Shown here piece after piece: positions 1 through 64,000 of a DNA stretch of 64,000 bases. A program made the position numbers and the translations under genes. Location: NCBI GenBank assembly GCA_963751645.1, contig CAVVVD010000008.1:85914-149913 (forward strand). The letters run 5' to 3'. The notes beneath the pieces were generated by a model. That model was not told the origin of the DNA. It searched no databases and saw only the letters and a list, made by a program, of their open reading frames with translations. Within the stretch, counting starts at the first letter, position 1. The number at the start of each line of letters is the position of its first letter. This DNA comes from Methanomassiliicoccaceae archaeon (GTDB taxonomy: Archaea; Thermoplasmatota; Thermoplasmata; Methanomassiliicoccales; UBA472).

Positions 1-1902
1 TTAATGAGACCGTTGCGTGGGCTCAGGCTTTGGCTCTGCACCGATCATGTCATCGTCTGCGGCATGGGAAGGATCGGGTCCCATTTCGCGAGAGCTATGA
101 GCGAGGACGGCCAGGTCGTGGTCGTTGACAAAGGCCATGTCATCACGCTGGACGATGAGGCGATGAGAGGCAATATCATACAGGTCCATGGTAACGCCAC
201 TGACGAAAAGGTCCTGCGAAGGGCTGGTATCAAACGAGCCATGTACGTGATCACCGCACTAGAGGATGATAGCGCCAATGGCGAGATCGCGGTACAAGCA
301 CGCCGCATTGTCAAGGACCAGACCCGCGAAACCCTCACCTGCTTTGTCCATGTTCAGGATCAGAACCTCTGCGAGGTCCTGCGGGTAAACGAATACAACT
401 CAGATAACCCATCGATAAGGTTGGAGTTCTATAATGTCATTGAGAACGGTGTTAGGACCATCCTCAGTGAGTTCCCGGCATTCCAGGAAGGCAGCTTGCA
501 AAAGGACGGACCGATAAGGATGGTGGTCATCGGACTCGATGACGTCGGGAGTGAGCTGGTGCTCAGGGCTGCGAAGAGGTGGTGGCCTCGATACCAAGCC
601 ACTGAGGAACGTCTTCAGATGGTGCTGGTGGACTCCGATGTGAGTGCGGCCTTAGAGTTCATGTGCGCGCGCCATCCCAACCTGAGGCGCGCTTGCACCT
701 TCGAGCCTATCGCCATGGATGTCAAGAAGCTCAAGGTAGCCAATGATGAGGAGTTAGGGTGGTTAATCTCCGACAATCCATCTTGCATCTATATCTGCGC
801 CCCAAACGACAGCGAAGGGTTATCCCTGGCCTTCATCCTGCGCAAGAAGTTGGGTGATGAAGGAGCGCCGATAGTGGTCCGCATGAACTCGGACTCGGAG
901 CTAGCGGAGTTGCTGGGGAATGAGGGGAGGAACGCTGGATGGGACGATGTTTATCCGTTCGGCTTCTGGGACCGTACTTGCACCAAGGCCTTGATCCAAT
1001 ATGGAAGCCGGGAGGTGATGGGTCAGGCCATCCATGAGGAATATTGCCTGGAGCAGCAGGCTAGAGACATTCCGACCGATGCCTCCTATAGGTCATGGGA
1101 CGAGCTGAGCGAGGAACTGAGGCAATCGAACCGCTCTCAGGCGGACCACATCATTGTCAAGGCGAGGGCCATAGGTTGTAGAATAGAGACGCTCACGGAT
1201 TGGGGCTATGATCATAGTGCCCTAACCCCGTACGAGGTCCATAAGCTATCCAGGATGGAGCATGACCGGTGGTGCAAAGAGAAGCTCAGAAAGGGATGGC
1301 GCTATGGAAAGGTCCGGGACGATGCCCATAAGGTACACGACGACCTGTGTCCCTGGAAGGAGCTTTCTGACGAGGCCAAGTACAAGGACATCGCCACCGT
1401 CAAGAAAATTCCGAGGACTCTGGCCCGGGTGGACCTGAGGCTAGTGCACCAGAACATGATGTTACAGGTAGCCAAGGCCTTGTTGATGGAAAATATAAGG
1501 CGGTCGGAGAAAAGGAAAGACGGCGATCAACACATTTCCTTAGCTTGGAATGAGATTGACGAAGTTAAAAAAGCACTATTCCTGGATGAGGCAAGGGAGA
1601 TCATTAATTGCTGTGAGGGCATAGAATGCGGGATCTCCGGCCGTGGGTCGGTGGAGGAGGAGCTTGGAGCCTTGAACCCGAATGAGGTCGAGCTCGTAAA
1701 CGGGAGATTCAGTGCAAACATGGCCAAGAAAGGCAGGGAGGGTCTCGCGGGGGACGCCTCCACATGGCCCATGATTCTTTCCATAATGGACCTGGCGATA
1801 TTCCGTTATGAGGATGCGAGGAAACTAATGGAAGGGGATAGGGAGGCGATGATGATGGCCTTCACTGCAAGCGAGTTGCAGGGGCCGTTCCTCCCAAGGT
1901 GA
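1..1902 (+). CDS. RCK/TrkA_N Rossmann + tandem RyR-domain protein, copy 1 (5' end off-window)
   Basis: The ORF is open to the window edge. It has a GxGxxG Rossmann motif 'VIVCGMGRIGSHF' and a second Rossmann-like 'MVVIGLDDVGSEL'. Two RyR-type repeats follow ('HEEYCLEQQAR..WDELSEELRQSNRSQADHI' and 'MEHDRWCKEKLRKGWRYGKVRDDAHKVHDDLCPWKELSDEAKYKD'). It aligns from about residue 100 of the downstream paralog, so the TM N-terminus probably lies upstream of the window. Confidence 0.8.
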   Translation, partial: LMRPLRGLRLWLCTDHVIVCGMGRIGSHFARAMSEDGQVVVVDKGHVITLDDEAMRGNIIQVHGNATDEKVLRRAGIKRAMYVITALEDDSANGEIAVQARRIVKDQTRETLTCFVHVQDQNLCEVLRVNEYNSDNPSIRLEFYNVIENGVRTILSEFPAFQEGSLQKDGPIRMVVIGLDDVGSELVLRAAKRWWPRYQATEERLQMVLVDSDVSAALEFMCARHPNLRRACTFEPIAMDVKKLKVANDEELGWLISDNPSCIYICAPNDSEGLSLAFILRKKLGDEGAPIVVRMNSDSELAELLGNEGRNAGWDDVYPFGFWDRTCTKALIQYGSREVMGQAIHEEYCLEQQARDIPTDASYRSWDELSEELRQSNRSQADHIIVKARAIGCRIETLTDWGYDHSALTPYEVHKLSRMEHDRWCKEKLRKGWRYGKVRDDAHKVHDDLCPWKELSDEAKYKDIATVKKIPRTLARVDLRLVHQNMMLQVAKALLMENIRRSEKRKDGDQHISLAWNEIDEVKKALFLDEAREIINCCEGIECGISGRGSVEEELGALNPNEVELVNGRFSANMAKKGREGLAGDASTWPMILSIMDLAIFRYEDARKLMEGDREAMMMAFTASELQGPFLPR

Positions 1903-1935
1903 ACAAAGGCTGTAGGGCTTGCTGAAACTACCAGG

Positions 1936-2232
1936 TCACCGATCCTTTATGGTCTTCGGTCTGTAGAACAACATGATGAGGAAAAAAATGATGGCAACAT
2001 AGATGAGGGCGACGGGTTCAATTATATAAAATATTACTATAATAATTGATGCCACCAGACCGGCCACCAAGGCCTGTCGCACATCGTCCAAGGTCAGGAG
2101 GGCGGTGACTATGATCGCCAGGATCATGCTGGCAACGAACAATATCGTGTTGTCTGCAACGAAATCGAGGAGCAATGCCTCTGCGCCAGCGCCGGCCACC
2201 AAGATATACGAGATTTTTGTGAGGACGCCCAT
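1936..2232 (-). CDS. small integral membrane protein (about 3 TM helices), hypothetical
   Basis: This is a 98-aa ORF made almost entirely of hydrophobic helices ('ILFVASMILAIIVTALL', 'LVASIIIVIFYII', 'ALIYVAIIFFLIMLF'). It sits between the two RyR paralogs on the opposite strand. I recognise no family. Confidence 0.5.
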   Translation of the reverse strand: MGVLTKISYILVAGAGAEALLLDFVADNTILFVASMILAIIVTALLTLDDVRQALVAGLVASIIIVIFYIIEPVALIYVAIIFFLIMLFYRPKTIKDR

Positions 2233-2431
2233 CGACCGAACTATTGGTCTGTCGCTTAATATTAATCATTGGCTTGATCAAATCCAGAGGCGCCGACCAA
2301 GAGTTGTCTGTAACCTAAAATTATGTATGTCTCGGTAAAAATACTATAATCACGACGCCATATCGCACCTTCAGATAGAGAGGTCAGGAGTTGATGCCCT
2401 GAGGAAATGGTCGAGGAACATTCCACGGAAG

Positions 2432-4620
2432 GTGCTTTCCGTCGCGGGAGCTGTCTATGGTGATGTTGGCATCTACGTCTTTACTGTCGCCTGGGTATTC
2501 ACCGTAATACTCGGATACTGGGGATTCTATCAGTACTACCAATTGAGAGGAGTGACCGTATCCTCCTCGGACCTGTTATATGACACTCTCCAGCTCTTCT
2601 GGTTCAAAGGCGGGGAACTGGATTGGTCGAATGGCTATGTGTTGGCCCTCGACATCGCGCGCTGGGCTGCCATCATCGTTATCTATTGGGCGATGGTGCT
2701 GATATTGGCCAGGGCCTTCGTGGCGCCATTGCGCAAACTGAGGTTGTGGCTCTGCTCCGATCACGTCATAGTATGCGGCGCCGACAGGATCGGTTCCAGA
2801 TTTGCAAAGACCCTCAGCAAGGATTACCAGGTCGTGGTCGTTGTGTCGGACCAGAGCATCGGGTCCCTTGGCGGTCTAAGGGATTCCGGAGTTATTATTG
2901 TGGAAGGGAACGCCGAGGACGAGAAGGTGCTCCGGAGGGCGGGCATCGACCGGGCACGATTCATCATCCCATCAATGGGGGAGGACAGTGCCAACGCCGA
3001 GGTCGCTATCCAGGCCAGAAGGATGGTCGAAGGGCGATCACGCGATCCCCTTACATGCTTCCTCCATGTTATGGACCCCGAGCTCTGTGAGGTCCTCAGA
3101 GTCAACGAATACAATGCCGGGAACCCCTCGATGCGGCTTGAGTTCTACAACATCTTCGAGAACGGCGCCCGGACCATCTTGAACGAATTCCCAGCCTTCC
3201 AGGAAGGAAGCGTTGGGACACATCCATCGACGCGTATCCTTGTCATAGGTCTCGACGACGTCGGCCAAGGTCTGGTGGTCAGGGCTGTAAAAAGGTGGTG
3301 GTCTCATTATCAAGCGACGAATCAGCGGCTCTCCCTGGTTCTGGTGGATAAGGATGTCGACTCCGTGCTGAAGTCCGTGCGCGCGCGCTATCCCGACCTC
3401 GATAGCGCGTGCACCTTCGAGTGCATCGCCATGGATATTCATATGTTCAAGGTGGCCAAGGACGAAGAGCTCAATAGGCTGACCTCAACGCCTCCATCAT
3501 ACGTATACATCTGTGCTCCCGATGACAGTGATGGGCTCTCCCTGGCCCTCATGCTGCGCAGACGGTTGGGGAACGAGGGGGCGCCGATCGTTGTACGATT
3601 GAACGCAGACTCGAAACCAGCCGCCCTGCTCGGCGAGGAGGGTAGGAACGCCGGGCTGAGCAATGTCTACACATTCGGCTTCTGGGACCGTACTTGCACC
3701 AAGGCCTTGATCCAATATGGAAGCCGGGAGGTGATGGGTCAGGCCATCCATGAGGAGTATTGCCTGGAGCAGCAGGCCAGAGGCAGTCCCACCCAGGCCT
3801 CCAAGACGCCATGGGACGACCTGAGCGAGGAGCTGAGGGAGTCCAACCGTGCTCAGGCCGACCACATCATCGCCAAGGCAAAGGCCATCGGGTGCAGGAT
3901 CGACGCACTCACGGACTGGGCCTCTCACCCTTATTCGCTCACACCCTACGAGGTCCATAAGCTCTCCAGGTTGGAGCATGACAGATGGTGCCAGGAGAGG
4001 ACCAGGAAGGGATGGAGGTATGGAAATGTCACGGGACGATGCGATGAAGGTCCACGACGACCTTCGTCCTTGGGAAGAGCTATCCGCTGAAGCCAAGTAC
4101 AAGGACATCTCCACGGTGAAGAAGATCCCAGGGACACTGGCAAGGGTGGACCTCCGGCTCGCGAGGAAGGATATGACCCTTAGCATCGGCAAGGCTCTAT
4201 TGATGGACAAAATGAGTCGGGCCTCACGGCAAAAAGATGGCGACGTCGACGTCTCTTCCGTATGGAGGGGGATGCTGGATGTGGAGAGGACGCGGTACCT
4301 GGACGAGGCGAAGGCTATGATCGATTGCCTTGGGGAGATCGACTGTGGCATCTCCGGTCGAGGGATCGGTGGAGGAGGAGCTCGTCGTCTTAGGCCCAGC
4401 GGAAGCCGAGCGTGCGAACTTGAAATACCGTTCATTGATGGCTGATAAAGGTGAGGATGTCCTCGCGGGGGACGCCTCCACATGGCCCATGATTCTTTCC
4501 ATAATGGACCTGGCGATATTCCGTTATGAGGATGCGAGGAAACTAATGGAAGTGGATAGGGAGGCGATGATGATGGCCTTCGGCCCAGGCGAACTAGAGG
4601 AACCGTTCCTCCATCATTGA
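2432..4620 (+). pseudogene. 2-TM channel-like + RCK/TrkA_N + tandem RyR-domain protein, copy 2, with two +1 frameshifts
   Basis: The N-terminus has hydrophobic helices flanking 'LYDTLQLFWF', followed by 'VIVCGADRIGSRF'. The protein continues through three frames (ORFs 2432.., 3849.., 4330..). Alignment to copy 1 shows one extra 'a' at about 4031 and another at about 4365. The C-terminus 'GDASTWPMILSIMDLAIFRYEDARKLME' is nearly identical to copy 1. Confidence 0.8.
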
Positions 4621-4704
4621 ACAAGGGCGGCGTGACCCATGAGATCGGTCGACCTCATAAACATGATTGTCTAGCTCAACGCATGGAAGCAATTAATATC
4701 ACTT

Positions 4705-5710
4705 ATGAGCATTTTTCAATCTATGACGGAGGATCGTCACGTCTTCATCAGCCATGTCGAGGAGGATGCACCTCTAGCCCTCGCTCTCGCTGAGAGGTTA
4801 GAGAAAAAGGGCTATTCCACATGGTACTATGAGCGGGATACCTTGCCCGGCTTCTCGTACCTAGAACAGACCGGGAAGGCCGTGGAGAGATGCAAAGCCT
4901 TCCTTCTGATCATCTCCAAGGATTCATTGGGCTCCCATCAGGTAGACTTGGAACTGGAGAGGGCCCATGAGGAGTCGAAGACCATCATCCCCGTCCGTTA
5001 CCATGTCTCCCATCCCGAGTTCCAGAACAGGCGCCAGTTTGGAGGCAGATCATCGGTACCAGGACCTCCATCGAGGTCGATATGGGCAATGTCGACCTGG
5101 CATCGGACCGGATAGGAGAGGCTTTGAAGTTGATGGCCATTCCTGCCAACGCACCGCTTCCAGTGCAACCAACACCGGCGCCGGACCTTTCCCTACCCAA
5201 GTTCTGCCGGCAATGCGGTCGGCCGTACCAGCAGAGCGAGACCATCTGCGGGAAATGTGGGGATCGAGGAAGCCGATCGAATCGGCTAGGCACGTGGTCA
5301 AGGAGCATCTCGGATTGGTCGAGTACGATGAAGGTTATGTGGTGGACCCCAGTTCCAAGCTCATATGGCAGCGAGATGGTGATGACGTATTTTGTGATTA
5401 CGCGGATTCTGTAGCTAGATGCAGGAACATTCGGCTCGGAGGTTTCTCTGATTGGCGACTACCAACAAAAGAGGAGTTGACCCACCTGGCACGGTACGGA
5501 TATGCTGACCTCCAGAGAGTATTCCCGACCATTCAGAGGAGGAATTACTGGGCACTGACCTCTCCGGCAGAGGTGCCTTTCGCCCAGAACGCTCAGGACG
5601 ACGTCGGCCTCACTGTGGACCTCGATCCCAGCAATAGCAGCTTTGGGGACGTTGTGACATTTTTCAAGAGGTCGAGATACTGCGTAAAGGCGGTGCGAAG
5701 ATATCGCTGA
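4705..5710 (+). pseudogene. TIR domain - zinc ribbon - DUF1566 (Lcl-like) protein, with two -1 frameshifts
   Basis: The N-terminus 'HVFISHVEEDAPLALALAERLEKKGYSTWYYERD..AFLLIISKDSLGSHQVDLELERA' is TIR_2-like with a candidate catalytic Glu. The middle has 'CRQCGRPYQQSETICGKCG'. The C-terminus 'LIWQRDG..GFSDWRLPTKEELTHLA' is the DUF1566 signature. The frame changes at about 5035 and about 5270 (ORFs 4705.., 5082.., 4967..). Confidence 0.75.
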
Positions 5711-6025
5711 GGATCGGTCATCAGGTAACCCTTCCGATCACCCGGACCATATTGTGATGGGTTGCCCCTCATTCTTTCACCCTTGGGTCAATCTATATCT
5801 ATCATTGAGGGGAATCAAATCAAAGGGAGTGGTGCAGGGCAGCTTAGGCATGCGGCAATCAATCTCTTAGCCAGAGATGTCGAGGAACACGGAGGGGGGG
5901 AGATGTGGGCATTCATATGGGGATATCGTTCAAGGCAATTCGTGCATGACGCCAAGGAAACGGCTCGGATCGTGAGGGGTAGGAACCCTGCCCCCGATCA
6001 TCTGATAGGATTAGGTCCATCGAAT

Positions 6026-9000
6026 ATGAATGGGATATCCTCTGTGAAAGCCCTCGACAAATGTCAACGCGACAGTATACGCGACAATGTTCGATGCCGG
6101 AGGAGGGCTAGTCCCCTCCTCGTGTTAGTCATTTTCGTCACCTTATTGCTACTTTCTTCATGCTGGGCATACCGCTTCCACCGTCAATGCGGATAACTTG
6201 AACGATGCCTCGCCACCTATGGATGTCGAATATGCGGAGAATTATGATGGTTCTACCGATGAAACGGTCGGATCGGGAGCTGACATCCCTAGTTACCACG
6301 AGGCGATGCGCTTCTTCATCGAGAACAAAGGCCAGGTCGACGGTGAGGTCAAGTTCGTAGCGGTCACAGAGTTTGGGAAGGTGCTGTTCTACGACTCGAA
6401 GGTCCAGTACCTTCTTGAACGATATGAGGACAGGAATCTTACCGGCATGGACGTGATTACTCTGACCTTTCCATCATCTTCGATCGTTTCTCCTCAAGGG
6501 ATGGGGCTTCTACCGCACCATACCAACTATTTCGTCGGCGACCCAAGCGATTGGGTGACGGATGTGGGGAACTACCGCTCAATAATATACGAGGACCTAT
6601 GGCCTGGCATAGACCTCACATATAGGTTCAGCGAGAAGGGACTGAAGTACGAGTTCAAGGTCGACCCGTACGTCCTGGAACAGCGGATCGGCATCCGTGT
6701 CGAGGGGGCCGCCCTTCAAAGCGAACGCACTTACCTTACCTTCGCCACTGGCCATGGCTCCCTTGTGGACAGCGACCTCATTGCCTGGCAGGATTCGCCC
6801 GAGGAGATGCTCCCCGTGGCATTCGTCATCAAGGGCGATGTCATCACCTTTAAGACCGAGGGACGGGACCTTTCCAAAGGGCCTTCTGATTGATCCCTTG
6901 ATCTATTCCACCTTTTTTGGTGGCACCGGATATGACTTCAGCCAAGGCATCGCCGTTGACAGCGCTGGTAACATATACGTGACCGGTATAACCTCGTCCT
7001 CCGATTTCCCCACCAATGGTCCTTTGTATTCGGATATAGCAGGCGGGAGCGATGCTTTCGTCCTCAAGCTCAACGCTGCCGGGGACGATCTCATCTATTC
7101 GACCTTCATCGGGGGAAGTGGTGAAGATTATGGTCAGGACATCTCTGTGGACGATGGAGGAAATGCCTACATCTCAGGCTACACCACCTCCACCGACTTT
7201 CCGACCAATGTTCCGATAATATCGGACTTCGGTGGCGGTACATACGACGCTTTCGTCCTGAAGCTCAGTCCCTCTGGCAGCACTCTGGTCTATTCGACCT
7301 ACCTTGGGGGGGAAGCCGAAGACATCGGGAACAATATCGCCATAGATCCTTTGGGAAATGCCTACGTGACCGGTCACACCAATTCCACCGACTTCCCTTG
7401 TATCAACCCGCTCCAGACTGTGAACAGGGGTTTACAACGATGCTTTCATGCTCAAGGTCAACGTCGCCGGTACCGCCTTCATCTATTCGACGTACATCGG
7501 AGGAGGCGATAATGACTTTGGCATCGGCATCATGGCTGATAGTGACGGTAACGCCTATGTCACTGGATACACCTATTCCACCGACTTCCCAACGGTCAAT
7601 CCCATCCAACCCATCAACGCAGGGGTCTGCGACGTCTTCATCCTCAAGCTCAATTCCGCTGGCAGCGACCTGAACTACTCGACATACATAGGAGGGAGCG
7701 GGGAAGATAATGGCCATGGGATCGACATAGATGTCAGCGGCAACGCCTATGTCACCGGTTATACCGAATCCACCGACTTCATCACTACATTCGGTACGAT
7801 ACAGAGGACAAAAGCTGGTGGGGGGGACTCGTTCGTTCTGAAGATAAACCCGCTGGGGAATGGACGGGTCTATTCCACCTTCCTTGGGGGTGGGGGTGAT
7901 GAAATTGCCATCGGCATCGCAGTGGACGGGATAGGCAACGCCTATGTCACCGGTTATACCGAATCCACAGACTTCCATACCTCCCATCCATTCCAGGCCA
8001 TCAACTCCGGGGAATATGACGCATTCCTGTCGAAGATAAATGTGGCAGGTAACGTTCTATTGCTCTCGACCTACTTCGGCGGAGAATATAACGATGCTGC
8101 GTATAGTATCGCGCTGGATGCTCGAGGTGGGGTACTTGTCGCCGGAGGGACCTATTCCATTGATTTCCCCACCTTGAATGCTTTCCAACCCGATTACTCG
8201 GGCGATTGTGACGCTTTCATCCTCAAGTTCGATGAGGAGGGGAGCGGTCTACATTATGCGACATATGTGGGAGGGGGTGGGGATGATGAGGGACAAGCCA
8301 TTTCCCTTGACGCGATCGGCAACGTCTACGTCACCGGTTACACCTACTCCACCGATTTCCCTACCTCTGCTGGGTCTTTTCAGGATACCTTTGCCGGGGA
8401 GAGGGACGTCTTCGTCCTCAAGCTCAACGCTGATGGCAGTTCCCTCATCTACTCCACGTATATAGGAGGGGAATGGGATGAGAACGGCATCGATATCGCG
8501 GTCGATGATCTTGGCAATGCATATGTGACCGGTTATACCAATTCAACCGACTTCCCTGTATCTAACCCGCTGCAGGCTGCGAACAGGGGCTACTACGATG
8601 CCTTCGTGCTCAAGCTCAACCCATCAGGCAACGGGCTTCTCTATTCGACTTACGTGGGAGGTTTGGACTCTGATGCCGCCTATAGCATCGACTTCGATGA
8701 GGATGGCAACGTCTTTGTCACCGGTTACACCTATTCCAGAGACTTCCCCATCGTCCTTCCATCACTCCAAACGATCTATGCTGGTGAGGGGGATGCCTTC
8801 GTTCTTAAGGTCGATCCCACTGGTAACAGTCTTGTCTACTCAACGTTCATAGGGGGAAAGGGGGACGATGTCGGCAGCAGCATCGCCGTGGATGCGATGG
8901 GAAACGCTTACATCGCTGGCTACACCAATTCCACCGACTTCCCGATCGCCAATCCGCTCCAGGCACTGTACGGAGGTGCATATGATGCTATCATCCTCAA

Positions 9001-10414
9001 GCTCAATCCCACTGGTACCGCCCTGATCTACTCGACCTTCATAGGAGGAGGCTTGGACGATATGGGCATCGATATCGCGATCGATGATATTGGTAACGCA
9101 TATGTGACCGGTTATACCAATTCCACCGACTTCCCCACCTCTGACCCGTTCCAAGCGGTGAAAGGGAGCATGTTCGATGCCTTCGTCCTCAAACTGAATG
9201 CAATTGGCAGCACGCTCATCTATTCGACGTTTTTGGGGGGGAGCGAGGATGATATCGGATACAGCATAGCCATCGATGAAAGTGGTAACATCTATGTCAC
9301 TGGCTACACCTTTTCCGTCGACTTCCCCACGGCCACACCGCTGCAACCTGAGACCGGGGGGGATTACGATGCCTTCGTCCTCAAACTAAATGCAGCTGGC
9401 AGCATGCTCATCTACTCGACATATCTGGGAGGGAGCGACTCAGATTTCGGTCTAGGGATCGCATTGGGCGTTGACGGTTATACATACATCACAGGTAGCA
9501 CCTATTCCATCGATTTCCCTACAACCATTCCGCTTCAATCGATGAATGGGGGTTACTATGATGCCTTCATCCTCAAGCTTGGGTCGTTCAACGTTCCTTC
9601 GGTACCGCTCGACCCTACCGCCATCCCTGGCGATGGAACGGTCATCCTCAATTGGTCCGTGCCAACGAACAATGGAGGCTATCCCATCGATTATTACATC
9701 GTTTACCGGGATGGAAATGACGTAGGCCATCCCGGAGGAACATCGATCACATTCACTGGTCTGACGAATGGTGTGACCTACGCTTTCTCCGTGGCAGCGC
9801 ACAATTCCCTTGGTTCGGTCCCTTCACTCCCACCATCTCGGCCACCCCTTCGGTCCAAGCGGTCCTCCCAGGCCTCCCGATCGACCTCATCCGTCACCGC
9901 TGGGGATGGCATGGTCACATTAAGCTGGAGTGCCCCTACTAGTGGAGGAGGTGGGATCGATTACTACATCGTATTCAGCAACGGGGAGGATGTCAAGCAC
10001 TCGACCTCGTTGAGCTGCGAGGTGGACGGTCTGACCAATGGTGTTGAGTACTCCTTCACGGTCGCCGCACACAATGTCGCCGGGACCGGTCCCGGGACAG
10101 CGGTCGAGCAAGCCACGCCAAAGGCAAGCTCCTCAGATGGTTCTGGGGGATTCGACATGATGATAATCCTGGGTGTGGTCGTGGCCATTGCCGCCGCTGT
10201 TCTCGTGTTTGTTTTCGTGGTCAAGGGGAGGAGGTCGAAGGCATCGATGCCCTCTAAACCAGCTGAACCGATGCCGCCCATACCACCGATGACATCGACG
10301 CCCCCACCGCTCCCCCCTATCCAACCAACCGTTGAAACGATAAGATACTGCCCTTGGTGCGGGCAGAAAACAGGCGAGGAGTTCTGTGGCAATTGTGGCA
10401 GGAGGGTAGAATGA
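6026..10414 (+). pseudogene. giant surface protein with signal anchor, SBBP beta-propeller repeats, 2 FN3 domains, TM, Pro-rich tail and C-terminal zinc ribbon (frameshifted)
   Basis: An ATG at 6026 leads into 'RRRASPLLVLVIFVTLLLLSS'. Next comes 'FIENKGQVDGEVKF..NYFVGDPSDW' (the N-domain typical of SBBP proteins). More than 20 copies of the unit 'YSTYxGGxxxDxGxxIAxDxxGNAYVTGYTxSTDFPT..DAFVLKLN' follow. There are two FN3 domains ('DYYIVYRDG', 'DYYIVFSNG'), a TM helix 'ILGVVVAIAAAVLVFVFVV', and the end 'YCPWCGQKTGEEFCGNCG'. The frame changes at about 6160, about 6885 and about 7437. Confidence 0.8.
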
Positions 10415-11122
10415 GGGCAGCCTAGGAAAAATATCGGATCAACGAACTTAAAAACCTAGAAGACGCCCATTGGGTTCAAGCGCACCTTTAATCATTGAAC
10501 CTTGATTAAACGGCCTTAGCTGCTTAATAAAGAGGTCCTAACCTACGTGCCGAACATCAATAACCCAGGAAAATAGTGGACAGTACAGATTTGACCATAT
10601 CCATAGCCAGTAAACTCGAATGTTTTTATGAATAACAGCACGCATAGCCTGGAACCTACTGAGGCCTCTTCCTTCTTTTTCTCTTTCCCCAACTAATTGT
10701 TAATCCATCATTTATCCGTTTGTCTTATTAGCAGAATACCCAGAACAAGAAGGTTATCCTCTTGAATTTGACCATCTAGGGGGATGCCCAAATCATTCAA
10801 AGTGCGGCCATAATCGGACGTTTGTGTACTCATCTGAGATAAGTGCAAAGGTGGACCGTCCACTCTTCCGAAACCAATGTAAACCCCCATACGCACTATT
10901 ATTCTGAGACCCCTTGAGTTCTGATCCACGACATGCATTAATTGGGGTCGGCGCCCGAGGGGTCGCTGCGAGGGGAGAGAATGGAAAGAGAGGGAATATT
11001 GAGTTATGCGATAGTTATCATGATGGTGCTGGTCTCGTTTTTTACCTTAACGAGGGGACCCTCGCCAACGATGATCAACCTGCAGACCCGCCCGATGTGT
11101 TGACTGGATCGACATAACACCG

Positions 11123-13031
11123 TTGACGGGTTGGAACATAGAGAACATTGACACGCCCGAAGCTTGGTCTGTCTTTTGCTGGGAAGTGGCGGGAGGATGG
11201 TGGTCAGACGCCGAGAAGGTTCCAGGCGATGATGGTATGGATAATCCCGCCCCGAACAACCTCGGTGACGAGGATGACCTGCTGTGTTGGGCTGCATCAG
11301 CCGCGAACATGCTCGAGTATACTGGCTGGGGTTTCGTCAATGGGATAGACACAGCCGATGAGTTCCTTGACTACTTCGAGGACCATGTGATGGATCGAGG
11401 CTCCAGCATCGATCAGGGGTTGGTCTGGTGGTTCTTAGGGGCAATTGCTGATATAGAGGATGTCGATCATGGAGGTTTCTGGTTGGACTACGCGGATTAC
11501 TGGAATTACATCCATGTATATCCTAACCACAATGAAGCACTCAATAAAATCGAAATCACCCTTGCCGGCAAGGGAGCATGTGGCATTGGTGTCGACGAGA
11601 TCGCAGGTGATGGCTTACATGCCATCACTGTATGGGGTCTTGACATCGATGATACCAAGGACCCCTGGGACCAATCGAGGTACAAGGGCATCTTTGTCTC
11701 GGATTCGGACAGCCATAAGGGCGATGCGAACGCCGAAGACTACTTGAGATACTTCAGCGTAGAATTTGACTCGGCCAATGATTATTGGTACATGCCCAGC
11801 TACGGAGGCGGATGGTTTATAACTGACGTCGTCGGGCTCAATCTGTTCCCCGGGGCTTCCAGGCCGGTCGCTGATTGCCTGATGCTCGCTGCAAACACGG
11901 AAGGGACTCCGGTGTATTTTGATGGCAGCGGATCGACCGACCCTTCTGGCGATGCGCTGTCCTATCGGTGGGACTTTGACGGAGATGGAAAATGGGACAC
12001 GGAATGGGGTGGCCCGGATACAACCCATCTCTGGACGAATGAATACACTGGCACAGCATATCTGCAGGTCTTTGATGGGCGCCTGACCGACATTTGCCCC
12101 ATCGATATCGTGGTTGAAAACGTCGAACCGGAGTTCGATCTATCGTTCTCGGACATGATCATCGATGAGGGTACGGATGAAAGCATCACCGTCGAGATCC
12201 ATGATCCCGGTGTCGATGACCTTCTGAGCGTCCAGATCGATTGGGGCGATGGAACGATATAATGCGTTCGACATGCTCCCGGGTAACAATATCTTCTCGA
12301 TGTCCCATACCTACCACGACGATAATCCAACAAATACTGTGTCGGACCCCTTCGTGATCGAGGTCGATGTATGGGATGACAGTGGCGGACACGATTCGGA
12401 GAGGGATGAAATATGGGTCGTTGATGTCGCGCCTGTGGTCACAATCGAAAGCGTTGTTCAGCCGAACACCTTCTTCGTACTGCCGATCGTGGACACATTG
12501 GACTTCACAGGAAGCTTCACAGATGTTGGGACGGAGGATACACATTACGCGGACTGGTTCTGGGGCGATATGACATCTGATGATGGGGTCATCGTCGAGG
12601 CTGACGGCTCAGGGAGCGTTACCGCCTCGCACTTCTGGTATGAACCTGGGACGTACACGGTGATGTTGTTCGTCGTAGATGATGATACTAAGCAGGGTCT
12701 CGCTGAATGGACTGTGGTGGTCTCAAGTCCGGAGGATGCTATCGACTCGGTGGACGAGTACATACAGGACCTATCGGACTCGGCCTTCGGGAAGAACCCT
12801 AACGTCGTATTGAACAGGAAAGATGCTATGCATGGCATGCTAACGGACATCAAGGAGATGATCAACGAGGAGCACTACAATGGCGCGCTAAAGTCCCTAT
12901 TGAACAGCTTCAGGACGAAAATGGACGGGCTGCCACAAAAGGGCTCCGACTGGATAATCACCCCAGTGGACCAGGAGAACCTGTGCAAGATGGTCGACGC
13001 GTTAGCTGAATACATTACCCTCATGAGGTGA
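11123..13031 (+). pseudogene. IdeS/Mac-family (MEROPS C66-like) cysteine peptidase fused to PKD-like domains and a C-terminal helical domain (frameshift near 12252)
   Basis: 'DDLLCWAASAANMLEYTGW' matches IdeS 'DDLLCGAATAGNMLHWW' (catalytic Cys). 'HAITVWGLDID' matches 'HVINLWGADFD' (His). 'KGIFVSDSDSH' matches 'KAIYVTDSDSN' (Asp). PKD-like segments are 'YRWDFDGDGKWD', 'IDWGDGT' and 'SHTYHDDNP'. ORFs 11123.. and 12249.. join by a 1-nt shift. A 41-aa signal-peptide-like ORF at 10981..11103 ('MEREGILSYAIVIMMVLVSFFTL') may be the true, also frameshifted, N-terminus. Confidence 0.75.
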
Positions 13032-13193
13032 GGAGGAACGGGGCAATAGCCCCACATTACTTTCTTTATCATGAGATTTGTATTGAGTGTTCTACCATCC
13101 CATGAAGAATGTCGAAATTTGGCTAAGCAGCGCCCACATATCCTTCCAGGGTGCTTGTTGAAAAACAATATTAATCGATATAGCCAGTGTGAG

Positions 13194-13269
13194 TGGTGGA
13201 CAGCGCGGGATTTGAACCCGCGGCCTCCGCCTTGCGAAGGCGGCGATCTTCCAGCTGATCTAGCTGCCC
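13194..13269 (-). tRNA. tRNA-Ala (anticodon CGC), CCA encoded
   Basis: The reverse complement is GGGCAGCTAGATCAGCTGGAAGATCGCCGCCTTCGCAAGGCGGAGGCCGCGGGTTCAAATCCCGCGCTGTCCACCA. It folds into a full cloverleaf. The anticodon loop is TTCGCAA, with the G3:U70 identity pair and discriminator A73. Confidence 0.93.
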
Positions 13270-13313
13270 GTTGGAACCCTCGTATCATCAACATGAATAT
13301 AATGTTTTGTGAA

Positions 13314-13330
13314 ATGCCCAGACTGGGCAT
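13314..13330 (-). terminator. perfect 8-bp inverted repeat immediately after the purB stop codon
   Basis: The repeat is atgcccag-a-ctgggcat. It starts 2 nt from the purB stop codon (13332-13334). There is no strong T-tract, so calling it a terminator is tentative. Confidence 0.3.
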
Positions 13331-13331
13331 A

Positions 13332-14696
13332 TCACCTCTTCTTCCTCGAGGGGAGAAGTGACCTTGCCTGCTCGACCATACGGTCCGTCAGCTCAGGAGC
13401 TACCCCGAGGTAGTTGGTAGGGTCCATCAGCCTGTCGAGTTCCTCGGTGGTCATGCAAGCACGAACGGACCTGTCCTTCAGCAGAACGTCACGGAACAGG
13501 ACCCCTTCGGTATCCGCCTTGATGCTCGCCTTGCGAACGACCTCATGCGCCTCCTGACGACCCATGCCTTTGGAGGCCAGCGCGATCATGACCGGTTCGG
13601 CCATGATTATGCCCTTTGCGCTCTCCAGGTTGGTCCTCATCTTATCGGGGTAGACCACCAGGCCGGAGAAGACGGTCTCCATCTTGATCAGTATCTCGTC
13701 GGTGAGGACGAACACATGGGGGAGGATGAACCGCTCCGCGCTGGAGTTGGTCAGGTCCCTCTCATGCCAGAGCACCATGTTCTCCATGGTGGCGATGGTG
13801 AAGGACCGGGCCACCCGGGCCAGGCCGCAGAGGTTCTCCGAAATGACGGGGTTCCTCTTCTGCGCCATGGTGCTGGAGCCCACTTGCTTCTTGATGTCGA
13901 AGGCCTCGGCCAGCTCGCCTATCTCGGTGCGCTGCAGGTTCCTGACCTCGGTGGCATACCTCTCGCATGAGGTGCAGAAGATCGATAGGGTCGAGACCAA
14001 TTCAGCATAGCGGTCGCGGCAGACGATCTGGGTCGCCGCCTCCTCCACACCCAGCCTGAGACCTTTCATGACCTTGGCCTGGAGCTCTATGGCGTTCGGA
14101 CCTAGCGCCGCCCCTGTCCCTATGGCCCCGGACATCTTGCCCACACAGACGCGGGCGCGCATCTGCCTCAGGCGCTCCAGATGTCTCATGACCTCGCTCA
14201 GGTACCCCGCCACCTTGAAACCGAACGTGGTGGGTATGGCGAACTGTCCGTGGGTACGCCCGATCATCATCGTTTCCCGATGCCTCTCCGCCAAGTTGGA
14301 GAGCGTCTTGATGAGCTTGAGCAGGTCCTTCTCGATGATGTCGAGGCCTTGCTCCATCTGGATCGCCGTAGCGGTGTCGATTATGTCGTTGGAGGTGGCC
14401 CCGAGATGCACATACTTGCCGGCCTCCCCACATTGCTCCGAGAGGGCCTTGACCATGGCCATCACGTCATGCTTGGTCTCGGCCTCGATCTCCTTCACCC
14501 TGTCGTTGGAGACGTGCCTGAGGTCTGCCCTTTTATCGATCTCCTTTGCGGCGGTCTTCGGAATGGTCCCCATGGCCGAATGGGCGATGGCCAGGGCGGC
14601 CTCCACCCTGAGCTGGGTCTGGAGCCGGTTCTCCTCCGAGAAGATCTCCTTCATCGCTTTACGCCCGTAACGGTAGTCCAATGGGCAAAGAAGCAT
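13332..14696 (-). CDS. purB: adenylosuccinate lyase
   Basis: This is an intact 454-aa ORF. It has the N-terminus 'PLDYRYGRKAMKEIFSEENRL' and fumarate-lyase family blocks ('GATSNDIIDTA', 'GSSTMAQKRNP'). Confidence 0.92.
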   Translation of the reverse strand: MLLCPLDYRYGRKAMKEIFSEENRLQTQLRVEAALAIAHSAMGTIPKTAAKEIDKRADLRHVSNDRVKEIEAETKHDVMAMVKALSEQCGEAGKYVHLGATSNDIIDTATAIQMEQGLDIIEKDLLKLIKTLSNLAERHRETMMIGRTHGQFAIPTTFGFKVAGYLSEVMRHLERLRQMRARVCVGKMSGAIGTGAALGPNAIELQAKVMKGLRLGVEEAATQIVCRDRYAELVSTLSIFCTSCERYATEVRNLQRTEIGELAEAFDIKKQVGSSTMAQKRNPVISENLCGLARVARSFTIATMENMVLWHERDLTNSSAERFILPHVFVLTDEILIKMETVFSGLVVYPDKMRTNLESAKGIIMAEPVMIALASKGMGRQEAHEVVRKASIKADTEGVLFRDVLLKDRSVRACMTTEELDRLMDPTNYLGVAPELTDRMVEQARSLLPSRKKR

Positions 14697-14862
14697 GCGC
14701 TTTCACTCCGCTGTAAGGTAAGGCCCATAGGCCTGCCTGATATAATATCTTGCGTCGCACGATTTAACGGGTTTTCTATTTTTCGAAGTAATGAGCCAGT
14801 ATTTCGTCCTAAGGCCAGATGGAAAGGTAGATTGAGAACTATCCAGAAATTAATTTATATGA

Positions 14863-16488
14863 TTGTACGGCTTCGATGGTTCGATCAAATTGGCAGACAA
14901 GGTCAACACTGGCAGGATACCTCGCGAGATCCTAGACTTCTTCCGTTCCCCTGGTGGCCACTCCCTGATAATCAAAGGTGACGCCGGAACGGGCAAGACC
15001 ACGTTGGCCTTGCAACTGATAGAGGAGCTTGCGAGCGAGCAGCCGGAATATTACCTATCCATGCGCGTCTCTGACGAGGCGCTTTTCAGACAGTTCCCCT
15101 GGCTGAGGGAGAAGGCCAGGAGGAACGAGATCCTCAAGGCGGGCAAGGCGTTCCTGAGAAGGACCGTCCCCCCGGAGAGGGACGAGTTCGACGCCAAGCG
15201 CCGCGAGGAGCTGCGGGTGACGAAGGACCTGTTGCAGGCGTTGACGGACGAACCGCCATCCCCCACGGTCGTACGTACCGAGCTTCGCAAGCTGGAGGGT
15301 CAGATAGAGGCGGGGGAGATAACCTCTGAGGACGATGACCTGGAGCTTTGCACCGAGGACGGTTCGCTGGTCCTCGAGATGGGCATGATGCTGCCCGAGC
15401 TCGAGCTGGCCTATGACATCGTCGAGAACAACCTGCCGACCAAGTCGCTCATCGTGCTGGACAGCATCGAGGCATTGTCGGAGAACTATGGCATCCCAGC
15501 GCAGCGCATCGTCACCACCTTGCAACGTGATTTGGTGGAGCATTCCAATACCAACATAACCTACGTGCTCGAGACCTCGGGAAAGTCTATCCTGGACTAC
15601 CTAGGTGATGGCATAATATCGATGGCCAATGAGGACCGGTCGGGGAGGAGGATGCGCATGCTGATCATCGAGAAGATGCGCGGTGCGAGCGTCCAACGCT
15701 GGAAATACCTTTTCACGTTGCAGGATGGCAGGCTGAGGGTCTTCGAGCACGATGCCTACGATGACATGGTCCTACCGGCCAGGCATGAGCCGGTGCCGGA
15801 GAACAGCCCCGGTCACATCTCTTTGGGCTTCGCCGCCCTGGACATGGTCATGGGAGGCGCCCCTCGTGGAGGCCTCATGCTCCTGGAGATCGGTGAGAAC
15901 GTCCCGCAGGACATGGTGCGTTGGTTCGAGACGACCATCGTCCTGGACCAGCTCTCCAAGCGCCGGGGTGCCGTCTGGTTCCCCCAACATTCCCTGGACT
16001 ATGCCCATCTGGACAAACAGTTGCGCACCATGGTCGGCCTGGACCGGCCCTCCGAGTACCTGAGCGTCCTCGACACCGGCAAGCAGGTCGGCCAGGAGGC
16101 TTCGTTCGTCCGCGTGCTGGAGGGAGAGGACGCAATGCATGACCTGCGTTGGGAGCAGATGCGCTATCAGCTCAACACCGCCAAAGGCCCGTACATAGGG
16201 ATCCTCGGCTTCGATGCCATAGAGGACACCTACGGCCGGAGCGCCATGCCCAGGGTGATGCCCTTCATCGATGCCATGCGCAGGGGTCAGAACGTGATCG
16301 TCGCGGAGGCGACCTCCATATCCTCCTCGCTCTCGCAGCTCTCACATCAGGCCAAGATGCACCTGAAGCTCGAGTGCATCGATGGCACTGTTCTGATCTG
16401 CGGGCAGAAGCCCTTCACCGCCTACTTCCACATGGAAAGGCGCATGGATGGCGGGGTCATCAAGCCCGTCCTGGTGCCCCTCCTGTGA
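14863..16488 (+). CDS. KaiC/RAD55/GvpD-like RecA-superfamily ATPase with two RecA-like domains (second degenerate)
   Basis: Walker A is 'IIKGDAGTGKTT' and Walker B-like is 'SLIVLDSIEAL'. The C-terminal half resembles a second RecA-like domain but has no P-loop. The start is uncertain: TTG at 14863 or TTG at 14890, with a TATA-like 'tttatat' at about 14853. Confidence 0.7.
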   Translation: MYGFDGSIKLADKVNTGRIPREILDFFRSPGGHSLIIKGDAGTGKTTLALQLIEELASEQPEYYLSMRVSDEALFRQFPWLREKARRNEILKAGKAFLRRTVPPERDEFDAKRREELRVTKDLLQALTDEPPSPTVVRTELRKLEGQIEAGEITSEDDDLELCTEDGSLVLEMGMMLPELELAYDIVENNLPTKSLIVLDSIEALSENYGIPAQRIVTTLQRDLVEHSNTNITYVLETSGKSILDYLGDGIISMANEDRSGRRMRMLIIEKMRGASVQRWKYLFTLQDGRLRVFEHDAYDDMVLPARHEPVPENSPGHISLGFAALDMVMGGAPRGGLMLLEIGENVPQDMVRWFETTIVLDQLSKRRGAVWFPQHSLDYAHLDKQLRTMVGLDRPSEYLSVLDTGKQVGQEASFVRVLEGEDAMHDLRWEQMRYQLNTAKGPYIGILGFDAIEDTYGRSAMPRVMPFIDAMRRGQNVIVAEATSISSSLSQLSHQAKMHLKLECIDGTVLICGQKPFTAYFHMERRMDGGVIKPVLVPLL

Positions 16489-16577
16489 CGTTCCAGCGTC
16501 ACTTTTTTATCGTTTATTATTATCAGGGCTGATTCTCAGCCAGTTACCTTTATTTTAATAGGCTCCGCTCACCAATC

Positions 16578-16913
16578 ATGGAAATGATTACCAGGGATCA
16601 GGTCATCTCCAAGTTACTTGCCGATGAGTACGGAGGGAAGATCCTCAGTGCTACCTTCAGCACGGCGCTTCCTGTCCAGGAGATCAGCAAGGCTTGTGAC
16701 ATCCCCATCGCGGTCGCCTACAGGCGGGTCCTGATGATGGAGGAGGTCGGACTATTGAACGCAGTGTTCGTCGACGAGAAGAAGCGGGGCCGCAAGGTGA
16801 AATTTTACAAATGCAATGTCAGCACCATCCGGTTCACGTTCAACGAGGGGAAGTTCTCCATCGAGGTCGATTGGCTGCTCAGTGGCACGCCTCCGGAAAT
16901 GAGCATACCTTGA
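16578..16913 (+). CDS. small winged-helix (ArsR/TrmB-like) DNA-binding protein
   Basis: This is a 111-aa ORF. 'LPVQEISKACDIPIAVAYRRVLMMEEVGLL' is an HTH, followed by a beta-wing 'GRKVKFYK'. It is a paralog of the next gene. Confidence 0.65.
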   Translation: MEMITRDQVISKLLADEYGGKILSATFSTALPVQEISKACDIPIAVAYRRVLMMEEVGLLNAVFVDEKKRGRKVKFYKCNVSTIRFTFNEGKFSIEVDWLLSGTPPEMSIP

Positions 16914-17002
16914 TCCCAAGATCGCCGTTCGGCCGCAGGGCCGGTTAAATCGATTAATATTGGAACGCTATTCGGTCATGTCGAGGTGGAACCATACCGG
17001 AC

Positions 17003-17398
17003 ATGCTCGCAGTGTCCCAGCTGCTAACGGACCCCTATGCCGTCAAGATCCTGGTCGCGACGGTAAGGAGCCCGAAGTGCGCTCAGGACATATCGGACCA
17101 GTATGGGATACCCATCGCCGCCTGTTATCGTCGCATCCGGGATCTGGAACAGTTCGGCCTCATAATGTGCACGGAGAGGAAGCTGTCCCGCCAGGGCAAG
17201 CGCGTCAACTATTACGTCTCGTTGGTCAAGACCGCCCATGTCTACTATGAAGAGGGCAAGTTGAAGGTCAAGTTCGAGATGAAGGACGGTTCCTACAATA
17301 CGCGCAACGACAACTGGCACGACATAGAGCTCCGTAAGGACCAACAACCTCCGCCCGAGGACAAAGGTCACGAAGGGGAGGAAGGCGACGGACTGTGA
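17003..17398 (+). CDS. small winged-helix DNA-binding protein with acidic/Pro-rich tail, paralog of 16578..16913
   Basis: It shares the layout of the previous gene: 'LLTDPYAVKILVAT', 'CAQDISDQYGIPIAACYRRIRDLEQFGLI', 'GKRVNYYV'. Confidence 0.65.
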   Translation: MLAVSQLLTDPYAVKILVATVRSPKCAQDISDQYGIPIAACYRRIRDLEQFGLIMCTERKLSRQGKRVNYYVSLVKTAHVYYEEGKLKVKFEMKDGSYNTRNDNWHDIELRKDQQPPPEDKGHEGEEGDGL

Positions 17399-17507
17399 AT
17401 TCCTGGCAGTGGACCAAAAAGGCTTCAGCAATCGAAAATCTTATAAACGGTTTGTATTATGTCGAAGCCGCTTTAGTTGTGAGCCTGAGTATTGAGTGTG
17501 AACGTTT

Positions 17508-18395
17508 ATGACCGAGCTTTTAGAGGACCTCGAACAAAAGCGCGCTATGAACAACGCCGAGGCGGAGAAGCATAAGCGACTCCGTGACGACTTAAATGAC
17601 AAGACCAAAGAATGGGTCCAGAAGCGCGACGAACTGAACGCTGAGGTCCGCAAGCTGGTCGATGAGGCTGCAAAGCACCGCGAAGAGCGGGACAAGCTCA
17701 ACGAACAGGTTAAAGCGGCCAAGGTGGCCCGCGATGAGATGAACAACAAGGTGAACGAGACCTCCAAAAAGGTCTCCGAGCTCAAGAAGGTCAACCAGCC
17801 CAAGGAGGGCGCCCAGCAGATCCCCGTGATGAAGCTGCGCAAGGACCTGAAACAGCTGGAGTTCTCCTACCAGACCCAGTCCTGGGGAATCGAGAACCGG
17901 GACAAGGAAAAGGAGCTGGTCGAGAAGATCAAGCAGCTGGACAAGGAGATCAAGGAGCGCGAGAAGAACCTTGAACAGAATGCGGAGGTCAAGATGGCCA
18001 TCCGGGAGCTGCGCGAGGCCAAGGACTTGGCCGAGGCGGAGCACCGGCGCGTGGGAGAGCTGGCGGAGAGAGCCCAGACCGAACACGACACCATGATCCA
18101 GCTCTATGAGAAGGCGGACGCGATGCGCAAGGAGGCCGACAAGGCCCAGGAGAACTTCCTGGAGAACAAGGCCAAGGCCGACGAGGAGCACCGCAAGCAC
18201 ATAGAGAACATCCGTCAGGTGCATGACTACGACAAGATCATCACCGGTCTGAGACAGAAGGCGAAGAAGGCCAAGAAGAAGAAGGACGACACTGTCGCCC
18301 AGAAAGAGGCCGACGACATCTTCGAGAAGTTCAAGAAGGGCGAGAAGCTCAGCACCGAGGACCTGATGGCTTTGCAAAAGTCTAGTTATCAATAA
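17508..18395 (+). CDS. conserved archaeal coiled-coil protein (COG1340-like)
   Basis: This 295-aa ORF has strongly heptad-like K/E/L/R-rich sequence throughout. The 266-aa antisense ORF has antisense-type composition. Confidence 0.7.
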   Translation: MTELLEDLEQKRAMNNAEAEKHKRLRDDLNDKTKEWVQKRDELNAEVRKLVDEAAKHREERDKLNEQVKAAKVARDEMNNKVNETSKKVSELKKVNQPKEGAQQIPVMKLRKDLKQLEFSYQTQSWGIENRDKEKELVEKIKQLDKEIKEREKNLEQNAEVKMAIRELREAKDLAEAEHRRVGELAERAQTEHDTMIQLYEKADAMRKEADKAQENFLENKAKADEEHRKHIENIRQVHDYDKIITGLRQKAKKAKKKKDDTVAQKEADDIFEKFKKGEKLSTEDLMALQKSSYQ

Positions 18396-18397
18396 CT

Positions 18398-18436
18398 TGG
18401 ACCTTCACCGGTCCAGATCTAATTTTTCTCTTTCTC
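18398..18436 (+). terminator. hairpin plus T-rich tract after the coiled-coil gene
   Basis: The stem is tggacc-ttcacc-ggtcca (18398-18415). It is followed by 'atctaatttttctctttctc'. Confidence 0.5.
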
Positions 18437-18486
18437 AATAATTTTATTAGACCGTTACTGATAAGTATCTTTAGGTAATTAAATTA

Positions 18487-18503
18487 AGAAAAAGTATATA
18501 TAT
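18487..18503 (+). promoter_or_regulatory. BRE/TATA-like promoter element
   Basis: The sequence is 'agaaaaagtatatatat'. The TATA centre is about 26 nt upstream of the hairpin that starts at 18526. Confidence 0.45.
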
Positions 18504-18525
18504 CTTCAAAAATATAGTAGATATC

Positions 18526-18597
18526 GGGAAGGTCTGGGCTAGTTTTCAGAGTGCATCCCATCCCTTCTGACAAGGCTAGCCCTTCCCAAACCTTTTT
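18526..18597 (+). ncRNA. candidate small structured RNA or srp54 leader/attenuator
   Basis: There are nested stems: GGGAA/TTCCC, GGGCTAG/CTAGCCC and TCAGA/TCTGA (18526-18587). A T5 run follows at 18593-18597. The element lies 100 nt upstream of the srp54 ATG. No family is recognised. Confidence 0.3.
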
Positions 18598-18699
18598 ATC
18601 TTCTCTGTATGGGCATTGCCATTCCTGCTGTTCTAAAGCACCTGCGACTAAGTAAAGTTTAATAGCCGTGGCGAGGTTGCCAGAGGGAGGTTGGCGCAC

Positions 18700-20043
18700 A
18701 TGGTCCTGGAAGGTCTTGGCAAGTCGTTGAAGGACGTCCTGAAGAAGATAGCCAAGTCCAGCACTGTCGATGAGAAGCTGGTCAAGGAGATCACCAAGGA
18801 CATACAGCGTGCGCTCCTCCAGGCCGATGTCAATGTGAAGCTGGTCCTCGAGATCACCAAGGAGGTGGAGAGACGGGCCCTGAACGAGAAGCCCCCGGCC
18901 GGCAAGACCGCGAAGGAGTACGTGGTCCGCATCATCTACGAGGAGCTCGTGAAGATACTGGGCGAGAGGAAGGAGATCCCGCTCACCAGGCAGACCATCA
19001 TGATGGTGGGCCTCTATGGCCAAGGTAAGACCACCACCGCCGGAAAGCTCAGCCGTTACTTTCATAAGAAGAACCTCAAGGTCGGGGTGATCGCGGCGGA
19101 CGTGCACCGTCCCGCCGCCTATGACCAATTGAAGCAGATCGCTGACAAGGTCGGCGTCTCGTTCTTCGGCATTCCCGGTGAGAAGAGCGCTGTCAGGATC
19201 GTCGAGGAGGGTATGAAGTTCCACTCCGGGACGGACATCATCATAATCGATACCTCCGGGCGCCATGCCCTGGAGGGGGACCTCATCCAGGAGATCAAGG
19301 ATGTGGCCGCCACGGCCAAGCCGTCGGAGCGCATCCTGGTCCTGGACGCCTCTGTGGGACAGCAGGCCGGACCTCAGGCCCAGGCGTTCCATGAGGCTGT
19401 TGGCGTCACCAGCGTCATCGTGACCAAGATGGACGGGACCGCCAAGGGCGGTGGCGCCCTTACAGCGGTGTCACGCACCCAGGCTCCCATCGTGTTCATC
19501 GGCGTGGGCGAGCACCTGGAGGACCTGGACCCCTTCGTGCCCTCGCGTTTCATATCTCGACTGTTGGGGATGGGGGACATCGAGACCCTTCTCGAGATGA
19601 CCAAGGAGGGCGTCTCGGAGGAGGAGGCCCTCGAGACCACCAAGAAGATCATGTCCGGCCGCTTCACCCTCAGGGAGATGTACGACCAGATGGAGATGCT
19701 CACCAACGTCGGTCCTCTACAGAAGATCATGTCGCTATTGCCAGGACTGCCCGGCAACGTGCAGGACAAGGTCAACGTGGAGGAGATGCAGGAGCGCCTC
19801 TACAAGTACCGCATCATCATGGACTCGATGACGGACGCGGAGATGGATGAGCCCAAGATCATCAAGTCGTCCCGCATCAACCGCATCGCCAAGGGGTCCG
19901 GTGTGGAGGCGAAGGAGGTGAGGCAGCTCCTGCAGCAGTACAACAACTCCAAGAAGGCTGTCAAGGGCTTCATGGGCAACCGCAAGCTGCGCAAGCAGCT
20001 CATGAAGCAGCTGGGCGGTCAAGGCTTGGAGGGCCAGATGTGA
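18700..20043 (+). CDS. srp54: signal recognition particle protein Srp54
   Basis: The N-terminus is 'MVLEGLGKSLKDVLKKI'. GTPase motifs are 'GLYGQGKTTTAGKL', 'DTSGRH' and 'TKMDG'. The M-domain is Met-rich. An RBS-like 'gagggagg' lies 10 nt upstream of the ATG at 18700. Confidence 0.95.
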   Translation: MVLEGLGKSLKDVLKKIAKSSTVDEKLVKEITKDIQRALLQADVNVKLVLEITKEVERRALNEKPPAGKTAKEYVVRIIYEELVKILGERKEIPLTRQTIMMVGLYGQGKTTTAGKLSRYFHKKNLKVGVIAADVHRPAAYDQLKQIADKVGVSFFGIPGEKSAVRIVEEGMKFHSGTDIIIIDTSGRHALEGDLIQEIKDVAATAKPSERILVLDASVGQQAGPQAQAFHEAVGVTSVIVTKMDGTAKGGGALTAVSRTQAPIVFIGVGEHLEDLDPFVPSRFISRLLGMGDIETLLEMTKEGVSEEEALETTKKIMSGRFTLREMYDQMEMLTNVGPLQKIMSLLPGLPGNVQDKVNVEEMQERLYKYRIIMDSMTDAEMDEPKIIKSSRINRIAKGSGVEAKEVRQLLQQYNNSKKAVKGFMGNRKLRKQLMKQLGGQGLEGQM

Positions 20044-20648
20044 GGCGCTTCATCATCGTCGGCCACAAGGCCTCCACCACGGCGGACTTCAAGCTCGACG
20101 ACATCGCTGGAGGCGCGGGCCGATTGGACGTTCTGCTCAGATGCGTGAACTCCGCGTTCTTCCTCTCCCACAGCATCCGGACCGACACCGAGGTCTTCCT
20201 AGTACTCTTAGGCCCGGGCGATCCCCCTAAGACCGTGAGGTTCGTGGGCAGCGAGCTGCGCTATCTGAACCCCGACGAGAGGAGCACCGCCGCGCTGGTG
20301 CGCAACGCCCTCATGAGGAGGGCCAAGGAGGAGGTGCGCTCCTCACCGGGCATCTATGTCTCGTCAATGTCGTTCAAGGACGTCCTGGACCGGTTCAAGG
20401 AAGGATGTCAGATCGTTTTCCTCAAGGAGGACGGCGTGCCCCATCGTGACTTCCAGTTCGATGATGACGTCGTATTCGTGCTAAGCGACCACCACGACCT
20501 CACATCCGAGGAGGAAGGGGAGCTGCGATCACGCACTGGCTCGGTGATATCGCTGGGACCGCTGTCCTACCATGCCGACCACTGCATCACCATAGTGAAC
20601 AACGAACTGGACCTCAGGTCGCGGTCGGGAACGAACTGTCCATCTTAA
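20040..20648 (+). CDS. trmY: tRNA (pseudouridine54-N1)-methyltransferase TrmY (SPOUT, DUF358)
   Basis: 'RRFIIVGHKASTTADFKLDDIAGGAGRLDVLLRCVNSAFFLSHSIR' is the TrmY signature. The GTG start overlaps the srp54 stop by 4 nt. Confidence 0.8.
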   Translation: MRRFIIVGHKASTTADFKLDDIAGGAGRLDVLLRCVNSAFFLSHSIRTDTEVFLVLLGPGDPPKTVRFVGSELRYLNPDERSTAALVRNALMRRAKEEVRSSPGIYVSSMSFKDVLDRFKEGCQIVFLKEDGVPHRDFQFDDDVVFVLSDHHDLTSEEEGELRSRTGSVISLGPLSYHADHCITIVNNELDLRSRSGTNCPS

Positions 20649-20708
20649 TAAGGTTTATTTAATTAAAATGCGCTTATCATCCCGGGATGCAGGTTTTCGG
20701 GGGATGGG

Positions 20709-22871
20709 ATGGTAATCCAGACACTTTACGTTGACGACGATCCGTTGCTTCTTGATCTCGCCAAGGAGTTCTTGGAGGGCGAGAACGAGGACCTCACTGT
20801 CACCACCTGCACATCTGCCAGAGAGGTCATGGCCCTTCTGAAGGCCAAACCCTTCGATGTCATAATATCGGACTATCAGATGCCATCGATGAGCGGGATA
20901 GAGCTTCTCAAGGAGCTCCGCTCCCACGGCATGGACATTCCTTTCATCCTCTTCACTGGCAAAGGTCGGGAGGAGGTCGTCATAGACGCCCTGAACAACG
21001 GTGCGGACTTCTACTTGAACAAGGGCGGGAACCCACGCGTACAGTTCACCGAGCTGGAGAACCTGGTGAGGCACATGGTGCTGAAGCGCCAGGCCATCGA
21101 CGCCGTGAGGCACAACGCCGAGCGCTTCCGCGCCATGATCGAAAACTCCCTGGACATCATCTGCATAACCAACCTGGAATCCAGCATGCGCTATGTCAGC
21201 CCATCGGTGCGGAGGGTCCTGGGCTATCCCCCTGAGACAATGGTGGGAGTGCACATGGAGGAGCTGGTCCACCCGACCGACAAGGAGATGTTCCATACGA
21301 TCCTGCGCGAGGGTGCGGTGGGCATCTCTGACATGGCGGAGTTCCGGGTGCGTCGGGCGGACGGTACCTTTTCCCATATCGAAGGGTCCTTCTCCAAGAT
21401 GAAGGACGACGAGGGCAAGGCCTATGTGGTCTTCAATGGCAGGGAGATCTCCCAACGCCTCCTGGCCGAGGAGCGCATGAAGGTCTCCGACGAACGGTAT
21501 CGCCTGCTATTCGAGAACGTGCCTACCGGCATCGCCCTCATGAGGGAGGGCATCATAGACTGCAACATCCATGTGGCGGATATGCTGGGACGCACCGTCA
21601 AGGAGATCATCGGGAAGAAACCTTGGGAACTCGCCCCAGAGAGGCAGAGGGACGGCATCAGGTCGGAGGACCTGTTCCGCTCCGTGACCGCTAAGGGCAG
21701 GATCGGACAGAGCACATGTTTCGAATGTGTCCTTTCCCACAAGGACGGGCATGCCGTGGACGCCCGCATCACCCTCAAACCCGCGTCGATACAGGGCGAA
21801 CAACTGATCCTGGCCACCTTCACGGAGCTGGCCTGCCGGGTCGATGCCGATGAGGTCGACCTTACCGAGGAGACCTGCAACGCGCTGCTCAACCTCACCC
21901 CGGACGCCATCCTCATCTGCGACAACGAGGGGAAGGTCTCATTCGCCTCGCCCCACAGCGCGAAGCTGCTTGCGGGCGACCATCCATCGAAGATCGTCGG
22001 TAGGTCCCTGGTCGAGATGTTCCCGGAACAGGAACGACCGAGGTTGAGCAAGGACCTGGAGGCGATCGCCAACGGACTCGCTCCGAGCAACATGCGATAC
22101 AACGTGAGCTCACCGACCGGCCAACGGTTCATCGATGTCAAGGCCTCCCCGATCCTGGACCAGAAGCGGCGGCCTCAGGGCTGCGTCTGCCTGTTCCGCG
22201 ATGTGACCGAGGGCGTGATGTCCGACTCCGCCGCCATAGCTGCCAACGACAAGGTGGAGGAGATGTCGGGCCTGATGAGCGATGAGCTGTCCAAGCGCCT
22301 CGCCGCACTAGTGGGGGACCTTCAGCTGCTCTCGTTCCGTTCGAGGGACCCAGATGTGAAGCAGCATGTGGAGCGTGCGATCGGCCAGGCGGCCCAGATC
22401 GACCACTATCTCACCGTGGCACGCACCTATCGGGGGGTAGGCACGCGACCGCCCACCTGGTTCTCCCTATCGTTGGTCTGCCAGGCCGCCCTGTCCAAGG
22501 TGGACCTCAGGGGGGCCTCCTTCGATGCGGAGATGGACGACATCGAGGTTCTGGCCGACCCGGCCTTCGGCAACGCCCTGGAGCACCTCTTCCAATCACA
22601 GATAGAGCGCAGCCCGCGCACCAGGCACGTCAAGGTCCGGACCGAGGGGCGGGAGGCGGGAACGCTCATCCTGGTCGAGGACGACGGCATGGGATATGAG
22701 ACGATGGACAAACAGCGCATCTTCGACGCGGACAACGGCGGCTTCGGCCTCCGCTTCGTCAAGGAGGTCTTGCACGCCTCGCACATGCGCATCGAGGAGA
22801 AGGGAGAGCCGGAAATAGGGGCGAGGTTCGTCATCACCCTTCCCGCCGGCCAGGTCCGGCCCGTACGTTGA
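20709..22871 (+). CDS. hybrid sensor: REC receiver + about 3 PAS domains + histidine kinase
   Basis: The REC domain has 'LYVDDDPLLL..DVIISDYQMPSMSGIELL..ILFTGKG'. The PAS blocks contain 'ERFRAMIENSLDIICI', 'ERYRLLFENVPTGIAL' and 'NALLNLTPDAILICD'. The C-terminal HATPase-like part has 'LILVEDDGMGYE' and 'GGFGLRFVKEVL'. Confidence 0.85.
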   Translation: MVIQTLYVDDDPLLLDLAKEFLEGENEDLTVTTCTSAREVMALLKAKPFDVIISDYQMPSMSGIELLKELRSHGMDIPFILFTGKGREEVVIDALNNGADFYLNKGGNPRVQFTELENLVRHMVLKRQAIDAVRHNAERFRAMIENSLDIICITNLESSMRYVSPSVRRVLGYPPETMVGVHMEELVHPTDKEMFHTILREGAVGISDMAEFRVRRADGTFSHIEGSFSKMKDDEGKAYVVFNGREISQRLLAEERMKVSDERYRLLFENVPTGIALMREGIIDCNIHVADMLGRTVKEIIGKKPWELAPERQRDGIRSEDLFRSVTAKGRIGQSTCFECVLSHKDGHAVDARITLKPASIQGEQLILATFTELACRVDADEVDLTEETCNALLNLTPDAILICDNEGKVSFASPHSAKLLAGDHPSKIVGRSLVEMFPEQERPRLSKDLEAIANGLAPSNMRYNVSSPTGQRFIDVKASPILDQKRRPQGCVCLFRDVTEGVMSDSAAIAANDKVEEMSGLMSDELSKRLAALVGDLQLLSFRSRDPDVKQHVERAIGQAAQIDHYLTVARTYRGVGTRPPTWFSLSLVCQAALSKVDLRGASFDAEMDDIEVLADPAFGNALEHLFQSQIERSPRTRHVKVRTEGREAGTLILVEDDGMGYETMDKQRIFDADNGGFGLRFVKEVLHASHMRIEEKGEPEIGARFVITLPAGQVRPVR

Positions 22872-22911
22872 TGGGCAAAATTAATCTAGCGCCGTGCGTT
22901 TACGAGGTCCG

Positions 22912-23109
22912 ATGGCCACCTCCAAGATCGCCCAGCACCACCATTGCCGGAGTTGCGGGAAGGCGTTCGTCGGCGACGAGGCGTTCTGTACGACCGAATG
23001 CGGCGACACCAACCAGGCCGTCTTAAAGCGCAAGAAGAAGCAGCTCCTTTTCCTATATGCTATAAGCTTCATAATTCTCATCGTCGCTATCGTGTTCATG
23101 GGACTATGA
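22912..23109 (+). CDS. DUF2116-like zinc-ribbon protein with C-terminal TM helix
   Basis: It contains 'HHHCRSCGKAFVGDEAFCTTEC' and the TM helix 'LLFLYAISFIILIVAIVFMGL'. Its stop overlaps the next ATG (ATGA). Confidence 0.65.
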   Translation: MATSKIAQHHHCRSCGKAFVGDEAFCTTECGDTNQAVLKRKKKQLLFLYAISFIILIVAIVFMGL

Positions 23110-24077
23110 GCGGTGTGGTGGTGGGCGGGACATTCAACGCCATGCACAAAGGCCATAGGGCATTGTTAGACAGGGCGTTCTGCGCAGGGGAGCAAGTGTT
23201 CATCGCGGTCACATCGGACCGTTATGTGGCGGGGCACAAGACCACCGCCCTTCCCTACGAAGAGAGGGAATCCGCCGTGCGCAGGTACGCCGAGGGCAAA
23301 GGGAGACCGTTCGTCATCCTCCCGTTGCATGACACCTTCGGGAACGCCACCACGAGCGTCGAGTTCCAGAGGATCGTGGTCTCCCCGGAGTCGCTAGCGA
23401 ACGCCGAGAGGATAAACCTCCTCCGCAAGGAGAAGGGCCTGCCCGCACTGGAGATCGTCAAGATACCATATGTCCTGGCCAAGGACTTCCTTCCCATCAG
23501 CTCGAGCCGGATAGACCAGGGTGAGATCGATCGCGAGGGAGAGCTGCTTCGCCCCCTACGGGTCGGAGTGGGTTCGACCAATCCGGTGAAGTTGGGGGCC
23601 GTCCGTTCCGTGATCTCACGATTCTACAGGGAGACAGAGCTTCATGGGGTGTCGGTCGACTCCGGTGTCGGGAAGCAACCCTTCGAGGGCAAGGTCCTGG
23701 AGGGCGCATTGAACCGGGCCAGGGCCTGCCTGCGGGACAATGACATAGGCGTCGGTATCGAGGCGGGCGTCTATCAAGGGGACGATGGCCTGTACGATGT
23801 GCAGCAGTGCGTGGTGATCGATCGGATGGGCTGGGTCACCCATGGTCACGGACCCGGTTTCAGATATCCCGAGATCATCGCTAGGGAGCTCAGGGCGGGG
23901 CACAGCGTGGGAGAGGCGTGCGATCGCCTCTTCGGTCTGGAGAACAACGGTCACAAGGGAGGGGCCATCGGGCTACTTACCGATGGCGTCCTAAGAAGGA
24001 AGGAGCTGACGGAGCAGTCGGTCCTGGCGGCGATGGTGCCACGCGTTCGCACGGACCTATATCTGGATCAGGCCTGA
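23106..24077 (+). CDS. fusion of archaeal phosphopantetheine adenylyltransferase (PPAT) with a DUF84/YjjX-type inosine/xanthosine triphosphatase
   Basis: The N-terminal half has 'VVVGGTFNAMHKGHRALLDRAF..IAVTSDRY..VVSPESLANAERIN' (cytidylyltransferase-like PPAT). The C-terminal half has 'GSTNPVKLGAV', 'SGVGKQPF', 'GIEAGV' and 'GGAIGLLTDGVLRR' (YjjX family). Confidence 0.8.
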   Translation: MSGVVVGGTFNAMHKGHRALLDRAFCAGEQVFIAVTSDRYVAGHKTTALPYEERESAVRRYAEGKGRPFVILPLHDTFGNATTSVEFQRIVVSPESLANAERINLLRKEKGLPALEIVKIPYVLAKDFLPISSSRIDQGEIDREGELLRPLRVGVGSTNPVKLGAVRSVISRFYRETELHGVSVDSGVGKQPFEGKVLEGALNRARACLRDNDIGVGIEAGVYQGDDGLYDVQQCVVIDRMGWVTHGHGPGFRYPEIIARELRAGHSVGEACDRLFGLENNGHKGGAIGLLTDGVLRRKELTEQSVLAAMVPRVRTDLYLDQA

Positions 24078-24385
24078 GCCCGGTCCCGTCGCGCACGGAT
24101 GAAGCTCAGGTAGTCGTCCAGTGTGCCGCAGTTGTCCACACCTATGCACTCGAACCGGTGGAACTTGGTGCAGTAATGGCCACCCTCCGTGCTATGGACG
24201 CATAGGTGCTGGGCATCGGCGCGGCACTTGTCCTTTATGCAGGCGAACCCGTGATATTTCCCGTGACACAGACCATCCGTGTCCATCTGTGGGCATGACA
24301 TCTGAACTCCTCCATCGTCGAGGTCGATGCGACGACGTTCGAGCGAAATGCTCGAGGAGGGCATCCCAGACATCCCCGTCGTCAC
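24068..24385 (-). CDS. Cys/His-rich small protein, hypothetical (probable metal binding)
   Basis: It contains 'CPQMDTDGLCHGKYHGFACIKDKC..HLCVHSTEGGHYCTKFHRFECIGVDNC'. The start is uncertain. Its 3' end overlaps the convergent PPAT-fusion stop by 10 nt. Confidence 0.45.
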   Translation of the reverse strand: MTTGMSGMPSSSISLERRRIDLDDGGVQMSCPQMDTDGLCHGKYHGFACIKDKCRADAQHLCVHSTEGGHYCTKFHRFECIGVDNCGTLDDYLSFIRARRDRAQA

Positions 24386-24588
24386 AACTTTCCCTTCTGA
24401 ACGTCATATGAACGTCAGACGATATAAAGTTGTCCATCGATGTGTCCAGGTAGTAAAATTTTGTAAGATTGTAGTATGACGTTTGTAGGACAGACTGTAT
24501 CTTTGTAGGGCCAAGGGCAAAGCTGAAAATCATCACACCGTTATCCTGGCCGAGTGATCGTCTGACCGGTCTGACCTATAACAAGCTG

Positions 24589-25524
24589 ATGAACCAAGCT
24601 GTGGCGCTCTACAAAGATGGAGAGTATCTGGCAGCTTACGACCTCGTCACCAGGAACGCCACCATGGTAGGGGGGAATCCAGCCCAGATATTCAATTTCA
24701 GGTATTCCTTTGCCTGCCGGAGCGGTCGCCCCGGGCTGGCCATGTACATATTGAAGGAGGCCGTGATCGACCGGGGTTTCTGGTATTCCTACGATAATCT
24801 ATTCTCCGATGACGATCTCGAGCCGTTGCGCGCACTTCCGGAGTTCAGGAGGATGGCCGATATCTGCAAGGAGAGGGAGGTAGCGGCGAAAGATGCATCG
24901 AGGCCGGAGCTGACCTTGGTTCTGCCAGAGGGCGATGCCAATGAAGAAAGGGTCGTGCTGGTGGCTCTGCATGGCAACGAAGAGAGCGCTAGACAAGCCC
25001 AGGCCCAATGGGCCGCTGGGAACGAATCGAGATACATGATGGCCTTCCCCCAATCCTCACAGGTGGGGTTCACCGATGGTCACTATTGGAACGACATGGA
25101 GAAGGGCGTAAGTGAGCTGAGGACGCATGTGCGGCACATCCAGGACCGGTTCTCCCTGGAAGGCAAGGATGTGGTCCTGGGAGGTTTCTCAGCGGGGGCC
25201 AGGGTGGTGCTCCATGCCTTGCTCGAAGATGAGGTGGAGGTCGGAGGGTTCGTGATGGTGGCCCCGTGGCTGCCCGACCTGGAGGTCCTGGGACCCAGGT
25301 TGCGGTCGTTGAGGAGGAAACAGGTCCGCGGGTTCGTCATCTGTGGGGACCAGGACCAGGACTGCAAGGGACCGACGGGCCGGCTGGCCCAGATGATGGA
25401 GGGGGAAGGGATACCTCACCGCTACATGAGCGTGCCTGGACTGGACCATGATCTCCCGGACGGTTTCGCAAATCAAGTCCCGGCCATCATCGAATATCTC
25501 AAGAAAGGGGTGTACGGGCCCTAG
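24589..25524 (+). CDS. alpha/beta-hydrolase (carboxylesterase/dienelactone-hydrolase-like) with N-terminal helical region
   Basis: The nucleophile elbow is 'VLGGFSAGARV'. It also has 'VLVALHGNEES', 'ICGDQDQD' and 'GLDHDLP'. Confidence 0.7.
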   Translation: MNQAVALYKDGEYLAAYDLVTRNATMVGGNPAQIFNFRYSFACRSGRPGLAMYILKEAVIDRGFWYSYDNLFSDDDLEPLRALPEFRRMADICKEREVAAKDASRPELTLVLPEGDANEERVVLVALHGNEESARQAQAQWAAGNESRYMMAFPQSSQVGFTDGHYWNDMEKGVSELRTHVRHIQDRFSLEGKDVVLGGFSAGARVVLHALLEDEVEVGGFVMVAPWLPDLEVLGPRLRSLRRKQVRGFVICGDQDQDCKGPTGRLAQMMEGEGIPHRYMSVPGLDHDLPDGFANQVPAIIEYLKKGVYGP

Positions 25525-25537
25525 AACAAAGGGGAGA

Positions 25538-25627
25538 TGGCGCCGAGGGGGAGATTCGAACTCCCGTGGTACGGAGTACCACCAGCTCTCAAGGCTGGCG
25601 CCGTGATCCGGACTTAGCTACCTCGGC
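25538..25627 (-). tRNA. tRNA-Ser (anticodon UGA) with long variable arm, CCA encoded
   Basis: The reverse complement is GCCGAGGTAGCTAAGTCCGGATCACGGCGCCAGCCTTGAGAGCTGGTGGTACTCCGTACCACGGGAGTTCGAATCTCCCCCTCGGCGCCA. The acceptor pairs GCCGAGG/CCTCGGC. The anticodon loop is CTTGAGA, the variable stem is GGTAC/GTACC, and the discriminator is G73. Confidence 0.92.
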
Positions 25628-25668
25628 CTATGTCGCGGGAGTAGCCCTCCCGACTAAAAAAGGTTACC

Positions 25669-27324
25669 TCAAAGTATCTGGACCTGCTTGTCGCGAATGA
25701 CCCGGTCCAGGTCGAGCTCGAAGCCGACCACCGGGTTGCCGAGGTCGAAGTTGGTGATGACCTCGGGATGCAGTTCCCCGAAGGTGCCCACCGTCTCGTC
25801 CTCGAACACTATCTGCGCTCCCCGACCAGGTAGATAGGCGCCGCTGTCGCTCGCCACCACATAGAACTTAGCGGACAGGTCCCGCATCACTCCCTCCACC
25901 AGCGACTTCCCCTCGGTGAAGGATGCCTTGGGGTGGATGCTCAGGGCGGCCAGGTGCTTACGTCTCTTGGCGTTCTCCAGGACATCCCCCACCTCGAAGA
26001 TGCGCTGGGGCAGCTCACGGTGCTTGCTCTTCCTCAGGACGGCCAGCAAGGATGGGGTCAGCCATGCGCGCAGGCAGGTGTGGGCCTCCGACACCGGGTT
26101 GAGCACCTCCACCAGCTCCCGTTCCGGAACGCGCATCATGATGAACTGGTCGTTGGGATTGCTCAACGTGAGGGTGGTAACTTCCCAGTAACCATATCCG
26201 ACCATGAGCTGCCGCACCAGGTCCGACGCCCTCTCTATGCTCCGCTCCCCACCGATGGTCTGGGACCGGGGCGGGGTGTTGCCGAAGCGTTCGTAACCGT
26301 GACCGATGGCCAGGTCCTCCACCAGGTCGGCCATGTGCATCAGGTCCATGCGCCATGGCGGCACCTTCACCTCAATATTGCGACCGGTGGGGTCCGCGTC
26401 ATAGCCCATGCGTCCCAGGCAACGGCATATCTCCCAGTCGGACAACGTCAGACCGAGCCAGGCGTTGGCCCAGGCGGCATCGAGCTCCCAAACCTTGGGG
26501 TGCAGGTCCGGCGTCACCATGGACGTGGGACCCTTGACCTCCACGGTCTCGATGCGCCCACCCCTCTCCGCCAGGGAGGTGGACACGATGTTGAGGACGC
26601 CGGAGATGGCGAACAGGTCCATGCCCGTGACGTCGATGAAGATGTTCTCCGTTTCGGGCGTCACCGTGGTGAGGGCCCCGTTGATGATGGGCGGGAACGA
26701 CAGCACGTCGTCGTTCTTGTCCAATATCACCGGGTAGCGGTCCTTTCCGTCCAGGATGTGGCGGTAGTCGACGCCCTTCTCATGCCTCTCCAGGACCTCG
26801 CGCATGGTCATGGGCTCGCTCTTGGCCAGGGGCACGAAGGATATCGAATCGGGATCGGCGGCCAGATAACGGAACGGGGGCTTGACCCGGTCCAGGTCGT
26901 GCACCCCGATGGCCACCTTGACCCTCTTCCGCCCCACGGTGAGGTGCAACTTCTCCTGCAGCTCCATGAGCGAGCGTATCATCGGGTCGCTCATGGTGAC
27001 GTTGCGCACCACCCCCGCGACGCAGTGAGGCCTCACATCGAGGACGCTCTCGTCCCAGGTCATGGTGATGCCTGAGGGCCGGTGGGGGTAGTGCTTCATG
27101 CCTGATTCGATGTCGAAGAAGTTGCGCAACGCCCGGGCCACCCCCTCCACGGAGTAGAGGTCCGGACGATTGGGGAAGAACTCCACGGCCGTCTCGCCCG
27201 AGGATGGCTCGTAGCGGTCCACGCTGGCCCCGATCAGGGGCACGCGCTCCAGGACCTTCTCGGGCCTGACCTCACCACCGACCAGCTCCAGCAGATCGCC
27301 CATGTTGAAAGTGATGACTGGCAT
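25669..27324 (-). CDS. pheT: phenylalanine--tRNA ligase beta subunit (archaeal type)
   Basis: It begins 'MPVITFNMGDLLELVGGEV..LIGASVD'. The B3/4 and B5 regions are recognisable. I chose the ATG at 27324 rather than the ORF-track start because the 56-aa extension is Arg/Pro/Trp-rich junk that overlaps hmgA. Confidence 0.9.
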   Translation of the reverse strand: MPVITFNMGDLLELVGGEVRPEKVLERVPLIGASVDRYEPSSGETAVEFFPNRPDLYSVEGVARALRNFFDIESGMKHYPHRPSGITMTWDESVLDVRPHCVAGVVRNVTMSDPMIRSLMELQEKLHLTVGRKRVKVAIGVHDLDRVKPPFRYLAADPDSISFVPLAKSEPMTMREVLERHEKGVDYRHILDGKDRYPVILDKNDDVLSFPPIINGALTTVTPETENIFIDVTGMDLFAISGVLNIVSTSLAERGGRIETVEVKGPTSMVTPDLHPKVWELDAAWANAWLGLTLSDWEICRCLGRMGYDADPTGRNIEVKVPPWRMDLMHMADLVEDLAIGHGYERFGNTPPRSQTIGGERSIERASDLVRQLMVGYGYWEVTTLTLSNPNDQFIMMRVPERELVEVLNPVSEAHTCLRAWLTPSLLAVLRKSKHRELPQRIFEVGDVLENAKRRKHLAALSIHPKASFTEGKSLVEGVMRDLSAKFYVVASDSGAYLPGRGAQIVFEDETVGTFGELHPEVITNFDLGNPVVGFELDLDRVIRDKQVQIL

Positions 27325-27361
27325 GCACGCCTGCCATAAGGTTGTGGCTATTTTACCTTTT

Positions 27362-28510
27362 TCAGCGCCCCAGCTCGCGATGCGCCTTGCCCAGCTCGCC
27401 AGCCGATTGGGCCGCCAGTGTGGAGAGCTCCCCGGCGAGGGCGGCGGCCGCCACGATCTCGGCGAATTTCTTGGCCTTCCCGTTGCCCACACAGTCCAGC
27501 AGGGAAAGTGCCTCTCTCTGGCAGGGCAGTCTCGTGCCGCCGCCGACCGTACCTACCTCCAGGCTCGGCAATCGCACCGATATGTAGAGGTCCTCGCCCG
27601 AGCGCTCGCAGGTGGTCATGCCCATGGAGCCCTCGACCACCTGGGCGGGGTCCTGACCGGTGGCAATGAAAACCGCCGCGAGGATGTTCGCTATGTGAGC
27701 GTTGTGACCAAGGGACATGGCCATGACGCTGCCGACCAGGTTCTTCCGGTAACAGGTCTCCACCGCGCTGTCGATTGTCGTCTTTAAGCGCTCCTCTACG
27801 ATGTCGCGAGGTATGGTCACGTCGGCCAGCATGATCTTCCCCCTACCGTCGATGAGGTTCATGGCAGAGGGCTTCTTGTCCACGCACATGTTGCCCGAGA
27901 CCGATATCAAGGCGATGCCGGTCTCCCTCTCGATGTAACGTGATGCCGCCTCGGTGGCGATGGTCGCCATGTTCATGCCCATGGCGTCCCCGGTGTCGTA
28001 GCTGAAACGGAGGTAGAGGCTGCGCCCGGTGGCGAACGCCCTCACCTTGATGAGCTTCCCATGCTTGGTGGTGGATTCCGCCTCGGACCTGATCTCCTCG
28101 AAATGGGAGTTGACGAAGCCGACCACCCTCTGGCAATCTCGCACGCCCTTGGTCCGGAAGACCGGGGCCCGGGTCATCTCGTCCTTGATGATGATGACAT
28201 CCACGCCCCCTGAGGCGGTGATGGCCGAGCAACCGCGGTTGACGGACGCCACCAGGGCGCCCTCGGTGGTGGCCATGGGAACGTAGAAATCACCCTTGGC
28301 ATGGTCACCGTTGACGCGGAGGGGACCTACGAAGCCCAGGGGCACCTGTACACAGCCCACCATGTTCTCGACGTTCTTCTCCGCCATTATCGGATCGAAG
28401 CTGCAGTGGGAGATGTTGTCCAGGCTCGCGCCCGTGACCTCCTCCAATCCCTTCCTGCGCTCGTCCACGTCCGCCTTGGTCCTTCCCCGGTTCTTCAGGC
28501 CGCCCGTCAT
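27362..28510 (-). CDS. hmgA: hydroxymethylglutaryl-CoA reductase (class I, archaeal)
   Basis: It contains 'ENMVGCVQVPLGFVGPLRVNG..YVPMATTEGALVAS', 'DAMGMNM' and 'GTVGGGT'. Confidence 0.92.
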   Translation of the reverse strand: MTGGLKNRGRTKADVDERRKGLEEVTGASLDNISHCSFDPIMAEKNVENMVGCVQVPLGFVGPLRVNGDHAKGDFYVPMATTEGALVASVNRGCSAITASGGVDVIIIKDEMTRAPVFRTKGVRDCQRVVGFVNSHFEEIRSEAESTTKHGKLIKVRAFATGRSLYLRFSYDTGDAMGMNMATIATEAASRYIERETGIALISVSGNMCVDKKPSAMNLIDGRGKIMLADVTIPRDIVEERLKTTIDSAVETCYRKNLVGSVMAMSLGHNAHIANILAAVFIATGQDPAQVVEGSMGMTTCERSGEDLYISVRLPSLEVGTVGGGTRLPCQREALSLLDCVGNGKAKKFAEIVAAAALAGELSTLAAQSAGELGKAHRELGR

Positions 28511-28547
28511 GGAGATCGAGGTTGGTATGGGCTGGGGGCTCTTAATC

Positions 28548-29846
28548 CTAGTCCCCTGTCTCCCGCTCGGCCTTTGCAGGTGACCCGGGGGTGGACGCCG
28601 ATGTCCCTTCGATCCTCATCACGCTGGGGATGAAGAAGGCAACGACCCCCATGACGGCTGTCACCACTCCGGCGATGATGAACCACGGCTGCACCCCCAT
28701 GACATCGGCCAGTGGTCCTGCGAAGGCCAGGCCGATCGGCGTGACCGACATCGCCAAGGCGGAGATCAGGGCCAGGATCCTCCCCTGCATACCAGGTTCC
28801 ACTCTAGACTGGATGATGGCGATGATGGAGCCATTGAGCACGGAGAACATGGCACCGATGAAGAGAGCGAGGACGAGCAGTAGCAGCAGCCCATCGCTGG
28901 GAACTATCCCGATAAGGGTCGCCCCCACTCCCGCCAGGGCGGTCGCTGCCATCACGGTGACGATGCGACGCTTGGTCCCACCCCATATCCCCAGGAGTAC
29001 CCCGCCAGCAATGGCGCCCACCCCGAAGCAGGACTCCACCCAGGCCAGGTCCAGGGCGTCCCCTTTGAAATATTCCACCACCAGCAATGGCATAAGGACG
29101 AAGGCCGGGGAAAGGAGCAGGTTGGCGATAAGGAATATTCCGATCACCTTCAAAGCCCCAGACCAGTTCCGCAGCACCTTCCAGGCGGCGGCCATCTCCT
29201 TGATCACATGTCGCTCCTCCATGCTGGGCTTGGGCTCGGGGATACGTATCAACGCCAATGGGACTATCGCCAGAAGGGCGGTGAGGATATCGATGCTCAG
29301 GATATACTGGATGGGAACAAAGGCAAAGAGGGCCGCCGCCATCGGTGGGGCCAGGACAGATGACAGACCATATATCGATTGGTTGAGGCCGGCCACCCGG
29401 GCCAGGTTCCTCTCCGGCACCAACAGGGCGGTCGCGGCCTGGCTGGCTGGCCAGTGGAAGGCGGCGAGGCAGGAACGAGCGAACAGCACGATATAGATCT
29501 GCCACACCTGCACCACGTCCAGGGCGAAGAGGGCCACCAGCACCGCTGTGGTGATGGCCATGAGCCCGTCGGCCCCTATCATGGTGAGACGACGTCTCCA
29601 GCGATCCACATAAACGCCCGCGAATGGGGTGAGGAGTATCTGAGGCACGATGCCCATGATGGCCGCCATGGCCAGGACCGTGGCCGACCCGGTGGTGATG
29701 GTCAACCACCATATCAAGGCGAACTGCACCAGGGCGCTTCCGATGAGGGAGACGGCCTGTCCGCTCCAGATGGCCATGAACCTCCCTAGCCACTTCTCCT
29801 CCTTGACGGTCGCATGACCCGGTCCAGGCCCTAAGGGTCCTTCCAT
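28548..29846 (-). CDS. MFS transporter (EntS/macrolide-efflux-like)
   Basis: This 432-aa ORF has about 12 hydrophobic helices and the loop motif 'GVYVDRWRRR'. Confidence 0.8.
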   Translation of the reverse strand: MEGPLGPGPGHATVKEEKWLGRFMAIWSGQAVSLIGSALVQFALIWWLTITTGSATVLAMAAIMGIVPQILLTPFAGVYVDRWRRRLTMIGADGLMAITTAVLVALFALDVVQVWQIYIVLFARSCLAAFHWPASQAATALLVPERNLARVAGLNQSIYGLSSVLAPPMAAALFAFVPIQYILSIDILTALLAIVPLALIRIPEPKPSMEERHVIKEMAAAWKVLRNWSGALKVIGIFLIANLLLSPAFVLMPLLVVEYFKGDALDLAWVESCFGVGAIAGGVLLGIWGGTKRRIVTVMAATALAGVGATLIGIVPSDGLLLLLVLALFIGAMFSVLNGSIIAIIQSRVEPGMQGRILALISALAMSVTPIGLAFAGPLADVMGVQPWFIIAGVVTAVMGVVAFFIPSVMRIEGTSASTPGSPAKAERETGD

Positions 29847-29974
29847 GTCATTGGCCTAAGCTTATGCACCGCCTATAAACCTCATGGTCACAAGTGGTCA
29901 TCCGCTCGACATCCCCATTGACAAAGCACCGATCGCAGCGCGCAAGCCATTAATACGTGCGGCTCGCAACGACG

Positions 29975-30385
29975 ATGAAGGTGATACCATTGACGTATTC
30001 CGTGGAGAAGACCGATGATGAATGGCGCAAGACCCTGACCACTGAGCAATATCGCATCCTCAGGAAGAAAGGGACGGAGTTCGCCTTCCGTAACGCCTAT
30101 TGGGACAATCATCGGAAAGGGACCTACGTGTGCGCGGGATGCGCCAACGAGCTGTTCCCATCTGAAAAGAAGTTCGAATCGGGGACCGGGTGGCCAAGCT
30201 TTTGGGAGGCGATCGGACCAGGTGCGGTGGAGACCGAGACGGACCGCAGCCAAGGAATGGTGAGGACCGAGGTGCGATGCGCGCGATGCGGTGGTCATCT
30301 GGGGCATCTCTTCGAGGACGGTCCTGCTCCGACCGGCCTCAGGTACTGCATGAACTCTGGTTCGTTGAGCTTCATAGAGAAATGA
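29975..30385 (+). CDS. msrB: peptide-methionine (R)-S-oxide reductase
   Basis: It contains '[28 protein letters not shown]' and '[24 protein letters not shown]'. I prefer the ATG at 29975 over the upstream GTG. Confidence 0.9.
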
Positions 30386-30576
30386 GCGGTCGGTCCGATT
30401 CACTTATTTTTGGAGGAATAAGCCGCCAACTAGGGCGAAATCGTGTCATGCTATGACATGCCAGTAGGGCTTCAAGCACCGGTTCTGCACAATTCGCAGT
30501 ATTAATTTCAAATACTACATTCGTCTTTCAATATGTTTCATGGGTGAAGTAGCCACCCAGAGGGCGATAACCGAAA

Positions 30577-30999
30577 ATGTATAGTATGAGTCCGAACACG
30601 GGTAAATTGCTTACCGATGAAGAGACGATCGAACGCTTCAGAACCAGCAAAGAGTGGGGCTTGCTAACCTCAATGGACCTGCGCCAGTGCGATCCGGAGA
30701 AGATCCGGAGCAAGGAGACCATTGGACAGTTCGCCATCGACCTTTGTGAGTATATCGACATGAAGAGGTTCGGGGAACCGATCGTCGTCAGATTCGGTGC
30801 CGACCCGCGGGTGCAGGGATATTCCTTGGCCCAATTGATCGAGACATCCATGATCTCCGGCCATTTCGCCGAGGACACGGACCGCGCATTCATCGACGTC
30901 TTCAGCTGCAAGGAGTACCCACCAAAGAAGGTGGCAGAGTTCTGTGCAAAGTACTTTGGCGCAAAGGATGTCGAGTATTCAGTCTCGTTCAGGACCTAA
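30577..30999 (+). CDS. pyruvoyl-dependent S-adenosylmethionine decarboxylase-related proenzyme
   Basis: 'LIETSMISGHF' corresponds to the E-S self-cleavage motif. 'IDVFSCKEY' corresponds to 'VDVFTCGEH' of archaeal SpeH. Substrate (AdoMet or arginine) cannot be told by eye. Confidence 0.65.
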   Translation: MYSMSPNTGKLLTDEETIERFRTSKEWGLLTSMDLRQCDPEKIRSKETIGQFAIDLCEYIDMKRFGEPIVVRFGADPRVQGYSLAQLIETSMISGHFAEDTDRAFIDVFSCKEYPPKKVAEFCAKYFGAKDVEYSVSFRT

Positions 31000-31449
31000 A
31001 CGAAACATTTTGGGCCGACCGGGAGGTCGGTCCTAGGAACTTATTATTTTCAAAATCAATGCAAATGCCGCACCCTTTTTCCTAATGATCGACCACCCCA
31101 CCCGTCTCACAATAGATCGAAGGACGTGTGGCAATGACCTTACCAGTCGCAAAAAGATAGAAAGGTTTAAAATGGAATGCGCCATTCGCCAGAACACAGG
31201 GGCCCATAGCTTAGCCTGGCTGGAGCGCCCGGCTGATAACCGGGAGGTCAAGAGTCCAAATCTCTTTGGGCCCACCATTTCCATCTGGCTCATTCACCAA
31301 AATGCCTTTCTGAGGGCATTTCACATTTCTTTGGTACTGGGCATAGATTTGCATCCCTTCCATCATGTCGGTCAGATCGAAGAGAAGCACTCGGTGATGT
31401 GGTTCATTCATTTTACAACTCATGCTAAAATTTAACAAAAACAATTTTT

Positions 31450-33457
31450 TCATTCTTTATCATTCGGCCTCAGACCCTCAGTGGTCTTCTCGTTCCTACA
31501 TATCTGCTTCCAGAACTCGATCCGTTCAATGGCCAGGGCGGTCTGGCTGGCGAAGGCGGCGATCAGTCGCTCCTGCTCCAACCTGATGATCGCCTCCTGC
31601 TCCTCGGGCTGGATGCCAATTACCCCTACGATCCCGTTCGGCGTTCGAAGAGGATAGTACCTCAACGCTGCCGAGGCCAGTGTGTCGGTGTCCTTTCCCG
31701 AGCTTATACCATTTTCATAGGTCCAATTGGCGGCGGTCATCTCCTTCTCGTCAAGGTTCAATCCACCGTTGGCATAGGCAACACTAAGCTGTTCCCTTTT
31801 AGGCAGGAGGTAGGCGGAACGGCAATTGCATGACCTCATGATGTGTCCGCTGACTGTCTCCAGCGCCACCTTCGTATCGTTGACGCTGGCAAGGTCCAAA
31901 CTCAGCGCATAAAGGGTCGAGGTGTAGTCATCCCGCCTCTGGGCGGCCATGGCATAGTCCTTCGCCCTGACCACTAGGAGGCTTATGACCACGCCCACGG
32001 TGAGGAACGCGGCGAAGGTGATGAGGTACTCCGTATCGCTGACCCGGAAGCTCAGGTCGAGGCGGGATGAAGAAGAAATCAAGACCAGGACGCTCACCCC
32101 CGCGGTGAAGATCGCGAACCACAGCCCCCATGTTATGGCGGCCACCACCACTCCGATCAGGTAGAGCATGACCAAGTTGGTCGATGAGATGTAAGGTTCG
32201 ACCAACACGGCTATGATGGTCAAGATCATGACCATCCACACCGTCAGGAAATAATGGTACTTGACCAGCGGCACCCTGGACCCTTCCTCGGGCTCCCCGG
32301 TTTCTTTCTCCGGTTTACCGAGACTGCTGATGATCAGAATGTCTATCGGCCCGGCTAGTCGCACGATCTGGTTGGCCACCGATCCGAAGACCAGCTCCTG
32401 CCATAAGGGACGGACGGGTCTGCCAACGATGATCCTGGTCACATTGTTCTTCTTGGCGAAGCGCACGACCTCCTCCGCGATGGCGACACCGAAGCTGGTG
32501 AAGGTCTTCGCCCCCATCTAGAGCCAGCTCCAATCCCCTCATGGCCTGCATCCTGTCCTTCCGGGACATGCGGTTGTGCGCCGGGGTTTCAACGTAAATG
32601 GCGTACCATTCCGCCTTGAGCTCGTCGGCCAGCCGACGTCCGGTCCGAATGAGCCGCTCGTTGAGGGTTTTGCTGTTACCGATGCATACCAGCAGTCTCT
32701 CTCCAGCTGGCCAGGGTCCCGGGATGGAGCGGGTCTGCATGTACTCCAGCATCTGTTCATCGATGTGCTCGGCGGCGCGTCGGAAGGTCATCTCCCGCAG
32801 TGCGATCAGATTGCCCTCGTTGAAGAATCGCTCAATGGCCACAGCCGCCTGGGCAGGGACGTAGACCTTGCCCTCCCTGAACCGTTGGATGAGCTCCATC
32901 GGGTGGCAGGTCCACGATCTTGATCTCGTCAGCTTCGTCCAGCACCGAATCGGGGATGGTCTCCTTGACCTTGATCCCAGAGATCTGTTCGACGGCATCG
33001 TTCATGCTCTCCAGATGCTGGATGTTGAGGGTGGTGTAGACGTCTATGCCGGCGGCAAGCAGCTCCTGTACGTCCTGGTACCGTTTGGTGTGACGGGAGC
33101 CGGGGGCATTGGTGTGCGCGAGCTCATCGACCAAGACCAGCTGTGGAGATCTGGCCAGCACGGCATCCAGGTCCACTCTTGCCGGGTTATCCCCCGGTAT
33201 GCGATCTCCGCTGAGGGATGGTCTCGAGACCGATCAAGCAGATCTTCGGTCTCCTTCCTTCCATGGGACTCGACGCAAGCGACCACCACATCCGTACCCT
33301 TCTTCGACTGATGCTGGGCATCCTCCAGCATGGTATAGGTCTTGCCCACCCCGGCCGAGTAACCAAGGAATACCTTCAGCTTCCCCTCGACTGCTTCTCG
33401 CTCCTCCGCCTCCACTTGTTTGAGCAGCTCGTCGGGGTTCGGTCGTACGTATTCCAC
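31450..33457 (-). pseudogene. kdpD: KdpD-type K+ sensor (KdpD-N + USP + TM + GAF) without a kinase domain, 3 frameshifts
   Basis: It contains 'GKLKVFLGYSAGVGKTYTML', 'LVLVDELAHTNAPGSRHTKRYQDVQELLAAGIDVYTTLNIQHLES', 'GKVYVPAQAAVAIERFF' and 'LLVCIGNSKT'. A TM block and a GAF-like end follow. It stops without HisKA/HATPase domains. The frame changes at about 33180, about 32900 and about 32520. Confidence 0.85.
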
Positions 33458-33460
33458 GTC

Positions 33461-35164
33461 TCATCCCCCCCGTATGAGGGACTCGACGATCGGTCCGAGA
33501 ACCAATGTAAGGAAAAAGCTCAGCGCCCCTATCAAGCACTACCACGCCGATCAGCCAGAAGATGAAGAGCGGAGTATGGGTGGGCAGGGTCCCGGGACTC
33601 ACCGGCACGGGCTTCTTCGATGCCAACGACCCGGCCAGGGCCAGGGTCAGGACCATACCGGGAACCGGCCGATGAGCATGGCGAGGGCCAGGATCGTGTT
33701 GTAGAACGGCGTGTTGTTGACAAGGCCGGCGAAGGCGCTGCCATTGTTGTTGGCGGCGGAGCTGAACGCGTAAAGGATCTCGGTGAACCCATGCGGGCCG
33801 GGATTGGAGACCGCCGACCTGCCCTCGGGAATCATGACCGCGATGGCCACACCGATCAGTATCGTGACGATGGGGATGAGGATGATGATCGTGCACAGTC
33901 TTCATCTCATAGGGGCCGATCTTCTTCCCCAGATAGTCGGGCATGCGGCCGATCATGAGGCCGGCCACGAACACCGCGATGATCACGAAGATCGAGCATA
34001 CCATACAGCCCGGACCCGACCCCCCGAACACCACCTCACCGAATTGGATCAGGAACAGGGGCGACATCCCCCCAGCGACGTATAGGAATCGTGCATGGAA
34101 TTCACCGCCCCACAGGATGTCGCCGTCGTCGAGACGGCGAAGAGGCTGGAGGGCACCACCCCGAACCTCACCTCCTTCCCCTCCATGTTCCTCCTGGCTG
34201 AATTGGGTGGCGATCTGGGATACCCCGATTTCGTCAAAGGTGGGGTTTCCGGTCTGTTCGGCCCAAATGGCAATGCCGATGAAGACGACGAAGATCATCA
34301 CCATCGCGATGAGCAGCGCGATCCCTGCCGCCGGTCGCGCACCATGTTCCCGAAGACCAAGCACAGGCCGACCGGGATCATCAGGATGGCCAGTATCTCC
34401 AACAGGTCGGTGAAGGGCGTAGGGTTCTCGAACGGATGGGCAGAGTTGGCGTTGAAGAATCCCCCACCGTTGGTGCCCAGTTCCTTGATCGCCTCCTGGG
34501 ACGCCACAGGTCCCACGGGAATGGTCTGTTCGGTGACGGTGAGACCATTGGAATCAGTCACTGGTTGAAGCAATTGCCCGGTGATCGGCCCATCCAACGT
34601 CTGGACCGCACCCTGGGAGACCAGGACCAGGGCCAGTATGAAACAGATGAACAGGATGAGAGTGGCCTTGGTGATATCCACCCAGAAGTTGCCGAGGTCC
34701 TTGGTCTTCCTCTCGCGGATGCCCCGGATCAGGGCCATCAGGACGGCAAGGCCGGTCGCCGCGGACAGGAAGTTCTGCACGGTGAGCCCGACCATCTGGG
34801 TGAAGTAGCTCAGGGTGGTCTCTCCGCCATAGGATTGCCAGTTGGTGTTGGTGACGAAGCTGACCGCGGTGTTGAAGGCCAGGTCCGGAGACACCGTCCC
34901 CTGGTCCTGGGGGTTGAAGGGCAGGTACTGGCTGGAGCATGATCACGCCCATAAGGAAGAGGATGCCGATGACGTTGAACAACAGAAGCGACAAGGCATA
35001 CATCTTCCAGTCCATCCCTTCGCCCTCCAGCTTGGCCGGACTATAGATGAACGCCTCGACTCCGACCATGGTCGGGCGATCCTTCCTGGTCTTTCGTCGT
35101 AGACGTCGTGAACAGCCTGCACGTACCAGGCGGCGATGATCAGGATGAAGAAGAAGAATGTCAT
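33461..35164 (-). pseudogene. kdpA: K+-transporting ATPase subunit KdpA, at least 8 frameshifts
   Basis: Segments match E. coli KdpA closely: '[41 protein letters not shown]', '[31 protein letters not shown]', '[30 protein letters not shown]', '[28 protein letters not shown]' and 'GTLPTH'. The pieces are distributed over two minus-strand frames. Confidence 0.9.
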
Positions 35165-35868
35165 GAAAGCCAGTCGTGGGTGGACATGCCAAGGACCCTG
35201 TCGTCGGCCGTTGGACTGTGCGGCTCGGCGGAGGTCCCGCCCCCTCCTTGAGCCTGTTCATCGTCCAGGGCCAGGTTCAGTCCAGCACATTGACGGTCTT
35301 CTCCCCTAGAATGCCGAATTGCCTGTCATCGGTGTTCTGGTCGATGAGATCGCGGACCTGGTCCTCGCTCATGTTCCTGCTCCCGCCACCCGGTGGCAGT
35401 TGATATATGGCGCTGGCCACACTGATGTCGGGGTCCAGGCCGCTTCCGGAGGCGGTGACCAGGTCGGAGGGTATTGGCTGGGTGTTGTTCGGATCCGCGG
35501 CGTGAAGTGCATCGATCCTGTGCTTGCACCATCTCGTCCAAGGCCGGATTGTTTGGCCCATAGTTCGTCCCGGTGGATAGGCTGGCATTGTATTGGAAGC
35601 CGGGAGTGGCGGAGGGCCGGCCCCAGAAGTAGCTCGGGTCGTTGAACGGTTGACCGATGAGCTCGGAGCCGACGACGGTCCCGTTGACGCTCGATTGGCT
35701 GCCGTTGGCCTGATGCGGGAAGAGCACCTGGGCCACGCCCGTAACCATTAGGGGATAGGCGAGACCGGTCACCAGAGCGAGGACGAGGAAGATGATCGAG
35801 GCCGGTCGAGCCTGTATCCTTAACGCTCTCCAAGACCGACCTGGTGAGGTCCGCTGATCGGTCCGCAT
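35161..35868 (-). pseudogene. kdpC: K+-transporting ATPase subunit KdpC, 2 frameshifts plus one compensated pair
   Basis: It contains 'GLAYPLMVTGVAQVLFPHQANGS', 'LIGQPFNDPSYFWGRPSAT', 'DLVTASGSGLDPDIS' and 'VNVLD/LNLALD'. The terminal TGA overlaps the kdpA ATG (ATGA). Confidence 0.8.
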
Positions 35869-35892
35869 CTTTCCTGATTCGGAAATGTCCTC

Positions 35893-38022
35893 TCAGGCCC
35901 CCACCCCCAATAGCGAACCAAGGCCATATCGATCAGCTTGATCCCGATGAACGGGACGATGAGACCACCCGAGGCCGTAGATGAGCAGATTGTTCCGTAG
36001 CGCCTCTGCGGCGGTCAGGGGCACGATACTTGACCCCTTTCAACGCCAGCGGGATGAGAGAACGATGATGATGGCGTTGAATATGACCGCGGAAAGTATG
36101 GCGGCCTGCAGGCCCATGAAGTTAAGGTCGCCCAGCGCCGGATAGTATGCTGGCGAATGCGGCGGGGATGATGGCGAAATACTTCGCCACGTCGTTCGTG
36201 ATGCTGAACGTAGTGAGAGCCCCTCTGGTCATGAGGAGCTGCTTTCCCGTCTCCACGATCTCTATCAGCTTCGTCGGGTTGCTGTCCAGGTCGATCATGT
36301 TGGCGGCCTCTCTGGCGGGCTGCGTTCCGCTGTTCATCGCCACCGCCACATCTGCCTGGGCCAATGCCGGTGCGTCATTCGTTCCGTCTCCGGTCATAGC
36401 CACCAACCGGCCCTCCGCCTGATACTGCCGGATGAGGCTCAGCTTGTTCTCTGGGGTGGCCTCGGCCAGATAATCGTCCACACCCGCCTCTGCCGCTATC
36501 GCCGCCGCGGTCAGCTTGTTGTCGCCCGTGATCATGACCGTCTTGATGCCCATGCGACGGAGCTGGGCGAACCTCTCCTTCATTCCGGGCTTTACGACGT
36601 CCTTGAGGTGGATGACCCCAACGGCCTTCGTAATTGAGCGCTATGACCAAGGGAGTGCCACCTGAACGGGCGATCCGGTCCACCTCATGGGCAAGCTTCT
36701 TCGGGATCTCGTTGCCCGAGGCTTTGACGTACCTAGATATGGCATCGGCGGCCCCCTTGCGGATGACCCGGTCCCCATAGTCCACCCCGCTCATCCTGGT
36801 CTGGGCGGTGAACGGAATGAAGCGCATCTCCGGATGCGCCTGTAGACCCGTTTCTCCATCCTTGATGCCATATTTCTCTGTCGCCAAGTTGACGATGCTA
36901 CGACCCTCCGGTGTCTCATCGGATAGGGACGACAGCAAGGCGAGCTCGGCGACGGTCTCCGCACTTTCCCCCTCGACCGGGATGATCTCGACCGCCTGGC
37001 GATTCCCCAGGGTGATGGTCCCGGTCTTATCCAGTAGCAGAACGTCCACGTCGCCGGCAGCCTCGATGGCCTGTCCAGAGAAGGTGATGACGTTCTTCTG
37101 GATGAGGCGGTCCATACCGGCGATGCCGATGGCACTGAGCAGACCCGCCGATGGTGGTGGGGGCCAGGCAGACCAACAAGGCGATGATGACGGTAAGTGT
37201 GATCGGGCTTCCCTGCCCGGTTATGAAGACGCTGTAGATGGAGAACGGGAGCAAGGTCGCACAGACAACGATGAAGATGATCGTCAGTCCTATCAGAAGG
37301 GTGTTCAGAGCGATCTCGTTGGGCGTCCTCTGTCGTTTGGCACCCTCGATCAACGAGATCATCTTGTCCAGAAAACCCTCTCCGGGATCGGATGATGCTT
37401 TGATAATCAACCAGTCCGATAATATGCGGGTCCCACCGGTCACCGCGCTGCGGTCCCCACCGGATTCCCTGACGACCGGAGCGCTCTCACCAGTGATGGC
37501 GCTCTCATCTACTGATGCCGCACCTACCACCACCTCACCGTCCACAGGGATGGAGTCCCCGGTTTGGCAGTAGAACAGGTCACCCTTGCGAAGCTCTGAG
37601 GAGGAGGTCATGAAGTAATCGGAATCAGCAGGCCTTGTCCCTTTAGTTATCACGAAGCCTTCATTCATCTTCCTGGCCTCGGTGGTCGTCCGCATATTCC
37701 GGAGGGCGTCTGCCTGGGCCTTCCCTCTGCCCTCTGCCAGAGCTTCGGAATAATTGGCGAAGATGACCGTGAACCAGAGCCAGATGGATATAAGACCGAT
37801 GGACAGAGCCGATTGCTCGCCCTGACCAAGGAGTGCCTGGAAGAACAACAGTGTGGTAATAGCGCTGCCCACCTCCACTGTGAACATCACTGGGTTCCTG
37901 ATGGTATGACGAGGATCCAACTTCCATATGGCTTGAGCCATGGCCCAACGTCTGATCCGCTTCTGTTCCTCCTTGTCGATAGACCGCGAGCGTTTCCTTG
38001 ATACCTTCTGCCCTTCTTCCAT
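35893..38022 (-). pseudogene. kdpB: K+-transporting P-type ATPase subunit KdpB, at least 6 frameshifts
   Basis: It contains 'GDSIPVDGEVVVGAASVDESAITGESAPV', 'DVLLLDKTGTITLGNRQ' (phosphorylation site DKTGT), '[21 protein letters not shown]', '[23 protein letters not shown]' and 'IPLALKGVKYR'. The exact 3' end is uncertain (TGA at 35893 after 'LGVGA'). Confidence 0.9.
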
Positions 38023-38766
38023 TGCCTCACCAGTGAATTAAGAGGCCCGATCTGGCTTTAAGCCGGACATCATAAATCACTTACCTCAGGATATATGTTC
38101 GTATTAAGAACTGTTAAACAATTAGATATTTGTACAAAATAGATTGATTATTTCGTCATTCGTAGCATATAAGACGTGAATATCACTTATTATTGGCAGG
38201 CAATGTCGATCAATAAAACGGATAAAGAATCCTAATGAGGAAAAAATTGCAAAGAACAAAGGAAGGACGTGCCATCACGACTGCCATCGAAGAGGCTTTT
38301 CTTGCGTCTTTCCAGTCATTTTCGTGTAACAAAATCACTTTGAGCCCACCACTTTTTCTGAATTAACACGAAAGGTCATTTTTCGGAACTGTCGTTATTT
38401 TTTATAATTCAGTCATCTTGTCTTGCCATTAGGTCATATCTGATCGCCTAGGTACAATGCGAGATACTATCGCGACATGATGATGCCTTCATGCACGATC
38501 ATCTCGGAGATCGTCTCGGAGGGCGTCATGAGCGCCCATTGCCTTCGCCTAAAGGTCCGTCTGAGCGTGTGGTTCGGAGGGCTCCTCTAGTTGTTTTCTC
38601 GGTCAGAAATCCTGATCCTTCCACCTGATATTGGTGGTGTTAAAATACAGTAAGGAAATTTCCTATCAAATCTAAAGTTAAGGTAATTCTTGTCTTACAG
38701 GCATAAATTTGATATAGTCCTCTTTATCAATTTTGAGGTATGACGATTTCATTGGGAAAAAACAAT

Positions 38767-38859
38767 ATGGCTAGGGTTGGAATACTTGGGGTGATAATCA
38801 TCATCATAATCGTTCTGGTGGTACTCGCTATTTTCGGAATTTTTGGGTTGCACCTGTGA
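38767..38859 (+). CDS. possible 30-aa hydrophobic micropeptide
   Basis: The peptide is MARVGILGVIIIIIIVLVVLAIFGIFGLHL. It lies in the AT-rich spacer. No homology or RBS could be assessed. Confidence 0.25.
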   Translation: MARVGILGVIIIIIIVLVVLAIFGIFGLHL

Positions 38860-38949
38860 AAAATTCGCTCACCAACCCCCATTTAGGATATGTGACAAAC
38901 ACAATATCCTCATATAGTAGGTTTAACAGAGCTAATAAAATGGGTTTCT

Positions 38950-39093
38950 ATGGCAATATCAATGAATTGGGGAGCTTTAGGACTATTGTCGGTCGTAGCC
39001 TTCTTAGTAGGCTGGTGGATATTCGGTTTGCTATGGGCGATTGTGATAGCCATTGTTGTATTAATTTTGATGGGGATTCTTAAATTTAAATAG
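38950..39093 (+). CDS. possible 47-aa two-TM micropeptide
   Basis: The peptide is MAISMNWGALGLLSVVAFLVGWWIFGLLWAIVIAIVVLILMGILKFK. It looks more protein-like than the two overlapping >=60-aa track ORFs. Confidence 0.3.
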   Translation: MAISMNWGALGLLSVVAFLVGWWIFGLLWAIVIAIVVLILMGILKFK

Positions 39094-39611
39094 AAAATGC
39101 CCATAGAGCTTGATATTGTCGGGGGTCAAAGTTTGTCCCAACATGGAATGAGTTCTTTCCCCTGAATTTTATTCAATGCCCCTTTCTTCATGGAACGATA
39201 AAGAATAGAAAAGGTTCTGCTTGGTTTCCAGTATCATTGCGACAGAAATTTTACGCGAAAGGGATCTTTATTTTTGATTAAGTCGGTCGCATTGTACCAA
39301 TCTCTTTGGGTCTACCATTCCATTGGCATAACTCATTTAGCACCGGTTGCGGTACAAGGATGATGCAGACTGATCTGGTCGCTTCCCGCGATCAAGTCAG
39401 TTTGGTATTGAGACAATCCAGAAGCTTAAGATAAATAACATATAATTGACACTTGAGCCAATTCAGCATTGACTAGGCAATATTTCGTTTCTTTTTCATT
39501 ACAATGGGTTTCTGTGGAACCAAGGAGTTCCTCTTGATTATTTGTCCTCTTATCAAGCTTCTACTTAGCTAAAACAATTAAAATGCGACTCTGATATGGC
39601 CTAGGCATAAC

Positions 39612-40496
39612 ATGGAACTGACCGGAGATATTTTGACGGAGATCATCGAGGTCGCCATCATCATTGTTATAGGTTTTATCGTCGCCCGGGTGCTATATTG
39701 GGTGATCAAGAAGAATGCATCCAAGTATGCCGGCGAAAGCACCGCCAAGACCATGGCCAATTTTGTCCAGTACCTCATCCTGATCATATTCTTTACCATA
39801 TCTCTGCTTTTCCTTTTCGGAGTGAACAGCACCACCATCGCCTTCATCGTTGGAGCCATCTCTTTCGCTCTCACCTTCGGTTTCCAGAACGTGATCCAGA
39901 ACGTTGTGGGCGGTGTGATAGTCGCCCTCGATGGGCGCATCCAGCTAGGTGACTGGGTCGAGGTGGGGGACACGCCGTACCAGACCGGACCAGCAGAAGT
40001 TCTTAACATTGGACTGACCTCGATAATTGTCCGGGAGTGTTCTGGAAGGGTGTATGTCATCCCGAGCTCATACCTCATCGTCCACAAGGCGCTGAACTAC
40101 TCGGATATTGGATGTTACAACATCAACGTCCCTATCACCCTTCCTTGGACCGAGGACACGGATCGGATGCGCGAACTCTTTCTGGAGGAAGCGAAACGCA
40201 ACCCACTGGTGTACCCCAATATCCGCCCTATCAGGAAGGAGAGCAGATTGAAGCGCTCGTCTAAGCATCGGACTAAGCTGGCTGATAAGGACGAGGTTGT
40301 TCTGGACTTCGAGGAGAGCAGATTCCTGCCTTCTGCGCACATCTTGCGCACCGAGGGAGACAAGCTCATCTATAACATCAGTCTGTGGACCGATACCCCC
40401 ATCAATACCATGACGGTCACAACCTCTTACCTTGTCCAGATTTCGAACCGCATGCGTCAGGAAGCGGTGAAGGAGACCCCGATCTTCAAGAAATGA
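39612..40496 (+). CDS. mscS: MscS-family small-conductance mechanosensitive channel
   Basis: It has three N-terminal TM helices, then 'FGFQNVIQNVVGGVIVALDGRIQLGDWVEVG' and the beta-domain 'GRVYVIPSSYL'. Confidence 0.85.
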   Translation: MELTGDILTEIIEVAIIIVIGFIVARVLYWVIKKNASKYAGESTAKTMANFVQYLILIIFFTISLLFLFGVNSTTIAFIVGAISFALTFGFQNVIQNVVGGVIVALDGRIQLGDWVEVGDTPYQTGPAEVLNIGLTSIIVRECSGRVYVIPSSYLIVHKALNYSDIGCYNINVPITLPWTEDTDRMRELFLEEAKRNPLVYPNIRPIRKESRLKRSSKHRTKLADKDEVVLDFEESRFLPSAHILRTEGDKLIYNISLWTDTPINTMTVTTSYLVQISNRMRQEAVKETPIFKK

Positions 40497-40663
40497 CATC
40501 TTCTTCTTGAATGAACCAGAGTTGTGGGTCTAATCCCTTTGGACCCAAGGCACGGCTGTCCTAGCTTGCCAGCTCCGTTCTCTGTGTTGGAGATTCAAAA
40601 ACCACTAGCTATAAGATGTCCAGAGATTAGGGCAGTTGAGATCTTCAAGAATTTCACGTATCA

Positions 40664-41167
40664 TCAATCGGACCATATGAAGCAGTGGTCACAGTGGTCG
40701 TCCCCCTGCATGATGGTCTTAGTCCTTCTCAGGGATAATCTAGGGTTGTGTGCCGAAAGCATCTGATGGTCCGCGTTGCAGCATACTAAATACCCTAGCT
40801 CGGTGTCACCCAGCCTTTGGAAGTGTTCGGCCCAAAGACAACGGCTCACCCTCATCTTCAGATGATGGTGGCCTTCCTCCACGATCTCCACCTCCTGCGT
40901 GGCAGAGAACAACGGTGATGACATAAGGTCCTTCCAGAAGGTTCTGAACTCATCGAAATCTTTTATCGGTATCCCCTTCAGTTGATTCAACGCCATCTCA
41001 CGACCCAAACGGTCCCCTGCTCGACCCGCCAGCTGCAATGACCTCTCCCTTCCCAGCTCCAGCTCGACCTCTTGGAACAGGATGACCATCAGTCTATGAA
41101 TGTCCTCAAGGTAGTCTTCGTAAAGCAGACATAACTTTCCCGGTCGTCCTTCGGATCCCTCGGCCAT
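40664..41167 (-). CDS. L-2-amino-thiazoline-4-carboxylic acid (ATC) hydrolase-like protein
   Basis: The C-terminal pattern 'RCLWAEHFQRLG..LGYLVCCNADHQML..NPRLSLRRTKTIMQGDDHCDHCF' is typical of that family. Confidence 0.55.
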   Translation of the reverse strand: MAEGSEGRPGKLCLLYEDYLEDIHRLMVILFQEVELELGRERSLQLAGRAGDRLGREMALNQLKGIPIKDFDEFRTFWKDLMSSPLFSATQEVEIVEEGHHHLKMRVSRCLWAEHFQRLGDTELGYLVCCNADHQMLSAHNPRLSLRRTKTIMQGDDHCDHCFIWSD

Positions 41168-41328
41168 CCACCCGCCTCCATAGGATATCCGACAATATGG
41201 ATGTAAATTTTACATATCTCCCGATCGTTTTTCACCTTAGGTCGTTTGTCGGACGAGAGCCCAGACACTGCCCCTCATTGAGTTAATTTGTTAAACCATC
41301 CCACCAATGACAGTGTTCGGAGGGGTAC

Positions 41329-42102
41329 GTGGGCGTCCAGGACCTTGATGCGGCTAACGAGATGTGGTTCCTCGGATCCATCAATGAGGAATGGCCCAAC
41401 TATTTCTGGTTCTTGGTGGACTGGATGTTCGAACGGCAGAGGACCGTCATCAAGGTGGTGAGGGAGGGTGACGAATTGAAAGGGGCCCTGCTGCTCTACG
41501 ATGGAAGGATAGGGCAGCTTCGGGGTGAGGTCCAGGCGTGCCAAGAGCTGTTGGACCTGGTCCAACACGAAAGGATGGAGTTCATCGTCCCTTTGGACCT
41601 CCGAACCTTGCTAACATCCCATTATAGGCCTGAGATCGATTTCAACACAGTGCTCATGGTGATGCGCTGGGGTGAGGCGTCTCCCCAAAAGGTCGTGGAA
41701 CCGGAGGTCCTAGTCCTGGAGGATTCGAAGGAGATATCCGATATCCTCTGCCGGGTGGACCCGGGCTGGTGGGGGGAGATGACAGAGGACCGTGTCCGCT
41801 CGATGTTCAGCAAGTCATGTTGGATGGGAGTGAGGGTCGGAATGAGGCTGAGGGCGGTCGGTTGTGCCTTGTTGGAAGGCCCTGGATACAACATCAGCAT
41901 CATCGCGACCGATGCTGACCATCGAAACAGGGGATATGCCACATCCATCGTCTCCGCCCTTGTCGAGAGGATATTCACCGAGGTCCCCTTCGCCCTCATC
42001 CACGTCAAGGAGGACAACCTGGTCGCCAGGAAGGTCTATGAGGGTGTCGGTTTCCGACCTTATCGTACCTATTATCTGATGCGCGGTGAGAAGGTCCGTT
42101 GA
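41329..42102 (+). CDS. GNAT-family N-acetyltransferase with N-terminal extension
   Basis: The acetyl-CoA motif is 'IATDADHRNRGYATSIVSALV', with 'NLVARKVYEGVGFRPY'. It has a GTG start. Confidence 0.7.
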   Translation: MGVQDLDAANEMWFLGSINEEWPNYFWFLVDWMFERQRTVIKVVREGDELKGALLLYDGRIGQLRGEVQACQELLDLVQHERMEFIVPLDLRTLLTSHYRPEIDFNTVLMVMRWGEASPQKVVEPEVLVLEDSKEISDILCRVDPGWWGEMTEDRVRSMFSKSCWMGVRVGMRLRAVGCALLEGPGYNISIIATDADHRNRGYATSIVSALVERIFTEVPFALIHVKEDNLVARKVYEGVGFRPYRTYYLMRGEKVR

Positions 42103-42123
42103 GACATCGAAGGATATTGCGGA

Positions 42124-42513
42124 TCAGAAGAAGCCTTCGAGATACACCTTATCGTGAAGCTCCCAGCATTTCAGCTTTCGCTCCACATCGTCCAACATGT
42201 CGAAGGACGCCTGCAGGAAGACCACCGTGCCATTCTGGGTCTTTCCGCGCAAGATCAGATGCAGCTGTTCGTTGAGGTCTCCCTTGTCCATTACGGCGAA
42301 TCCAAAAAACCTTTTACCGTCACGTCGGAAGGCCTCTATATGGGGGACCGGACACTGGACCGTCCTTACCTCTCGAAATCCCTTCACCTGCAGGTCGCCT
42401 GACCAAGTGCTCAGGAAATTAGCCGAAGCCTCCATTCGATCACTTTCTCTCGTAATATAGACTCTCCAACCTTTAAATAAGCCGAATATCTGATTCTCGT
42501 GATGGATAACCAC
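42124..42513 (-). CDS. hypothetical protein
   Basis: This is a 129-aa ORF with plausible composition. No motif is recognised. Confidence 0.4.
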   Translation of the reverse strand: MVIHHENQIFGLFKGWRVYITRESDRMEASANFLSTWSGDLQVKGFREVRTVQCPVPHIEAFRRDGKRFFGFAVMDKGDLNEQLHLILRGKTQNGTVVFLQASFDMLDDVERKLKCWELHDKVYLEGFF

Positions 42514-42558
42514 GAAGGATGCCTTATCTTAACTTTGGGTACGGGGGACCGGTGAACT

Positions 42559-43380
42559 TTGAACATTTCATCTAGGGTCAAGCTGAACAATGGGGTGGAC
42601 ATCCCGATCCTCGGACTGGGCACATACAGGTTGGCCCCCGGGAAGCAGACCTACAATGCCGTCCTATGGGCCTTGGAGGCAGGTTATCGTCTCATCGATA
42701 CCGCCAGCTTTTACGGGAACGAGGTCGACGTCGGCAAGGCCGTACGCGACAGCGGTGTCCCGCGTGACGAGGTCTTCATCACGACGAAGCTCTACAACTA
42801 TGACCAGGGCTTCTCTGAGGCGTTAAAGGCGTTCGAGGGCAGCGAGAGACGTCTGGACCTCGGACCGATCGATCTCTATCTCATCCATTGGCCGGTCCTG
42901 GCGCTGAGGCAGAGGTCCTGGAAGGCGTTGGAGAGGTTGCTTCGCGAGGGCAGGTGCCGCAGCATCGGGGTCAGCAACTATATGGTCTCTCACCTGGAGG
43001 AGCTCATGACCTATGCCGAGGTGACACCAGCGGTCGACCAGGTGGAGGTCTCGCCCTACCTGCAGCAACCCGAGCTGGCGGCGAAGTGCCGTAGCTTGAA
43101 CGTCCAAGTGGAGTCCTATAGTCCGTTGGCCCGAGGTAAGAGGTTCGACGACCCCAAGCTACTGGAGATCGCTGCCAAACATGGCTGTTCCCCAGCCCAG
43201 ATCATGTTGCGCTGGGGATTGCAGATGGGTCATGTGGTGATCCCCAAGGCGTCCGATCAGGCGCATATCACGGAGAACGCCGCTGTGTTCGACCTGGACC
43301 TCGATGGGAAGGACATGAGGTCGATGGAAGGCTTCGAGGAGCAGCTCCGGGTCTCCTGGGACCCCACCCGGGTGCCCTGA
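42559..43380 (+). CDS. aldo/keto reductase (2,5-diketo-D-gluconate reductase-like)
   Basis: It contains 'KLNNGVDIPILGLGTY', 'GYRLIDTASFYGNE', 'FITTKL', 'LYLIHWP' and 'IGVSNY'. The start is TTG. Confidence 0.88.
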   Translation: MNISSRVKLNNGVDIPILGLGTYRLAPGKQTYNAVLWALEAGYRLIDTASFYGNEVDVGKAVRDSGVPRDEVFITTKLYNYDQGFSEALKAFEGSERRLDLGPIDLYLIHWPVLALRQRSWKALERLLREGRCRSIGVSNYMVSHLEELMTYAEVTPAVDQVEVSPYLQQPELAAKCRSLNVQVESYSPLARGKRFDDPKLLEIAAKHGCSPAQIMLRWGLQMGHVVIPKASDQAHITENAAVFDLDLDGKDMRSMEGFEEQLRVSWDPTRVP

Positions 43381-43476
43381 CGACACCTTTTCATTAGTAG
43401 GGGCGCCTACATCAAGAATATAAACTCCCCAGGTCAATCGTTGATTTACGTAGTTCGGGGGAGCGAAGGGGAGAGC

Positions 43477-44178
43477 ATGGTCACGGTCAACAATGAGAGC
43501 AACGTCAAGATGCAGATCTTGCGTAGCCTGAGGGAGTTCTATCCGATCAAGGTCGACGAGATAGTCCTCATCTCCTCGGTGCAGAAGGCGCTCAAGGACG
43601 TCACCATCGACCGCGTGTCCCAGGAGATCAAGGAGCTGAAGACCAAGGGGTTGATCGAGGAATCGGTCATCAAGGCCCCCTTCGGGAAGACCGAGACATA
43701 TCGTTACAAGATAACCTCTGACGGCATCGATTTCCTTCAATCGTTGGAGGAGTCCGGGGCGAAGAGAGAGGGTGTGTCCGCCCGTGAGATCGAGACGCGC
43801 CTCATCGAGACCTACGACCGCATCAAGTCCGACATGGAGGAGATGAGGCATGGGATCGAGACCAGCCAGAAGACCCTAGACTCCGAGATGAAGGAGATGC
43901 GTCAGCGCATCCAGGACCATGACCAGGTCATCAGGACCTATTTCCTCCGCGTCATCGAGACCTTCGGCGTGTTCGTCAGCATCTTCGCCATCGTGGTGGT
44001 CCTCATCCTCACAATCGGAATGAGCCTGAAAGATGGCTCGACCATAGGGGACTATTGGCTGATCATGCTGAGCGTACCGGTTGCTATCATGGCATACGTG
44101 CTGGTGATGATCTGGGGCATAAAGCGGTTCATCCTGGTGGATCCCTGCAAGGAGGAGGGGGGACCGCGTGAGCGATGA
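43477..44178 (+). CDS. membrane-anchored winged-helix protein (wHTH + coiled coil + TM helices), paralog A
   Basis: The wHTH is 'MQILRSLREFYPIKVDEIVL..SQEIKELKTKGLIEES'. The coiled coil is 'IETYDRIKSDMEEMRHG..MKEMRQRIQDHDQVIRTYFLRVIE'. The TMs are 'FGVFVSIFAIVVVLILTI' and 'LIMLSVPVAIMAYVLVMIW'. Confidence 0.65.
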   Translation: MVTVNNESNVKMQILRSLREFYPIKVDEIVLISSVQKALKDVTIDRVSQEIKELKTKGLIEESVIKAPFGKTETYRYKITSDGIDFLQSLEESGAKREGVSAREIETRLIETYDRIKSDMEEMRHGIETSQKTLDSEMKEMRQRIQDHDQVIRTYFLRVIETFGVFVSIFAIVVVLILTIGMSLKDGSTIGDYWLIMLSVPVAIMAYVLVMIWGIKRFILVDPCKEEGGPRER

Positions 44179-44827
44179 GATCGACCATGGGTTGGCCCTC
44201 CTCAGACATCTGAGGCAGAGCTATCCTGCCAGGGTCGGGGAGGCCGACCTCCTCAGGGCGGTGGCCCAGAACGAGAAGGTCAGCGTGGAGATCGTCAGAC
44301 CCTCCTTGAAGAAGCTGGTCGAGCAGAAGTTGGTAATCGCAACCATTGACGATGCTGGCGAGGAGAGGGTTTGGATCGCCCAGAGCGGGATCGACATTCT
44401 GGATGGTCTCGAGCCATCCATCGGGGAAGCGGCCACAATCTCGCCCTGGGAGATGGAGTCGAAGCTCATCGCCACCTATGATAGCATGAAGACCGACATG
44501 GAGGCGCTGAAGAAGAACCTGGAAAGGAACCAGCGGGATTTCGAGAAGGAGATGGGGGAACTCCGCAAGTCTATCGCGGACCATGACCAGTTCCTTCGCA
44601 CCTACTTCGTGAGGATCATGGAGTCGATATCGGTCTTCATCGGGATCTTCGGTATCGTGGTGGTGATGATGGTCAACAACCTGGACCAATCGTTGAGGGG
44701 CACCGACATGGAGGACCTGTTGATGTTCATCGTCATGTTACCGTTGCTACTGGTCGTCACGGTGATCCCCACCTTGTACATCATCAAAAAGATCATCCTG
44801 GAACCGAAGCGACCCCCGGTCACATGA
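44168..44827 (+). CDS. membrane-anchored winged-helix protein, paralog B
   Basis: It has the same architecture: 'IATYDSMKTDMEALKKN..MGELRKSIADHDQFLRTYFVRIME', 'ISVFIGIFGIVVVMMV' and 'LLMFIVMLPLLLVVTVIP'. The GTG start overlaps paralog A by 11 nt. Confidence 0.65.
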   Translation: MSDEIDHGLALLRHLRQSYPARVGEADLLRAVAQNEKVSVEIVRPSLKKLVEQKLVIATIDDAGEERVWIAQSGIDILDGLEPSIGEAATISPWEMESKLIATYDSMKTDMEALKKNLERNQRDFEKEMGELRKSIADHDQFLRTYFVRIMESISVFIGIFGIVVVMMVNNLDQSLRGTDMEDLLMFIVMLPLLLVVTVIPTLYIIKKIILEPKRPPVT

Positions 44828-44930
44828 TGTTGGACCGAGTGGTTGGTCGCGGCATCAAAAAATATGCCATGGAGACATTCCCCCTCATCCGGAATATGAC
44901 ATTGACATTGTGGCGTGTGTGGTTCGATCC

Positions 44931-45856
44931 ATGATCGAAACTGTGGACCTGACCAGGAGATTCGGGTCGTTGGTGGCTGTGGAAGGCCTCAACCTCAACA
45001 TCAAGGACGGCGAGGTCTACGGCCTCCTCGGCCCCAATGGGGCGGGGAAGACCACCACGATCCGGATGCTCACCGCGCTCATCTCGCCGACCTCCGGCTC
45101 TGCGTACATAGATCGTCTGGACACATCGAACCCCGGGGATCAGCTGAAGATCAGGTCGATGGTCGGCCTCCTTCCGGAATCCCCTGGTCTGTATGAGTCG
45201 CTGAGCGCCATGCAGAACCTCAACTTCTTCGGCAAGATGTATGGCGTCCCAATACGAGACCGTGAGGAGCAGGATCAGAGCGCTTGCTCCGCACCCTTGA
45301 GCTATGGGACCGAAGGGACGAGGCGGTCGGGGGCTTCTCCAAGGGGATGAAGCAGAAGATCGCCATCGCCCGGGCCCTGGTGCACGAGCCACGGTTCCTG
45401 TTCCTGGACGAACCGACCTCCGGGCTGGACCCTCAGGCGGCCCTGACCGTGCGCAACTACCTCCTGGAGCTGAAGAAAGAGGGGCGCACCATCCTTCTCA
45501 ACACCCACAACCTCGATGACGCCCAACGACTCTGTGATCGCGTCGGGGTCATCCGCAGCAGGCTTCTAGCCGAGGGCTCCCCGGACGATCTGGCGGACCG
45601 CTTCTTCGGGCGAACGACATTGGTCCGCATGAGCAAGGTCCCCCCAGGGATCGTTCAAGCGGTCTCAGCCCTTCCAGGTGTGCTGTCCGCGGAACTGCAC
45701 GACAAGGAGCTGGTCCTGCGAATGGAGGACCCCTCCACTCAGAACCCCGTAGTGGTGGACCTCATAGTCAGGCTCGGTGGTGGCATCGAATACGTCGAGC
45801 AGGGACGACGGGGCCTGGAGGACATCTATCTCAAGATCATCGGAGGGGGACAGTGA
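44931..45856 (+). pseudogene. ABC transporter ATP-binding protein (ABC-2/CcmA-like), one -1 frameshift near 45280
   Basis: Walker A is 'GLLGPNGAGKTT', the signature is 'FSKGMKQK' and Walker B is 'FLFLDEPTSGLD'. ORFs 44910.. and 45284.. join at 'RDREEQ/..LRTLELWD'. Confidence 0.85.
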
Positions 45857-46887
45857 TCCTGCGCTGGGACCGCATCTGGAGCATCGTCCGGAAGGAGTTC
45901 TCGGAGTTCCGACGCAACAAGTACATCCTGTACTCATTGATCCTCATGCCGGTCCTCCTCGCGACCGTGCTCCCTGCCATCTACCTTCTACCGGTGGCGA
46001 CGCTTTCCGAGGAGCCATCCGATGGGCCGATCGACCTGGGGCTCAACCTCACCTCCAACTATACGGGTCAGGTCCTGAGCGGCATCGTCATACAGAACGC
46101 GTCGTTGGTCGATTGCACCATCAGCAACTCGGTCATCACCGGCTGCCGGCTGGAGAACTGCGCCATCGACAACGCATTGGTATCTGGTTGCGAGGTCATC
46201 GGCGGCGAGGTCACAAGCTCCAGGATAGAAGGTTCGAACCTGGATGATACGGACATCATCGACAGCACGTTGCAAGGATCTGTGTTGATCGGCCAGCCCA
46301 CCGAGACGGAGAGCGCCATACTGCTGCTCCTGAACATCCTGCTTATCTTCTTCATCCTCATCCCCACCGTTATTCCGACCGTGGTGGCATCCTATACCAT
46401 CGTAGGTGAGAAGATCAACCGCAGCCTGGAACCGTTGCTGGCGACACCGACCACCGACCTGGAGCTCTTGGTGGGGAAGTCCGCCTCCATTTTCATACCC
46501 TGCGTGCTCATCACCTGGGCGGTCTTCCTGCCCTTCGTGGTGATCGTCGATCTCATCACGGAACCGGTGCTGGGATACTATCCCATGCCCAACTCGGTAT
46601 GGCTGATCGGTGTTTTCCTTCTCGCCCCGATGATATGCGCGCTCAGCATCCTGAGCAATGTGATCATATCGTCCAGGGTATCGGACGTCCGCTCCGCCCA
46701 GCAGCTGGGGTCCCTGGTGGTGCTCCCTATCGTGGGCTTCTTCATCGTCATGGCCTTGGGCCTGATCCCGCTGACGCCGTTGAACATCCTTCTCCTCTCC
46801 TTGGGCCTATTGGTCGTCGACATCGTTGTGCTGAACGTGGCCAGAAGGACGTTCCGCCGTGAGGAGATATTGGTCAATTGGAAGTGA
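45853..46887 (+). CDS. ABC-2-type permease with a pentapeptide-repeat insertion in the first external loop
   Basis: TM1 is 'LYSLILMPVLLATVLPAIYLL'. About 13 consecutive 5-residue units follow ('NASLV DCTIS NSVIT GCRLE NCAID NALVS GCEVI ...'). Then come 5 TM helices. The GTG start overlaps the ATPase stop. Confidence 0.75.
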   Translation: MILRWDRIWSIVRKEFSEFRRNKYILYSLILMPVLLATVLPAIYLLPVATLSEEPSDGPIDLGLNLTSNYTGQVLSGIVIQNASLVDCTISNSVITGCRLENCAIDNALVSGCEVIGGEVTSSRIEGSNLDDTDIIDSTLQGSVLIGQPTETESAILLLLNILLIFFILIPTVIPTVVASYTIVGEKINRSLEPLLATPTTDLELLVGKSASIFIPCVLITWAVFLPFVVIVDLITEPVLGYYPMPNSVWLIGVFLLAPMICALSILSNVIISSRVSDVRSAQQLGSLVVLPIVGFFIVMALGLIPLTPLNILLLSLGLLVVDIVVLNVARRTFRREEILVNWK

Positions 46888-46889
46888 GC

Positions 46890-48137
46890 TCACTTACGCC
46901 GCATCGCCACGGAACGGGCGTGGGCGTCCAGACCCTCGGCCTTGGCCAGGGCCTCCACCGTGCCCCCGATGCCCTCGAGACCGGTCCTGTCGATCATCTG
47001 GATGGAACTGCGCTTGCAGAAGTGGTGCACGTCCAGGCCCGAATAGATGCGAGCATATCCGGCGGTAGGCAGCACGTGGTTCGTTCCGGAGGCGTAATCG
47101 CCACAGGCCACGGCGGCATACTTGCCGACGAAGATGGAACCGGCGTTATGCACCGAGTTCAGGGCGAGGAGCTCGTTGGTCATCTGGATGGACAGGTGCT
47201 CCGGGGCCACCTGGTCGATGATGGCGGCCGCTCGGGCGAGGTCGGGGACGACGATGTAGCCAGCGTTCCCCAGGGAACGCTCCAGGATCGCCCCTCTCTG
47301 GGAGCTCTTCAGCTGCTGCTCGATCTGCGCACCTACCTTGGCCGGTAGCGAGGGATCGGTGCTGACCAGCAGGCAGGCCGCGTTCGGGTCGTGCTCCGCC
47401 TGGGCGAGGATGTCCGCGGCGATGAAGGACGCGTCAGCGCTGGAGTCTGCCATGATGGCTATCTCGCTGGGCCCGGCGGGGAAATCGATGTCCACCGCGT
47501 CGCGCAGCATCATCTTGGCCGCGGTGACGTAAACGTTGCCCGGCCCGACGATCTTGTCCACCGGCCTGATGCTCTCCGTCCCGAGGGCCATCGCGGCGAT
47601 CGCTTGCGCCCCTCCGACCTGGTAGACCTCGTCCACCCCTGCCACCTGCATCGCCACCAGGGTGAGCGCGCTCACTGGCGGCGGGGTGCAACAGACCACC
47701 TGCCTCACACCGGCCACCTTGGCCGGTACGGCGCACATGAGAACAGTGGAGGGATAGGCGGCCCTTCCACCGGGCACGTACGCGCCCACCCTAGCCAGCG
47801 CGGTGGTCTTCACGCCCAGGATGATGCCTGGCTCCACTTCCTGGAACCAGAGCCCATGGGGCTGCTGCATGCGGTGGAAGCGCCGGATGTTCTCGGCCGC
47901 CCTCTCCAGCTCGCGGACCAGTTCGTCCGACACGCTCTCCCGTGCCGAGACCATCTGTCCCTCTGTGACCCTCAATGAATCTAAAGTGACCTTGTCGAAC
48001 CGCTCGGTCAGCTCCAGCAATGCCTTGTCGCCATCGGTGCGGACCAGGTCGATGATGCCTTGTACCGCACCCTGCACATTGGTCAGGCTGGCCCTGCGTC
48101 CCTTGATCCATCTCTCCAGATCGACCGGTCCGAACAT
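46890..48137 (-). CDS. hisD: histidinol dehydrogenase
   Basis: It contains 'VGAYVPGGRAAYPSTVLM', 'QVGGAQAIAAMA', 'IVGPGNVYVTAAK', 'AGPSEI', 'QAEHD' and 'GDYASGTNHVLPT'. Confidence 0.93.
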   Translation of the reverse strand: MFGPVDLERWIKGRRASLTNVQGAVQGIIDLVRTDGDKALLELTERFDKVTLDSLRVTEGQMVSARESVSDELVRELERAAENIRRFHRMQQPHGLWFQEVEPGIILGVKTTALARVGAYVPGGRAAYPSTVLMCAVPAKVAGVRQVVCCTPPPVSALTLVAMQVAGVDEVYQVGGAQAIAAMALGTESIRPVDKIVGPGNVYVTAAKMMLRDAVDIDFPAGPSEIAIMADSSADASFIAADILAQAEHDPNAACLLVSTDPSLPAKVGAQIEQQLKSSQRGAILERSLGNAGYIVVPDLARAAAIIDQVAPEHLSIQMTNELLALNSVHNAGSIFVGKYAAVACGDYASGTNHVLPTAGYARIYSGLDVHHFCKRSSIQMIDRTGLEGIGGTVEALAKAEGLDAHARSVAMRRK

Positions 48138-48172
48138 GCCGAGGTCATTGGCCAGGCCATTAATCTATTTTC

Positions 48173-48550
48173 CTAGCCGTACCCGTCCATCTCGTACGTC
48201 AGACGTTTCTTCCCTGGACATATCGGATTGTACTTCATCGAATCACGAATGGTGTTGCGCAGGAGGGTGGCGGACGTGAATCCCACGATCTCACCCACCT
48301 TTCCCTGCCGACAGAAGAACATGAAGGTGGGCGTCCCGGTCACTCCCAGCCTCTGGGCCATCTGGACATTGCCGTCGGTGTTGATGCGCACGAATGTGGC
48401 CTCATCCTCCATCTCCTGGGCCACCTGCTCGTATGCCGGGGCGACGTCCTTGCAGACCGAGCAGCTGGGCGCCCAGAACTCGACGACGACCACCCTGTCC
48501 GTCCGTTTCATCATATCGTTGAACAGTGCCTCGTTGATGTCCCTGATCAT
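48173..48550 (-). CDS. thioredoxin-fold protein (active site C-S-V-C)
   Basis: It contains 'VVVEFWAPSCSVCKDVAPAYE' and 'GVTGTPTFMFF', with a C-terminal extension. Confidence 0.8.
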   Translation of the reverse strand: MIRDINEALFNDMMKRTDRVVVVEFWAPSCSVCKDVAPAYEQVAQEMEDEATFVRINTDGNVQMAQRLGVTGTPTFMFFCRQGKVGEIVGFTSATLLRNTIRDSMKYNPICPGKKRLTYEMDGYG

Positions 48551-48559
48551 GCGAACCCC

Positions 48560-48916
48560 TCATCCGAAATAAACGACCATCTTACCTTCCAACTCCGTCC
48601 GGGCCATCTCGCCCTGGGCGGTCCCCACCACCTCCCCCTGCCTGAAGAATATGAAGGTGGGCGTGACGGACACGTCGAAACGCCGGGGCGTGAGTGGTTG
48701 CTTGATACCGTCCAGCCGCGCGAAGGTGACCTTGCCACCGGAGGACGATGCCACGCTTTCGTATATGGGGGCCATGCGCTTGCAATGGGAACAGCCCACC
48801 ATATAGACCTCGACCACCGCCCTCTCATTGGTCGAGATGAACTTTTCGAATGCCTCATCGGTAAGTTCCTCCACGACCTTGTGGCCATCATCGAACCTCC
48901 TCCTCCAGAAGCTCAT
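48560..48916 (-). CDS. thioredoxin-fold protein (active site C-S-H-C)
   Basis: It contains 'VVEVYMVGCSHCKRMAPIYE' and 'VSVTPTFIFF'. Confidence 0.8.
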   Translation of the reverse strand: MSFWRRRFDDGHKVVEELTDEAFEKFISTNERAVVEVYMVGCSHCKRMAPIYESVASSSGGKVTFARLDGIKQPLTPRRFDVSVTPTFIFFRQGEVVGTAQGEMARTELEGKMVVYFG

Positions 48917-48963
48917 TCGAACCCCGCTTGACAGTCATGCCTGGATGATAAATATCTTCCCGC

Positions 48964-49221
48964 TCAGCCGCCCAAGGCCATGATACGGTGGAGAGTGCGC
49001 TCCACCTCCGCCCAGTCCGTACATTCCACAGTGTCCGCGCCGTTGCTCACGGCATTGTCGCTGGATATCTCCCAGCAGTTCTCTGGAGGGGGCGAATCGA
49101 ACCTGAGGACGAACATGCGGAACGCTCCAGCATGACCATCGCTCTGCCTCCGGCCCGATACCACCGAGGCCCCATAGTCGTTAGGGAAACGGTAGATCTT
49201 GTGGACGCGGTCGCCCTCCAT
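48964..49221 (-). CDS. hypothetical small protein
   Basis: This is an 85-aa ORF. 'YRFPNDYGASVV..GAFRMFVLRF' resembles a small family I associate with phage/prophage genes. That assignment is from memory only. Confidence 0.4.
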   Translation of the reverse strand: MEGDRVHKIYRFPNDYGASVVSGRRQSDGHAGAFRMFVLRFDSPPPENCWEISSDNAVSNGADTVECTDWAEVERTLHRIMALGG

Positions 49222-49293
49222 GCAGCCGCAGACGCATTTGGCGTTCAGGTCGATCTCGAATGCCGATAGGTCCGGGTCTGCCAGATGACCACC

Positions 49294-49992
49294 TCAGAAG
49301 TTCCTCTGGGACTTGGACATCGGTATCTTGGCCCAGAGCTTGACGTTACCGCAGCCCTCGGCCTTGAAGGGCTTGAGCTTGAAATCCAGGTCCAGCTCCT
49401 TCGCTCGGGCCCATTCGTAGATGAACTCCCGGGCGCTCTCCGCGTTGATCACCACCGCCTCGAAGAACATGTCCATGACCTCCGGCTCGGGGACCTGGCC
49501 CAGGTGGTCGGTCCTATGTTTTATGTCGTAGAACAGAAGGGTGTGGATCTGGAGGTCCAATCCCTTGGTCCCTTGGCTGAACTCCTTCTTGAACGATTCG
49601 AAGTCGAGGTTGGACGGTGCGTGACCCATTACCTTCTTGAAGAGCATGAACATCGCCTCGGACTTGCTGAGCTCGGTCATGATGTTCCCGAGGGCCTTCT
49701 CGCTGCGCTCCTTCCCATAGAAGCCGGGGACGACCACCATGGGGTCCTTGTGCGTCACCGCCCTCTCGCAGTCCTTCATGACCTCCAGCAACTTGGCCAT
49801 CTCATCGAACATCACCAGCAGGGTGAGGTAGCGCAACCTTTCCTTGCCCAGGTAGTCCTCCTGCGAGGACATGAGCCGATAGGAGTTGGCGTACTCCAGG
49901 ATATGGGTGGTGAGTTCCAGGGACATCAGGTGGGCTTCGTCCACGCCCATGACCAGGTCTTCCTCTTGCATCAGGGTTTGATGGTGGGTCAT
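49294..49992 (-). CDS. conserved hypothetical protein
   Basis: This 232-aa ORF has normal composition. The overlapping 290-aa plus-strand ORF is L/G/H/V-rich antisense-type. No family is recognised. Confidence 0.55.
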   Translation of the reverse strand: MTHHQTLMQEEDLVMGVDEAHLMSLELTTHILEYANSYRLMSSQEDYLGKERLRYLTLLVMFDEMAKLLEVMKDCERAVTHKDPMVVVPGFYGKERSEKALGNIMTELSKSEAMFMLFKKVMGHAPSNLDFESFKKEFSQGTKGLDLQIHTLLFYDIKHRTDHLGQVPEPEVMDMFFEAVVINAESAREFIYEWARAKELDLDFKLKPFKAEGCGNVKLWAKIPMSKSQRNF

Positions 49993-50050
49993 GGTCTAAA
50001 AATCTTTCTTGGGACCCACTGGAAAAAATGGATGATGACCAGTGTCACGA

Positions 50051-50320
50051 TCAGATGCGGTTGTTGTACTCCTCCAGCAACGCCCGGGAATACTCCTTCT
50101 CTACGCTGGACGGCACGAAGTCCCTGTCCTTCACCCTCTCCAGGAGCTCCTTGCTGATCTGGGCATCGTCATTGAGGTTGAGGGCGATCACCTCGTTCAT
50201 AATGTTGTCGAGGTCCGCAATGCCGACGTCCTTGCCGTTGATCTTGAGCTTCGGGGTCTCATCGATAACCAGTTCGTCCCCGCACTTCTTGCACTCCTTG
50301 CGTTTCTTCTCCTCTTCCAT
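50051..50320 (-). CDS. hypothetical small protein with N-terminal CxxC
   Basis: This 89-aa ORF contains 'ECKKCGDELV' and 'KINGKDVGIADLDNIMNEV..FVPSSVEKEYSRALLEEY'. It lies upstream of and co-oriented with 49294..49992. Confidence 0.5.
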   Translation of the reverse strand: MEEEKKRKECKKCGDELVIDETPKLKINGKDVGIADLDNIMNEVIALNLNDDAQISKELLERVKDRDFVPSSVEKEYSRALLEEYNNRI

Positions 50321-50409
50321 CTGCGTCTCTCCTTGCTAGGATGGAGTGCACTCGGAGCTGACGATTTAAAGCGTTTTCGCTTCTCGCCTTGGTCCGATGG
50401 AACGATGGA

Positions 50410-51021
50410 CTACGCTAGTAGTCTCATGATGAGGTCGGGGAGGTTCTCCTCGATATAATCGATCGAGCCGCTCAGAATGTACTCGACCGCGAGGGCCGCG
50501 ATGATCAGACCGATGATGCGGGAGAATATCTCAATGGTGTTGCGGCCCAGCTTCTTGACGATGTAGACGGAGTTGTGCAACGCCAACCAGGTGATGAAGA
50601 GGGCGAACCCGCCCGCCATTAGGACCGTGACGACATCGTACTGGTCGACCAGAAGTATGGCGGTGGCGATGACGCCCGGTCCGGTCAGTATGGGGGTGGC
50701 GATGACCACCCACGCCACGTCCTCGTTCTTGTGCTTGCTGATCTCGATGCCGAAGATGACCTCGATGGCCATCATCATGAGCACCAGACCGCCCGCGACC
50801 CTGAAGCTGGAGATCGATATGCCGAACAGGTCGAGGATGTCCTCTCCGACCAACGCGAAGATGATGAAGAGGAGGGCGGCCACGATGATGGCCCGGTTGG
50901 CGCTCTTGACCATCTGGGCCTGGTCCTGGTCCTTGGTCAGGCTTATGAAGATGGGAAGGCTGGCGAAAGGGTCGAAGATGAAGAATAGCACGACCGCCGA
51001 TGCTATCAGGCCCTCCAACAT
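50410..51021 (-). CDS. MarC/SnatA (UPF0056) family membrane protein
   Basis: It contains 'FFIFDPFASLPIFISLT' and has 6 hydrophobic helices. Confidence 0.8.
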   Translation of the reverse strand: MLEGLIASAVVLFFIFDPFASLPIFISLTKDQDQAQMVKSANRAIIVAALLFIIFALVGEDILDLFGISISSFRVAGGLVLMMMAIEVIFGIEISKHKNEDVAWVVIATPILTGPGVIATAILLVDQYDVVTVLMAGGFALFITWLALHNSVYIVKKLGRNTIEIFSRIIGLIIAALAVEYILSGSIDYIEENLPDLIMRLLA

Positions 51022-51150
51022 GTTCTGTGGAACCGCCCACCGGGATATAACGGTTTTCGAGACCTCTCAGTGGACCTGCTGATCAATAAGACAGGGATGT
51101 GGGGTTGGACCGGTCCTGCCCCGGCCTGGCCCGAAGTACTGAAAAACAGC

Positions 51151-51378
51151 TCAAAGGTCCGTCTTCGCCAGGAAATAGGAGACCGAGTTGCCCTTGGTCT
51201 TCTTCTTGACGATGGCCTTCTTCTCCAATTCCTGCAGCGCGTTCATGCACTGGGCCTTGGGAAGTAGGGAGAGGGAGGTGGCCTTCTCTGCGGTGACAGA
51301 CTTGTCCTCGCTGATGGCGCCGGCCTTCTTCAGGGCCTTGAACAGTTTTTCAGCCTGAGGTGAGATTTGCTCTGGCAT
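51151..51378 (-). CDS. small winged-helix protein
   Basis: It contains 'AEKLFKALKKAGAISEDKSVTAEKATSLSLLPKAQCMNALQELEKKAIVKKK'. I prefer the start at the internal Met ('MPEQISPQ') over the ORF-track start at 51483. Confidence 0.5.
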   Translation of the reverse strand: MPEQISPQAEKLFKALKKAGAISEDKSVTAEKATSLSLLPKAQCMNALQELEKKAIVKKKTKGNSVSYFLAKTDL

Positions 51379-51534
51379 ATTGATGGCGGATAATTCCCGA
51401 TGACATATATCTATCGGTCTGAAGATTACCATCTGGCCATGACAATACTTGTCACTCGACCTCGTCACTTGATCTATCCACATCGCTTAAATCTATATCC
51501 AAGGGGGTCGCATCTAGAACAGAGGTGAATCACG

Positions 51535-51975
51535 TTGACGAAGAAACTCTGGCGCTGCCATGTCTGCAACGACCTTCATTACGGGATCAATCCACCGGAG
51601 ATTTGCCCGACCTGCGGTGCGAAGCGGGCCTTCATGCTCATAGACCATGACGAGGCGATGCGCATCATCGGGAACGAGGGGGGAGAGATCGCCACCCAGG
51701 ATGCGGTGGTCGAGGTCTGGGGACGGTTCGGGGAACAGAGCCCCGAATTCCGTTTGTCAGAAAAGATGGAAGAGGTCGAACTTCTGTCCAAGGGCGTCCT
51801 GGAGAACAGGGCGAACAAAGGGCTCAAGTACTGTCCATGCCGCATACCCACTGGCGATTTCCAGAAGGACCTGAATCTGATCTGTCCCTGCAATTTCCTG
51901 AGGCAGAACGCCTATAAGGAGACGGGGGAGTGCTGGTGCGGTCTCTTCGTTAAACGCCGAAGTGAGGTGCCCTGA
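51535..51975 (+). CDS. rubredoxin-like zinc ribbon fused to a ferredoxin:thioredoxin-reductase catalytic-subunit-like domain (FTR/FDR-like)
   Basis: The N-terminus is 'WRCHVCNDLHYG..ICPTCGAKR'. The C-terminus is 'CPCRIPTGDFQKDLNLICPCNFLRQNAYKETGECWCGLF', which is a CPC..CPC..CxC arrangement. The TTG start is preceded by 'agaggtga'. Confidence 0.75.
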   Translation: MTKKLWRCHVCNDLHYGINPPEICPTCGAKRAFMLIDHDEAMRIIGNEGGEIATQDAVVEVWGRFGEQSPEFRLSEKMEEVELLSKGVLENRANKGLKYCPCRIPTGDFQKDLNLICPCNFLRQNAYKETGECWCGLFVKRRSEVP

Positions 51976-52271
51976 TGGCAGAGGTAGGACAAAGGATGAT
52001 CTGGTTCCACGGAAAGGAGTGCCCGCATTGCAGACAGCTGAGACCGGTGGTGGAGCAGTTCGAGGCCGAGACCGGCATCGTCCTGGACAAGCTGGAGGTC
52101 TGGCACGACCAGGAGAACCAGAAGTTGATGCAGAGATACGGCGATACCATCTCAGAGGCATGCGGCGGTGACCTGGGCGTCCCTGCATTCTACAACGAGA
52201 GGACCGGTAAGGCCATCTGCGGTGCTCGGATCAACATGGACAAGTTGAAGGCCTGGGCCGAGGTCCAGTAG
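51975..52271 (+). CDS. thioredoxin/glutaredoxin-like protein (C-P-H-C)
   Basis: It contains 'MIWFHGKECPHCRQLRPVVE' and 'GVPAFYN'. Its start overlaps the upstream stop by 1 nt. Confidence 0.75.
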   Translation: MAEVGQRMIWFHGKECPHCRQLRPVVEQFEAETGIVLDKLEVWHDQENQKLMQRYGDTISEACGGDLGVPAFYNERTGKAICGARINMDKLKAWAEVQ

Positions 52272-52583
52272 ATGGAACCCCCCTCCTTTCTGATGGCAGA
52301 GCGCAAGGTGAAAGGCGGGAAGCTCGTCCGAGTGAAGGCCGTCGTGCGCGACGGGACCATCGCCGAGGCTCGCATCGAGGGGGACTTCTTCGTGCACCCG
52401 GAGGAGGGCCTTACGAAGATGGAGAGGGCGCTGAGCGGTATTGCGGTGGAAGGTGTCGGAGTAAATGCCGAACGGACCTTGATGGACCTGGTAGCTAAGG
52501 AAGGGATCACCCTGATCGGCTTCGGACCCAAGGACGTGGCGGAGCTGCTGGAGGGGATATGCTCAGGGACCGCTGGCGCCTGA
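52272..52583 (+). CDS. lplB: lipoate-protein ligase C-terminal-domain protein (stand-alone LplB-type)
   Basis: 'GGKLVRVKAVVRDGTIAEARIEGDFFVHPEE' is the LplA C-terminal domain pattern. The gene is encoded separately, directly upstream of lplA, as in Thermoplasma acidophilum. Confidence 0.75.
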   Translation: MEPPSFLMAERKVKGGKLVRVKAVVRDGTIAEARIEGDFFVHPEEGLTKMERALSGIAVEGVGVNAERTLMDLVAKEGITLIGFGPKDVAELLEGICSGTAGA

Positions 52584-53314
52584 TACCGTTCCAGTACCAC
52601 AATGCCGCCGTCAACATGGCCATCGACGAGGCGGTGGCGGAGGCGATATCCTTCAACGAGGCCTCCCCCACCATCCGCGTCTACGGTTGGAGGCCGTCCG
52701 CCGTGAGCATCGGTCGCTTCCAGAGCGCCGATGACGAGGTGGAGCTGGAGGAGTGCAGGAGGCGGGGCATCGACCTGGTCAGACGACGCACCGGCGGCGG
52801 GGCGGTGTTTCACGATGAGGAAGGTGAAATCACGTACAGTATCATCTGCCCTGAGAGGTTGGTGAGCAAGGACATCAACGAGTCCTATCGGGAGATCTGT
52901 CAGAACATCATCTCCGCCCTGGCATCCCTTCAGATCGAGGCCGAGTTCAAGCCCATCAACGACATATTGGTCGGTGGTCGGAAGATATCGGGCAGCGCGC
53001 AGACCCGCAGGCAGGGGATCTTCACGATGCACGGCACCGTCCTCTTCGACGTCGACCCTGACACGATGTTCTCGGTGCTCAAGGTGGGCCGGACCAAGAT
53101 ATCCGACAAGGACCTGGCCTCCTTCGAGGAACGGGTCACCAGCGTGAGGGATGTTTCCGAGGCCACCATCGAGGAACTGCTACTGGCCCTGTTCAACGCC
53201 TTCGCGGAAGGCAAGGAATGGTTCCTGGACGACCTTGGCCGGGATGAATCGGCCCGGGTGCAGGTCATCGCGCAGGAACGTTATTCCAACGACGAATGGA
53301 ACCTCAGCCGCTAG
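52559..53314 (+). CDS. lplA: lipoate-protein ligase A catalytic subunit
   Basis: It contains 'NMAIDEAV', 'RVYGWRPSAVSIGRFQ', 'VRRRTGGGAVFHD' and 'GRKISGSAQ'. It overlaps lplB by 25 nt. Confidence 0.88.
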   Translation: MLRDRWRLIPFQYHNAAVNMAIDEAVAEAISFNEASPTIRVYGWRPSAVSIGRFQSADDEVELEECRRRGIDLVRRRTGGGAVFHDEEGEITYSIICPERLVSKDINESYREICQNIISALASLQIEAEFKPINDILVGGRKISGSAQTRRQGIFTMHGTVLFDVDPDTMFSVLKVGRTKISDKDLASFEERVTSVRDVSEATIEELLLALFNAFAEGKEWFLDDLGRDESARVQVIAQERYSNDEWNLSR

Positions 53315-54560
53315 AGCCCTGCAGTACGAGCAGCTCCGGGTTCTCCAGATACCTTTTGACATCGTTGACGAACCTGGCCGCCTCGGCGCCGTCGAATGCC
53401 CGGTGGTCGAACGTCAGCGACAATGGCAGCACCTTGCGCGCCTTGATCTCACCGTTGACGACCAGGGGCATGTCCATGATCCTGCCCACGCCCAGTATCG
53501 CCACCTCGGGGTAGTTGATGATCGGCGTGCCATAGGTGCTGCCGAAGACCCCGTAGTTGGTTATCGTGAAGGTCCCACCCTTGAGGTCTGCCAGGTCCAG
53601 CTTGCGCGCGTTCGCCATGTCCGCAAGCTTGTGCACCTCCTCCGCCAGGTCCACCATGGTCTTCTGGTCGGCCCCCTTGACCACCGGCACGATGAGACCG
53701 TCGTCGATGGCGACGGCCACGCCGATGTTGTAGTACTTCTTCATCACGATCTCCTCGGCCTCGTCATCGACCACGGAGTTGAGCAATGGGTGGGCCTTCA
53801 GGGAGGCCACCACCGCCTTGATGATGAAGGGCATGTAGGTGAGCTTGACCCCACGCTCCTTCTCCACCGTCGTCTTCACCTTCTCCCTCATGGACACCAG
53901 GTCCGTGACGTCGACCTGGTCCATGGTGGTGACGGCGGCCACCTTGGCCTGCGACTCCATCATGTGCTTGGCCGTCGTTCGCCTCACACCCTTGATGGGC
54001 ACCCTCTCCACCCAGCCATAGAGGTCGAACTTCGGCTGGGCCTTGGGCCTGGGCTTGGCCGGGAGCTGGGCCAGCTTGACGTCATCCTCGGTGATGCGCC
54101 CCTCCGGACCGGTGCCGCGCACCTTGGACATCTCCACGTTCAGGTCCTTGGCCAACTTGCGGACCGCGGGGGTCGCCAATATCTCAGCGGCGGCAGGCTC
54201 CGCCACCCGGGTGGACGTGGAGCTGACCGTTATCTCCTCGGTGGGCAGCTCTCCGACCACGGAGATGGACTCGCGCTTCCCCTCCACCCTCTTGGTGACG
54301 GGCGTGGGCACCTCCAGCTCCTCCCCTATGACGGCGAGGGTCTGACCCACCGTCACCATCTCTCCCTCCTTGAAGTTCAACTGCAATATCTTACCGGCGG
54401 CGGGCGAAGGCATCTCCACCACCGCCTTGTCCGTCTCCATCTCCGCCAGCGATTGGTCCAGTTTGACGCGGTCTCCCACCTTGACCAGCCATTTCTTTAT
54501 CTCGCCCTCTGTGACGCCCTCGCCCAGGTCCGGGAACACGAAGTTGGTCGCCATGTGCAC
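53304..54560 (-). CDS. 2-oxoacid dehydrogenase E2 (dihydrolipoamide acyltransferase)
   Basis: The lipoyl domain is 'FPDLGEGVTEGEIKKWLV..LAEMETDKAVVEMPSP'. The E1/E3-binding region has 'LATPAVRKLAKDL'. The catalytic domain has 'LSLTFDHRAFDGAEAARF'. Confidence 0.92.
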   Translation of the reverse strand: MHMATNFVFPDLGEGVTEGEIKKWLVKVGDRVKLDQSLAEMETDKAVVEMPSPAAGKILQLNFKEGEMVTVGQTLAVIGEELEVPTPVTKRVEGKRESISVVGELPTEEITVSSTSTRVAEPAAAEILATPAVRKLAKDLNVEMSKVRGTGPEGRITEDDVKLAQLPAKPRPKAQPKFDLYGWVERVPIKGVRRTTAKHMMESQAKVAAVTTMDQVDVTDLVSMREKVKTTVEKERGVKLTYMPFIIKAVVASLKAHPLLNSVVDDEAEEIVMKKYYNIGVAVAIDDGLIVPVVKGADQKTMVDLAEEVHKLADMANARKLDLADLKGGTFTITNYGVFGSTYGTPIINYPEVAILGVGRIMDMPLVVNGEIKARKVLPLSLTFDHRAFDGAEAARFVNDVKRYLENPELLVLQGSSG

Positions 54561-54563
54561 ACC

Positions 54564-55544
54564 TCAGAAGCTCATCGTCCTCTCGATCGCCTTTCTAATG
54601 CTCTCTGGTCCTATGTAATAATAGTCCTCGCCCTTGGGCAGAGGTATCGTGATGTCAGGGGCGGCCACCCTCTCCACTGGTGCCTCCAATGATAGTAACG
54701 CCTTCTCGTTGATGCGGGCCACGATCTCAGCCCCTACCCCGAAGCTCTTGGGGGCCTCCTGGACCACTACGCACCGTCCGGTCTTCTTGACCGATCGGAC
54801 AATGGTCGCTGAGTCCATGGGCGACAGCGTGCGCAGGTCGATCACCTCGCAACTGAACTTGCCGCCCAGCACGTCCAGCGCCTTCTGGACCTGGGGGATC
54901 ATGGCGCCCCAGCCGATGACGGTGATGTCGATGCCCTCCTGCACCACTCGGGCCTGCGACAGGGGAACGGTGTACTCCCCGCTGGGCACCTCCTCCTTGA
55001 GCATGCGGTAACTGCGCGTCGGCTCCAGGAATATGACCGGGTCCGGGTCTCGGATGGCGGAGGTCAGAAGTCCCTTCGCCTCCAGGGGTGTGGACGGCAC
55101 CACGACCTTGAGGCCTGGTATCTGGGTGAACAGCGCCTCGGTGCTCTCGGAATGATGCTCCAATGCCTTCACTCCTGCCCCATACGGAGTGCGCAGGACC
55201 ATGGGGACGGTGAGGCGGCCCCGGGTGCGATTGCGCATGCGAGCGGCATGGCATATCATCTGGTTCAGCGTGAGGTAGCCGAACCCCATGAACTGGACCT
55301 CCGCTATGGGGCGGAGGCCGTTCATGGCCATGCCGATGGCCACCCCGGCGATGCCCGCCTCGGCCAACGGGGTGTCGATGACCCTCTCCGGCCCGAAGCG
55401 GTCGAGCAATCCCTCGGTGACGCGGAATACGCCGCCGTCCACGCCCACGTCCTCGCCCAACAGCACCACGGTGGGATCACGGTCCATCTCCTCGCGGAGC
55501 GCGAGGTTGATGGACTGCACCATGTTCATCATGACCATGTTCAC
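54564..55544 (-). CDS. 2-oxoacid dehydrogenase E1 component beta subunit
   Basis: It contains 'LGEDVGVDGGVFRVT', 'RVIDTPLAEAGIAG' and 'EVQFMGF'. The GTG start overlaps the E1alpha stop (GTGA). Confidence 0.92.
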   Translation of the reverse strand: MNMVMMNMVQSINLALREEMDRDPTVVLLGEDVGVDGGVFRVTEGLLDRFGPERVIDTPLAEAGIAGVAIGMAMNGLRPIAEVQFMGFGYLTLNQMICHAARMRNRTRGRLTVPMVLRTPYGAGVKALEHHSESTEALFTQIPGLKVVVPSTPLEAKGLLTSAIRDPDPVIFLEPTRSYRMLKEEVPSGEYTVPLSQARVVQEGIDITVIGWGAMIPQVQKALDVLGGKFSCEVIDLRTLSPMDSATIVRSVKKTGRCVVVQEAPKSFGVGAEIVARINEKALLSLEAPVERVAAPDITIPLPKGEDYYYIGPESIRKAIERTMSF

Positions 55545-56625
55545 TCCCTCCCGGTGGGCTGTTCCTTACGGAGCGCTTCCAGCGCCTCCCTCAGATCGTC
55601 TGGCATAGTGGCGTAGGTGTGGCGGAAGCAATCCTCCAACGTAGGCCTCGGGAATGATTCGGCCTTCTTGACCTCCTCCTCCACCGTCACGGAGACCTCC
55701 TCCAGCAATGCCTTCTCCCTCTCATCGTTCCAGAGACCTCTGTCCGGTCAGGTAGATCCTGAACCTGGCGATGGGGTCACGCCCCGCCCATTCGAGAAGT
55801 TCCTTTTCCTGACGATAGCGGGTGGCATCGTCAGAGGTGGTGTGGTCGCTCATTCGATAAGTGTAAGATTCGATCAATGTCGGTCCCTCTCCCTTCCTGG
55901 CACGCTCCAGCGCCTCCTTGGTCGCGGCGTATAGAGCCAGGACGTCGTTGCCATCCACCTGTATCCCGGGGAAGCCGTAGGCGACGGCCTTCTGGGCCAG
56001 TGTCTTAGAGGCGGTCTGCCGCTCCCTGGGCACGGAGATGGCCCACTGGTTGTTCTGGCAGACGAACACGTTCGGGGTGCGCATCACCCCGGCGAAGTTC
56101 AGCCCCTCGTGGAAATCCCCCTCGGACGTGCCCCCGTCGCCGAAGAAGCACACCACTGCCGTGTCCTCCCTCCTCATCTTGGCAGCGTAGGCGATGCCGA
56201 CGGCGTGCGGGACCTGCGAGCCGACCGGGACGACCGATGGCGTCGCATGCACGCCTTCTGGGTAGCTGCTGCCCTCCTCGTTGCCCATCCAATATAGGTA
56301 GAGGCGCCAGAGCGGGACGCCCCTGTAGATGCAGGCCGCCCAGCTCCCGGAAGGCCCATACCAGCCAATCGTTCGGTCCCATGGCCAGGGCGGGGCCGAT
56401 CTGGCTGGCCTCCTGGCCCTTGGTGGGAGGATATGCCCCGAGACGCCCTTGGCGCTGCAGCTTGACCGCCTTGTCGTCGGCGACCCGGGTCAGCACCATG
56501 GTGCGATAGGCCTTGAGCAATGTATCATCATCGATGGATGGTTCCAGCTCCTTTACGATCGTGCCATCCTTCCTCAGGATCTCCAGCCGCTTGCCCTTCA
56601 GGGGGTCGAAATCATCCACTAACAT
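55541..56625 (-). pseudogene. 2-oxoacid dehydrogenase E1 component alpha subunit (TPP-binding), 2 frameshifts
   Basis: It contains 'VCFFGDGGTSEGDFHEGLNFAGV', 'VFVCQNNQWAIS' and 'VDGNDVLALY'. The frame changes at about 56345 ('AFRELG/..CIYRGVPL') and about 55740 ('LTGQR/..WNDEREKALLEE'). Confidence 0.88.
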
Positions 56626-56629
56626 AGGT

Positions 56630-57505
56630 TCATTCTCCTCTTACTGAATCGTAGGCCTCGATGGCCTTGTATGACGAGCGCACCAAGGGTCCGGCCACCA
56701 CGGCGCGGAAACCCATCCCGAGCGCTAAGTCCCTAAATCTCAGGAACTCCTCCGGAGCCACATAACGTTGCACTGGTAACTGGTCAGGTCCTGGACGAAG
56801 ATACTGGCCCAGGGTGATGATGTCCACCCCCGCATCCCTGAGGTCCTTCAGGCATTGGCATATCTCCAAGTCCGTCTCGCCCAGACCCAACATCAGGGAA
56901 CTTTTCGTGAGCATCCCAGGAGCGAGCCTTTTGATCAGGGCCAGCACCTCTAGGGAACCATCGTAGGAAGCGTTTCGGTCCCGCACCCGCATCTGCAACG
57001 ACCGGACCACCTCCAGATTGTGGCCGAGCACGTCTGGCCTGGCACCGACCACGGTACGGACCGCCTCTGGGTCGCCTTTGAGGTCCGGAATGAGCAGTTC
57101 GACCCGACACTGGGGGATAGAATTTCGAATGGCGTGGACCGTTTCTGCAAAGACGGAGGCACCACCATCAGGCAGATCGTCGCGTGTCACTGAGGTGATC
57201 ACCACATATCTAAGCCCGGAGCGGGAGATGGCCTGCGCCACCCTTTCTGGCTCATCCGGTTCTAGCGCATATCCTTTGCCATGTTGCACGGCACAGAAAC
57301 CGCAATGTCGCGTGCAGCGCTCACCCAGGATCATATAAGTAGCGCTTCCGGCCCGCCAACACTCCCCGATGTTAGGACAATGGGCCGAGTCGCAGACGGT
57401 ATGAAGGTGAAGCTCACGATTGAGAGCTCTGGTCATGGCAAGACCTTGAGTGGGATAACCACGGACCCTCAGCCACGATGGTTTCTCATCCACCTTCAAT
57501 CTCAA
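56630..57505 (-). CDS. lipA: lipoyl synthase
   Basis: It contains 'TVCDSAHCPNIGECW', the radical-SAM motif 'CTRHCGFCAV', and 'SSLMLGLGET'. Confidence 0.93.
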   Translation of the reverse strand: MRLKVDEKPSWLRVRGYPTQGLAMTRALNRELHLHTVCDSAHCPNIGECWRAGSATYMILGERCTRHCGFCAVQHGKGYALEPDEPERVAQAISRSGLRYVVITSVTRDDLPDGGASVFAETVHAIRNSIPQCRVELLIPDLKGDPEAVRTVVGARPDVLGHNLEVVRSLQMRVRDRNASYDGSLEVLALIKRLAPGMLTKSSLMLGLGETDLEICQCLKDLRDAGVDIITLGQYLRPGPDQLPVQRYVAPEEFLRFRDLALGMGFRAVVAGPLVRSSYKAIEAYDSVRGE

Positions 57506-57619
57506 ACACCAGTCATGCTCAAGGGAGCGGCTAGTTAATTTGTCTTTTGGATGAGCCCATCGAGAAAGCTCATAAATGGTGACCGACCTATCCTACACTA
57601 AGATGATGAGGGGGGAAAT

Positions 57620-57736
57620 ATGGAGCTGGGCGAACTTCTGACGGGCTCGATGCTCTTGATAATCGGGGTGATGGTGTTGATGGTCGTAGCGGGGGTCATC
57701 TTCCTCATCTGGAGGGTCAGAAGGTCCAAATCATGA
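57620..57736 (+). CDS. possible 38-aa single-TM peptide
   Basis: The peptide is MELGELLTGSMLLIIGVMVLMVVAGVIFLIWRVRRSKS. It is preceded by 'gaggggggaa'. Confidence 0.35.
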   Translation: MELGELLTGSMLLIIGVMVLMVVAGVIFLIWRVRRSKS

Positions 57737-57833
57737 CATCTGATTGAGAACGCGATCAAAAATTATGTCCTGAGCTGTCGTCCACCCCTCTCACGAGCCG
57801 ATCGCCTGGGTCTCTATTATCCCGACTGGCTGG

Positions 57834-57848
57834 AAAAGTTTTTAATAG
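57834..57848 (+). promoter_or_regulatory. BRE/TATA-like promoter of the SRP RNA
   Basis: The sequence is 'aaaagtttttaatag'. Its centre lies about 27 nt upstream of the inferred 5' end at 57870. Confidence 0.5.
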
Positions 57849-57869
57849 CATCATCCTGTATGCGACAAC

Positions 57870-58179
57870 GCTAGGCTAGACCGGGACGCTCGGCGTGCCC
57901 TTATACACCGAAATCGTCGATACGCGGGGGTGACAGCGGAGGGCGTCGTATCCGGAGAACCTAAGGCCCAGTCATAGATGTTGATGTCTCGTCCTGCGGG
58001 GCAGGCGGCGATCTCGCGGCGCAGCTGGAGGGTTGCGTCCCTGGTCCTAATCACGGGGAACGGGTCAGGCCCTGACGGGAGCAGCCTAACCGTGGACTAC
58101 CTACGCTCGTAGGGTTGCGGGGCGGAGTTGATGACTGATCAACCTTGAGTGATCCGAGCGGCCACCTTCGTGGCCTAGC
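57870..58179 (+). ncRNA. signal recognition particle 7S RNA (archaeal SRP RNA)
   Basis: The terminal helix pairs 5' gctaggc (57870-76) with gcctagc (58173-79). The 5' end 'GCUAGGCUAGACCGGGACGCUCGGCGUGCCC' looks like archaeal Alu-domain starts. The helix-8 motif 'GGUCAGGCCCUGACGGGAGCAGCC' corresponds to the universal 'GGUCAGGUCCGGAAGGAAGCAGCC'. The ends are good to within a few nt. Confidence 0.85.
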
Positions 58180-58407
58180 ACTCATTTATCCATGCCCCGA
58201 GATGGGACCAACAACGAATTGATTATTGACGCGGGAACGGTACCACCATTGAAATTGAAGGTGGCGATGTCCAACTCATTTCCCATGTAGCAAAATTCGC
58301 TTAGAATGGTTTGGTATCGGATCAACAAATTTGAACGATCATTCTGATTGAAACTTAAAAGCTGGAAGAAGGCCTTGTGAAAGAGGTCTCGCATCAAGCC
58401 ATAACTA

Positions 58408-59423
58408 TCATTTACCTTGGTTCAACTCTAAGGACTCCCATCCGACGCTGTTGGTCGGTTTGCAGCCGGTTATAAGCTCGGTGTTGAAATCAAAAAGCAC
58501 CGATGAATCGTGACCGTCCTTCAACTTGTAGACATTTGAGCCGTCGACCTTCCCGACCACCGCACCGGTCACCCCAACGTTCTTGAACATCTCAATGACC
58601 TTTTCAGAATGGTCTGGGTCGCAGGTCAATGTGAACCCGCACCCCTGATAGGATTTGAGCCATTGGTGGAGGTCCACCTCCTCTGGTCTGGGTATGCAAT
58701 TCACGTCCACCGTGGCACCCTTGCCACTGGTCTCGAGTAGCATCCCCAATGTGCCGAGGGTACCGGGGTTGCTGATGTCCTTGCCAGAACGTAGAAGACC
58801 TTTGCGGCGATCTTGTTCATGACCAGCATCTGGCGCCTGCAGATGTCCGACTCCTTCCTGGAGGTGGTGTCCCAGGCATAGTTCAGACCCTCGGGATAGA
58901 ATCCATCCAGGTCCATGGCCATGATGATGTCGTCACCTGCCTGGGCGGTGTGGCTGTAGATGACCTCGTCCTTATTGTCGCAGAAACCGACGATGGCGAC
59001 GTCGATGGCGTTGTAGGTGCAATCGGGATGGGTATGACCGCCCACGATGGGCACGCCGAACTTTTGACAGCGGTCTCCATGCCCCTCATCACCTGGCCGC
59101 AGACCTTCTCCTCCTTGACGGAGAGGACGTCCAACATGCGCGATGGGGATGCCGCCCATCGCCGAGATGTCTTGATGTTGACCAGAACGGCATAATAACC
59201 GGCGAAGAACGGGTTCGCCTTCATCAGCGGCTGCATGATACCATCGGCGGCGAGCAGCAGGACCTCGTTCGTCCCATTCCACGACCGCGGCATCCTCACC
59301 ATAGGATGCAATGATCTTAGACGATGAAAACTTCGGGAAGAAGTTGATCACCTCGGATATGGTCTGCTTCCTTGTGACGCCCGGGAAATTTCTGATGTCT
59401 TCAGCCAGGGCCTCAAGGTTCAT
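58408..59423 (-). pseudogene. AIR-synthase-related (PurM/ThiL/HypE-superfamily) protein, about 5 frameshifts
   Basis: It contains 'IIASYGEDAAVVEW', 'LLLAADGIMQPL', 'DISAMGGIPIAH', 'FGVPIVGGHTHPD' and 'GTLGMLLETSGKGATVD'. The pieces alternate between minus-strand frames (ORFs 58701.., 58883.., 58408..). The subfamily is not resolved. Confidence 0.7.
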
Positions 59424-59590
59424 GGCACGGTGAATGACCGGTTACCATTATAATCTTTGTCCGTCAAGGTATCAAGGAAATATCTAGCAGGGTCAATTTG
59501 GTTTGCTTCGTCTCTTTGACTCAGGTCGATAGGCGTTCTGCGATCAGGACGATGGTCTCCAGCAGCTGTGATAGCTCCGCTTCGAGCCGT

Positions 59591-60071
59591 TCACCTTCGT
59601 AGAACATATGCCCGGGAGCTGTCGGGGATCTTGAATCCGACTTCGACTAGGACCTTCTTTGCCTCCATGCCTTTCCTCCGGGGTCGCCTGCCTGCCTGGG
59701 ATGTCGCCCTCGACCCCGCCCGTGCAAGTTCCTCGACGAAGACGGCCCTCTTGAATATCCTATTGAGGGCGAAGAGGATCACGACGTGATCTGTCCGCCT
59801 CACCAGGGAAAAGTTCCCTAGCTTTATCTCCTATCATTTGATAGAAGTCCTGTTCCTTTCCTTTGAGGGGGATGTATATCTTGGCGGGGGGAACGTTCTT
59901 CTCCTTGACGATCTTAAGGTCTGTTAATGCTCTCAGATAGCCTGTCAGTAGCAGGCGATTTATTTTCAACCCCTTCTTATTGAGGTCCTTGTACAAGGAG
60001 CTGATAGATTTACCTTCATCGGTCAATGTTTCGAGCACAATGAACCTAAAATCCCTATCTGGATGGAACAT
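59591..60071 (-). pseudogene. winged-helix DNA-binding protein divergent from nrdD, 1 frameshift near 59790
   Basis: It contains 'FIVLETLTDEGKSISSLYKDLNKKGLKINRLLLTGYLRALTDLKIV'. ORF 59760..60071 continues in ORF 59591..59803. Confidence 0.55.
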
Positions 60072-60136
60072 ATGATAACAGATATGGTAACAGATATGGT
60101 AACTAATAAAGATTTGCTCTTAAGGCATTGTTACCA
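60071..60136. promoter_or_regulatory. three tandem 12-nt direct repeats plus one inverted half-site (candidate operator)
   Basis: The repeats are TATGATAACAGA (60071-82), TATGGTAACAGA (60083-94) and TATGGTAACTA (60095-105). An inverted TGTTACCA lies at 60129-36. The element abuts the wHTH start codon and lies upstream of nrdD. Confidence 0.5.
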
Positions 60137-60335
60137 GATCGAGTTCAAAAATGGCTTTAAACAATGCTGGCATAATCTGAATAGCTGCACAGAAAAATAA
60201 GGATGGGATCGCTACTCTCGTTTGGGGATGAGTGAGCGGTCTTGATTTAATTTAATAAAGGTGAGTACTGAAATGAAAGGCAACAGCATCACGCTCGAGA
60301 ATCGGGGAACACGTTCGAACCAGGAGTCGTCTATC

Positions 60336-62406
60336 ATGACGATAAGGAATCGACCGAACTCTCATCTGTTCGTCAGGACATCCGATGAGGAGATCAAGAA
60401 AGTGGGACGAGGCAAGATCTATCGAGGCTCTGATAAGGGAGACGACGATCAGCGAGGATGCTGCCGCGATAGTCGCACGAGAGGTCGAGAAGATGATCTC
60501 CGAGCTCGAGATCGAGGTCATCACCGCACCTCTGATCCGGGAGCTGACCAACGCCAAGCTTGTAGAGTACGGTCTATCGAAGATCCGCCGGCAGCACACC
60601 CGCCTAGGCGTTCCGTTGTACGATGCTCGACAGATCATCATGAGCCCGAACAAGGAGAACGCCAACGTACCACACGGCCCGGAGGCGACCAACCTCACCC
60701 TTGCCGAGCGGATCAAGAAGGAGTTCGCCCTGCTAGAGGTCTTCCGCAGGACATGGCGGACGCGCATATGCGCGGTGACATCCACCTGCATGATCTCGGC
60801 ATGATCGACCGCCCCTATTGCAGCGGGCAGTCCATCGAATATGTGAAGAAGTTCGGTCTGAACCTCCCGAACGCCATCTCCATCGCCAAGCCCGCAAAGC
60901 ACCCCGAGGTGCTCATCGAGCAGGTGGTGAAGTTCTCCGCCGCACTGCAGGGCAACTTCGCCGGCGCCATCGGTTGGGACGCGTTCAACCTGTTCCTGGC
61001 ACCTTACCTCGTCAACATAGACGATGAGCGGATGAAGCAGCTGGCCCAGATATTGGTCTTCGAGTTCGCCCAACAGGCCGTCGCCCGGGGCGGACAGTCC
61101 ATCTTCAGCGACCTCAACCTGTACTGGGAGTGCCCGAAGCACTTCGAGGACGTGCCGGCCATCGGCCCGAAGGGCGAGTTCACCGGCCAGACCTATTAAG
61201 GATTACCTGCCCGGAGTCGCAGCGCTTCATCAACGCCCTGTTCGACGTCTACCTCGAAGGGGATGCCATGGGCCGTCCGTTCTTCTTCCCCAAGCCGAAC
61301 GTGCACATGACGGACAAGTTCTTCCAGCACCGAGGGGCACGAGGAGTTCCTCAACAAGATCTCCCACGTGCGCCAGCGAGAAGGGGAATACCTACTTCGT
61401 GTTCGACCGGGGCAACACCGCCAAGATCTCCGAGTGCTGCCGCCTGACCTTCAAGCTCGAGCAAGAGCGACCTCGAGGACGCCAAGACGCCCTGGAAGAT
61501 GCGATACTCCGCCATGCAGAACGTTACCATCAACCTGCCGCGGGTCGCCTACGAGGCGCACCAGGACGACGAGAAGCTGTTCGAGCATAATCAGGCAGAG
61601 GATCGAACTGGTCGCCCAGGCGCACCTGCAGAAGAGGGAGTTCATCGGGAAGCTGCTCGCCATGGGCAAGCACGGCCCGCTCGCGCTGCTGACCATGGAC
61701 CATGGACGGCGAGCCCTACTACCGCTTCAACAAAGCCTCGTTCCTGATCGGCATGGTCGGGCTGAACGAGCTGGTGCAGTACCATACCGGGCAACAGATG
61801 CACGAGTCCAAGGAGGCCACCAAGTTCGGCCTCAAGGTCATCGCTACCATGAAGAAGGACGCCGAGGAGATCGGTGAGAAGTATGGCATCCGCATGCCCT
61901 TGGAGCAGACCCCGGCGGAGAGCACCGCATATCGCTTCGCCAAACTGGACAAGAAGTACTATCCCGCTGCAGGCGGCCACCGTCGATACGTGGCAACAAG
62001 TCGCACGGGCGAGGTGTACTACACCAACTCGACCTACCTCAACGTCGGTGCTCAGATCAGCGCCATCGAGCGGGTCAAGGCGGAGGGCATGTTCCATCCC
62101 CTCATCGACGCCGGCTCGCTCACCCATGTTTGGCTAGGGGAGCACAAGCCTCCGGCGGAGTCCATCGCCGCCTTCGTGAAGAAGACCTTCGAGAGCACGC
62201 AGAACGCCCAGATCGCGTTCAGCCCGGAGTTCACCTCCTGCCTCGACTGCGGCAAGACGGTACGTGGCCTGAAGGAGTGCTGCCCCTACTGCAAGTCCGT
62301 GAACATCGAAGGAATAACCAGGGTCACTGGTTTCTTCTCGAAGACCAACAGCTGGAACAAGGGGAAGATCGGAGAGCTGCACGACCGCGTGCGCAACCAG
62401 ATCTGA
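60336..62406 (+). pseudogene. nrdD: anaerobic ribonucleoside-triphosphate reductase (class III), about 7 frameshifts
   Basis: It contains 'WDEARSIEALIRET' (ATP-cone-like), 'AHMRGDIHLHDLG', 'GRPFFFPKPNVH', 'YFVFDRGNTAKISECCRL', 'MRYSAMQNVTINLPR' and 'LEQTPAESTAYRFAKLD'. The Zn site is 'CLDCG..CPYC' and the glycyl-radical end is 'TRVTGFFSK'. The pieces are spread over all three plus frames. The start is uncertain (60273 or 60336). Confidence 0.88.
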
Positions 62407-62424
62407 CGATCATTCAACGCCATG

Positions 62425-62462
62425 GGGACCGGGCTACCCCTGCCCGGTCCCTTACTTTTTTT
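62425..62462 (+). terminator. 10-bp GC hairpin followed by T7 (intrinsic-terminator-like) after nrdD
   Basis: The hairpin is gggaccgggc-tacccct-gcccggtccc. It is followed by 'ttacttttttt'. Confidence 0.65.
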
Positions 62463-62572
62463 CATCCTCTGACTTAAAGCATCTGGACAGGAACTGTTTC
62501 GAGCGGTACGATGCCTGGCAACAAATCATTAAATAGCGTAGAGCCCAAGTTGAGAACGATAGGTGGGACCGA

Positions 62573-62839
62573 GTGACCGTTGTCAAAGTGGGCGAGCACC
62601 GTTATGTCAACGTGAAGAGACGCAGCCTTTGTGACAATTGCATCGCCGATGTTTGCTTCAAGCGCGACGAGCACAAGGGCAGGCGGGTGGTGGAGTGCGA
62701 GCTCTTCCGACCCCAGTTCGTGGCGTTCAAGAAGTGCACCGAGTGCTCCTGCGTCTACGAGGTCTTCTCCAACTTCAATGCCCTCGATTTCGATAGGTGC
62801 CCTGCCTGCAACGATAGGATGAAGAGATGCGCCCCTTGA
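62573..62839 (+). CDS. Cys-rich small protein, hypothetical
   Basis: This 88-aa ORF contains 'CDNCIADVC', 'CTECSC' and 'CPACNDRMKRC'. It has a GTG start and no recognised family. Confidence 0.4.
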   Translation: MTVVKVGEHRYVNVKRRSLCDNCIADVCFKRDEHKGRRVVECELFRPQFVAFKKCTECSCVYEVFSNFNALDFDRCPACNDRMKRCAP

Positions 62840-62868
62840 GGGGCGTGAAAAAAGGTTTTCTAGGTCCT

Positions 62869-64000
62869 TCAGTTGAAACGCGGCCCTATGACCTGCCATA
62901 GGATGAGGAACAGGATCAGGAAGGAAAGAGCCAGGGATATCTGGTCCACGATCTTGTTCCTCGCATCCTCGCTCAGGCTCTTACGGAGCTTGCCAACGAC
63001 CGACCCCATGGCGTCCTTGAAGAGGTATCCCCCGTCCAACGGTACTGCCGGTAGGGCGTTGGTCAGTCCGACCATCAGGTTGAGCCAGAAGATCCAATAG
63101 AGACAGTTCGCGATGATCCAGAACGTGCCGATGGACATCCATGCCAGGTATCCGGTGGTCTCGAAGAGTTCAGCGAGGGGTGACTGGATGGGAGATAGGC
63201 CGATGAAGGGGAACGCTATGTAACGCAAGCTCGCGGTGACGAAATCCCAGCGTTGTCGACGTTCCTGTACGGGTCAGACATGGTGAGCAATATGGTCTCC
63301 GGACTCGAGGACACCTGCTCCCAGATAGGCGGAGTTGATGCCAAGGAAGCCCACGTCCTCGAAGTCCGATGGGCACGCTGAAGCCATTGTCCCTCAGATA
63401 TGCCTCCCTGCTGTCCAGGGTGACCTGGGTGAGGCCGGCCACGATCACATAGTTGGCCATCGTCCCGTTCCATTGCATGACCGTCACATTGACGGTCTGG
63501 AAGGGCAGAGTGAGGCCGAGCGCGTCCTTCAGGTCGCCCTCGTTCCGTATCTGGGTGTCGTTGAACGATGCCAGGATCATCCCCGACCTCATTCCCGACT
63601 CATAGGCTGGATAGTCCTTCGATACCGAAGTGAGGGCGACCCCGGAGATCACCTGTTTGCTCAGCACGTCCCCTTTATAGAAATAAGTGACATTGACAAG
63701 AGTCCCTGCCGTTGGCGCAGTGACGTTGATCCATGACTCCAGGGTGGTCACGTTGACCCCATCTATGGACAGGACCTGGCAACCATAGCCCAGGTCGGCC
63801 ACGTCCGCCGGGCCGTCATCTATGGTCGACATGATGACCGGCCCCTCGTATATGGGCGCGGCCTGGGACACCATGACCGAGGAGAAGAGAAAAACGAACA
63901 GGAAGGCTACGATGATGTTGGTGGCCGGCCCGACGGCGTACACGCCGCATGCGCTTGACTTCTCGGTCGCAGGGGCAGGGCGTCCTCGTCCGGCTCCACG
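62869..64000 (-). pseudogene. M50 site-2-protease-family membrane metalloprotease with PDZ-like insert (5' end off-window), about 3 frameshifts
   Basis: It contains 'YAVGPATNIIVAFLF', a PDZ-like 'GCQVLSIDGVNV', and the C-terminal 'LNLMVGLTNALPAVPLDGGYLF'. The frame changes between about 63360 and 63230. The ORF is open to the window edge, and the HExxH motif is expected upstream. Confidence 0.7.

What the first reader, a model, noticed from the sequence alone, without database searches (positions are those of the whole stretch)
1..5710. TIR gene directly downstream of tandem RyR-domain / RCK channel-like genes: a candidate NAD-derived-signal-to-ion-channel module
Seen in the sequence:
- Two paralogous genes encode [2-TM channel-like N-terminus] + TrkA_N/RCK Rossmann + a second Rossmann-like domain + two RyR-domain repeats.
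- Eighty-five nt after the second paralog, on the same strand, a TIR / zinc-ribbon / DUF1566 gene begins.
- A 3-TM micro-protein lies between the paralogs.

Established knowledge:
- Prokaryotic TIR domains (Thoeris ThsB and other systems) consume NAD+ and make cADPR-isomer signals that activate an effector.
- RCK/TrkA_N domains are nucleotide (NAD(H))-binding gates of cation channels.
- In eukaryotes cADPR signalling acts through ryanodine receptors, the proteins the RyR domain is named after.

Inference: the TIR could be the sensor/signal generator, and the RyR-RCK membrane proteins could be a membrane-depolarising effector. No SIR2, SLOG or Macro ThsA-like effector is present in the window. 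To my knowledge this pairing has not been described.

Caveat: copy 2 and the TIR gene each carry two frameshifts here.
Basis: partly seen in the sequence, partly recalled or inferred. Interest (0 to 1): 0.75.

Follow-up and report, generated by a model that had tools for sequence, protein, structure and literature searches.

The report
TIR gene beside RyR-domain channel genes
An archaeal gene pair, an NAD-cleaving TIR enzyme next to channel-like membrane proteins carrying the ryanodine-receptor repeat that phages use to bind TIR-made cyclic ADP-ribose signals, recurs across many prokaryotic phyla and looks like an undescribed Thoeris-type signalling module.

Summary
Window 1-5710 carries two paralogous genes for a 2-TM pore-like segment, tandem RCK domains and RyR repeats. 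A TIR_2 / zinc-ribbon / Lcl_C (DUF1566) gene lies 84-102 nt downstream on the same strand.

The four frameshifts are almost certainly assembly indel errors. They sit in G/C runs, intact near-identical orthologues exist, and Kdp, E1-dehydrogenase and ABC genes elsewhere in the window are split the same way.

- All six Methanomassiliicoccaceae loci keep the pair.
- In 76 other species-level genomes, TIR_2 is the commonest family in genes flanking RCK-RyR homologues: 17/139 immediate neighbours versus 3/315 genes four or more positions away (p = 4e-7). The taxa include Chloroflexota, Gemmatimonadota, Brocadia, Bacteroidales, Actinomycetes, Methylococcales, Syntrophomonadaceae, Abditibacteriaceae and Methanoregula.

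The partner TIRs all keep the catalytic Glu and carry hypervariable sensor domains, mostly behind a single TM helix.

Two 2026 preprints show that phage RyR domains bind or cleave 2'/3'cADPR. The contact residues are conserved here with identical spacing.

Best reading: a Thoeris-like module in which a TIR product acts on a RyR/RCK-gated channel. It is not in PADLOC and differs from type X Thoeris. Ligand, ion flux and a defence role are untested.

The parts
1..1902 (+). RCK-RyR paralogue 1, 5'-truncated by the window edge. It holds RCK1 (TrkA_N), a second Rossmann-like RCK, an RyR R12-like domain and a degenerate second R12-like domain.
   Evidence: TrkA_N 2.4e-21, RyR 9.6e-16; 79% identical to residues 115-747 of the L001 orthologue.
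1261..1389 (+). RyR ligand-contact residues of paralogue 1: H421 (1261-1263), W424 (1270-1272), R439, H446 (1336-1338), K462 and D463 (1384-1389).
   Evidence: One search gives the coordinates. The spacing (H, +3 W, +18, +25 H, +41/+42 KD) equals RyDEP H75/W78/H100/D117 and RyR Tad H129/W132/K147/H154/K170/D171. There is an ungapped phmmer match to PDB 35tm_A.
1936..2232 (-). 98-aa predicted 3-TM protein between the paralogues, on the opposite strand. No evidence places it in the conserved module.
   Evidence: It is conserved only in L001, L002 and the P0007 contig, which are the lineages with the tandem duplication. It has no Pfam or PADLOC hit.
2432..4620 (+). RCK-RyR paralogue 2, full length (about 728 aa after repair). 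Its parts are a TM1 / pore-helix-like / TM2 segment (about 2432-2720), RCK1 (2765-3031), RCK2, RyR and a degenerate second R12-like domain. The start is uncertain: GTG 2432, or upstream in the conserved open frame.
   Evidence: 93% identical to intact P0001 and 85-88% to P0002/L002. AF2 of orthologue P0002 gives pLDDT 86. Foldseek hits GsuK, TrkA, MthK and RyR3 R12. Searches cover the start.
4031..4035 (+). Frameshift 1 of paralogue 2: one extra base in ...GTCACGGGACG...
   Evidence: Intact homologues read YG(K/A)VRDDAMKVHDD.
4362..4365 (+). Frameshift 2 of paralogue 2: one extra base in ...CGAGGGATCGG...
   Evidence: Removing one G gives GISGRGSVEEEL, identical to copy 1 and P0001.
4705..5710 (+). 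TIR_2 / zinc-ribbon / Lcl_C (DUF1566) gene. The probable true start is ATG 4723. The TIR domain is about 4741-5031, the zinc ribbon about 5193-5261 and Lcl_C about 5336-5698.
   Evidence: After two 1-nt repairs the product is 335 aa, gapless and 94% identical to intact P0052. The orthologue in L001 is intact at 329 aa.
4951..4953 (+). Codon GAA for E83, the predicted catalytic glutamate of the TIR domain.
   Evidence: It aligns with the Glu of AbTir '...WTNYELD'. It is invariant in the family and in 29 partner TIRs.
5025..5031 (+). Frameshift 1 of the TIR gene: one base missing in ...AGGCGCCAGTT... (CCC read as CC).
   Evidence: Homologues read FQNRRPLWRQIIG.
5259..5263 (+). Frameshift 2 of the TIR gene: one base missing in the G run ...TGTGGGGATCG...
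   Evidence: Homologues read CGKCG(K/R)(S/P)R.PI.S.

Best explanation
I read the locus as a two-component, Thoeris-like signalling module.

Proposed components:
- The TIR protein is the sensor and signal synthase. Here it is soluble: TIR, zinc ribbon and Lcl_C.
- In most bacterial versions the partner has a cytoplasmic TIR, one TM helix and a hypervariable outer domain.
- The RCK-RyR proteins are the membrane effector. They combine a GsuK/MthK-like 2-TM pore with a degenerate filter, a tandem-RCK ring and RyR R12-like domains.

Proposed sequence of events:
1. A trigger engages the sensor domain.
2. The TIR domains assemble and convert NAD+ into an ADP-ribose-derived nucleotide, such as a cADPR isomer.
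3. That nucleotide is bound by the RyR domain of the neighbouring RCK-RyR protein.
4. Binding is passed through the RCK ring to open the pore.
5. Ions leak and the membrane potential collapses. The most likely role is abortive infection or defence.

Shown here:
- domain content and fold;
- an intact catalytic Glu;
- conserved RyR ligand residues;
- conserved, position-specific gene linkage across phyla.

Inferred:
- the signal and its identity;
- binding;
- gating and ion flow;
- the biological role.

The frameshifts in this window are assembly errors, not gene decay.
For: Linkage:
- Synteny holds in all Methanomassiliicoccaceae loci, down to 46% identity of the channel.
- In 76 other genomes TIR_2 is the top neighbour family: 10/74 downstream and 10/65 upstream.
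- The enrichment peaks at position +-1: 17/139 against 3/315 at four or more genes away, p = 4e-7. Most pairs are on the same strand, with gaps or overlaps under 250 bp.
- 13 of 42 loci with complete flanks have a TIR within two genes.
- Methanoregula L076 has two TIR + RCK-RyR pairs.
- Several loci carry 2-3 TIR genes, as multi-ThsB Thoeris loci do.
- TIR-positive loci are scattered over the whole family tree.
- No third gene recurs.

TIR:
- The best solved-structure relative is AbTir, which PMC13232231 used to make 2'cADPR.
- The catalytic Glu is invariant.
- Partner domains are hypervariable: WD40, TPR, FGE-sulfatase, SBP_bac_5, SH3_3, PEGA, PDZ, DUF5050 and Lcl_C. Most sit after a single TM helix.

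Effector:
- The AF2 model has pLDDT 86.
- It matches full-length GsuK and MthK channels, the TrkA ring and RyR3 Repeat12.
- GxGxxG is intact in RCK1.

RyR as receptor:
- Phage PF02026 domains bind 2'/3'cADPR at nM affinity or hydrolyse them.
- The contact residues have identical spacing here.
- H..W is invariant in the family.
Against: - Only about 28-31% of RCK-RyR genes examined have a TIR within two genes. Classical Thoeris effectors are nearly always paired.
- Flanking genes are ordinary metabolic or transport genes, and no defence-island signature was found.
- No TIR-RCK-RyR fusion was found among 10 long members.
- The pore has no TVGYG filter and no Ion_trans_2 HMM hit. The filter loop is the least confident part of the model.
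- The phosphate-contacting His (+25) is S/T/N in many homologues.
- Close TIR relatives P0057 and P0058 lie on short contigs without an RCK-RyR gene.
- The archaeal TIR gene probably has its own promoter: a TATA-like box about 30 nt before ATG 4723. This is read from the sequence and is an inference.
- RyR R12 domains also bind ATP and ADP (PDB titles), so the ligand need not come from a TIR.
Confidence: 0.55

Rival explanations
1. Same wiring, non-immune role. The pairs are transmembrane signal-transduction devices. An outward-facing sensor domain on the TIR protein detects an environmental, cell-surface or kin cue. The TIR product then tunes cation flux or membrane potential through the RCK-RyR channel. 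Nothing kills the cell.
For: - Most bacterial partner TIRs have one TM helix followed by typically extracytoplasmic domains: SBP_bac_5, SH3_3, PEGA, PDZ, DUF5050.
- Neighbourhoods lack defence genes.
- The hosts are largely filamentous or environmental Chloroflexota.
Against: - Hypervariable sensor domains, multiple TIR paralogues per locus and a patchy cross-phylum distribution are hallmarks of conflict systems.
- The archaeal TIR partner is soluble.
- All experimentally tested TIR-plus-effector operons in the literature read here are anti-phage (10.64898/2025.12.03.692087).
Confidence: 0.25
2. There is no second messenger. The TIR is an NAD+-depleting effector, and the RCK domains (NAD(H)/adenine-nucleotide binding Rossmann folds) sense the fall in NAD+ or the rise in ADPR. 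The RyR domains play another role, such as ATP/ADP sensing.
For: - RCK1 keeps GxGxxG and an acidic residue after beta2.
- GsuK, the closest full-length structural match, is solved with NAD and ADP bound.
- RyR3 R12 is solved with ATP, ADP and AMP-PCP.
- Many bacterial TIRs are plain NADases, a point discussed in 10.64898/2025.12.03.692087.
Against: - The RyR unit, not just RCK, is the invariant hallmark of the TIR-linked family. It keeps the exact cADPR-isomer contact set.
- Phage RyR domains bind gcADPR at nM affinity.
- NAD+ depletion alone would already be lethal, so a channel would be redundant.
Confidence: 0.15
3. The RyR domains act as a built-in sponge or glycosidase. They remove TIR signals, as a brake or self-protection, rather than receiving them. 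The real effector would be elsewhere.
For: The RyDEP catalytic dyad His/Asp is conserved here (H421, D463). All characterised prokaryote-associated RyR domains are sponges or hydrolases.
Against: - The same residues are present in non-catalytic sponge-type homologues, so they do not predict hydrolysis.
- Fusion to a pore plus an RCK ring is the architecture of a ligand-gated channel, not of a sponge.
- No other conserved candidate effector recurs in the loci.
Confidence: 0.08
4. There is no functional link. RCK-RyR proteins are ordinary nucleotide-regulated cation channels, and the TIR adjacency is a by-product of both gene types landing in variable genome regions.
For: - About 70% of family members have no nearby TIR.
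- The family is very large, with 6,127 representatives at E<=1e-30.
- Neighbourhoods are heterogeneous.
Against: - The enrichment is sharply confined to positions +-1/+-2, mostly on the same strand, and drops to about 1% beyond.
- It recurs in many bacterial phyla and two archaeal lineages, and in every major clade of the tree.
- In Methanoregula the pair is duplicated as a unit.
Confidence: 0.1
5. In this particular genome, copy 2 and the TIR gene are genuine pseudogenes: a decaying module.
For: There are two frameshifts in each gene. Not all of them lie in long homopolymers.
Against: - Every shifted segment stays open and 78-94% identical to intact orthologues, with no further stops.
- Six frameshifts fall within 3.5 kb across three genes, including the SBBP gene.
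- There are more in KdpA/B/D, E1 dehydrogenase and an ABC ATPase.
- The related 'MFD' MAG loci L002, L004 and L009 are fragmented in the same way, while the short-read MAG L003 is intact.
Confidence: 0.1

Closest known systems
Thoeris anti-phage systems (types I-XI; ThsB TIR plus a signal-activated effector)
   Same: - A TIR protein with an intact catalytic Glu sits next to a non-enzymatic or membrane effector.
- Loci may hold multiple TIR paralogues.
- The TIR proteins carry variable sensor parts.
- The effector carries a domain family (RyR/PF02026) now shown to bind 2'/3'cADPR, the Thoeris signals (PMC13232231; 10.64898/2026.06.04.730250; 10.64898/2025.12.03.692087).
   Different: - The effector matches no PADLOC model. 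The words RyR and TrkA are absent from the Yirmiya et al. text and from the stored part of its tables.
- TIR adjacency is only about 30%.
- No defence-island context was found.
- The partners are TIR_2 domains, mostly membrane-anchored, rather than small cytosolic ThsB.
- There is no phenotype.
Type X Thoeris (ThsB_TIR + ThsK 'ion channel'; Bacillus sp. BH32, Vibrio)
   Same: The concept is a TIR paired with a K+-channel-type pore as effector. It is experimentally defensive and its signal is still unknown.
   Different: - ThsK is a 208-aa protein with a C-terminal Ion_trans_2 pore and a small N-terminal domain. It has no RCK and no RyR.
- Its TIR is PF08937 ThsB_TIR (locus L084).
- The proteins here are 700-750 aa, have no Ion_trans_2 hit, and pair with TIR_2.
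GsuK / MthK / TrkA: RCK-gated K+ channels and gating rings
   Same: - The layout is a 2-TM pore with a pore helix, followed by RCK domains.
- The tandem RCKs per chain resemble GsuK and TrkA.
- These are the best Foldseek matches, with E about 5e-9 and 588-596 aligned columns to full-length GsuK.
   Different: - The selectivity-filter sequence is replaced: LQLFWFKGGELDW here, with family consensus LQLFxLxSGxV.
- There is no Ion_trans_2 HMM hit.
- One to four RyR R12-like domains are added C-terminally.
Phage RyR-domain proteins RyDEP and RyR Tad (anti-Thoeris glycosidase and sponge)
   Same: They share the Pfam family PF02026. The ligand and catalytic residues H, W, (K/R), H, K, D have identical spacing.
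   Different: The phage proteins are small, soluble, homodimeric counter-defence proteins. Here the domain is a cellular intramolecular two-repeat unit fused to a channel-like protein and encoded next to the TIR itself.
Animal ryanodine receptor Repeat12 (R12) domain and cADPR-RyR Ca2+ signalling
   Same: There is sequence similarity (phmmer 1e-13 to 1e-19) and fold similarity (TM 0.46-0.63 to RyR3 848-1055), in a domain attached to a cation channel. Upstream sits a TIR-family NAD+ cyclase, comparable to SARM1.
   Different: The pore families are unrelated (2-TM RCK channel against 6-TM RyR). Direct cADPR binding to RyR R12 is itself unproven. No Ca2+ role is implied here.

Membership tests
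Thoeris-type TIR signalling system | TIR-domain protein with the catalytic glutamate | tested here: met
   TIR_2 1.3e-20. E83 aligns with the AbTir catalytic Glu. The Glu is invariant in the family and in 29 partner TIRs.
Thoeris-type TIR signalling system | TIR gene and effector gene adjacent, with the pairing conserved across unrelated genomes | tested here: met
   6/6 Methanomassiliicoccaceae loci. Position +-1 scores 17/139 against 3/315 far genes, p = 4e-7. TIR_2 is the top neighbour family. Only about 30% of effector homologues are paired.
Thoeris-type TIR signalling system | Effector carries a domain that binds the TIR-derived nucleotide | tested here: inconclusive
   The RyR domain keeps the 2'/3'cADPR contact residues of RyDEP and RyR Tad with identical spacing. 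Binding itself cannot be tested with these tools.
Thoeris-type TIR signalling system | Effector belongs to a described Thoeris effector family, or the system is recognised by defence-system HMMs | tested here: not met
   PADLOC gives no hit for four RCK-RyR proteins. A window-wide PADLOC scan finds only generic TIR-domain hits.
Thoeris-type TIR signalling system | Location in defence islands | tested here: not met
   128 other genes of 21 TIR-positive loci are heterogeneous: ABC transporters, dehydrogenases and others. The archaeal locus is flanked by surface-protein, DUF2252 and sulfatase genes.
Thoeris-type TIR signalling system | Protection against virus infection that depends on TIR catalysis and the effector | not testable with these tools
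   This needs infection assays.
Type X Thoeris (ThsK ion-channel effector) | Effector is a ~200-aa Ion_trans_2 protein and the TIR is of the ThsB_TIR (PF08937) type | tested here: not met
   L084 3358-3984 is 208 aa with Ion_trans_2 only, and its TIR is PF08937. The proteins here have TrkA_N + RyR, no Ion_trans_2, and a TIR_2 partner.
RCK-gated K+ channel (MthK/GsuK type) | 2-TM pore (outer helix, pore helix, inner helix) followed by RCK domain(s) | tested here: met
   The AF2 model has helices 2-20, 27-38 and 50-89 followed by Rossmann domains. Foldseek aligns it to full-length GsuK and MthK. This is structure prediction only.
RCK-gated K+ channel (MthK/GsuK type) | K+ selectivity filter T-V-G-Y-G and an Ion_trans_2 profile match | tested here: not met
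   The sequence is ...LQLFWFKGGELDWSNG.... There is no Ion_trans_2 hit at E<0.1. pLDDT is below 50 at residues 42-44.
RCK-gated K+ channel (MthK/GsuK type) | Tetrameric assembly with a gating ring; measurable ion conduction | not testable with these tools
   Only a monomer prediction was available.
RyR repeat / R12 domain (PF02026) | Profile match above the curated threshold | tested here: met
   Copy 1 scores 58.3 bits against a 27.4 cut-off. The copy 2 hit is split by the frameshift into 24.8 + 16 bits. phmmer to RyR1-3 repeats gives 1e-13 to 1e-19.
RyR repeat / R12 domain (PF02026) | Two-repeat pseudo-symmetric helical domain | tested here: met
   Foldseek to human RyR3 848-1055 and the Bt-hRyR chimera: 175-200 aligned columns, TM (target) 0.46-0.63.

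The most novel reading that the evidence does not exclude
The RyR repeat is an ancient receptor module for TIR-made cyclic ADP-ribose-type nucleotides. On this reading, these prokaryotic pairs form a complete 'receptor to NAD-derived second messenger to RyR-domain-gated cation channel' pathway. The pair consists of a TLR-like TIR protein (outer sensor domain, TM helix, cytoplasmic TIR) and a channel gated through RyR and RCK domains. That pathway would be a microbial forerunner of animal cADPR-to-ryanodine-receptor signalling. It would also be a new Thoeris type with a ligand-gated channel effector.
Probability: 0.3. Interest if true: 0.9.

Novelty: new variant of a known kind. Interest (0 to 1): 0.78.

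Why it matters
- It would add a large effector class to TIR signalling. The class has about 6,000 clusters at 50% identity and is taxonomically broad, and its members are currently labelled only 'NAD-binding protein', 'Kch' or 'hypothetical protein'.
- It would supply the cellular counterpart that explains why phages carry RyR-domain sponges and glycosidases.
- It would give a small, tractable prokaryotic system for an old and disputed question: can cADPR-family nucleotides gate a cation channel directly through RyR repeats?
- The TLR-like topology of the bacterial partners would extend the bacteria-to-animal parallels of TIR immunity. That topology is an ectodomain, a TM helix and a cytoplasmic TIR.
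- It also extends TIR-effector pairs into methanogenic archaea.

Tried and rejected
- **Locus search with the 27-sequence alignment.** It failed because no conserved stretch was found. It was redone with 11 sequences.
- **Recovering the window's own contig, and so the copy-1 N-terminus.** I tried exact-protein look-ups of P0056 and the 98-aa ORF. Neither is on record.
- **Finding the type X Thoeris channel through plasmid records.** The hits were type II (Macro) loci. A metagenome scan solved it.
- **Rosetta-stone fusions.** Ten unusually long family members were scanned. They carry extra RyR repeats, or HD or DUF3616 tails, but no TIR.
- **Fixed-offset census of RyR pocket residues, TIR-linked against unlinked loci.** One-residue loop indels confound it. 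Only the invariant H..W and the mostly conserved D are used.
- **Reverse test from TIR relatives P0057 and P0058.** Their contigs are 2.6-4 kb, too short to decide.
- **AF2 of the TIR/Lcl_C protein.** Mean pLDDT was 64 and the C-terminal half about 50. It was not used for fold search.
- **Yirmiya et al. supplementary Table S1.** The stored copy is truncated, and the stretch read halfway through it still listed 'Caspase' entries. A TrkA/RyR category in the unseen part, or in Figure 1C, cannot be excluded.
- **The 98-aa 3-TM protein as a third component.** Rejected: it is on the opposite strand and is lineage-restricted.

Full report
**What is in the window**

Bases 1-5710 hold four genes.

- **RCK-RyR paralogue 1 (1..1902, +).** The reading frame is open to base 1. 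The window therefore shows only the part after the membrane segment, equivalent to residues 115-747 of the 747-aa orthologue in locus L001.
- **A 98-aa three-TM ORF (1936..2232), on the opposite strand.**
- **RCK-RyR paralogue 2 (2432..4620, +).** It is read in three frames.
- **A TIR_2 / zinc-ribbon / Lcl_C (DUF1566) gene (4705 or 4723..5710, +).** It is also read in three frames.

Pfam gives TrkA_N at 2e-21 and 8e-19, RyR at 1e-15, TIR_2 at 1e-20, Lcl_C at 1e-14, and weak zinc-ribbon hits. The paralogues are about 65% identical in protein and 74% in DNA. An archaeal SRP RNA lies in the window. The nearest relatives are Methanomassiliicoccaceae MAGs, which places the window in that family.

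**The frameshifts are artefacts**

Copy 2 carries two single-base insertions, at about 4031-4035 and 4362-4365. The TIR gene carries two single-base deletions, at about 5025-5031 and 5259-5263. All four lie in or beside short G or C runs.

- Repairing one base at each site gives a 728-aa protein that reads like intact P0001 (93% identical) through both sites.
- The repaired TIR protein is 335 aa, gapless and 94% identical to intact P0052.
- Every shifted segment is still open and conserved.
- The next gene, an SBBP/fn3 surface protein at 6198-10414, also has two shifts relative to its intact 1471-aa orthologue.
- Elsewhere in the window, split ORFs match consecutive parts of one Pfam profile: KdpA in three pieces, plus KdpB, KdpD, an E1 dehydrogenase and an ABC ATPase.
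- The related 'MFD' MAG loci L002, L004 and L009 are fragmented in the same way. L003, a k-mer (short-read) assembly, is intact.

From my own knowledge, MFD MAGs are Nanopore assemblies. Indel noise is the economical explanation. Only read mapping can prove it.

**Close relatives**

In a 1.4-Mb contig of a relative (L001), the order is: RCK-RyR 747 aa, the 98-aa ORF on the opposite strand, RCK-RyR 710 aa, TIR_2-Lcl_C 329 aa, then SBBP 1471 aa. All are intact.

All five Methanomassiliicoccaceae genomes recovered keep the TIR-Lcl_C gene immediately downstream of an RCK-RyR gene. This holds down to 46% identity of the channel protein, as judged from the tblastn pieces of the fragmented L009 gene. 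Three of them (L003, L004, L009) have one channel copy and no 98-aa ORF. The 98-aa ORF is therefore not part of the conserved unit. The TIR / zinc-ribbon / Lcl_C architecture itself is confined to this clade, with 14 database hits.

**The decisive test: do TIR and RCK-RyR genes co-occur elsewhere?**

A scan of one genome per species found 341 genomes with a relative. The best 80 loci were fetched with flanks of up to 10 kb. Seventy-six of them are outside Methanomassiliicoccaceae.

- *Pfam on the immediate neighbours.* TIR_2 is the commonest family on both sides: 10 of 74 downstream genes and 10 of 65 upstream genes.
- *A TIR HMM built here, tabulated by gene rank.* It finds a TIR in 17 of 139 genes at position +-1. 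The rate falls through +-2 and +-3 to 3 of 315 at four or more genes away (odds ratio 14.5, Fisher p = 4e-7). Thirteen of the 17 are on the same strand as the channel gene. Gaps between the stop-to-stop ORFs are short or negative.
- *Loci with a TIR within two genes.* There are 21 of 76 overall, and 13 of 42 among loci with at least two genes on both sides.
- *Taxonomic spread.* The TIR-positive loci come from Chloroflexota/Anaerolineae, Gemmatimonadota, Candidatus Brocadia, Bacteroidales, Actinomycetes, Methylococcales, Syntrophomonadaceae, Abditibacteriaceae and the archaeon Methanoregula.
- *Position in the tree.* They are scattered over every major branch of a neighbour-joining tree of the channel proteins.
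- *Duplicates and paralogues.* Methanoregula L076 has two TIR + RCK-RyR pairs side by side. L010, L013, L047 and L079 have two or three TIR genes.
- *Other genes.* No other gene family recurs in these loci, and no known defence genes stand out.

The conserved unit is the pair.

**Anatomy of the TIR partners**

All have an N-terminal or, rarely, C-terminal TIR_2 domain. In 29 of 29 partners outside Methanomassiliicoccaceae, the glutamate that aligns with the catalytic Glu of AbTir is present. AbTir is the best solved-structure match of the window's TIR. In the window this residue is E83, codon 4951-4953.

The rest of each protein is different almost every time. The domains seen are WD40, TPR, FGE-sulfatase + TPR, SBP_bac_5 + InlB B-repeats, SH3_3, PEGA, PDZ, DUF5050 and unknown, with zinc ribbon + Lcl_C in the archaea.

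Most bacterial partners have one predicted TM helix at residues ~150-220, directly after the TIR domain. The variable domain should therefore face outward, a Toll-like-receptor-like topology (a hydropathy scan, so an inference). The archaeal partner has no TM helix. A conserved enzymatic head on hypervariable binding domains is the pattern of a sensor.

**Anatomy of the RCK-RyR proteins**

AlphaFold2 on the intact orthologue P0002 (27-sequence alignment) gave mean pLDDT 86 and pTM 0.79. The model has these parts:

- an outer helix, a short pore-helix-like helix, a loop and a long inner helix;
- two Rossmann (RCK) domains;
- a helical two-repeat domain at about residues 413-560;
- in the archaeal subfamily, a second domain with the same secondary-structure pattern at 563-710.

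Foldseek against the PDB returns the following:

- the TrkA gating ring;
- the full-length GsuK channel, with 588-596 aligned columns and entries solved with NAD and ADP;
- full-length MthK;
- Slo1;
- human RyR3 Repeat12, at TM 0.46-0.63.

RCK1 keeps GxGxxG. The place of the K+ filter is taken by LQLFWFKGGELDW (family consensus LQLFxLxSGxV). There is no Ion_trans_2 profile hit, and this loop is the least confident part of the model. The protein is built like an RCK-gated channel, but K+ selectivity, and even conduction, are not established.

The family is large. A profile search finds 6,127 cluster representatives at E<=1e-30, and the top 150 all match end to end. Sources label its members only 'NAD-binding protein', 'Kch' or 'hypothetical'. 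Some members carry up to four RyR hits.

**Why the RyR domain matters**

Two 2026 preprints report that phage PF02026 proteins defeat Thoeris by acting on its TIR-made signals.

[quoted passage not shown] Its key residues are H75, W78, H100 and D117. Homologues act as nanomolar sponges (PMC13232231).
- RyR Tad binds 1''-3' gcADPR with a KD of 43 nM, through H129/W132, K147/H154 and K170/D171 (10.64898/2026.06.04.730250).

In paralogue 1 the residues are H421, W424, R439, H446, K462 and D463. The offsets are 0, +3, +18, +25, +41 and +42, exactly as in both phage proteins. A phmmer match to PDB chain 35tm_A is ungapped over this stretch. That chain is a 139-aa 'Ryr domain-containing protein'. 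I presume, but have not verified, that it is RyDEP.

H and W are invariant in the family and D is mostly conserved. The second His is often S, T or N.

**Mechanism**

The best-supported reading (confidence 0.55) has five steps.

1. The TIR protein senses a trigger through its variable domain.
2. It makes an ADP-ribose-derived nucleotide from NAD+.
3. The RyR domain of the neighbouring channel-like protein binds that nucleotide.
4. The tandem-RCK ring transmits the change.
5. The pore opens.

Shown here are the folds, the catalytic and ligand residues, and the conserved linkage. Signal production, binding, gating and the outcome are inferred.

The rivals are these:

- The same wiring is used for non-immune transmembrane signalling. 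The outward-facing partner domains and the absence of defence neighbours favour this.
- The TIR is a plain NADase, and the RCK domains sense loss of NAD+.
- The RyR domain is a built-in sponge or hydrolase.
- The adjacency is coincidental. The rank profile and the cross-phylum recurrence disfavour this.
- The genes are genuinely decaying in this genome. This is disfavoured, as argued above.

**Comparison with what is known**

The closest systems are the Thoeris types. Yirmiya et al. (10.64898/2025.12.03.692087) list eleven verified types and 29 putative effector classes. These include type X, in which a TIR is paired with an 'ion channel' and the signal is unknown.

I fetched a type X locus (L084). 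Its effector is a 208-aa Ion_trans_2 protein without RCK or RyR, and its TIR is the ThsB_TIR family. It is a different protein pair built on the same idea.

- PADLOC has no model matching the RCK-RyR proteins.
- Full-text searches for Thoeris with RyR, and for RyR domain with TIR domain, return only the two phage preprints and unrelated papers.
- Neither phage preprint, in the passages read, mentions a cellular RyR-domain effector.
- Caveat: Figure 1C and most of Table S1 of Yirmiya et al. could not be read.

I therefore file this as a new variant of a known kind, not as a member of any named Thoeris type. Two Thoeris criteria were tested and not met: a recognised effector family and defence-island context. 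The phenotype cannot be tested here.

**Verdict**

- The interpretation passed every refutation test its author set, and it gains independent biochemical plausibility from 2026 work.
- The frameshift caveat is explained away.
- Whether the nucleotide-to-channel step is real remains open and is directly testable.

Noticed in passing
window 31450-38022 (-), 45284-45856 (+), 55722-56625 (-): Several genes are each split over two or three overlapping ORFs that match consecutive parts of one Pfam profile: KdpA, KdpB, KdpD, an ABC ATPase and an E1 dehydrogenase. This shows that frameshifts are a window-wide property of the assembly.
   Followed up: partly
window 6198-10414 (+): A giant SBBP beta-propeller / fn3 surface protein with a C-terminal TM helix and zinc ribbon lies directly after the TIR gene. 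It has two frameshifts (~6878, ~7446) relative to the intact 1471-aa orthologue in L001. It is syntenic in the close relatives L001 and L004, but no functional link to the TIR pair was tested.
   Followed up: partly
L010, L012, L013, L016, L019, L022, L030, L044, L047, L050, L054, L062, L072, L074, L079 (TIR ORFs listed): Bacterial TIR partners have a single predicted TM helix right after the TIR domain, followed by typically extracytoplasmic domains (SBP_bac_5, SH3_3, PEGA, PDZ, DUF5050, WD40). This is a Toll-like-receptor-like topology.
   Followed up: partly
L076 4908-7331 and 10643-14101: Methanoregula sp. UBA247 carries two TIR + RCK-RyR pairs a few kb apart. One TIR has a TPR array N-terminal to the TIR domain.
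   Followed up: partly
window 2339-2431 and L001 ~9890-10000: The frame of paralogue 2 stays open and protein-conserved (GVDALRKWSRNIPRK...) upstream of the first GTG, back to a stop codon. It contains no ATG, GTG or TTG. The true start, or a non-canonical start codon, is unresolved.
   Followed up: no
window 4689-4695: A TATA-like TTAATAT lies about 30 nt before ATG 4723. This suggests the TIR gene has its own, possibly leaderless, archaeal promoter rather than strict co-transcription with paralogue 2.
   Followed up: no
loci without TIR among L005-L081 (neighbour sets A3 and A4): AAA_16/AAA_22 (STAND-like) ATPases (9 of 65 upstream neighbours) and large WD40 proteins recur next to RCK-RyR genes. 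They may be alternative partners.
   Followed up: no
proteins P0062, P0063, P0068, P0069, P0153, P0164: Family members carry three or four RyR Pfam hits in a row, or C-terminal HD or DUF3616 domains. P0090 and P0193 have ~240-aa N-terminal extensions with no Pfam hit.
   Followed up: no
window, ORFs not localised: Two window ORFs hit the PADLOC model mad3 (best E 1e-21). Single ORFs hit AriA and HEC-02A weakly. I did not determine which ORFs these are.
   Followed up: no
window 38001-40000: GC content drops to 0.42, against 0.52-0.63 elsewhere in the window.
   Followed up: no
window 57869-58180 (+); 13194-13269 (-); 25538-25627 (-); 31200-31277 (+): An archaeal SRP RNA (160 bits) and tRNA-Ala(CGC), tRNA-Ser(TGA) and tRNA-Ile(GAT) genes. 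They confirm an archaeal chromosome segment.
   Followed up: yes

Follow-up and report, generated by a model that had tools for sequence, protein, structure and literature searches.

Clustered single-base frameshifts in a Methanomassiliicoccaceae contig are probably a consensus artefact that may stem from collapsed heterogeneity

Introduction

In a 64,000-nt stretch of a Methanomassiliicoccaceae contig (the window, meaning all the DNA analysed here), many conserved proteins continue from one reading frame into another, raising the question of whether these frameshifts are mutations of the organism or errors of the sequence. The first-pass annotation counted about 45-50 frameshifts clustered by gene and offered three candidate explanations: (a) low coverage or unpolished long-read patches, (b) recent relaxed selection or (c) population heterogeneity collapsed into one consensus. 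It also stated that the explanation decides whether the genes are functional, and we agree.

Results

Short indels form discrete patches

Using frameshift-aware protein-to-DNA alignments against intact homologues, together with ORF and profile structure, we found ~80 indels of 1-2 nt in the window. The clustering first described is thus real and takes the form of discrete patches (Table 1), while the earlier total was an undercount, since many of the shifts cancel out over short distances. At ~1.25 events per kb, the Poisson probability of 18 kb without events is ~1e-10. Among 62 catalogued events, at least 55 change the length by ±1 nt; likewise, nearly all of the non-3n indels private to the window are ±1 nt, both in a MAFFT alignment of kdp with relatives (n=37) and in the alignment of 58.4-62.4 kb (n=27), where some indels also lie in intergenic DNA. 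Their direction is balanced or insertion-biased, with shifts both ways, ±2 included. As previously noticed for the broken genes, no genuine in-frame stop was found, here across ~4,600 corrected codons; the sole apparent stop, at 59523, lies inside a short out-of-frame stretch of a compensated triple in the wHTH gene.

Table 1. Features of the window, with the indels found and the frameshift counts first proposed
Feature	Position	Strand	Found	First count
Sparse patch	~4.0-12.3 kb		last event in PKD-domain protein	
RyR/TrkA_N paralogue, copy 2	2432-4620	+	two +1 insertions, ~4031 and ~4362	2
TIR_2/zinc-ribbon/Lcl_C gene	4705-5710	+	three frames, two frame changes	2
Repeat-rich surface protein, DUF7948 N-terminus	6198-10414	+	split over three frames	3 plus compensated pair
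PKD-domain protein	11123-13031	+	one frame change at ~12250	at least 1
Clean block	13.3-31.4 kb			
Housekeeping block	13194-31277		both ends tRNA-bounded; no uncompensated frameshift	0
tRNA-Ala	13194-13269	-	bounds housekeeping block	
tRNA-Ile	31200-31277	+	bounds housekeeping block	
Dense patch	32.06-37.15 kb		indels at ~0.65% of bases	
kdpD-like sensor gene	31450-33457	-	7-9 indels between 32056 and 33238	3
Fused kdpC-kdpA gene	33464-35868	-	14-17 indels	kdpA 8; kdpC 2 plus compensated pair
kdpB	35906-38022	-	7 indels between 35915 and 37146	at least 6
Clean block	37.2-55.5 kb		except one event near 45.3 kb	
Isolated event	~45.3 kb		in ABC ATPase	
ABC ATPase	44910-45856	+	one isolated frame change in 45284-45350	1
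Small patch	55.5-56.3 kb			
2-oxoacid dehydrogenase E1alpha	55547-56625	-	2-3 indels	2
Clean block	56.33-58.8 kb			
lipA	56630-57505	-	0 frameshift events; in clean island 56630-58180	
Archaeal SRP RNA (Rfam RF01857, 160 bits)	57869-58180	+	in clean island	
AIR-synthase-related gene (Pfam AIRS)	58408-59423	-	5-6 indels	5
Dense patch	58.8-64.0 kb		indels at ~0.65% of bases	
Small wHTH-like gene	59488-60071	-	4-5 indels plus hidden triple	1
nrdD, anaerobic ribonucleotide reductase	60273-62406	+	14 indels	7
M50-type protease, runs off window	62869-64000	-	3-4 indels	3

In the first patch, frameshift-aware alignment of the RyR copy 1 protein (4-1902, with TrkA_N and RyR Pfam domains) to the DNA of copy 2 gave 420 of 626 identical residues, no stops and two 1-nt insertions. 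The TIR gene consists of three overlapping ORFs, namely 4705-5115 with a Pfam TIR_2 match, 5082-5414, and 4967-5710 with a Pfam Lcl_C match, and its frame changes lie at ~5.08-5.12 kb and 5.33-5.41 kb, approximate positions judged without a close reference. For the surface protein, ORF structure, Pfam (DUF7948) and a coding-frame Viterbi path support at least two uncompensated shifts (in 6697-6893 and 7448-7512) out of those first proposed. PKD domains occur both in ORF 11123-12262 and in ORF 12249-13031, which overlap but are read in two frames, so that the frame change stands; the original label of this gene as a C66 peptidase does not, Pfam having returned PKD domains only.

In the second patch, the kdpD indels include two compensated pairs, and the 3' 600 nt are clean; this gene was aligned by MAFFT with the intact copies of L001, L002, L003 and L007, and frameshift-aware alignment gave 85% identity to L001 and no stops. 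What had been counted as kdpA and kdpC is one fused gene, found as single ORFs of ~820 aa in L002, L003 and L007, and the KdpC and KdpA Pfam domains occur together on homologous proteins of ~800 aa. kdpB is clean over its 5' 880 nt and, at 82% identity to L002, has no stops. All three genes are single ORFs in short-read-assembled L002, L003, L005, L007 and L009. In L011, just the last ~200 nt of kdpD are kept, and the genomic context of kdp varies between relatives.

In the third patch (55.5-64 kb), L093 and L094, two short-read Logan contigs, align to the window at 90.6% identity over 56037-58080 (2,044 nt) with exactly one gap, which is an extra C (+1) at 56331 in E1alpha; further E1alpha indels lie at ~55748 and possibly at 55555. 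The AIRS-like gene, whose homologues are annotated as 'putative methanogenesis marker protein 2', is 86% identical to that of L012 with no stops, and the wHTH gene hides a compensated +1/+1/-2 triple at ~59520-59545. nrdD carries 13 insertions, three of them +1 events within 61962-62004, and 1 deletion. After correction, NrdD contains no stops and matches its closest homologue, that of L012, at 664/705 residues (94% identity); this short-read assembly has intact versions of nrdD, wHTH and the AIRS-like gene. The M50 indels (~63246, 63310, 63385 and possibly 63975) are approximately placed, the references L013 and L017 being only 47-49% identical. Since this patch is syntenic, core-like DNA in relatives, a 'variable island' cannot account for all of the patches.

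Altogether, the counts first proposed agree with ours for RyR copy 2, the TIR gene, kdpB, the ABC ATPase, E1alpha, the AIRS-like gene and the M50 protease, while for kdpD (where both compensated pairs had been missed), kdpC-kdpA, wHTH and nrdD the frameshifts are present but were counted too low.

Clean regions adjoin the patches

The absence of frameshifts first reported for 13.3-31.0 kb is borne out: this region is tiled by single-frame ORFs, the ten largest of which match Pfam profiles at full length, and it encodes adenylosuccinate lyase, SRP54, PheRS beta, HMG-CoA reductase and others. Over 27347-28622, an independent short-read contig (L092, run ERR10755939) is 99.77% identical to the window with 0 gaps. 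The single frameshift assigned to 38-55.5 kb was also recovered, the ABC_tran profile (Pfam) being split between ORF 44910-45350 (positions 2-80) and ORF 45284-45856 (positions 89-137). Frameshift-aware alignment found no events in lipA, E1beta, E2 or the gene at 52.5 kb, and intact genes do adjoin broken ones, as had been described. The clean island inside the third patch shows 0 gaps against L093 over ~1.75 kb and against L012 over 57799-58187.

The indels are private to the window and recur at other sites in Nanopore-only genomes

When the window was compared with its relatives, as the first-pass annotation had suggested, every testable gene was intact in their short-read assemblies and no homologue was shifted at the same position. 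A search for a same-strain short-read contig over an affected gene found none. L008 (MFD05674) is a Microflora Danica MAG assembled from Nanopore reads only with metaFlye and a single Medaka round (PMC12313526). Its kdp genes and spacers contain 35 indels of this kind, nearly all away from the window's positions; L008 and the window coincide at 6 alignment columns, of which 3 are intergenic and one resembles real codon-level variation. L004 (MFD01299) has 17 in kdp, affecting kdpB and kdpCA, while long single frames persist through kdpD and ~10 kb downstream. Indels are also concentrated in kdpB and kdpCA in L008, with less clear-cut flanks.

These comparisons bear on whether kdp and nrdD could be true pseudogenes, inactivated very recently with an indel-biased spectrum, for example in a mutator lineage. 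The indels do stand in the deposited sequence, and members of the family seem able to do without the kdp operon, given the remnant in L011; the variable genomic context of kdp among relatives fits as well. Natural prokaryotic pseudogene decay brings several substitutions per indel, favours deletions and yields varied sizes, and natural slippage indels concentrate in homopolymers. Here, instead, ~80 indels, nearly all ±1 nt and, within nrdD, mostly insertions, come without a real stop, an excess of substitutions or a concentration in homopolymers: in a relative-rate test, the window had fewer private substitutions than its sister L012 (12 vs 41 in NrdD) and none within 3 nt of an indel. Essential-type nrdD and E1alpha are heavily affected while their immediate neighbours have no events, and the same pattern recurs at different sites in other Nanopore MAGs, whereas none of the short-read assemblies shows it. 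Mycobacterium leprae-type pseudogene-rich genomes also have many frameshifted genes beside intact neighbours, but the stops, raised non-synonymous change, larger deletions, deletion bias and sharing between strains that mark real pseudogenes are all missing from the window. We thus set relaxed selection aside as very unlikely.

Every junction is flanked on either side by conserved amino-acid sequence, a feature of genuine recoding sites that would also fit programmed ribosomal frameshifting, transcriptional slippage or RNA editing, and proteins likewise continue in another frame in prfB, dnaX and IS3-family transposases. Those genes, however, each have one homologue-conserved site with a slippery sequence and a stimulatory element, whereas the window has >60 sites in heterogeneous contexts, up to 17 unconserved ones per gene, without slippery run, homopolymer or common motif. 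Considering in addition that no homologue is shifted at the same position and that shifts go in both directions and reach into intergenic DNA, such decoding or repair is effectively ruled out.

Indel sites coincide with variation among relatives

None of 34 insertions lies in a run of 3 or more (null 13%), and no 3-, 4- or 5-mer near events survived multiple-test correction (best Bonferroni p ~0.07); tabulating the context of each junction, another check suggested at first, thus gave neither a homopolymer preference nor a common motif. Nanopore basecalling errs at methylated motifs, and a systematic error of this kind would affect every read whatever the coverage. The 5-mer AGCCA/TGGCT, near 5 of 62 events vs 0.5 expected before correction, points that way, but such errors would be mainly substitutions and would spread over the contig rather than spare 18 kb, which, together with the corrected statistics, makes this source extremely unlikely.

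Allele doubling and the placement of deletions were evaluated against simulated random indels run through the identical MAFFT pipeline. In 25 of 33 insertions, two alleles of a site variable among relatives are found next to each other (null 44%, p = 2.5e-4), in a test with a high null rate and n = 33 whose allele sets come from species-level relatives rather than from a presumed co-occurring strain. This doubling is replicated in L008 (15/18 vs 40% null, p = 2e-4). All 20 deletions can be placed at a column variable among relatives (null 67%, p = 3e-4), and 19 of the 20 can be assigned to a third codon position (null 65%, p = 0.002). Of the 25 doubled sites, 14 are third codon positions, a share similar to the null, where synonymous strain SNPs would be expected to give a stronger enrichment. 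Sliding-window identity to L012, L008 and L001 showed no mosaic, these relatives being too distant to reveal one.

Discussion

Judged from sequence comparisons, the frameshifts are very probably an artefact of some kind and not mutations in the organism. Explanations (a) and (c) would each amount to such an artefact, and the signature favours (c): we give a probability of about 0.6 to a consensus artefact linked to collapsed strain or species heterogeneity. We infer that the window itself was assembled from long, Nanopore-type reads and that a second haplotype is present in the affected patches.

In Nanopore-only assemblies, indel errors appear as IDEEL-type truncated proteins (Sereika et al. 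2022, PMC9262707; MFD-LR, PMC12313526), and frameshift errors are more frequent in ONT soil assemblies than in HiFi ones (PMC13087279). The window resembles such assemblies in that single-base indels break conserved genes, are absent from short-read relatives and are present in the MFD MAGs L008 and L004 of the same family. It differs from the textbook Nanopore error, a miscalled homopolymer length, since its events avoid homopolymers, include many insertions and form kb-scale patches. It is closer to a strain-collapsed consensus, as known from Flye haplotype collapsing, Strainberry (PMC8302730) and Strainy: errors fall at sites variable among relatives, the two alleles are frequently retained next to each other, the noise consists of indels without spurious substitutions, and divergent and identical stretches would alternate if the second haplotype exists. 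Flye merges strains of ~98.65% identity into one consensus (PMC8302730).

The assembler or polisher may have pooled reads of at least two closely related haplotypes in some stretches, either co-occurring strains or cross-mapping related species. Where these differ by one base, a consensus model that costs indels below substitutions would keep both alleles side by side (+1 insertion) or neither (-1 deletion), while stretches with a single haplotype or identical haplotypes would polish cleanly. Clean stretches beside pooled ones would give a kb-scale mosaic resembling clustering by gene. We found no paper explicitly describing this 'both alleles kept' error, and infer the mechanism from the pattern.

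The main alternative, possible but distinctly less probable, is plain low-coverage or unpolished long-read patches, including long-read gap-fill in a hybrid assembly, where random errors survive at 1-3 reads while the clean blocks were better covered or short-read-polished. The indel density seen here (~0.6%) is comparable in magnitude to raw R10-type indel rates, and patch sizes of 1-8 kb match the scale of read lengths. The intact relatives, the recurrence in Nanopore MAGs, the zero stops and the E1alpha gap fit equally well. A near-finished consensus with R10.4 needs ~40x coverage (PMC9262707), and in MFD-LR, MAGs of lower coverage, archaeal ones above all, are reported to carry Nanopore-associated errors (PMC12313526). 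However, random errors should neither favour sites variable among relatives nor double alleles, both significant against the pipeline-matched null and the latter replicated in L008; they should be homopolymer-enriched and accompanied by substitution errors at similar frequency. Random coverage dips are also unlikely to strike kdpB and kdpCA in three independent MAGs, with clean flanks in the window and L004, if less clearly in L008. Low coverage thus shares the evidence for an artefact but not the signature, and may contribute beside collapsed heterogeneity.

If the frameshifts are artefactual, as is very probable, kdpB, kdpCA, kdpD, nrdD, the TIR gene and the other affected genes should be treated as intact and functional in this archaeon.

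Frameshifts in the window are numerous and clustered by gene

Frameshift events were counted gene by gene with a frameshift-tolerant protein-to-DNA aligner written for this purpose (see the table of features). Between 31 and 38 kb, the minus strand appears as a pile of overlapping ORF fragments, and MAFFT alignment of the kdp region gave ~37 window indels of non-3n length, almost all of them ±1 nt, between 32,060 and 37,143. Alignment of 58.4-62.4 kb with L012, the sister reference for this part of the window, added ~27 single-base indels, and the wHTH gene contains an extra, hidden +1/+1/-2 triple at 59,520-59,545 that is the source of the sole apparent in-frame stop. Pfam matches showed that the ABC ATPase is split at one site and that the TIR_2/Lcl_C gene is spread over multiple frames; for the TIR, surface-protein and PKD genes, the positions of the frameshifts come only from ORF structure and Pfam. 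Where there were no references, and only there, frames were followed with a Viterbi tracker based on codon usage, which gave the general picture but miscalled short segments.

The first-pass annotation had reported 45-50 apparent frameshifts: their existence was verified, while their total turned out to be larger (~80), because many events offset one another locally. It had also correctly described their clustering, with 18 kb free of events (a probability of ~1e-10 at the overall event rate), and the absence of in-frame stops, as we found 0 genuine stops in ~4,600 corrected codons.

Features of the window, with frameshift events counted by frameshift-aware alignment
Feature	Position	Strand	Frameshift events	Remark
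TrkA_N + RyR paralogue, copy 1	4-1902	plus		tandem with copy 2
TrkA_N + RyR paralogue, copy 2	2432-4620	plus	2	~67% identical to copy 1 overall
TIR_2/zinc-ribbon/Lcl_C gene	4705-5710			directly after the RyR paralogues
PKD-domain gene	11123-13031			
tRNA-Ala(CGC)	13194-13269	minus		one edge of error-free housekeeping block; adjoins RyR/TIR/surface-protein region
SRP54	18691-20043			
tRNA-Ser(TGA)	25538-25627	minus		
tRNA-Ile(GAT)	31200-31277	plus		other edge of error-free housekeeping block; adjoins kdp operon
kdpD			7-9	
kdpCA (fused)	33464-35868	minus	14-17	in related loci: L002 6572-9049; L003 4786-7257; L007 6599-9046
kdpB			7	
AT-rich segment (1.6 kb)	38030-39600			GC ~42% vs 55-60% elsewhere; between kdpB start and mscS; no long ORF, only small hydrophobic ORFs, e.g. 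38740-38859 and 38950-39093
Gene at 52.5 kb			0	
2-oxoacid dehydrogenase-type cluster	52559-57505	minus		complete; order lipoyl synthase (lipA), E1alpha, E1beta, E2
lipA			0	
E1alpha			2-3	
E1beta			0	
E2			0	
Archaeal SRP RNA	57869-58180	plus		Rfam RF01857, 160 bits, full length; clean island between lipA and AIRS-like gene
AIRS-like gene (AIRS + AIRS_C)	58408-59423	minus	5-6	
wHTH gene			4-5	
12-nt tandem repeat	60070-60103			adjoins wHTH gene start, in divergent wHTH-nrdD intergenic region
nrdD			14	
M50 protease			3-4	

The affected genes are intact in relatives and show no sign of decay

In the clean block at 13.3-31 kb, the ten largest ORFs have full-length Pfam domain matches. L092, a short-read contig from run ERR10755939, aligned with the clean HMG-CoA reductase region (27,347-28,622) at 99.77% identity, with 3 mismatches in 1,276 nt and 0 gaps, and therefore the same species occurs in a public short-read dataset; these 3 SNPs are also the sole hint of population variation. 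The HMG-CoA reductase look-up indicated a further contig of 50-200 kb with an identical protein. Two other short-read contigs (L093 and L094, 90.6% identity) covered 56,037-58,080 (2,044 nt) with one gap only, corresponding to an extra C at 56,331 in E1alpha, and with no gaps in lipA and the SRP RNA region. Exact-protein look-ups of nine window proteins matched for HMG-CoA reductase only (L092, in the clean region) and, together with that of P0001, found no same-strain contig over any frameshifted gene; searches with lipA, a corrected NrdD segment and a chimeric corrected wHTH + AIRS-like + KdpCA query found no homologues above 91% identity.

A search of the genome collection with a KdpD fragment matched exclusively Methanomassiliicoccaceae/Methanomassiliicoccales archaeal MAGs. 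The kdp operon consists of three clean ORFs (kdpB, a fused kdpC-kdpA of ~820 aa and a kdpD-like gene) in five related loci (L002, L003, L005, L007 and L009), and nrdD, the AIRS-like gene and the wHTH region are intact ORFs in L012, which is 88% identical to the window over 57.8-62.8 kb. Among 80 metagenome loci found with the C-terminus of NrdD, L012 included, many keep synteny with the window over 51.5-63 kb. The window indels are private, and short-read assemblies made independently for close relatives lack them; few alignment columns are common to the indels of the window and those of L008 (the MAG MFD05674), and these are intergenic or resemble real codon-level variation.

Once corrected, NrdD is 94% identical to that of L012 and KdpD 85% identical to that of L001. 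When substitutions were polarised with eight outgroups, fewer were private to the window than to its sister L012 (12 compared to 41 in nrdD) and none was adjacent to an indel, so that the noise is essentially indel-only. Almost all the indels are of ±1 nt and they do not lie in repeats; insertions and deletions are balanced in the kdp region (17:20), with ratios of ~22:6 in the nrd region and 13:1 in nrdD alone.

In prokaryotes, pseudogenes that decay naturally are rich in substitutions and biased towards deletions, with indels that vary widely in size and concentrate in simple repeats. In genuine pseudogenes, one would expect accumulated stops and relaxed constraint, neither of which the affected genes show, and the window indels lack the deletion bias, the wide size range and the simple-repeat concentration. 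Programmed frameshifting or recoding would use a slippery site that homologues share at the same position, whereas no homologue is shifted here and the events have no common motif and no homopolymer. The idea of real and very recent mutations, by which a natural Methanomassiliicoccaceae lineage would have gained ~80 single-base indels in particular operons (kdp, nrdD, defence and surface genes), is extremely improbable, as it would require an unusual, locally targeted and indel-only mutation process acting before substitutions, or tolerance through an unknown correction step. Even taken all together, biological readings appear very unlikely, and we consider that the frameshifts are a sequence-quality artefact rather than a biological feature (probability of about 0.9).

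Inserted bases often place two known alleles side by side

Homopolymer miscalls, the classical Nanopore signature, were considered as a source of these errors and rejected: 0 of 34 single-base insertions lie in runs of at least 3, compared to 13% with random placement. The dinucleotide-level adjacency of indels is the same as random, and no 3- to 5-mer (methylation motifs included) was significantly enriched after correction around 62 catalogued events, which argues against a methylation-motif effect.

As read from the alignments, the inserted base and its neighbour are often the pair of alleles seen in relatives at one column.

Examples of insertions at which the window holds two alleles of its relatives (inserted base and neighbour in brackets)
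Position	Window	Relatives
35,396	CTGC[C][A]CCGG	CCC (L001); CAT (L008)
60,365	CA[T][C]TGTTCG	CA-TTGTTCG (L012); C-CTGTTCG (L020, L023)
61,962	CTA[T][C]CCG	A-CCCG (L013); A-TCCG (L020)
62,003	GTC[G][C]AC	C-CAC (L012); C-GAA (L013)

As a null, random indels were placed in the corrected window sequence and run through the identical MAFFT --add pipeline, and the null thus carries the alignment bias as well. With allele sets that come from species-level relatives and not from the population itself, and with high null rates and modest samples, 25 of 33 insertions placed two known alleles next to each other (null 44%, p = 2.5e-4), all 20 deletions could be placed at a column that varies among relatives (null 67%, p = 3e-4), and 19 of these 20 were compatible with a third codon position (null 65%, p = 0.002). 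Among the doubled sites, third codon positions were not clearly enriched. Sliding identity to L012, L008 and L001 gave no two-haplotype mosaic, these relatives being too distant to reveal one.

Several of the related loci belong to 'MFD' MAGs, with contigs named contig_N; long-read origin is documented only for the relatives L004 (MFD01299) and L008 (Nanopore, Flye+Medaka). The Microflora Danica long-read catalogue relies exclusively on Nanopore data, processed with metaFlye and a single Medaka round, and its authors reported Nanopore-associated errors chiefly in lower-coverage and archaeal MAGs (PMC12313526). In the Nanopore-only L008, 15 of 18 insertions passed the same doubling test (40% in the null, p = 2e-4). 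Artificially spiked random indels are an unlikely origin, because uniform random indels fail this test while L008, a real MAG, passes it. Indels of the kind seen in kdp numbered 35 in L008 and 17 in L004, nearly all at other positions than in the window. In L004, they affect kdpB/kdpCA, while kdpD and ~10 kb of downstream genes hold long single frames; in L008, they are likewise concentrated in kdpB/kdpCA, with less clear-cut flanks.

A consensus artefact linked to strain heterogeneity is the favoured origin

A consensus artefact linked to heterogeneity is the origin that we tend to favour, with clearly less confidence than the artefact itself. Strain-oblivious long-read assembly would pool reads of closely related haplotypes, and Flye has been reported to collapse genomes at ~98.65% identity (PMC8302730). 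The consensus model would rate an indel error as likelier than a substitution, and at a site where half of the reads carry X and half Y, the string XY or an empty string could outscore either single allele: XY would be one cheap deletion from every read, giving a +1 error, and the empty string one cheap insertion from every read, giving a -1 error. Both errors would fall exactly at the polymorphic site, without spurious substitutions. Stretches with a single haplotype, or without differences between haplotypes, would polish cleanly, and kb-scale clean and indel-rich blocks with sharp edges would result.

The first two indel-rich patches resemble variable DNA, which fits this mechanism, as do the tRNA-Ala and tRNA-Ile genes that flank the clean housekeeping block. 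The first (~4.0-12.3 kb) contains tandem RyR/TrkA_N paralogues, a TIR gene and surface proteins; the second is the kdp operon, whose genomic context is different in every relative and of which L011 keeps only a kdpD remnant of 200 nt. The third (55.5-64 kb), which does not fit, keeps its synteny in many relatives, and an 'accessory island' therefore cannot account for every patch. Conservation level, with cross-mapping from related species onto the most conserved genes, was not a simple fit as the driver of clustering: compared to L020, E1beta is 79% identical and clean, and the AIRS-like gene 71.5% identical and frameshifted.

Low coverage alone, with patches left unpolished, is a less probable origin, which we regard as rather unlikely. 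It accounts for an artefact equally well at a coarse level, and errors are known to depend on coverage (PMC12313526, PMC9262707, PMC13087279), but it predicts neither the preference for variable sites, nor the avoidance of homopolymers, nor the absence of substitution errors, nor an indel-rich kdp stretch recurring in three MAGs. Heterogeneity and low coverage may also act together, since low per-haplotype depth worsens a mixed consensus.

Gene content and neighbourhoods in the window

In the lineage of the window, kdpC and kdpA form one fused gene encoding ~800-820 aa, in the order kdpB, kdpCA, kdpD-like, and not the two genes that had been annotated; the protein database contains dozens of ~800-aa Methanomassiliicoccales and Methanoregula proteins with both KdpC and KdpA Pfam domains. 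The flanks of kdp in the window are not homologous to those of any of the loci L001-L010, which suggests that the operon sits in variable DNA. In L011 (MFD00905), positions 10005-10206 correspond to the last ~200 nt of kdpD (window 31478-31679, 88.6% identical), with no other DNA-level match to the operon; since only this remnant is kept, kdp appears to be lost there. The RyR/TIR/surface-protein region and the kdp operon could be tRNA-flanked islands.

The C-terminal stretch GDASTWPMILSIMDLAIFRYEDARKLME.DREAMMMAF is the same in both RyR paralogues except for one residue, suggesting from sequence a recent duplication or gene conversion, and the RyR/TIR neighbourhood may be of a defence type. 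For the gene previously labelled a C66 peptidase, Pfam gave PKD-type domains only, and the peptidase label was not reproduced.

With ~80% conservation, the SRP RNA recurs in many related metagenome contigs, and its L012 counterpart is 96.4% identical. Many such contigs (L013, L017, L020 and others) also keep the order of the 2-oxoacid dehydrogenase cluster. Homologues of the AIRS-like gene carry the JGI name 'putative methanogenesis marker protein 2'. P0242, a 528-aa protein from Logan, spans 65% of the concatenated wHTH + AIRS-like + KdpCA query at 46% identity, thereby exceeding the AIRS-like segment alone, a sequence match which hints that wHTH and AIRS-like genes may be fused or read through in a relative. 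The tandem repeat next to the wHTH gene consists of 2.8 copies of ATATGGTAACAG, and the translated L012 sequence repeats likewise; this repeat is a possible operator for the wHTH protein.

Consequences for annotation

The error type is unlike the expected homopolymer errors, being patchy and keeping both or neither allele at variable sites, and this allele doubling can be tested from a sequence and its relatives alone, without reads. Our results suggest that phasing before polishing would repair such MAGs and that added coverage alone would not. Metabolic reconstructions, pseudogene counts and completeness estimates drawn from this MAG would be wrong for the affected genes, which are best annotated as intact genes that contain consensus errors. 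Taken at face value, the contig would indicate the loss of high-affinity K+ uptake (Kdp) and of anaerobic ribonucleotide reduction (NrdD), together with that of a TIR defence gene, a methanogenesis-marker-2-like gene and one subunit of a 2-oxoacid dehydrogenase. According to the evidence, these apparent losses are artefacts, and their significance lies in annotation and not in biology.
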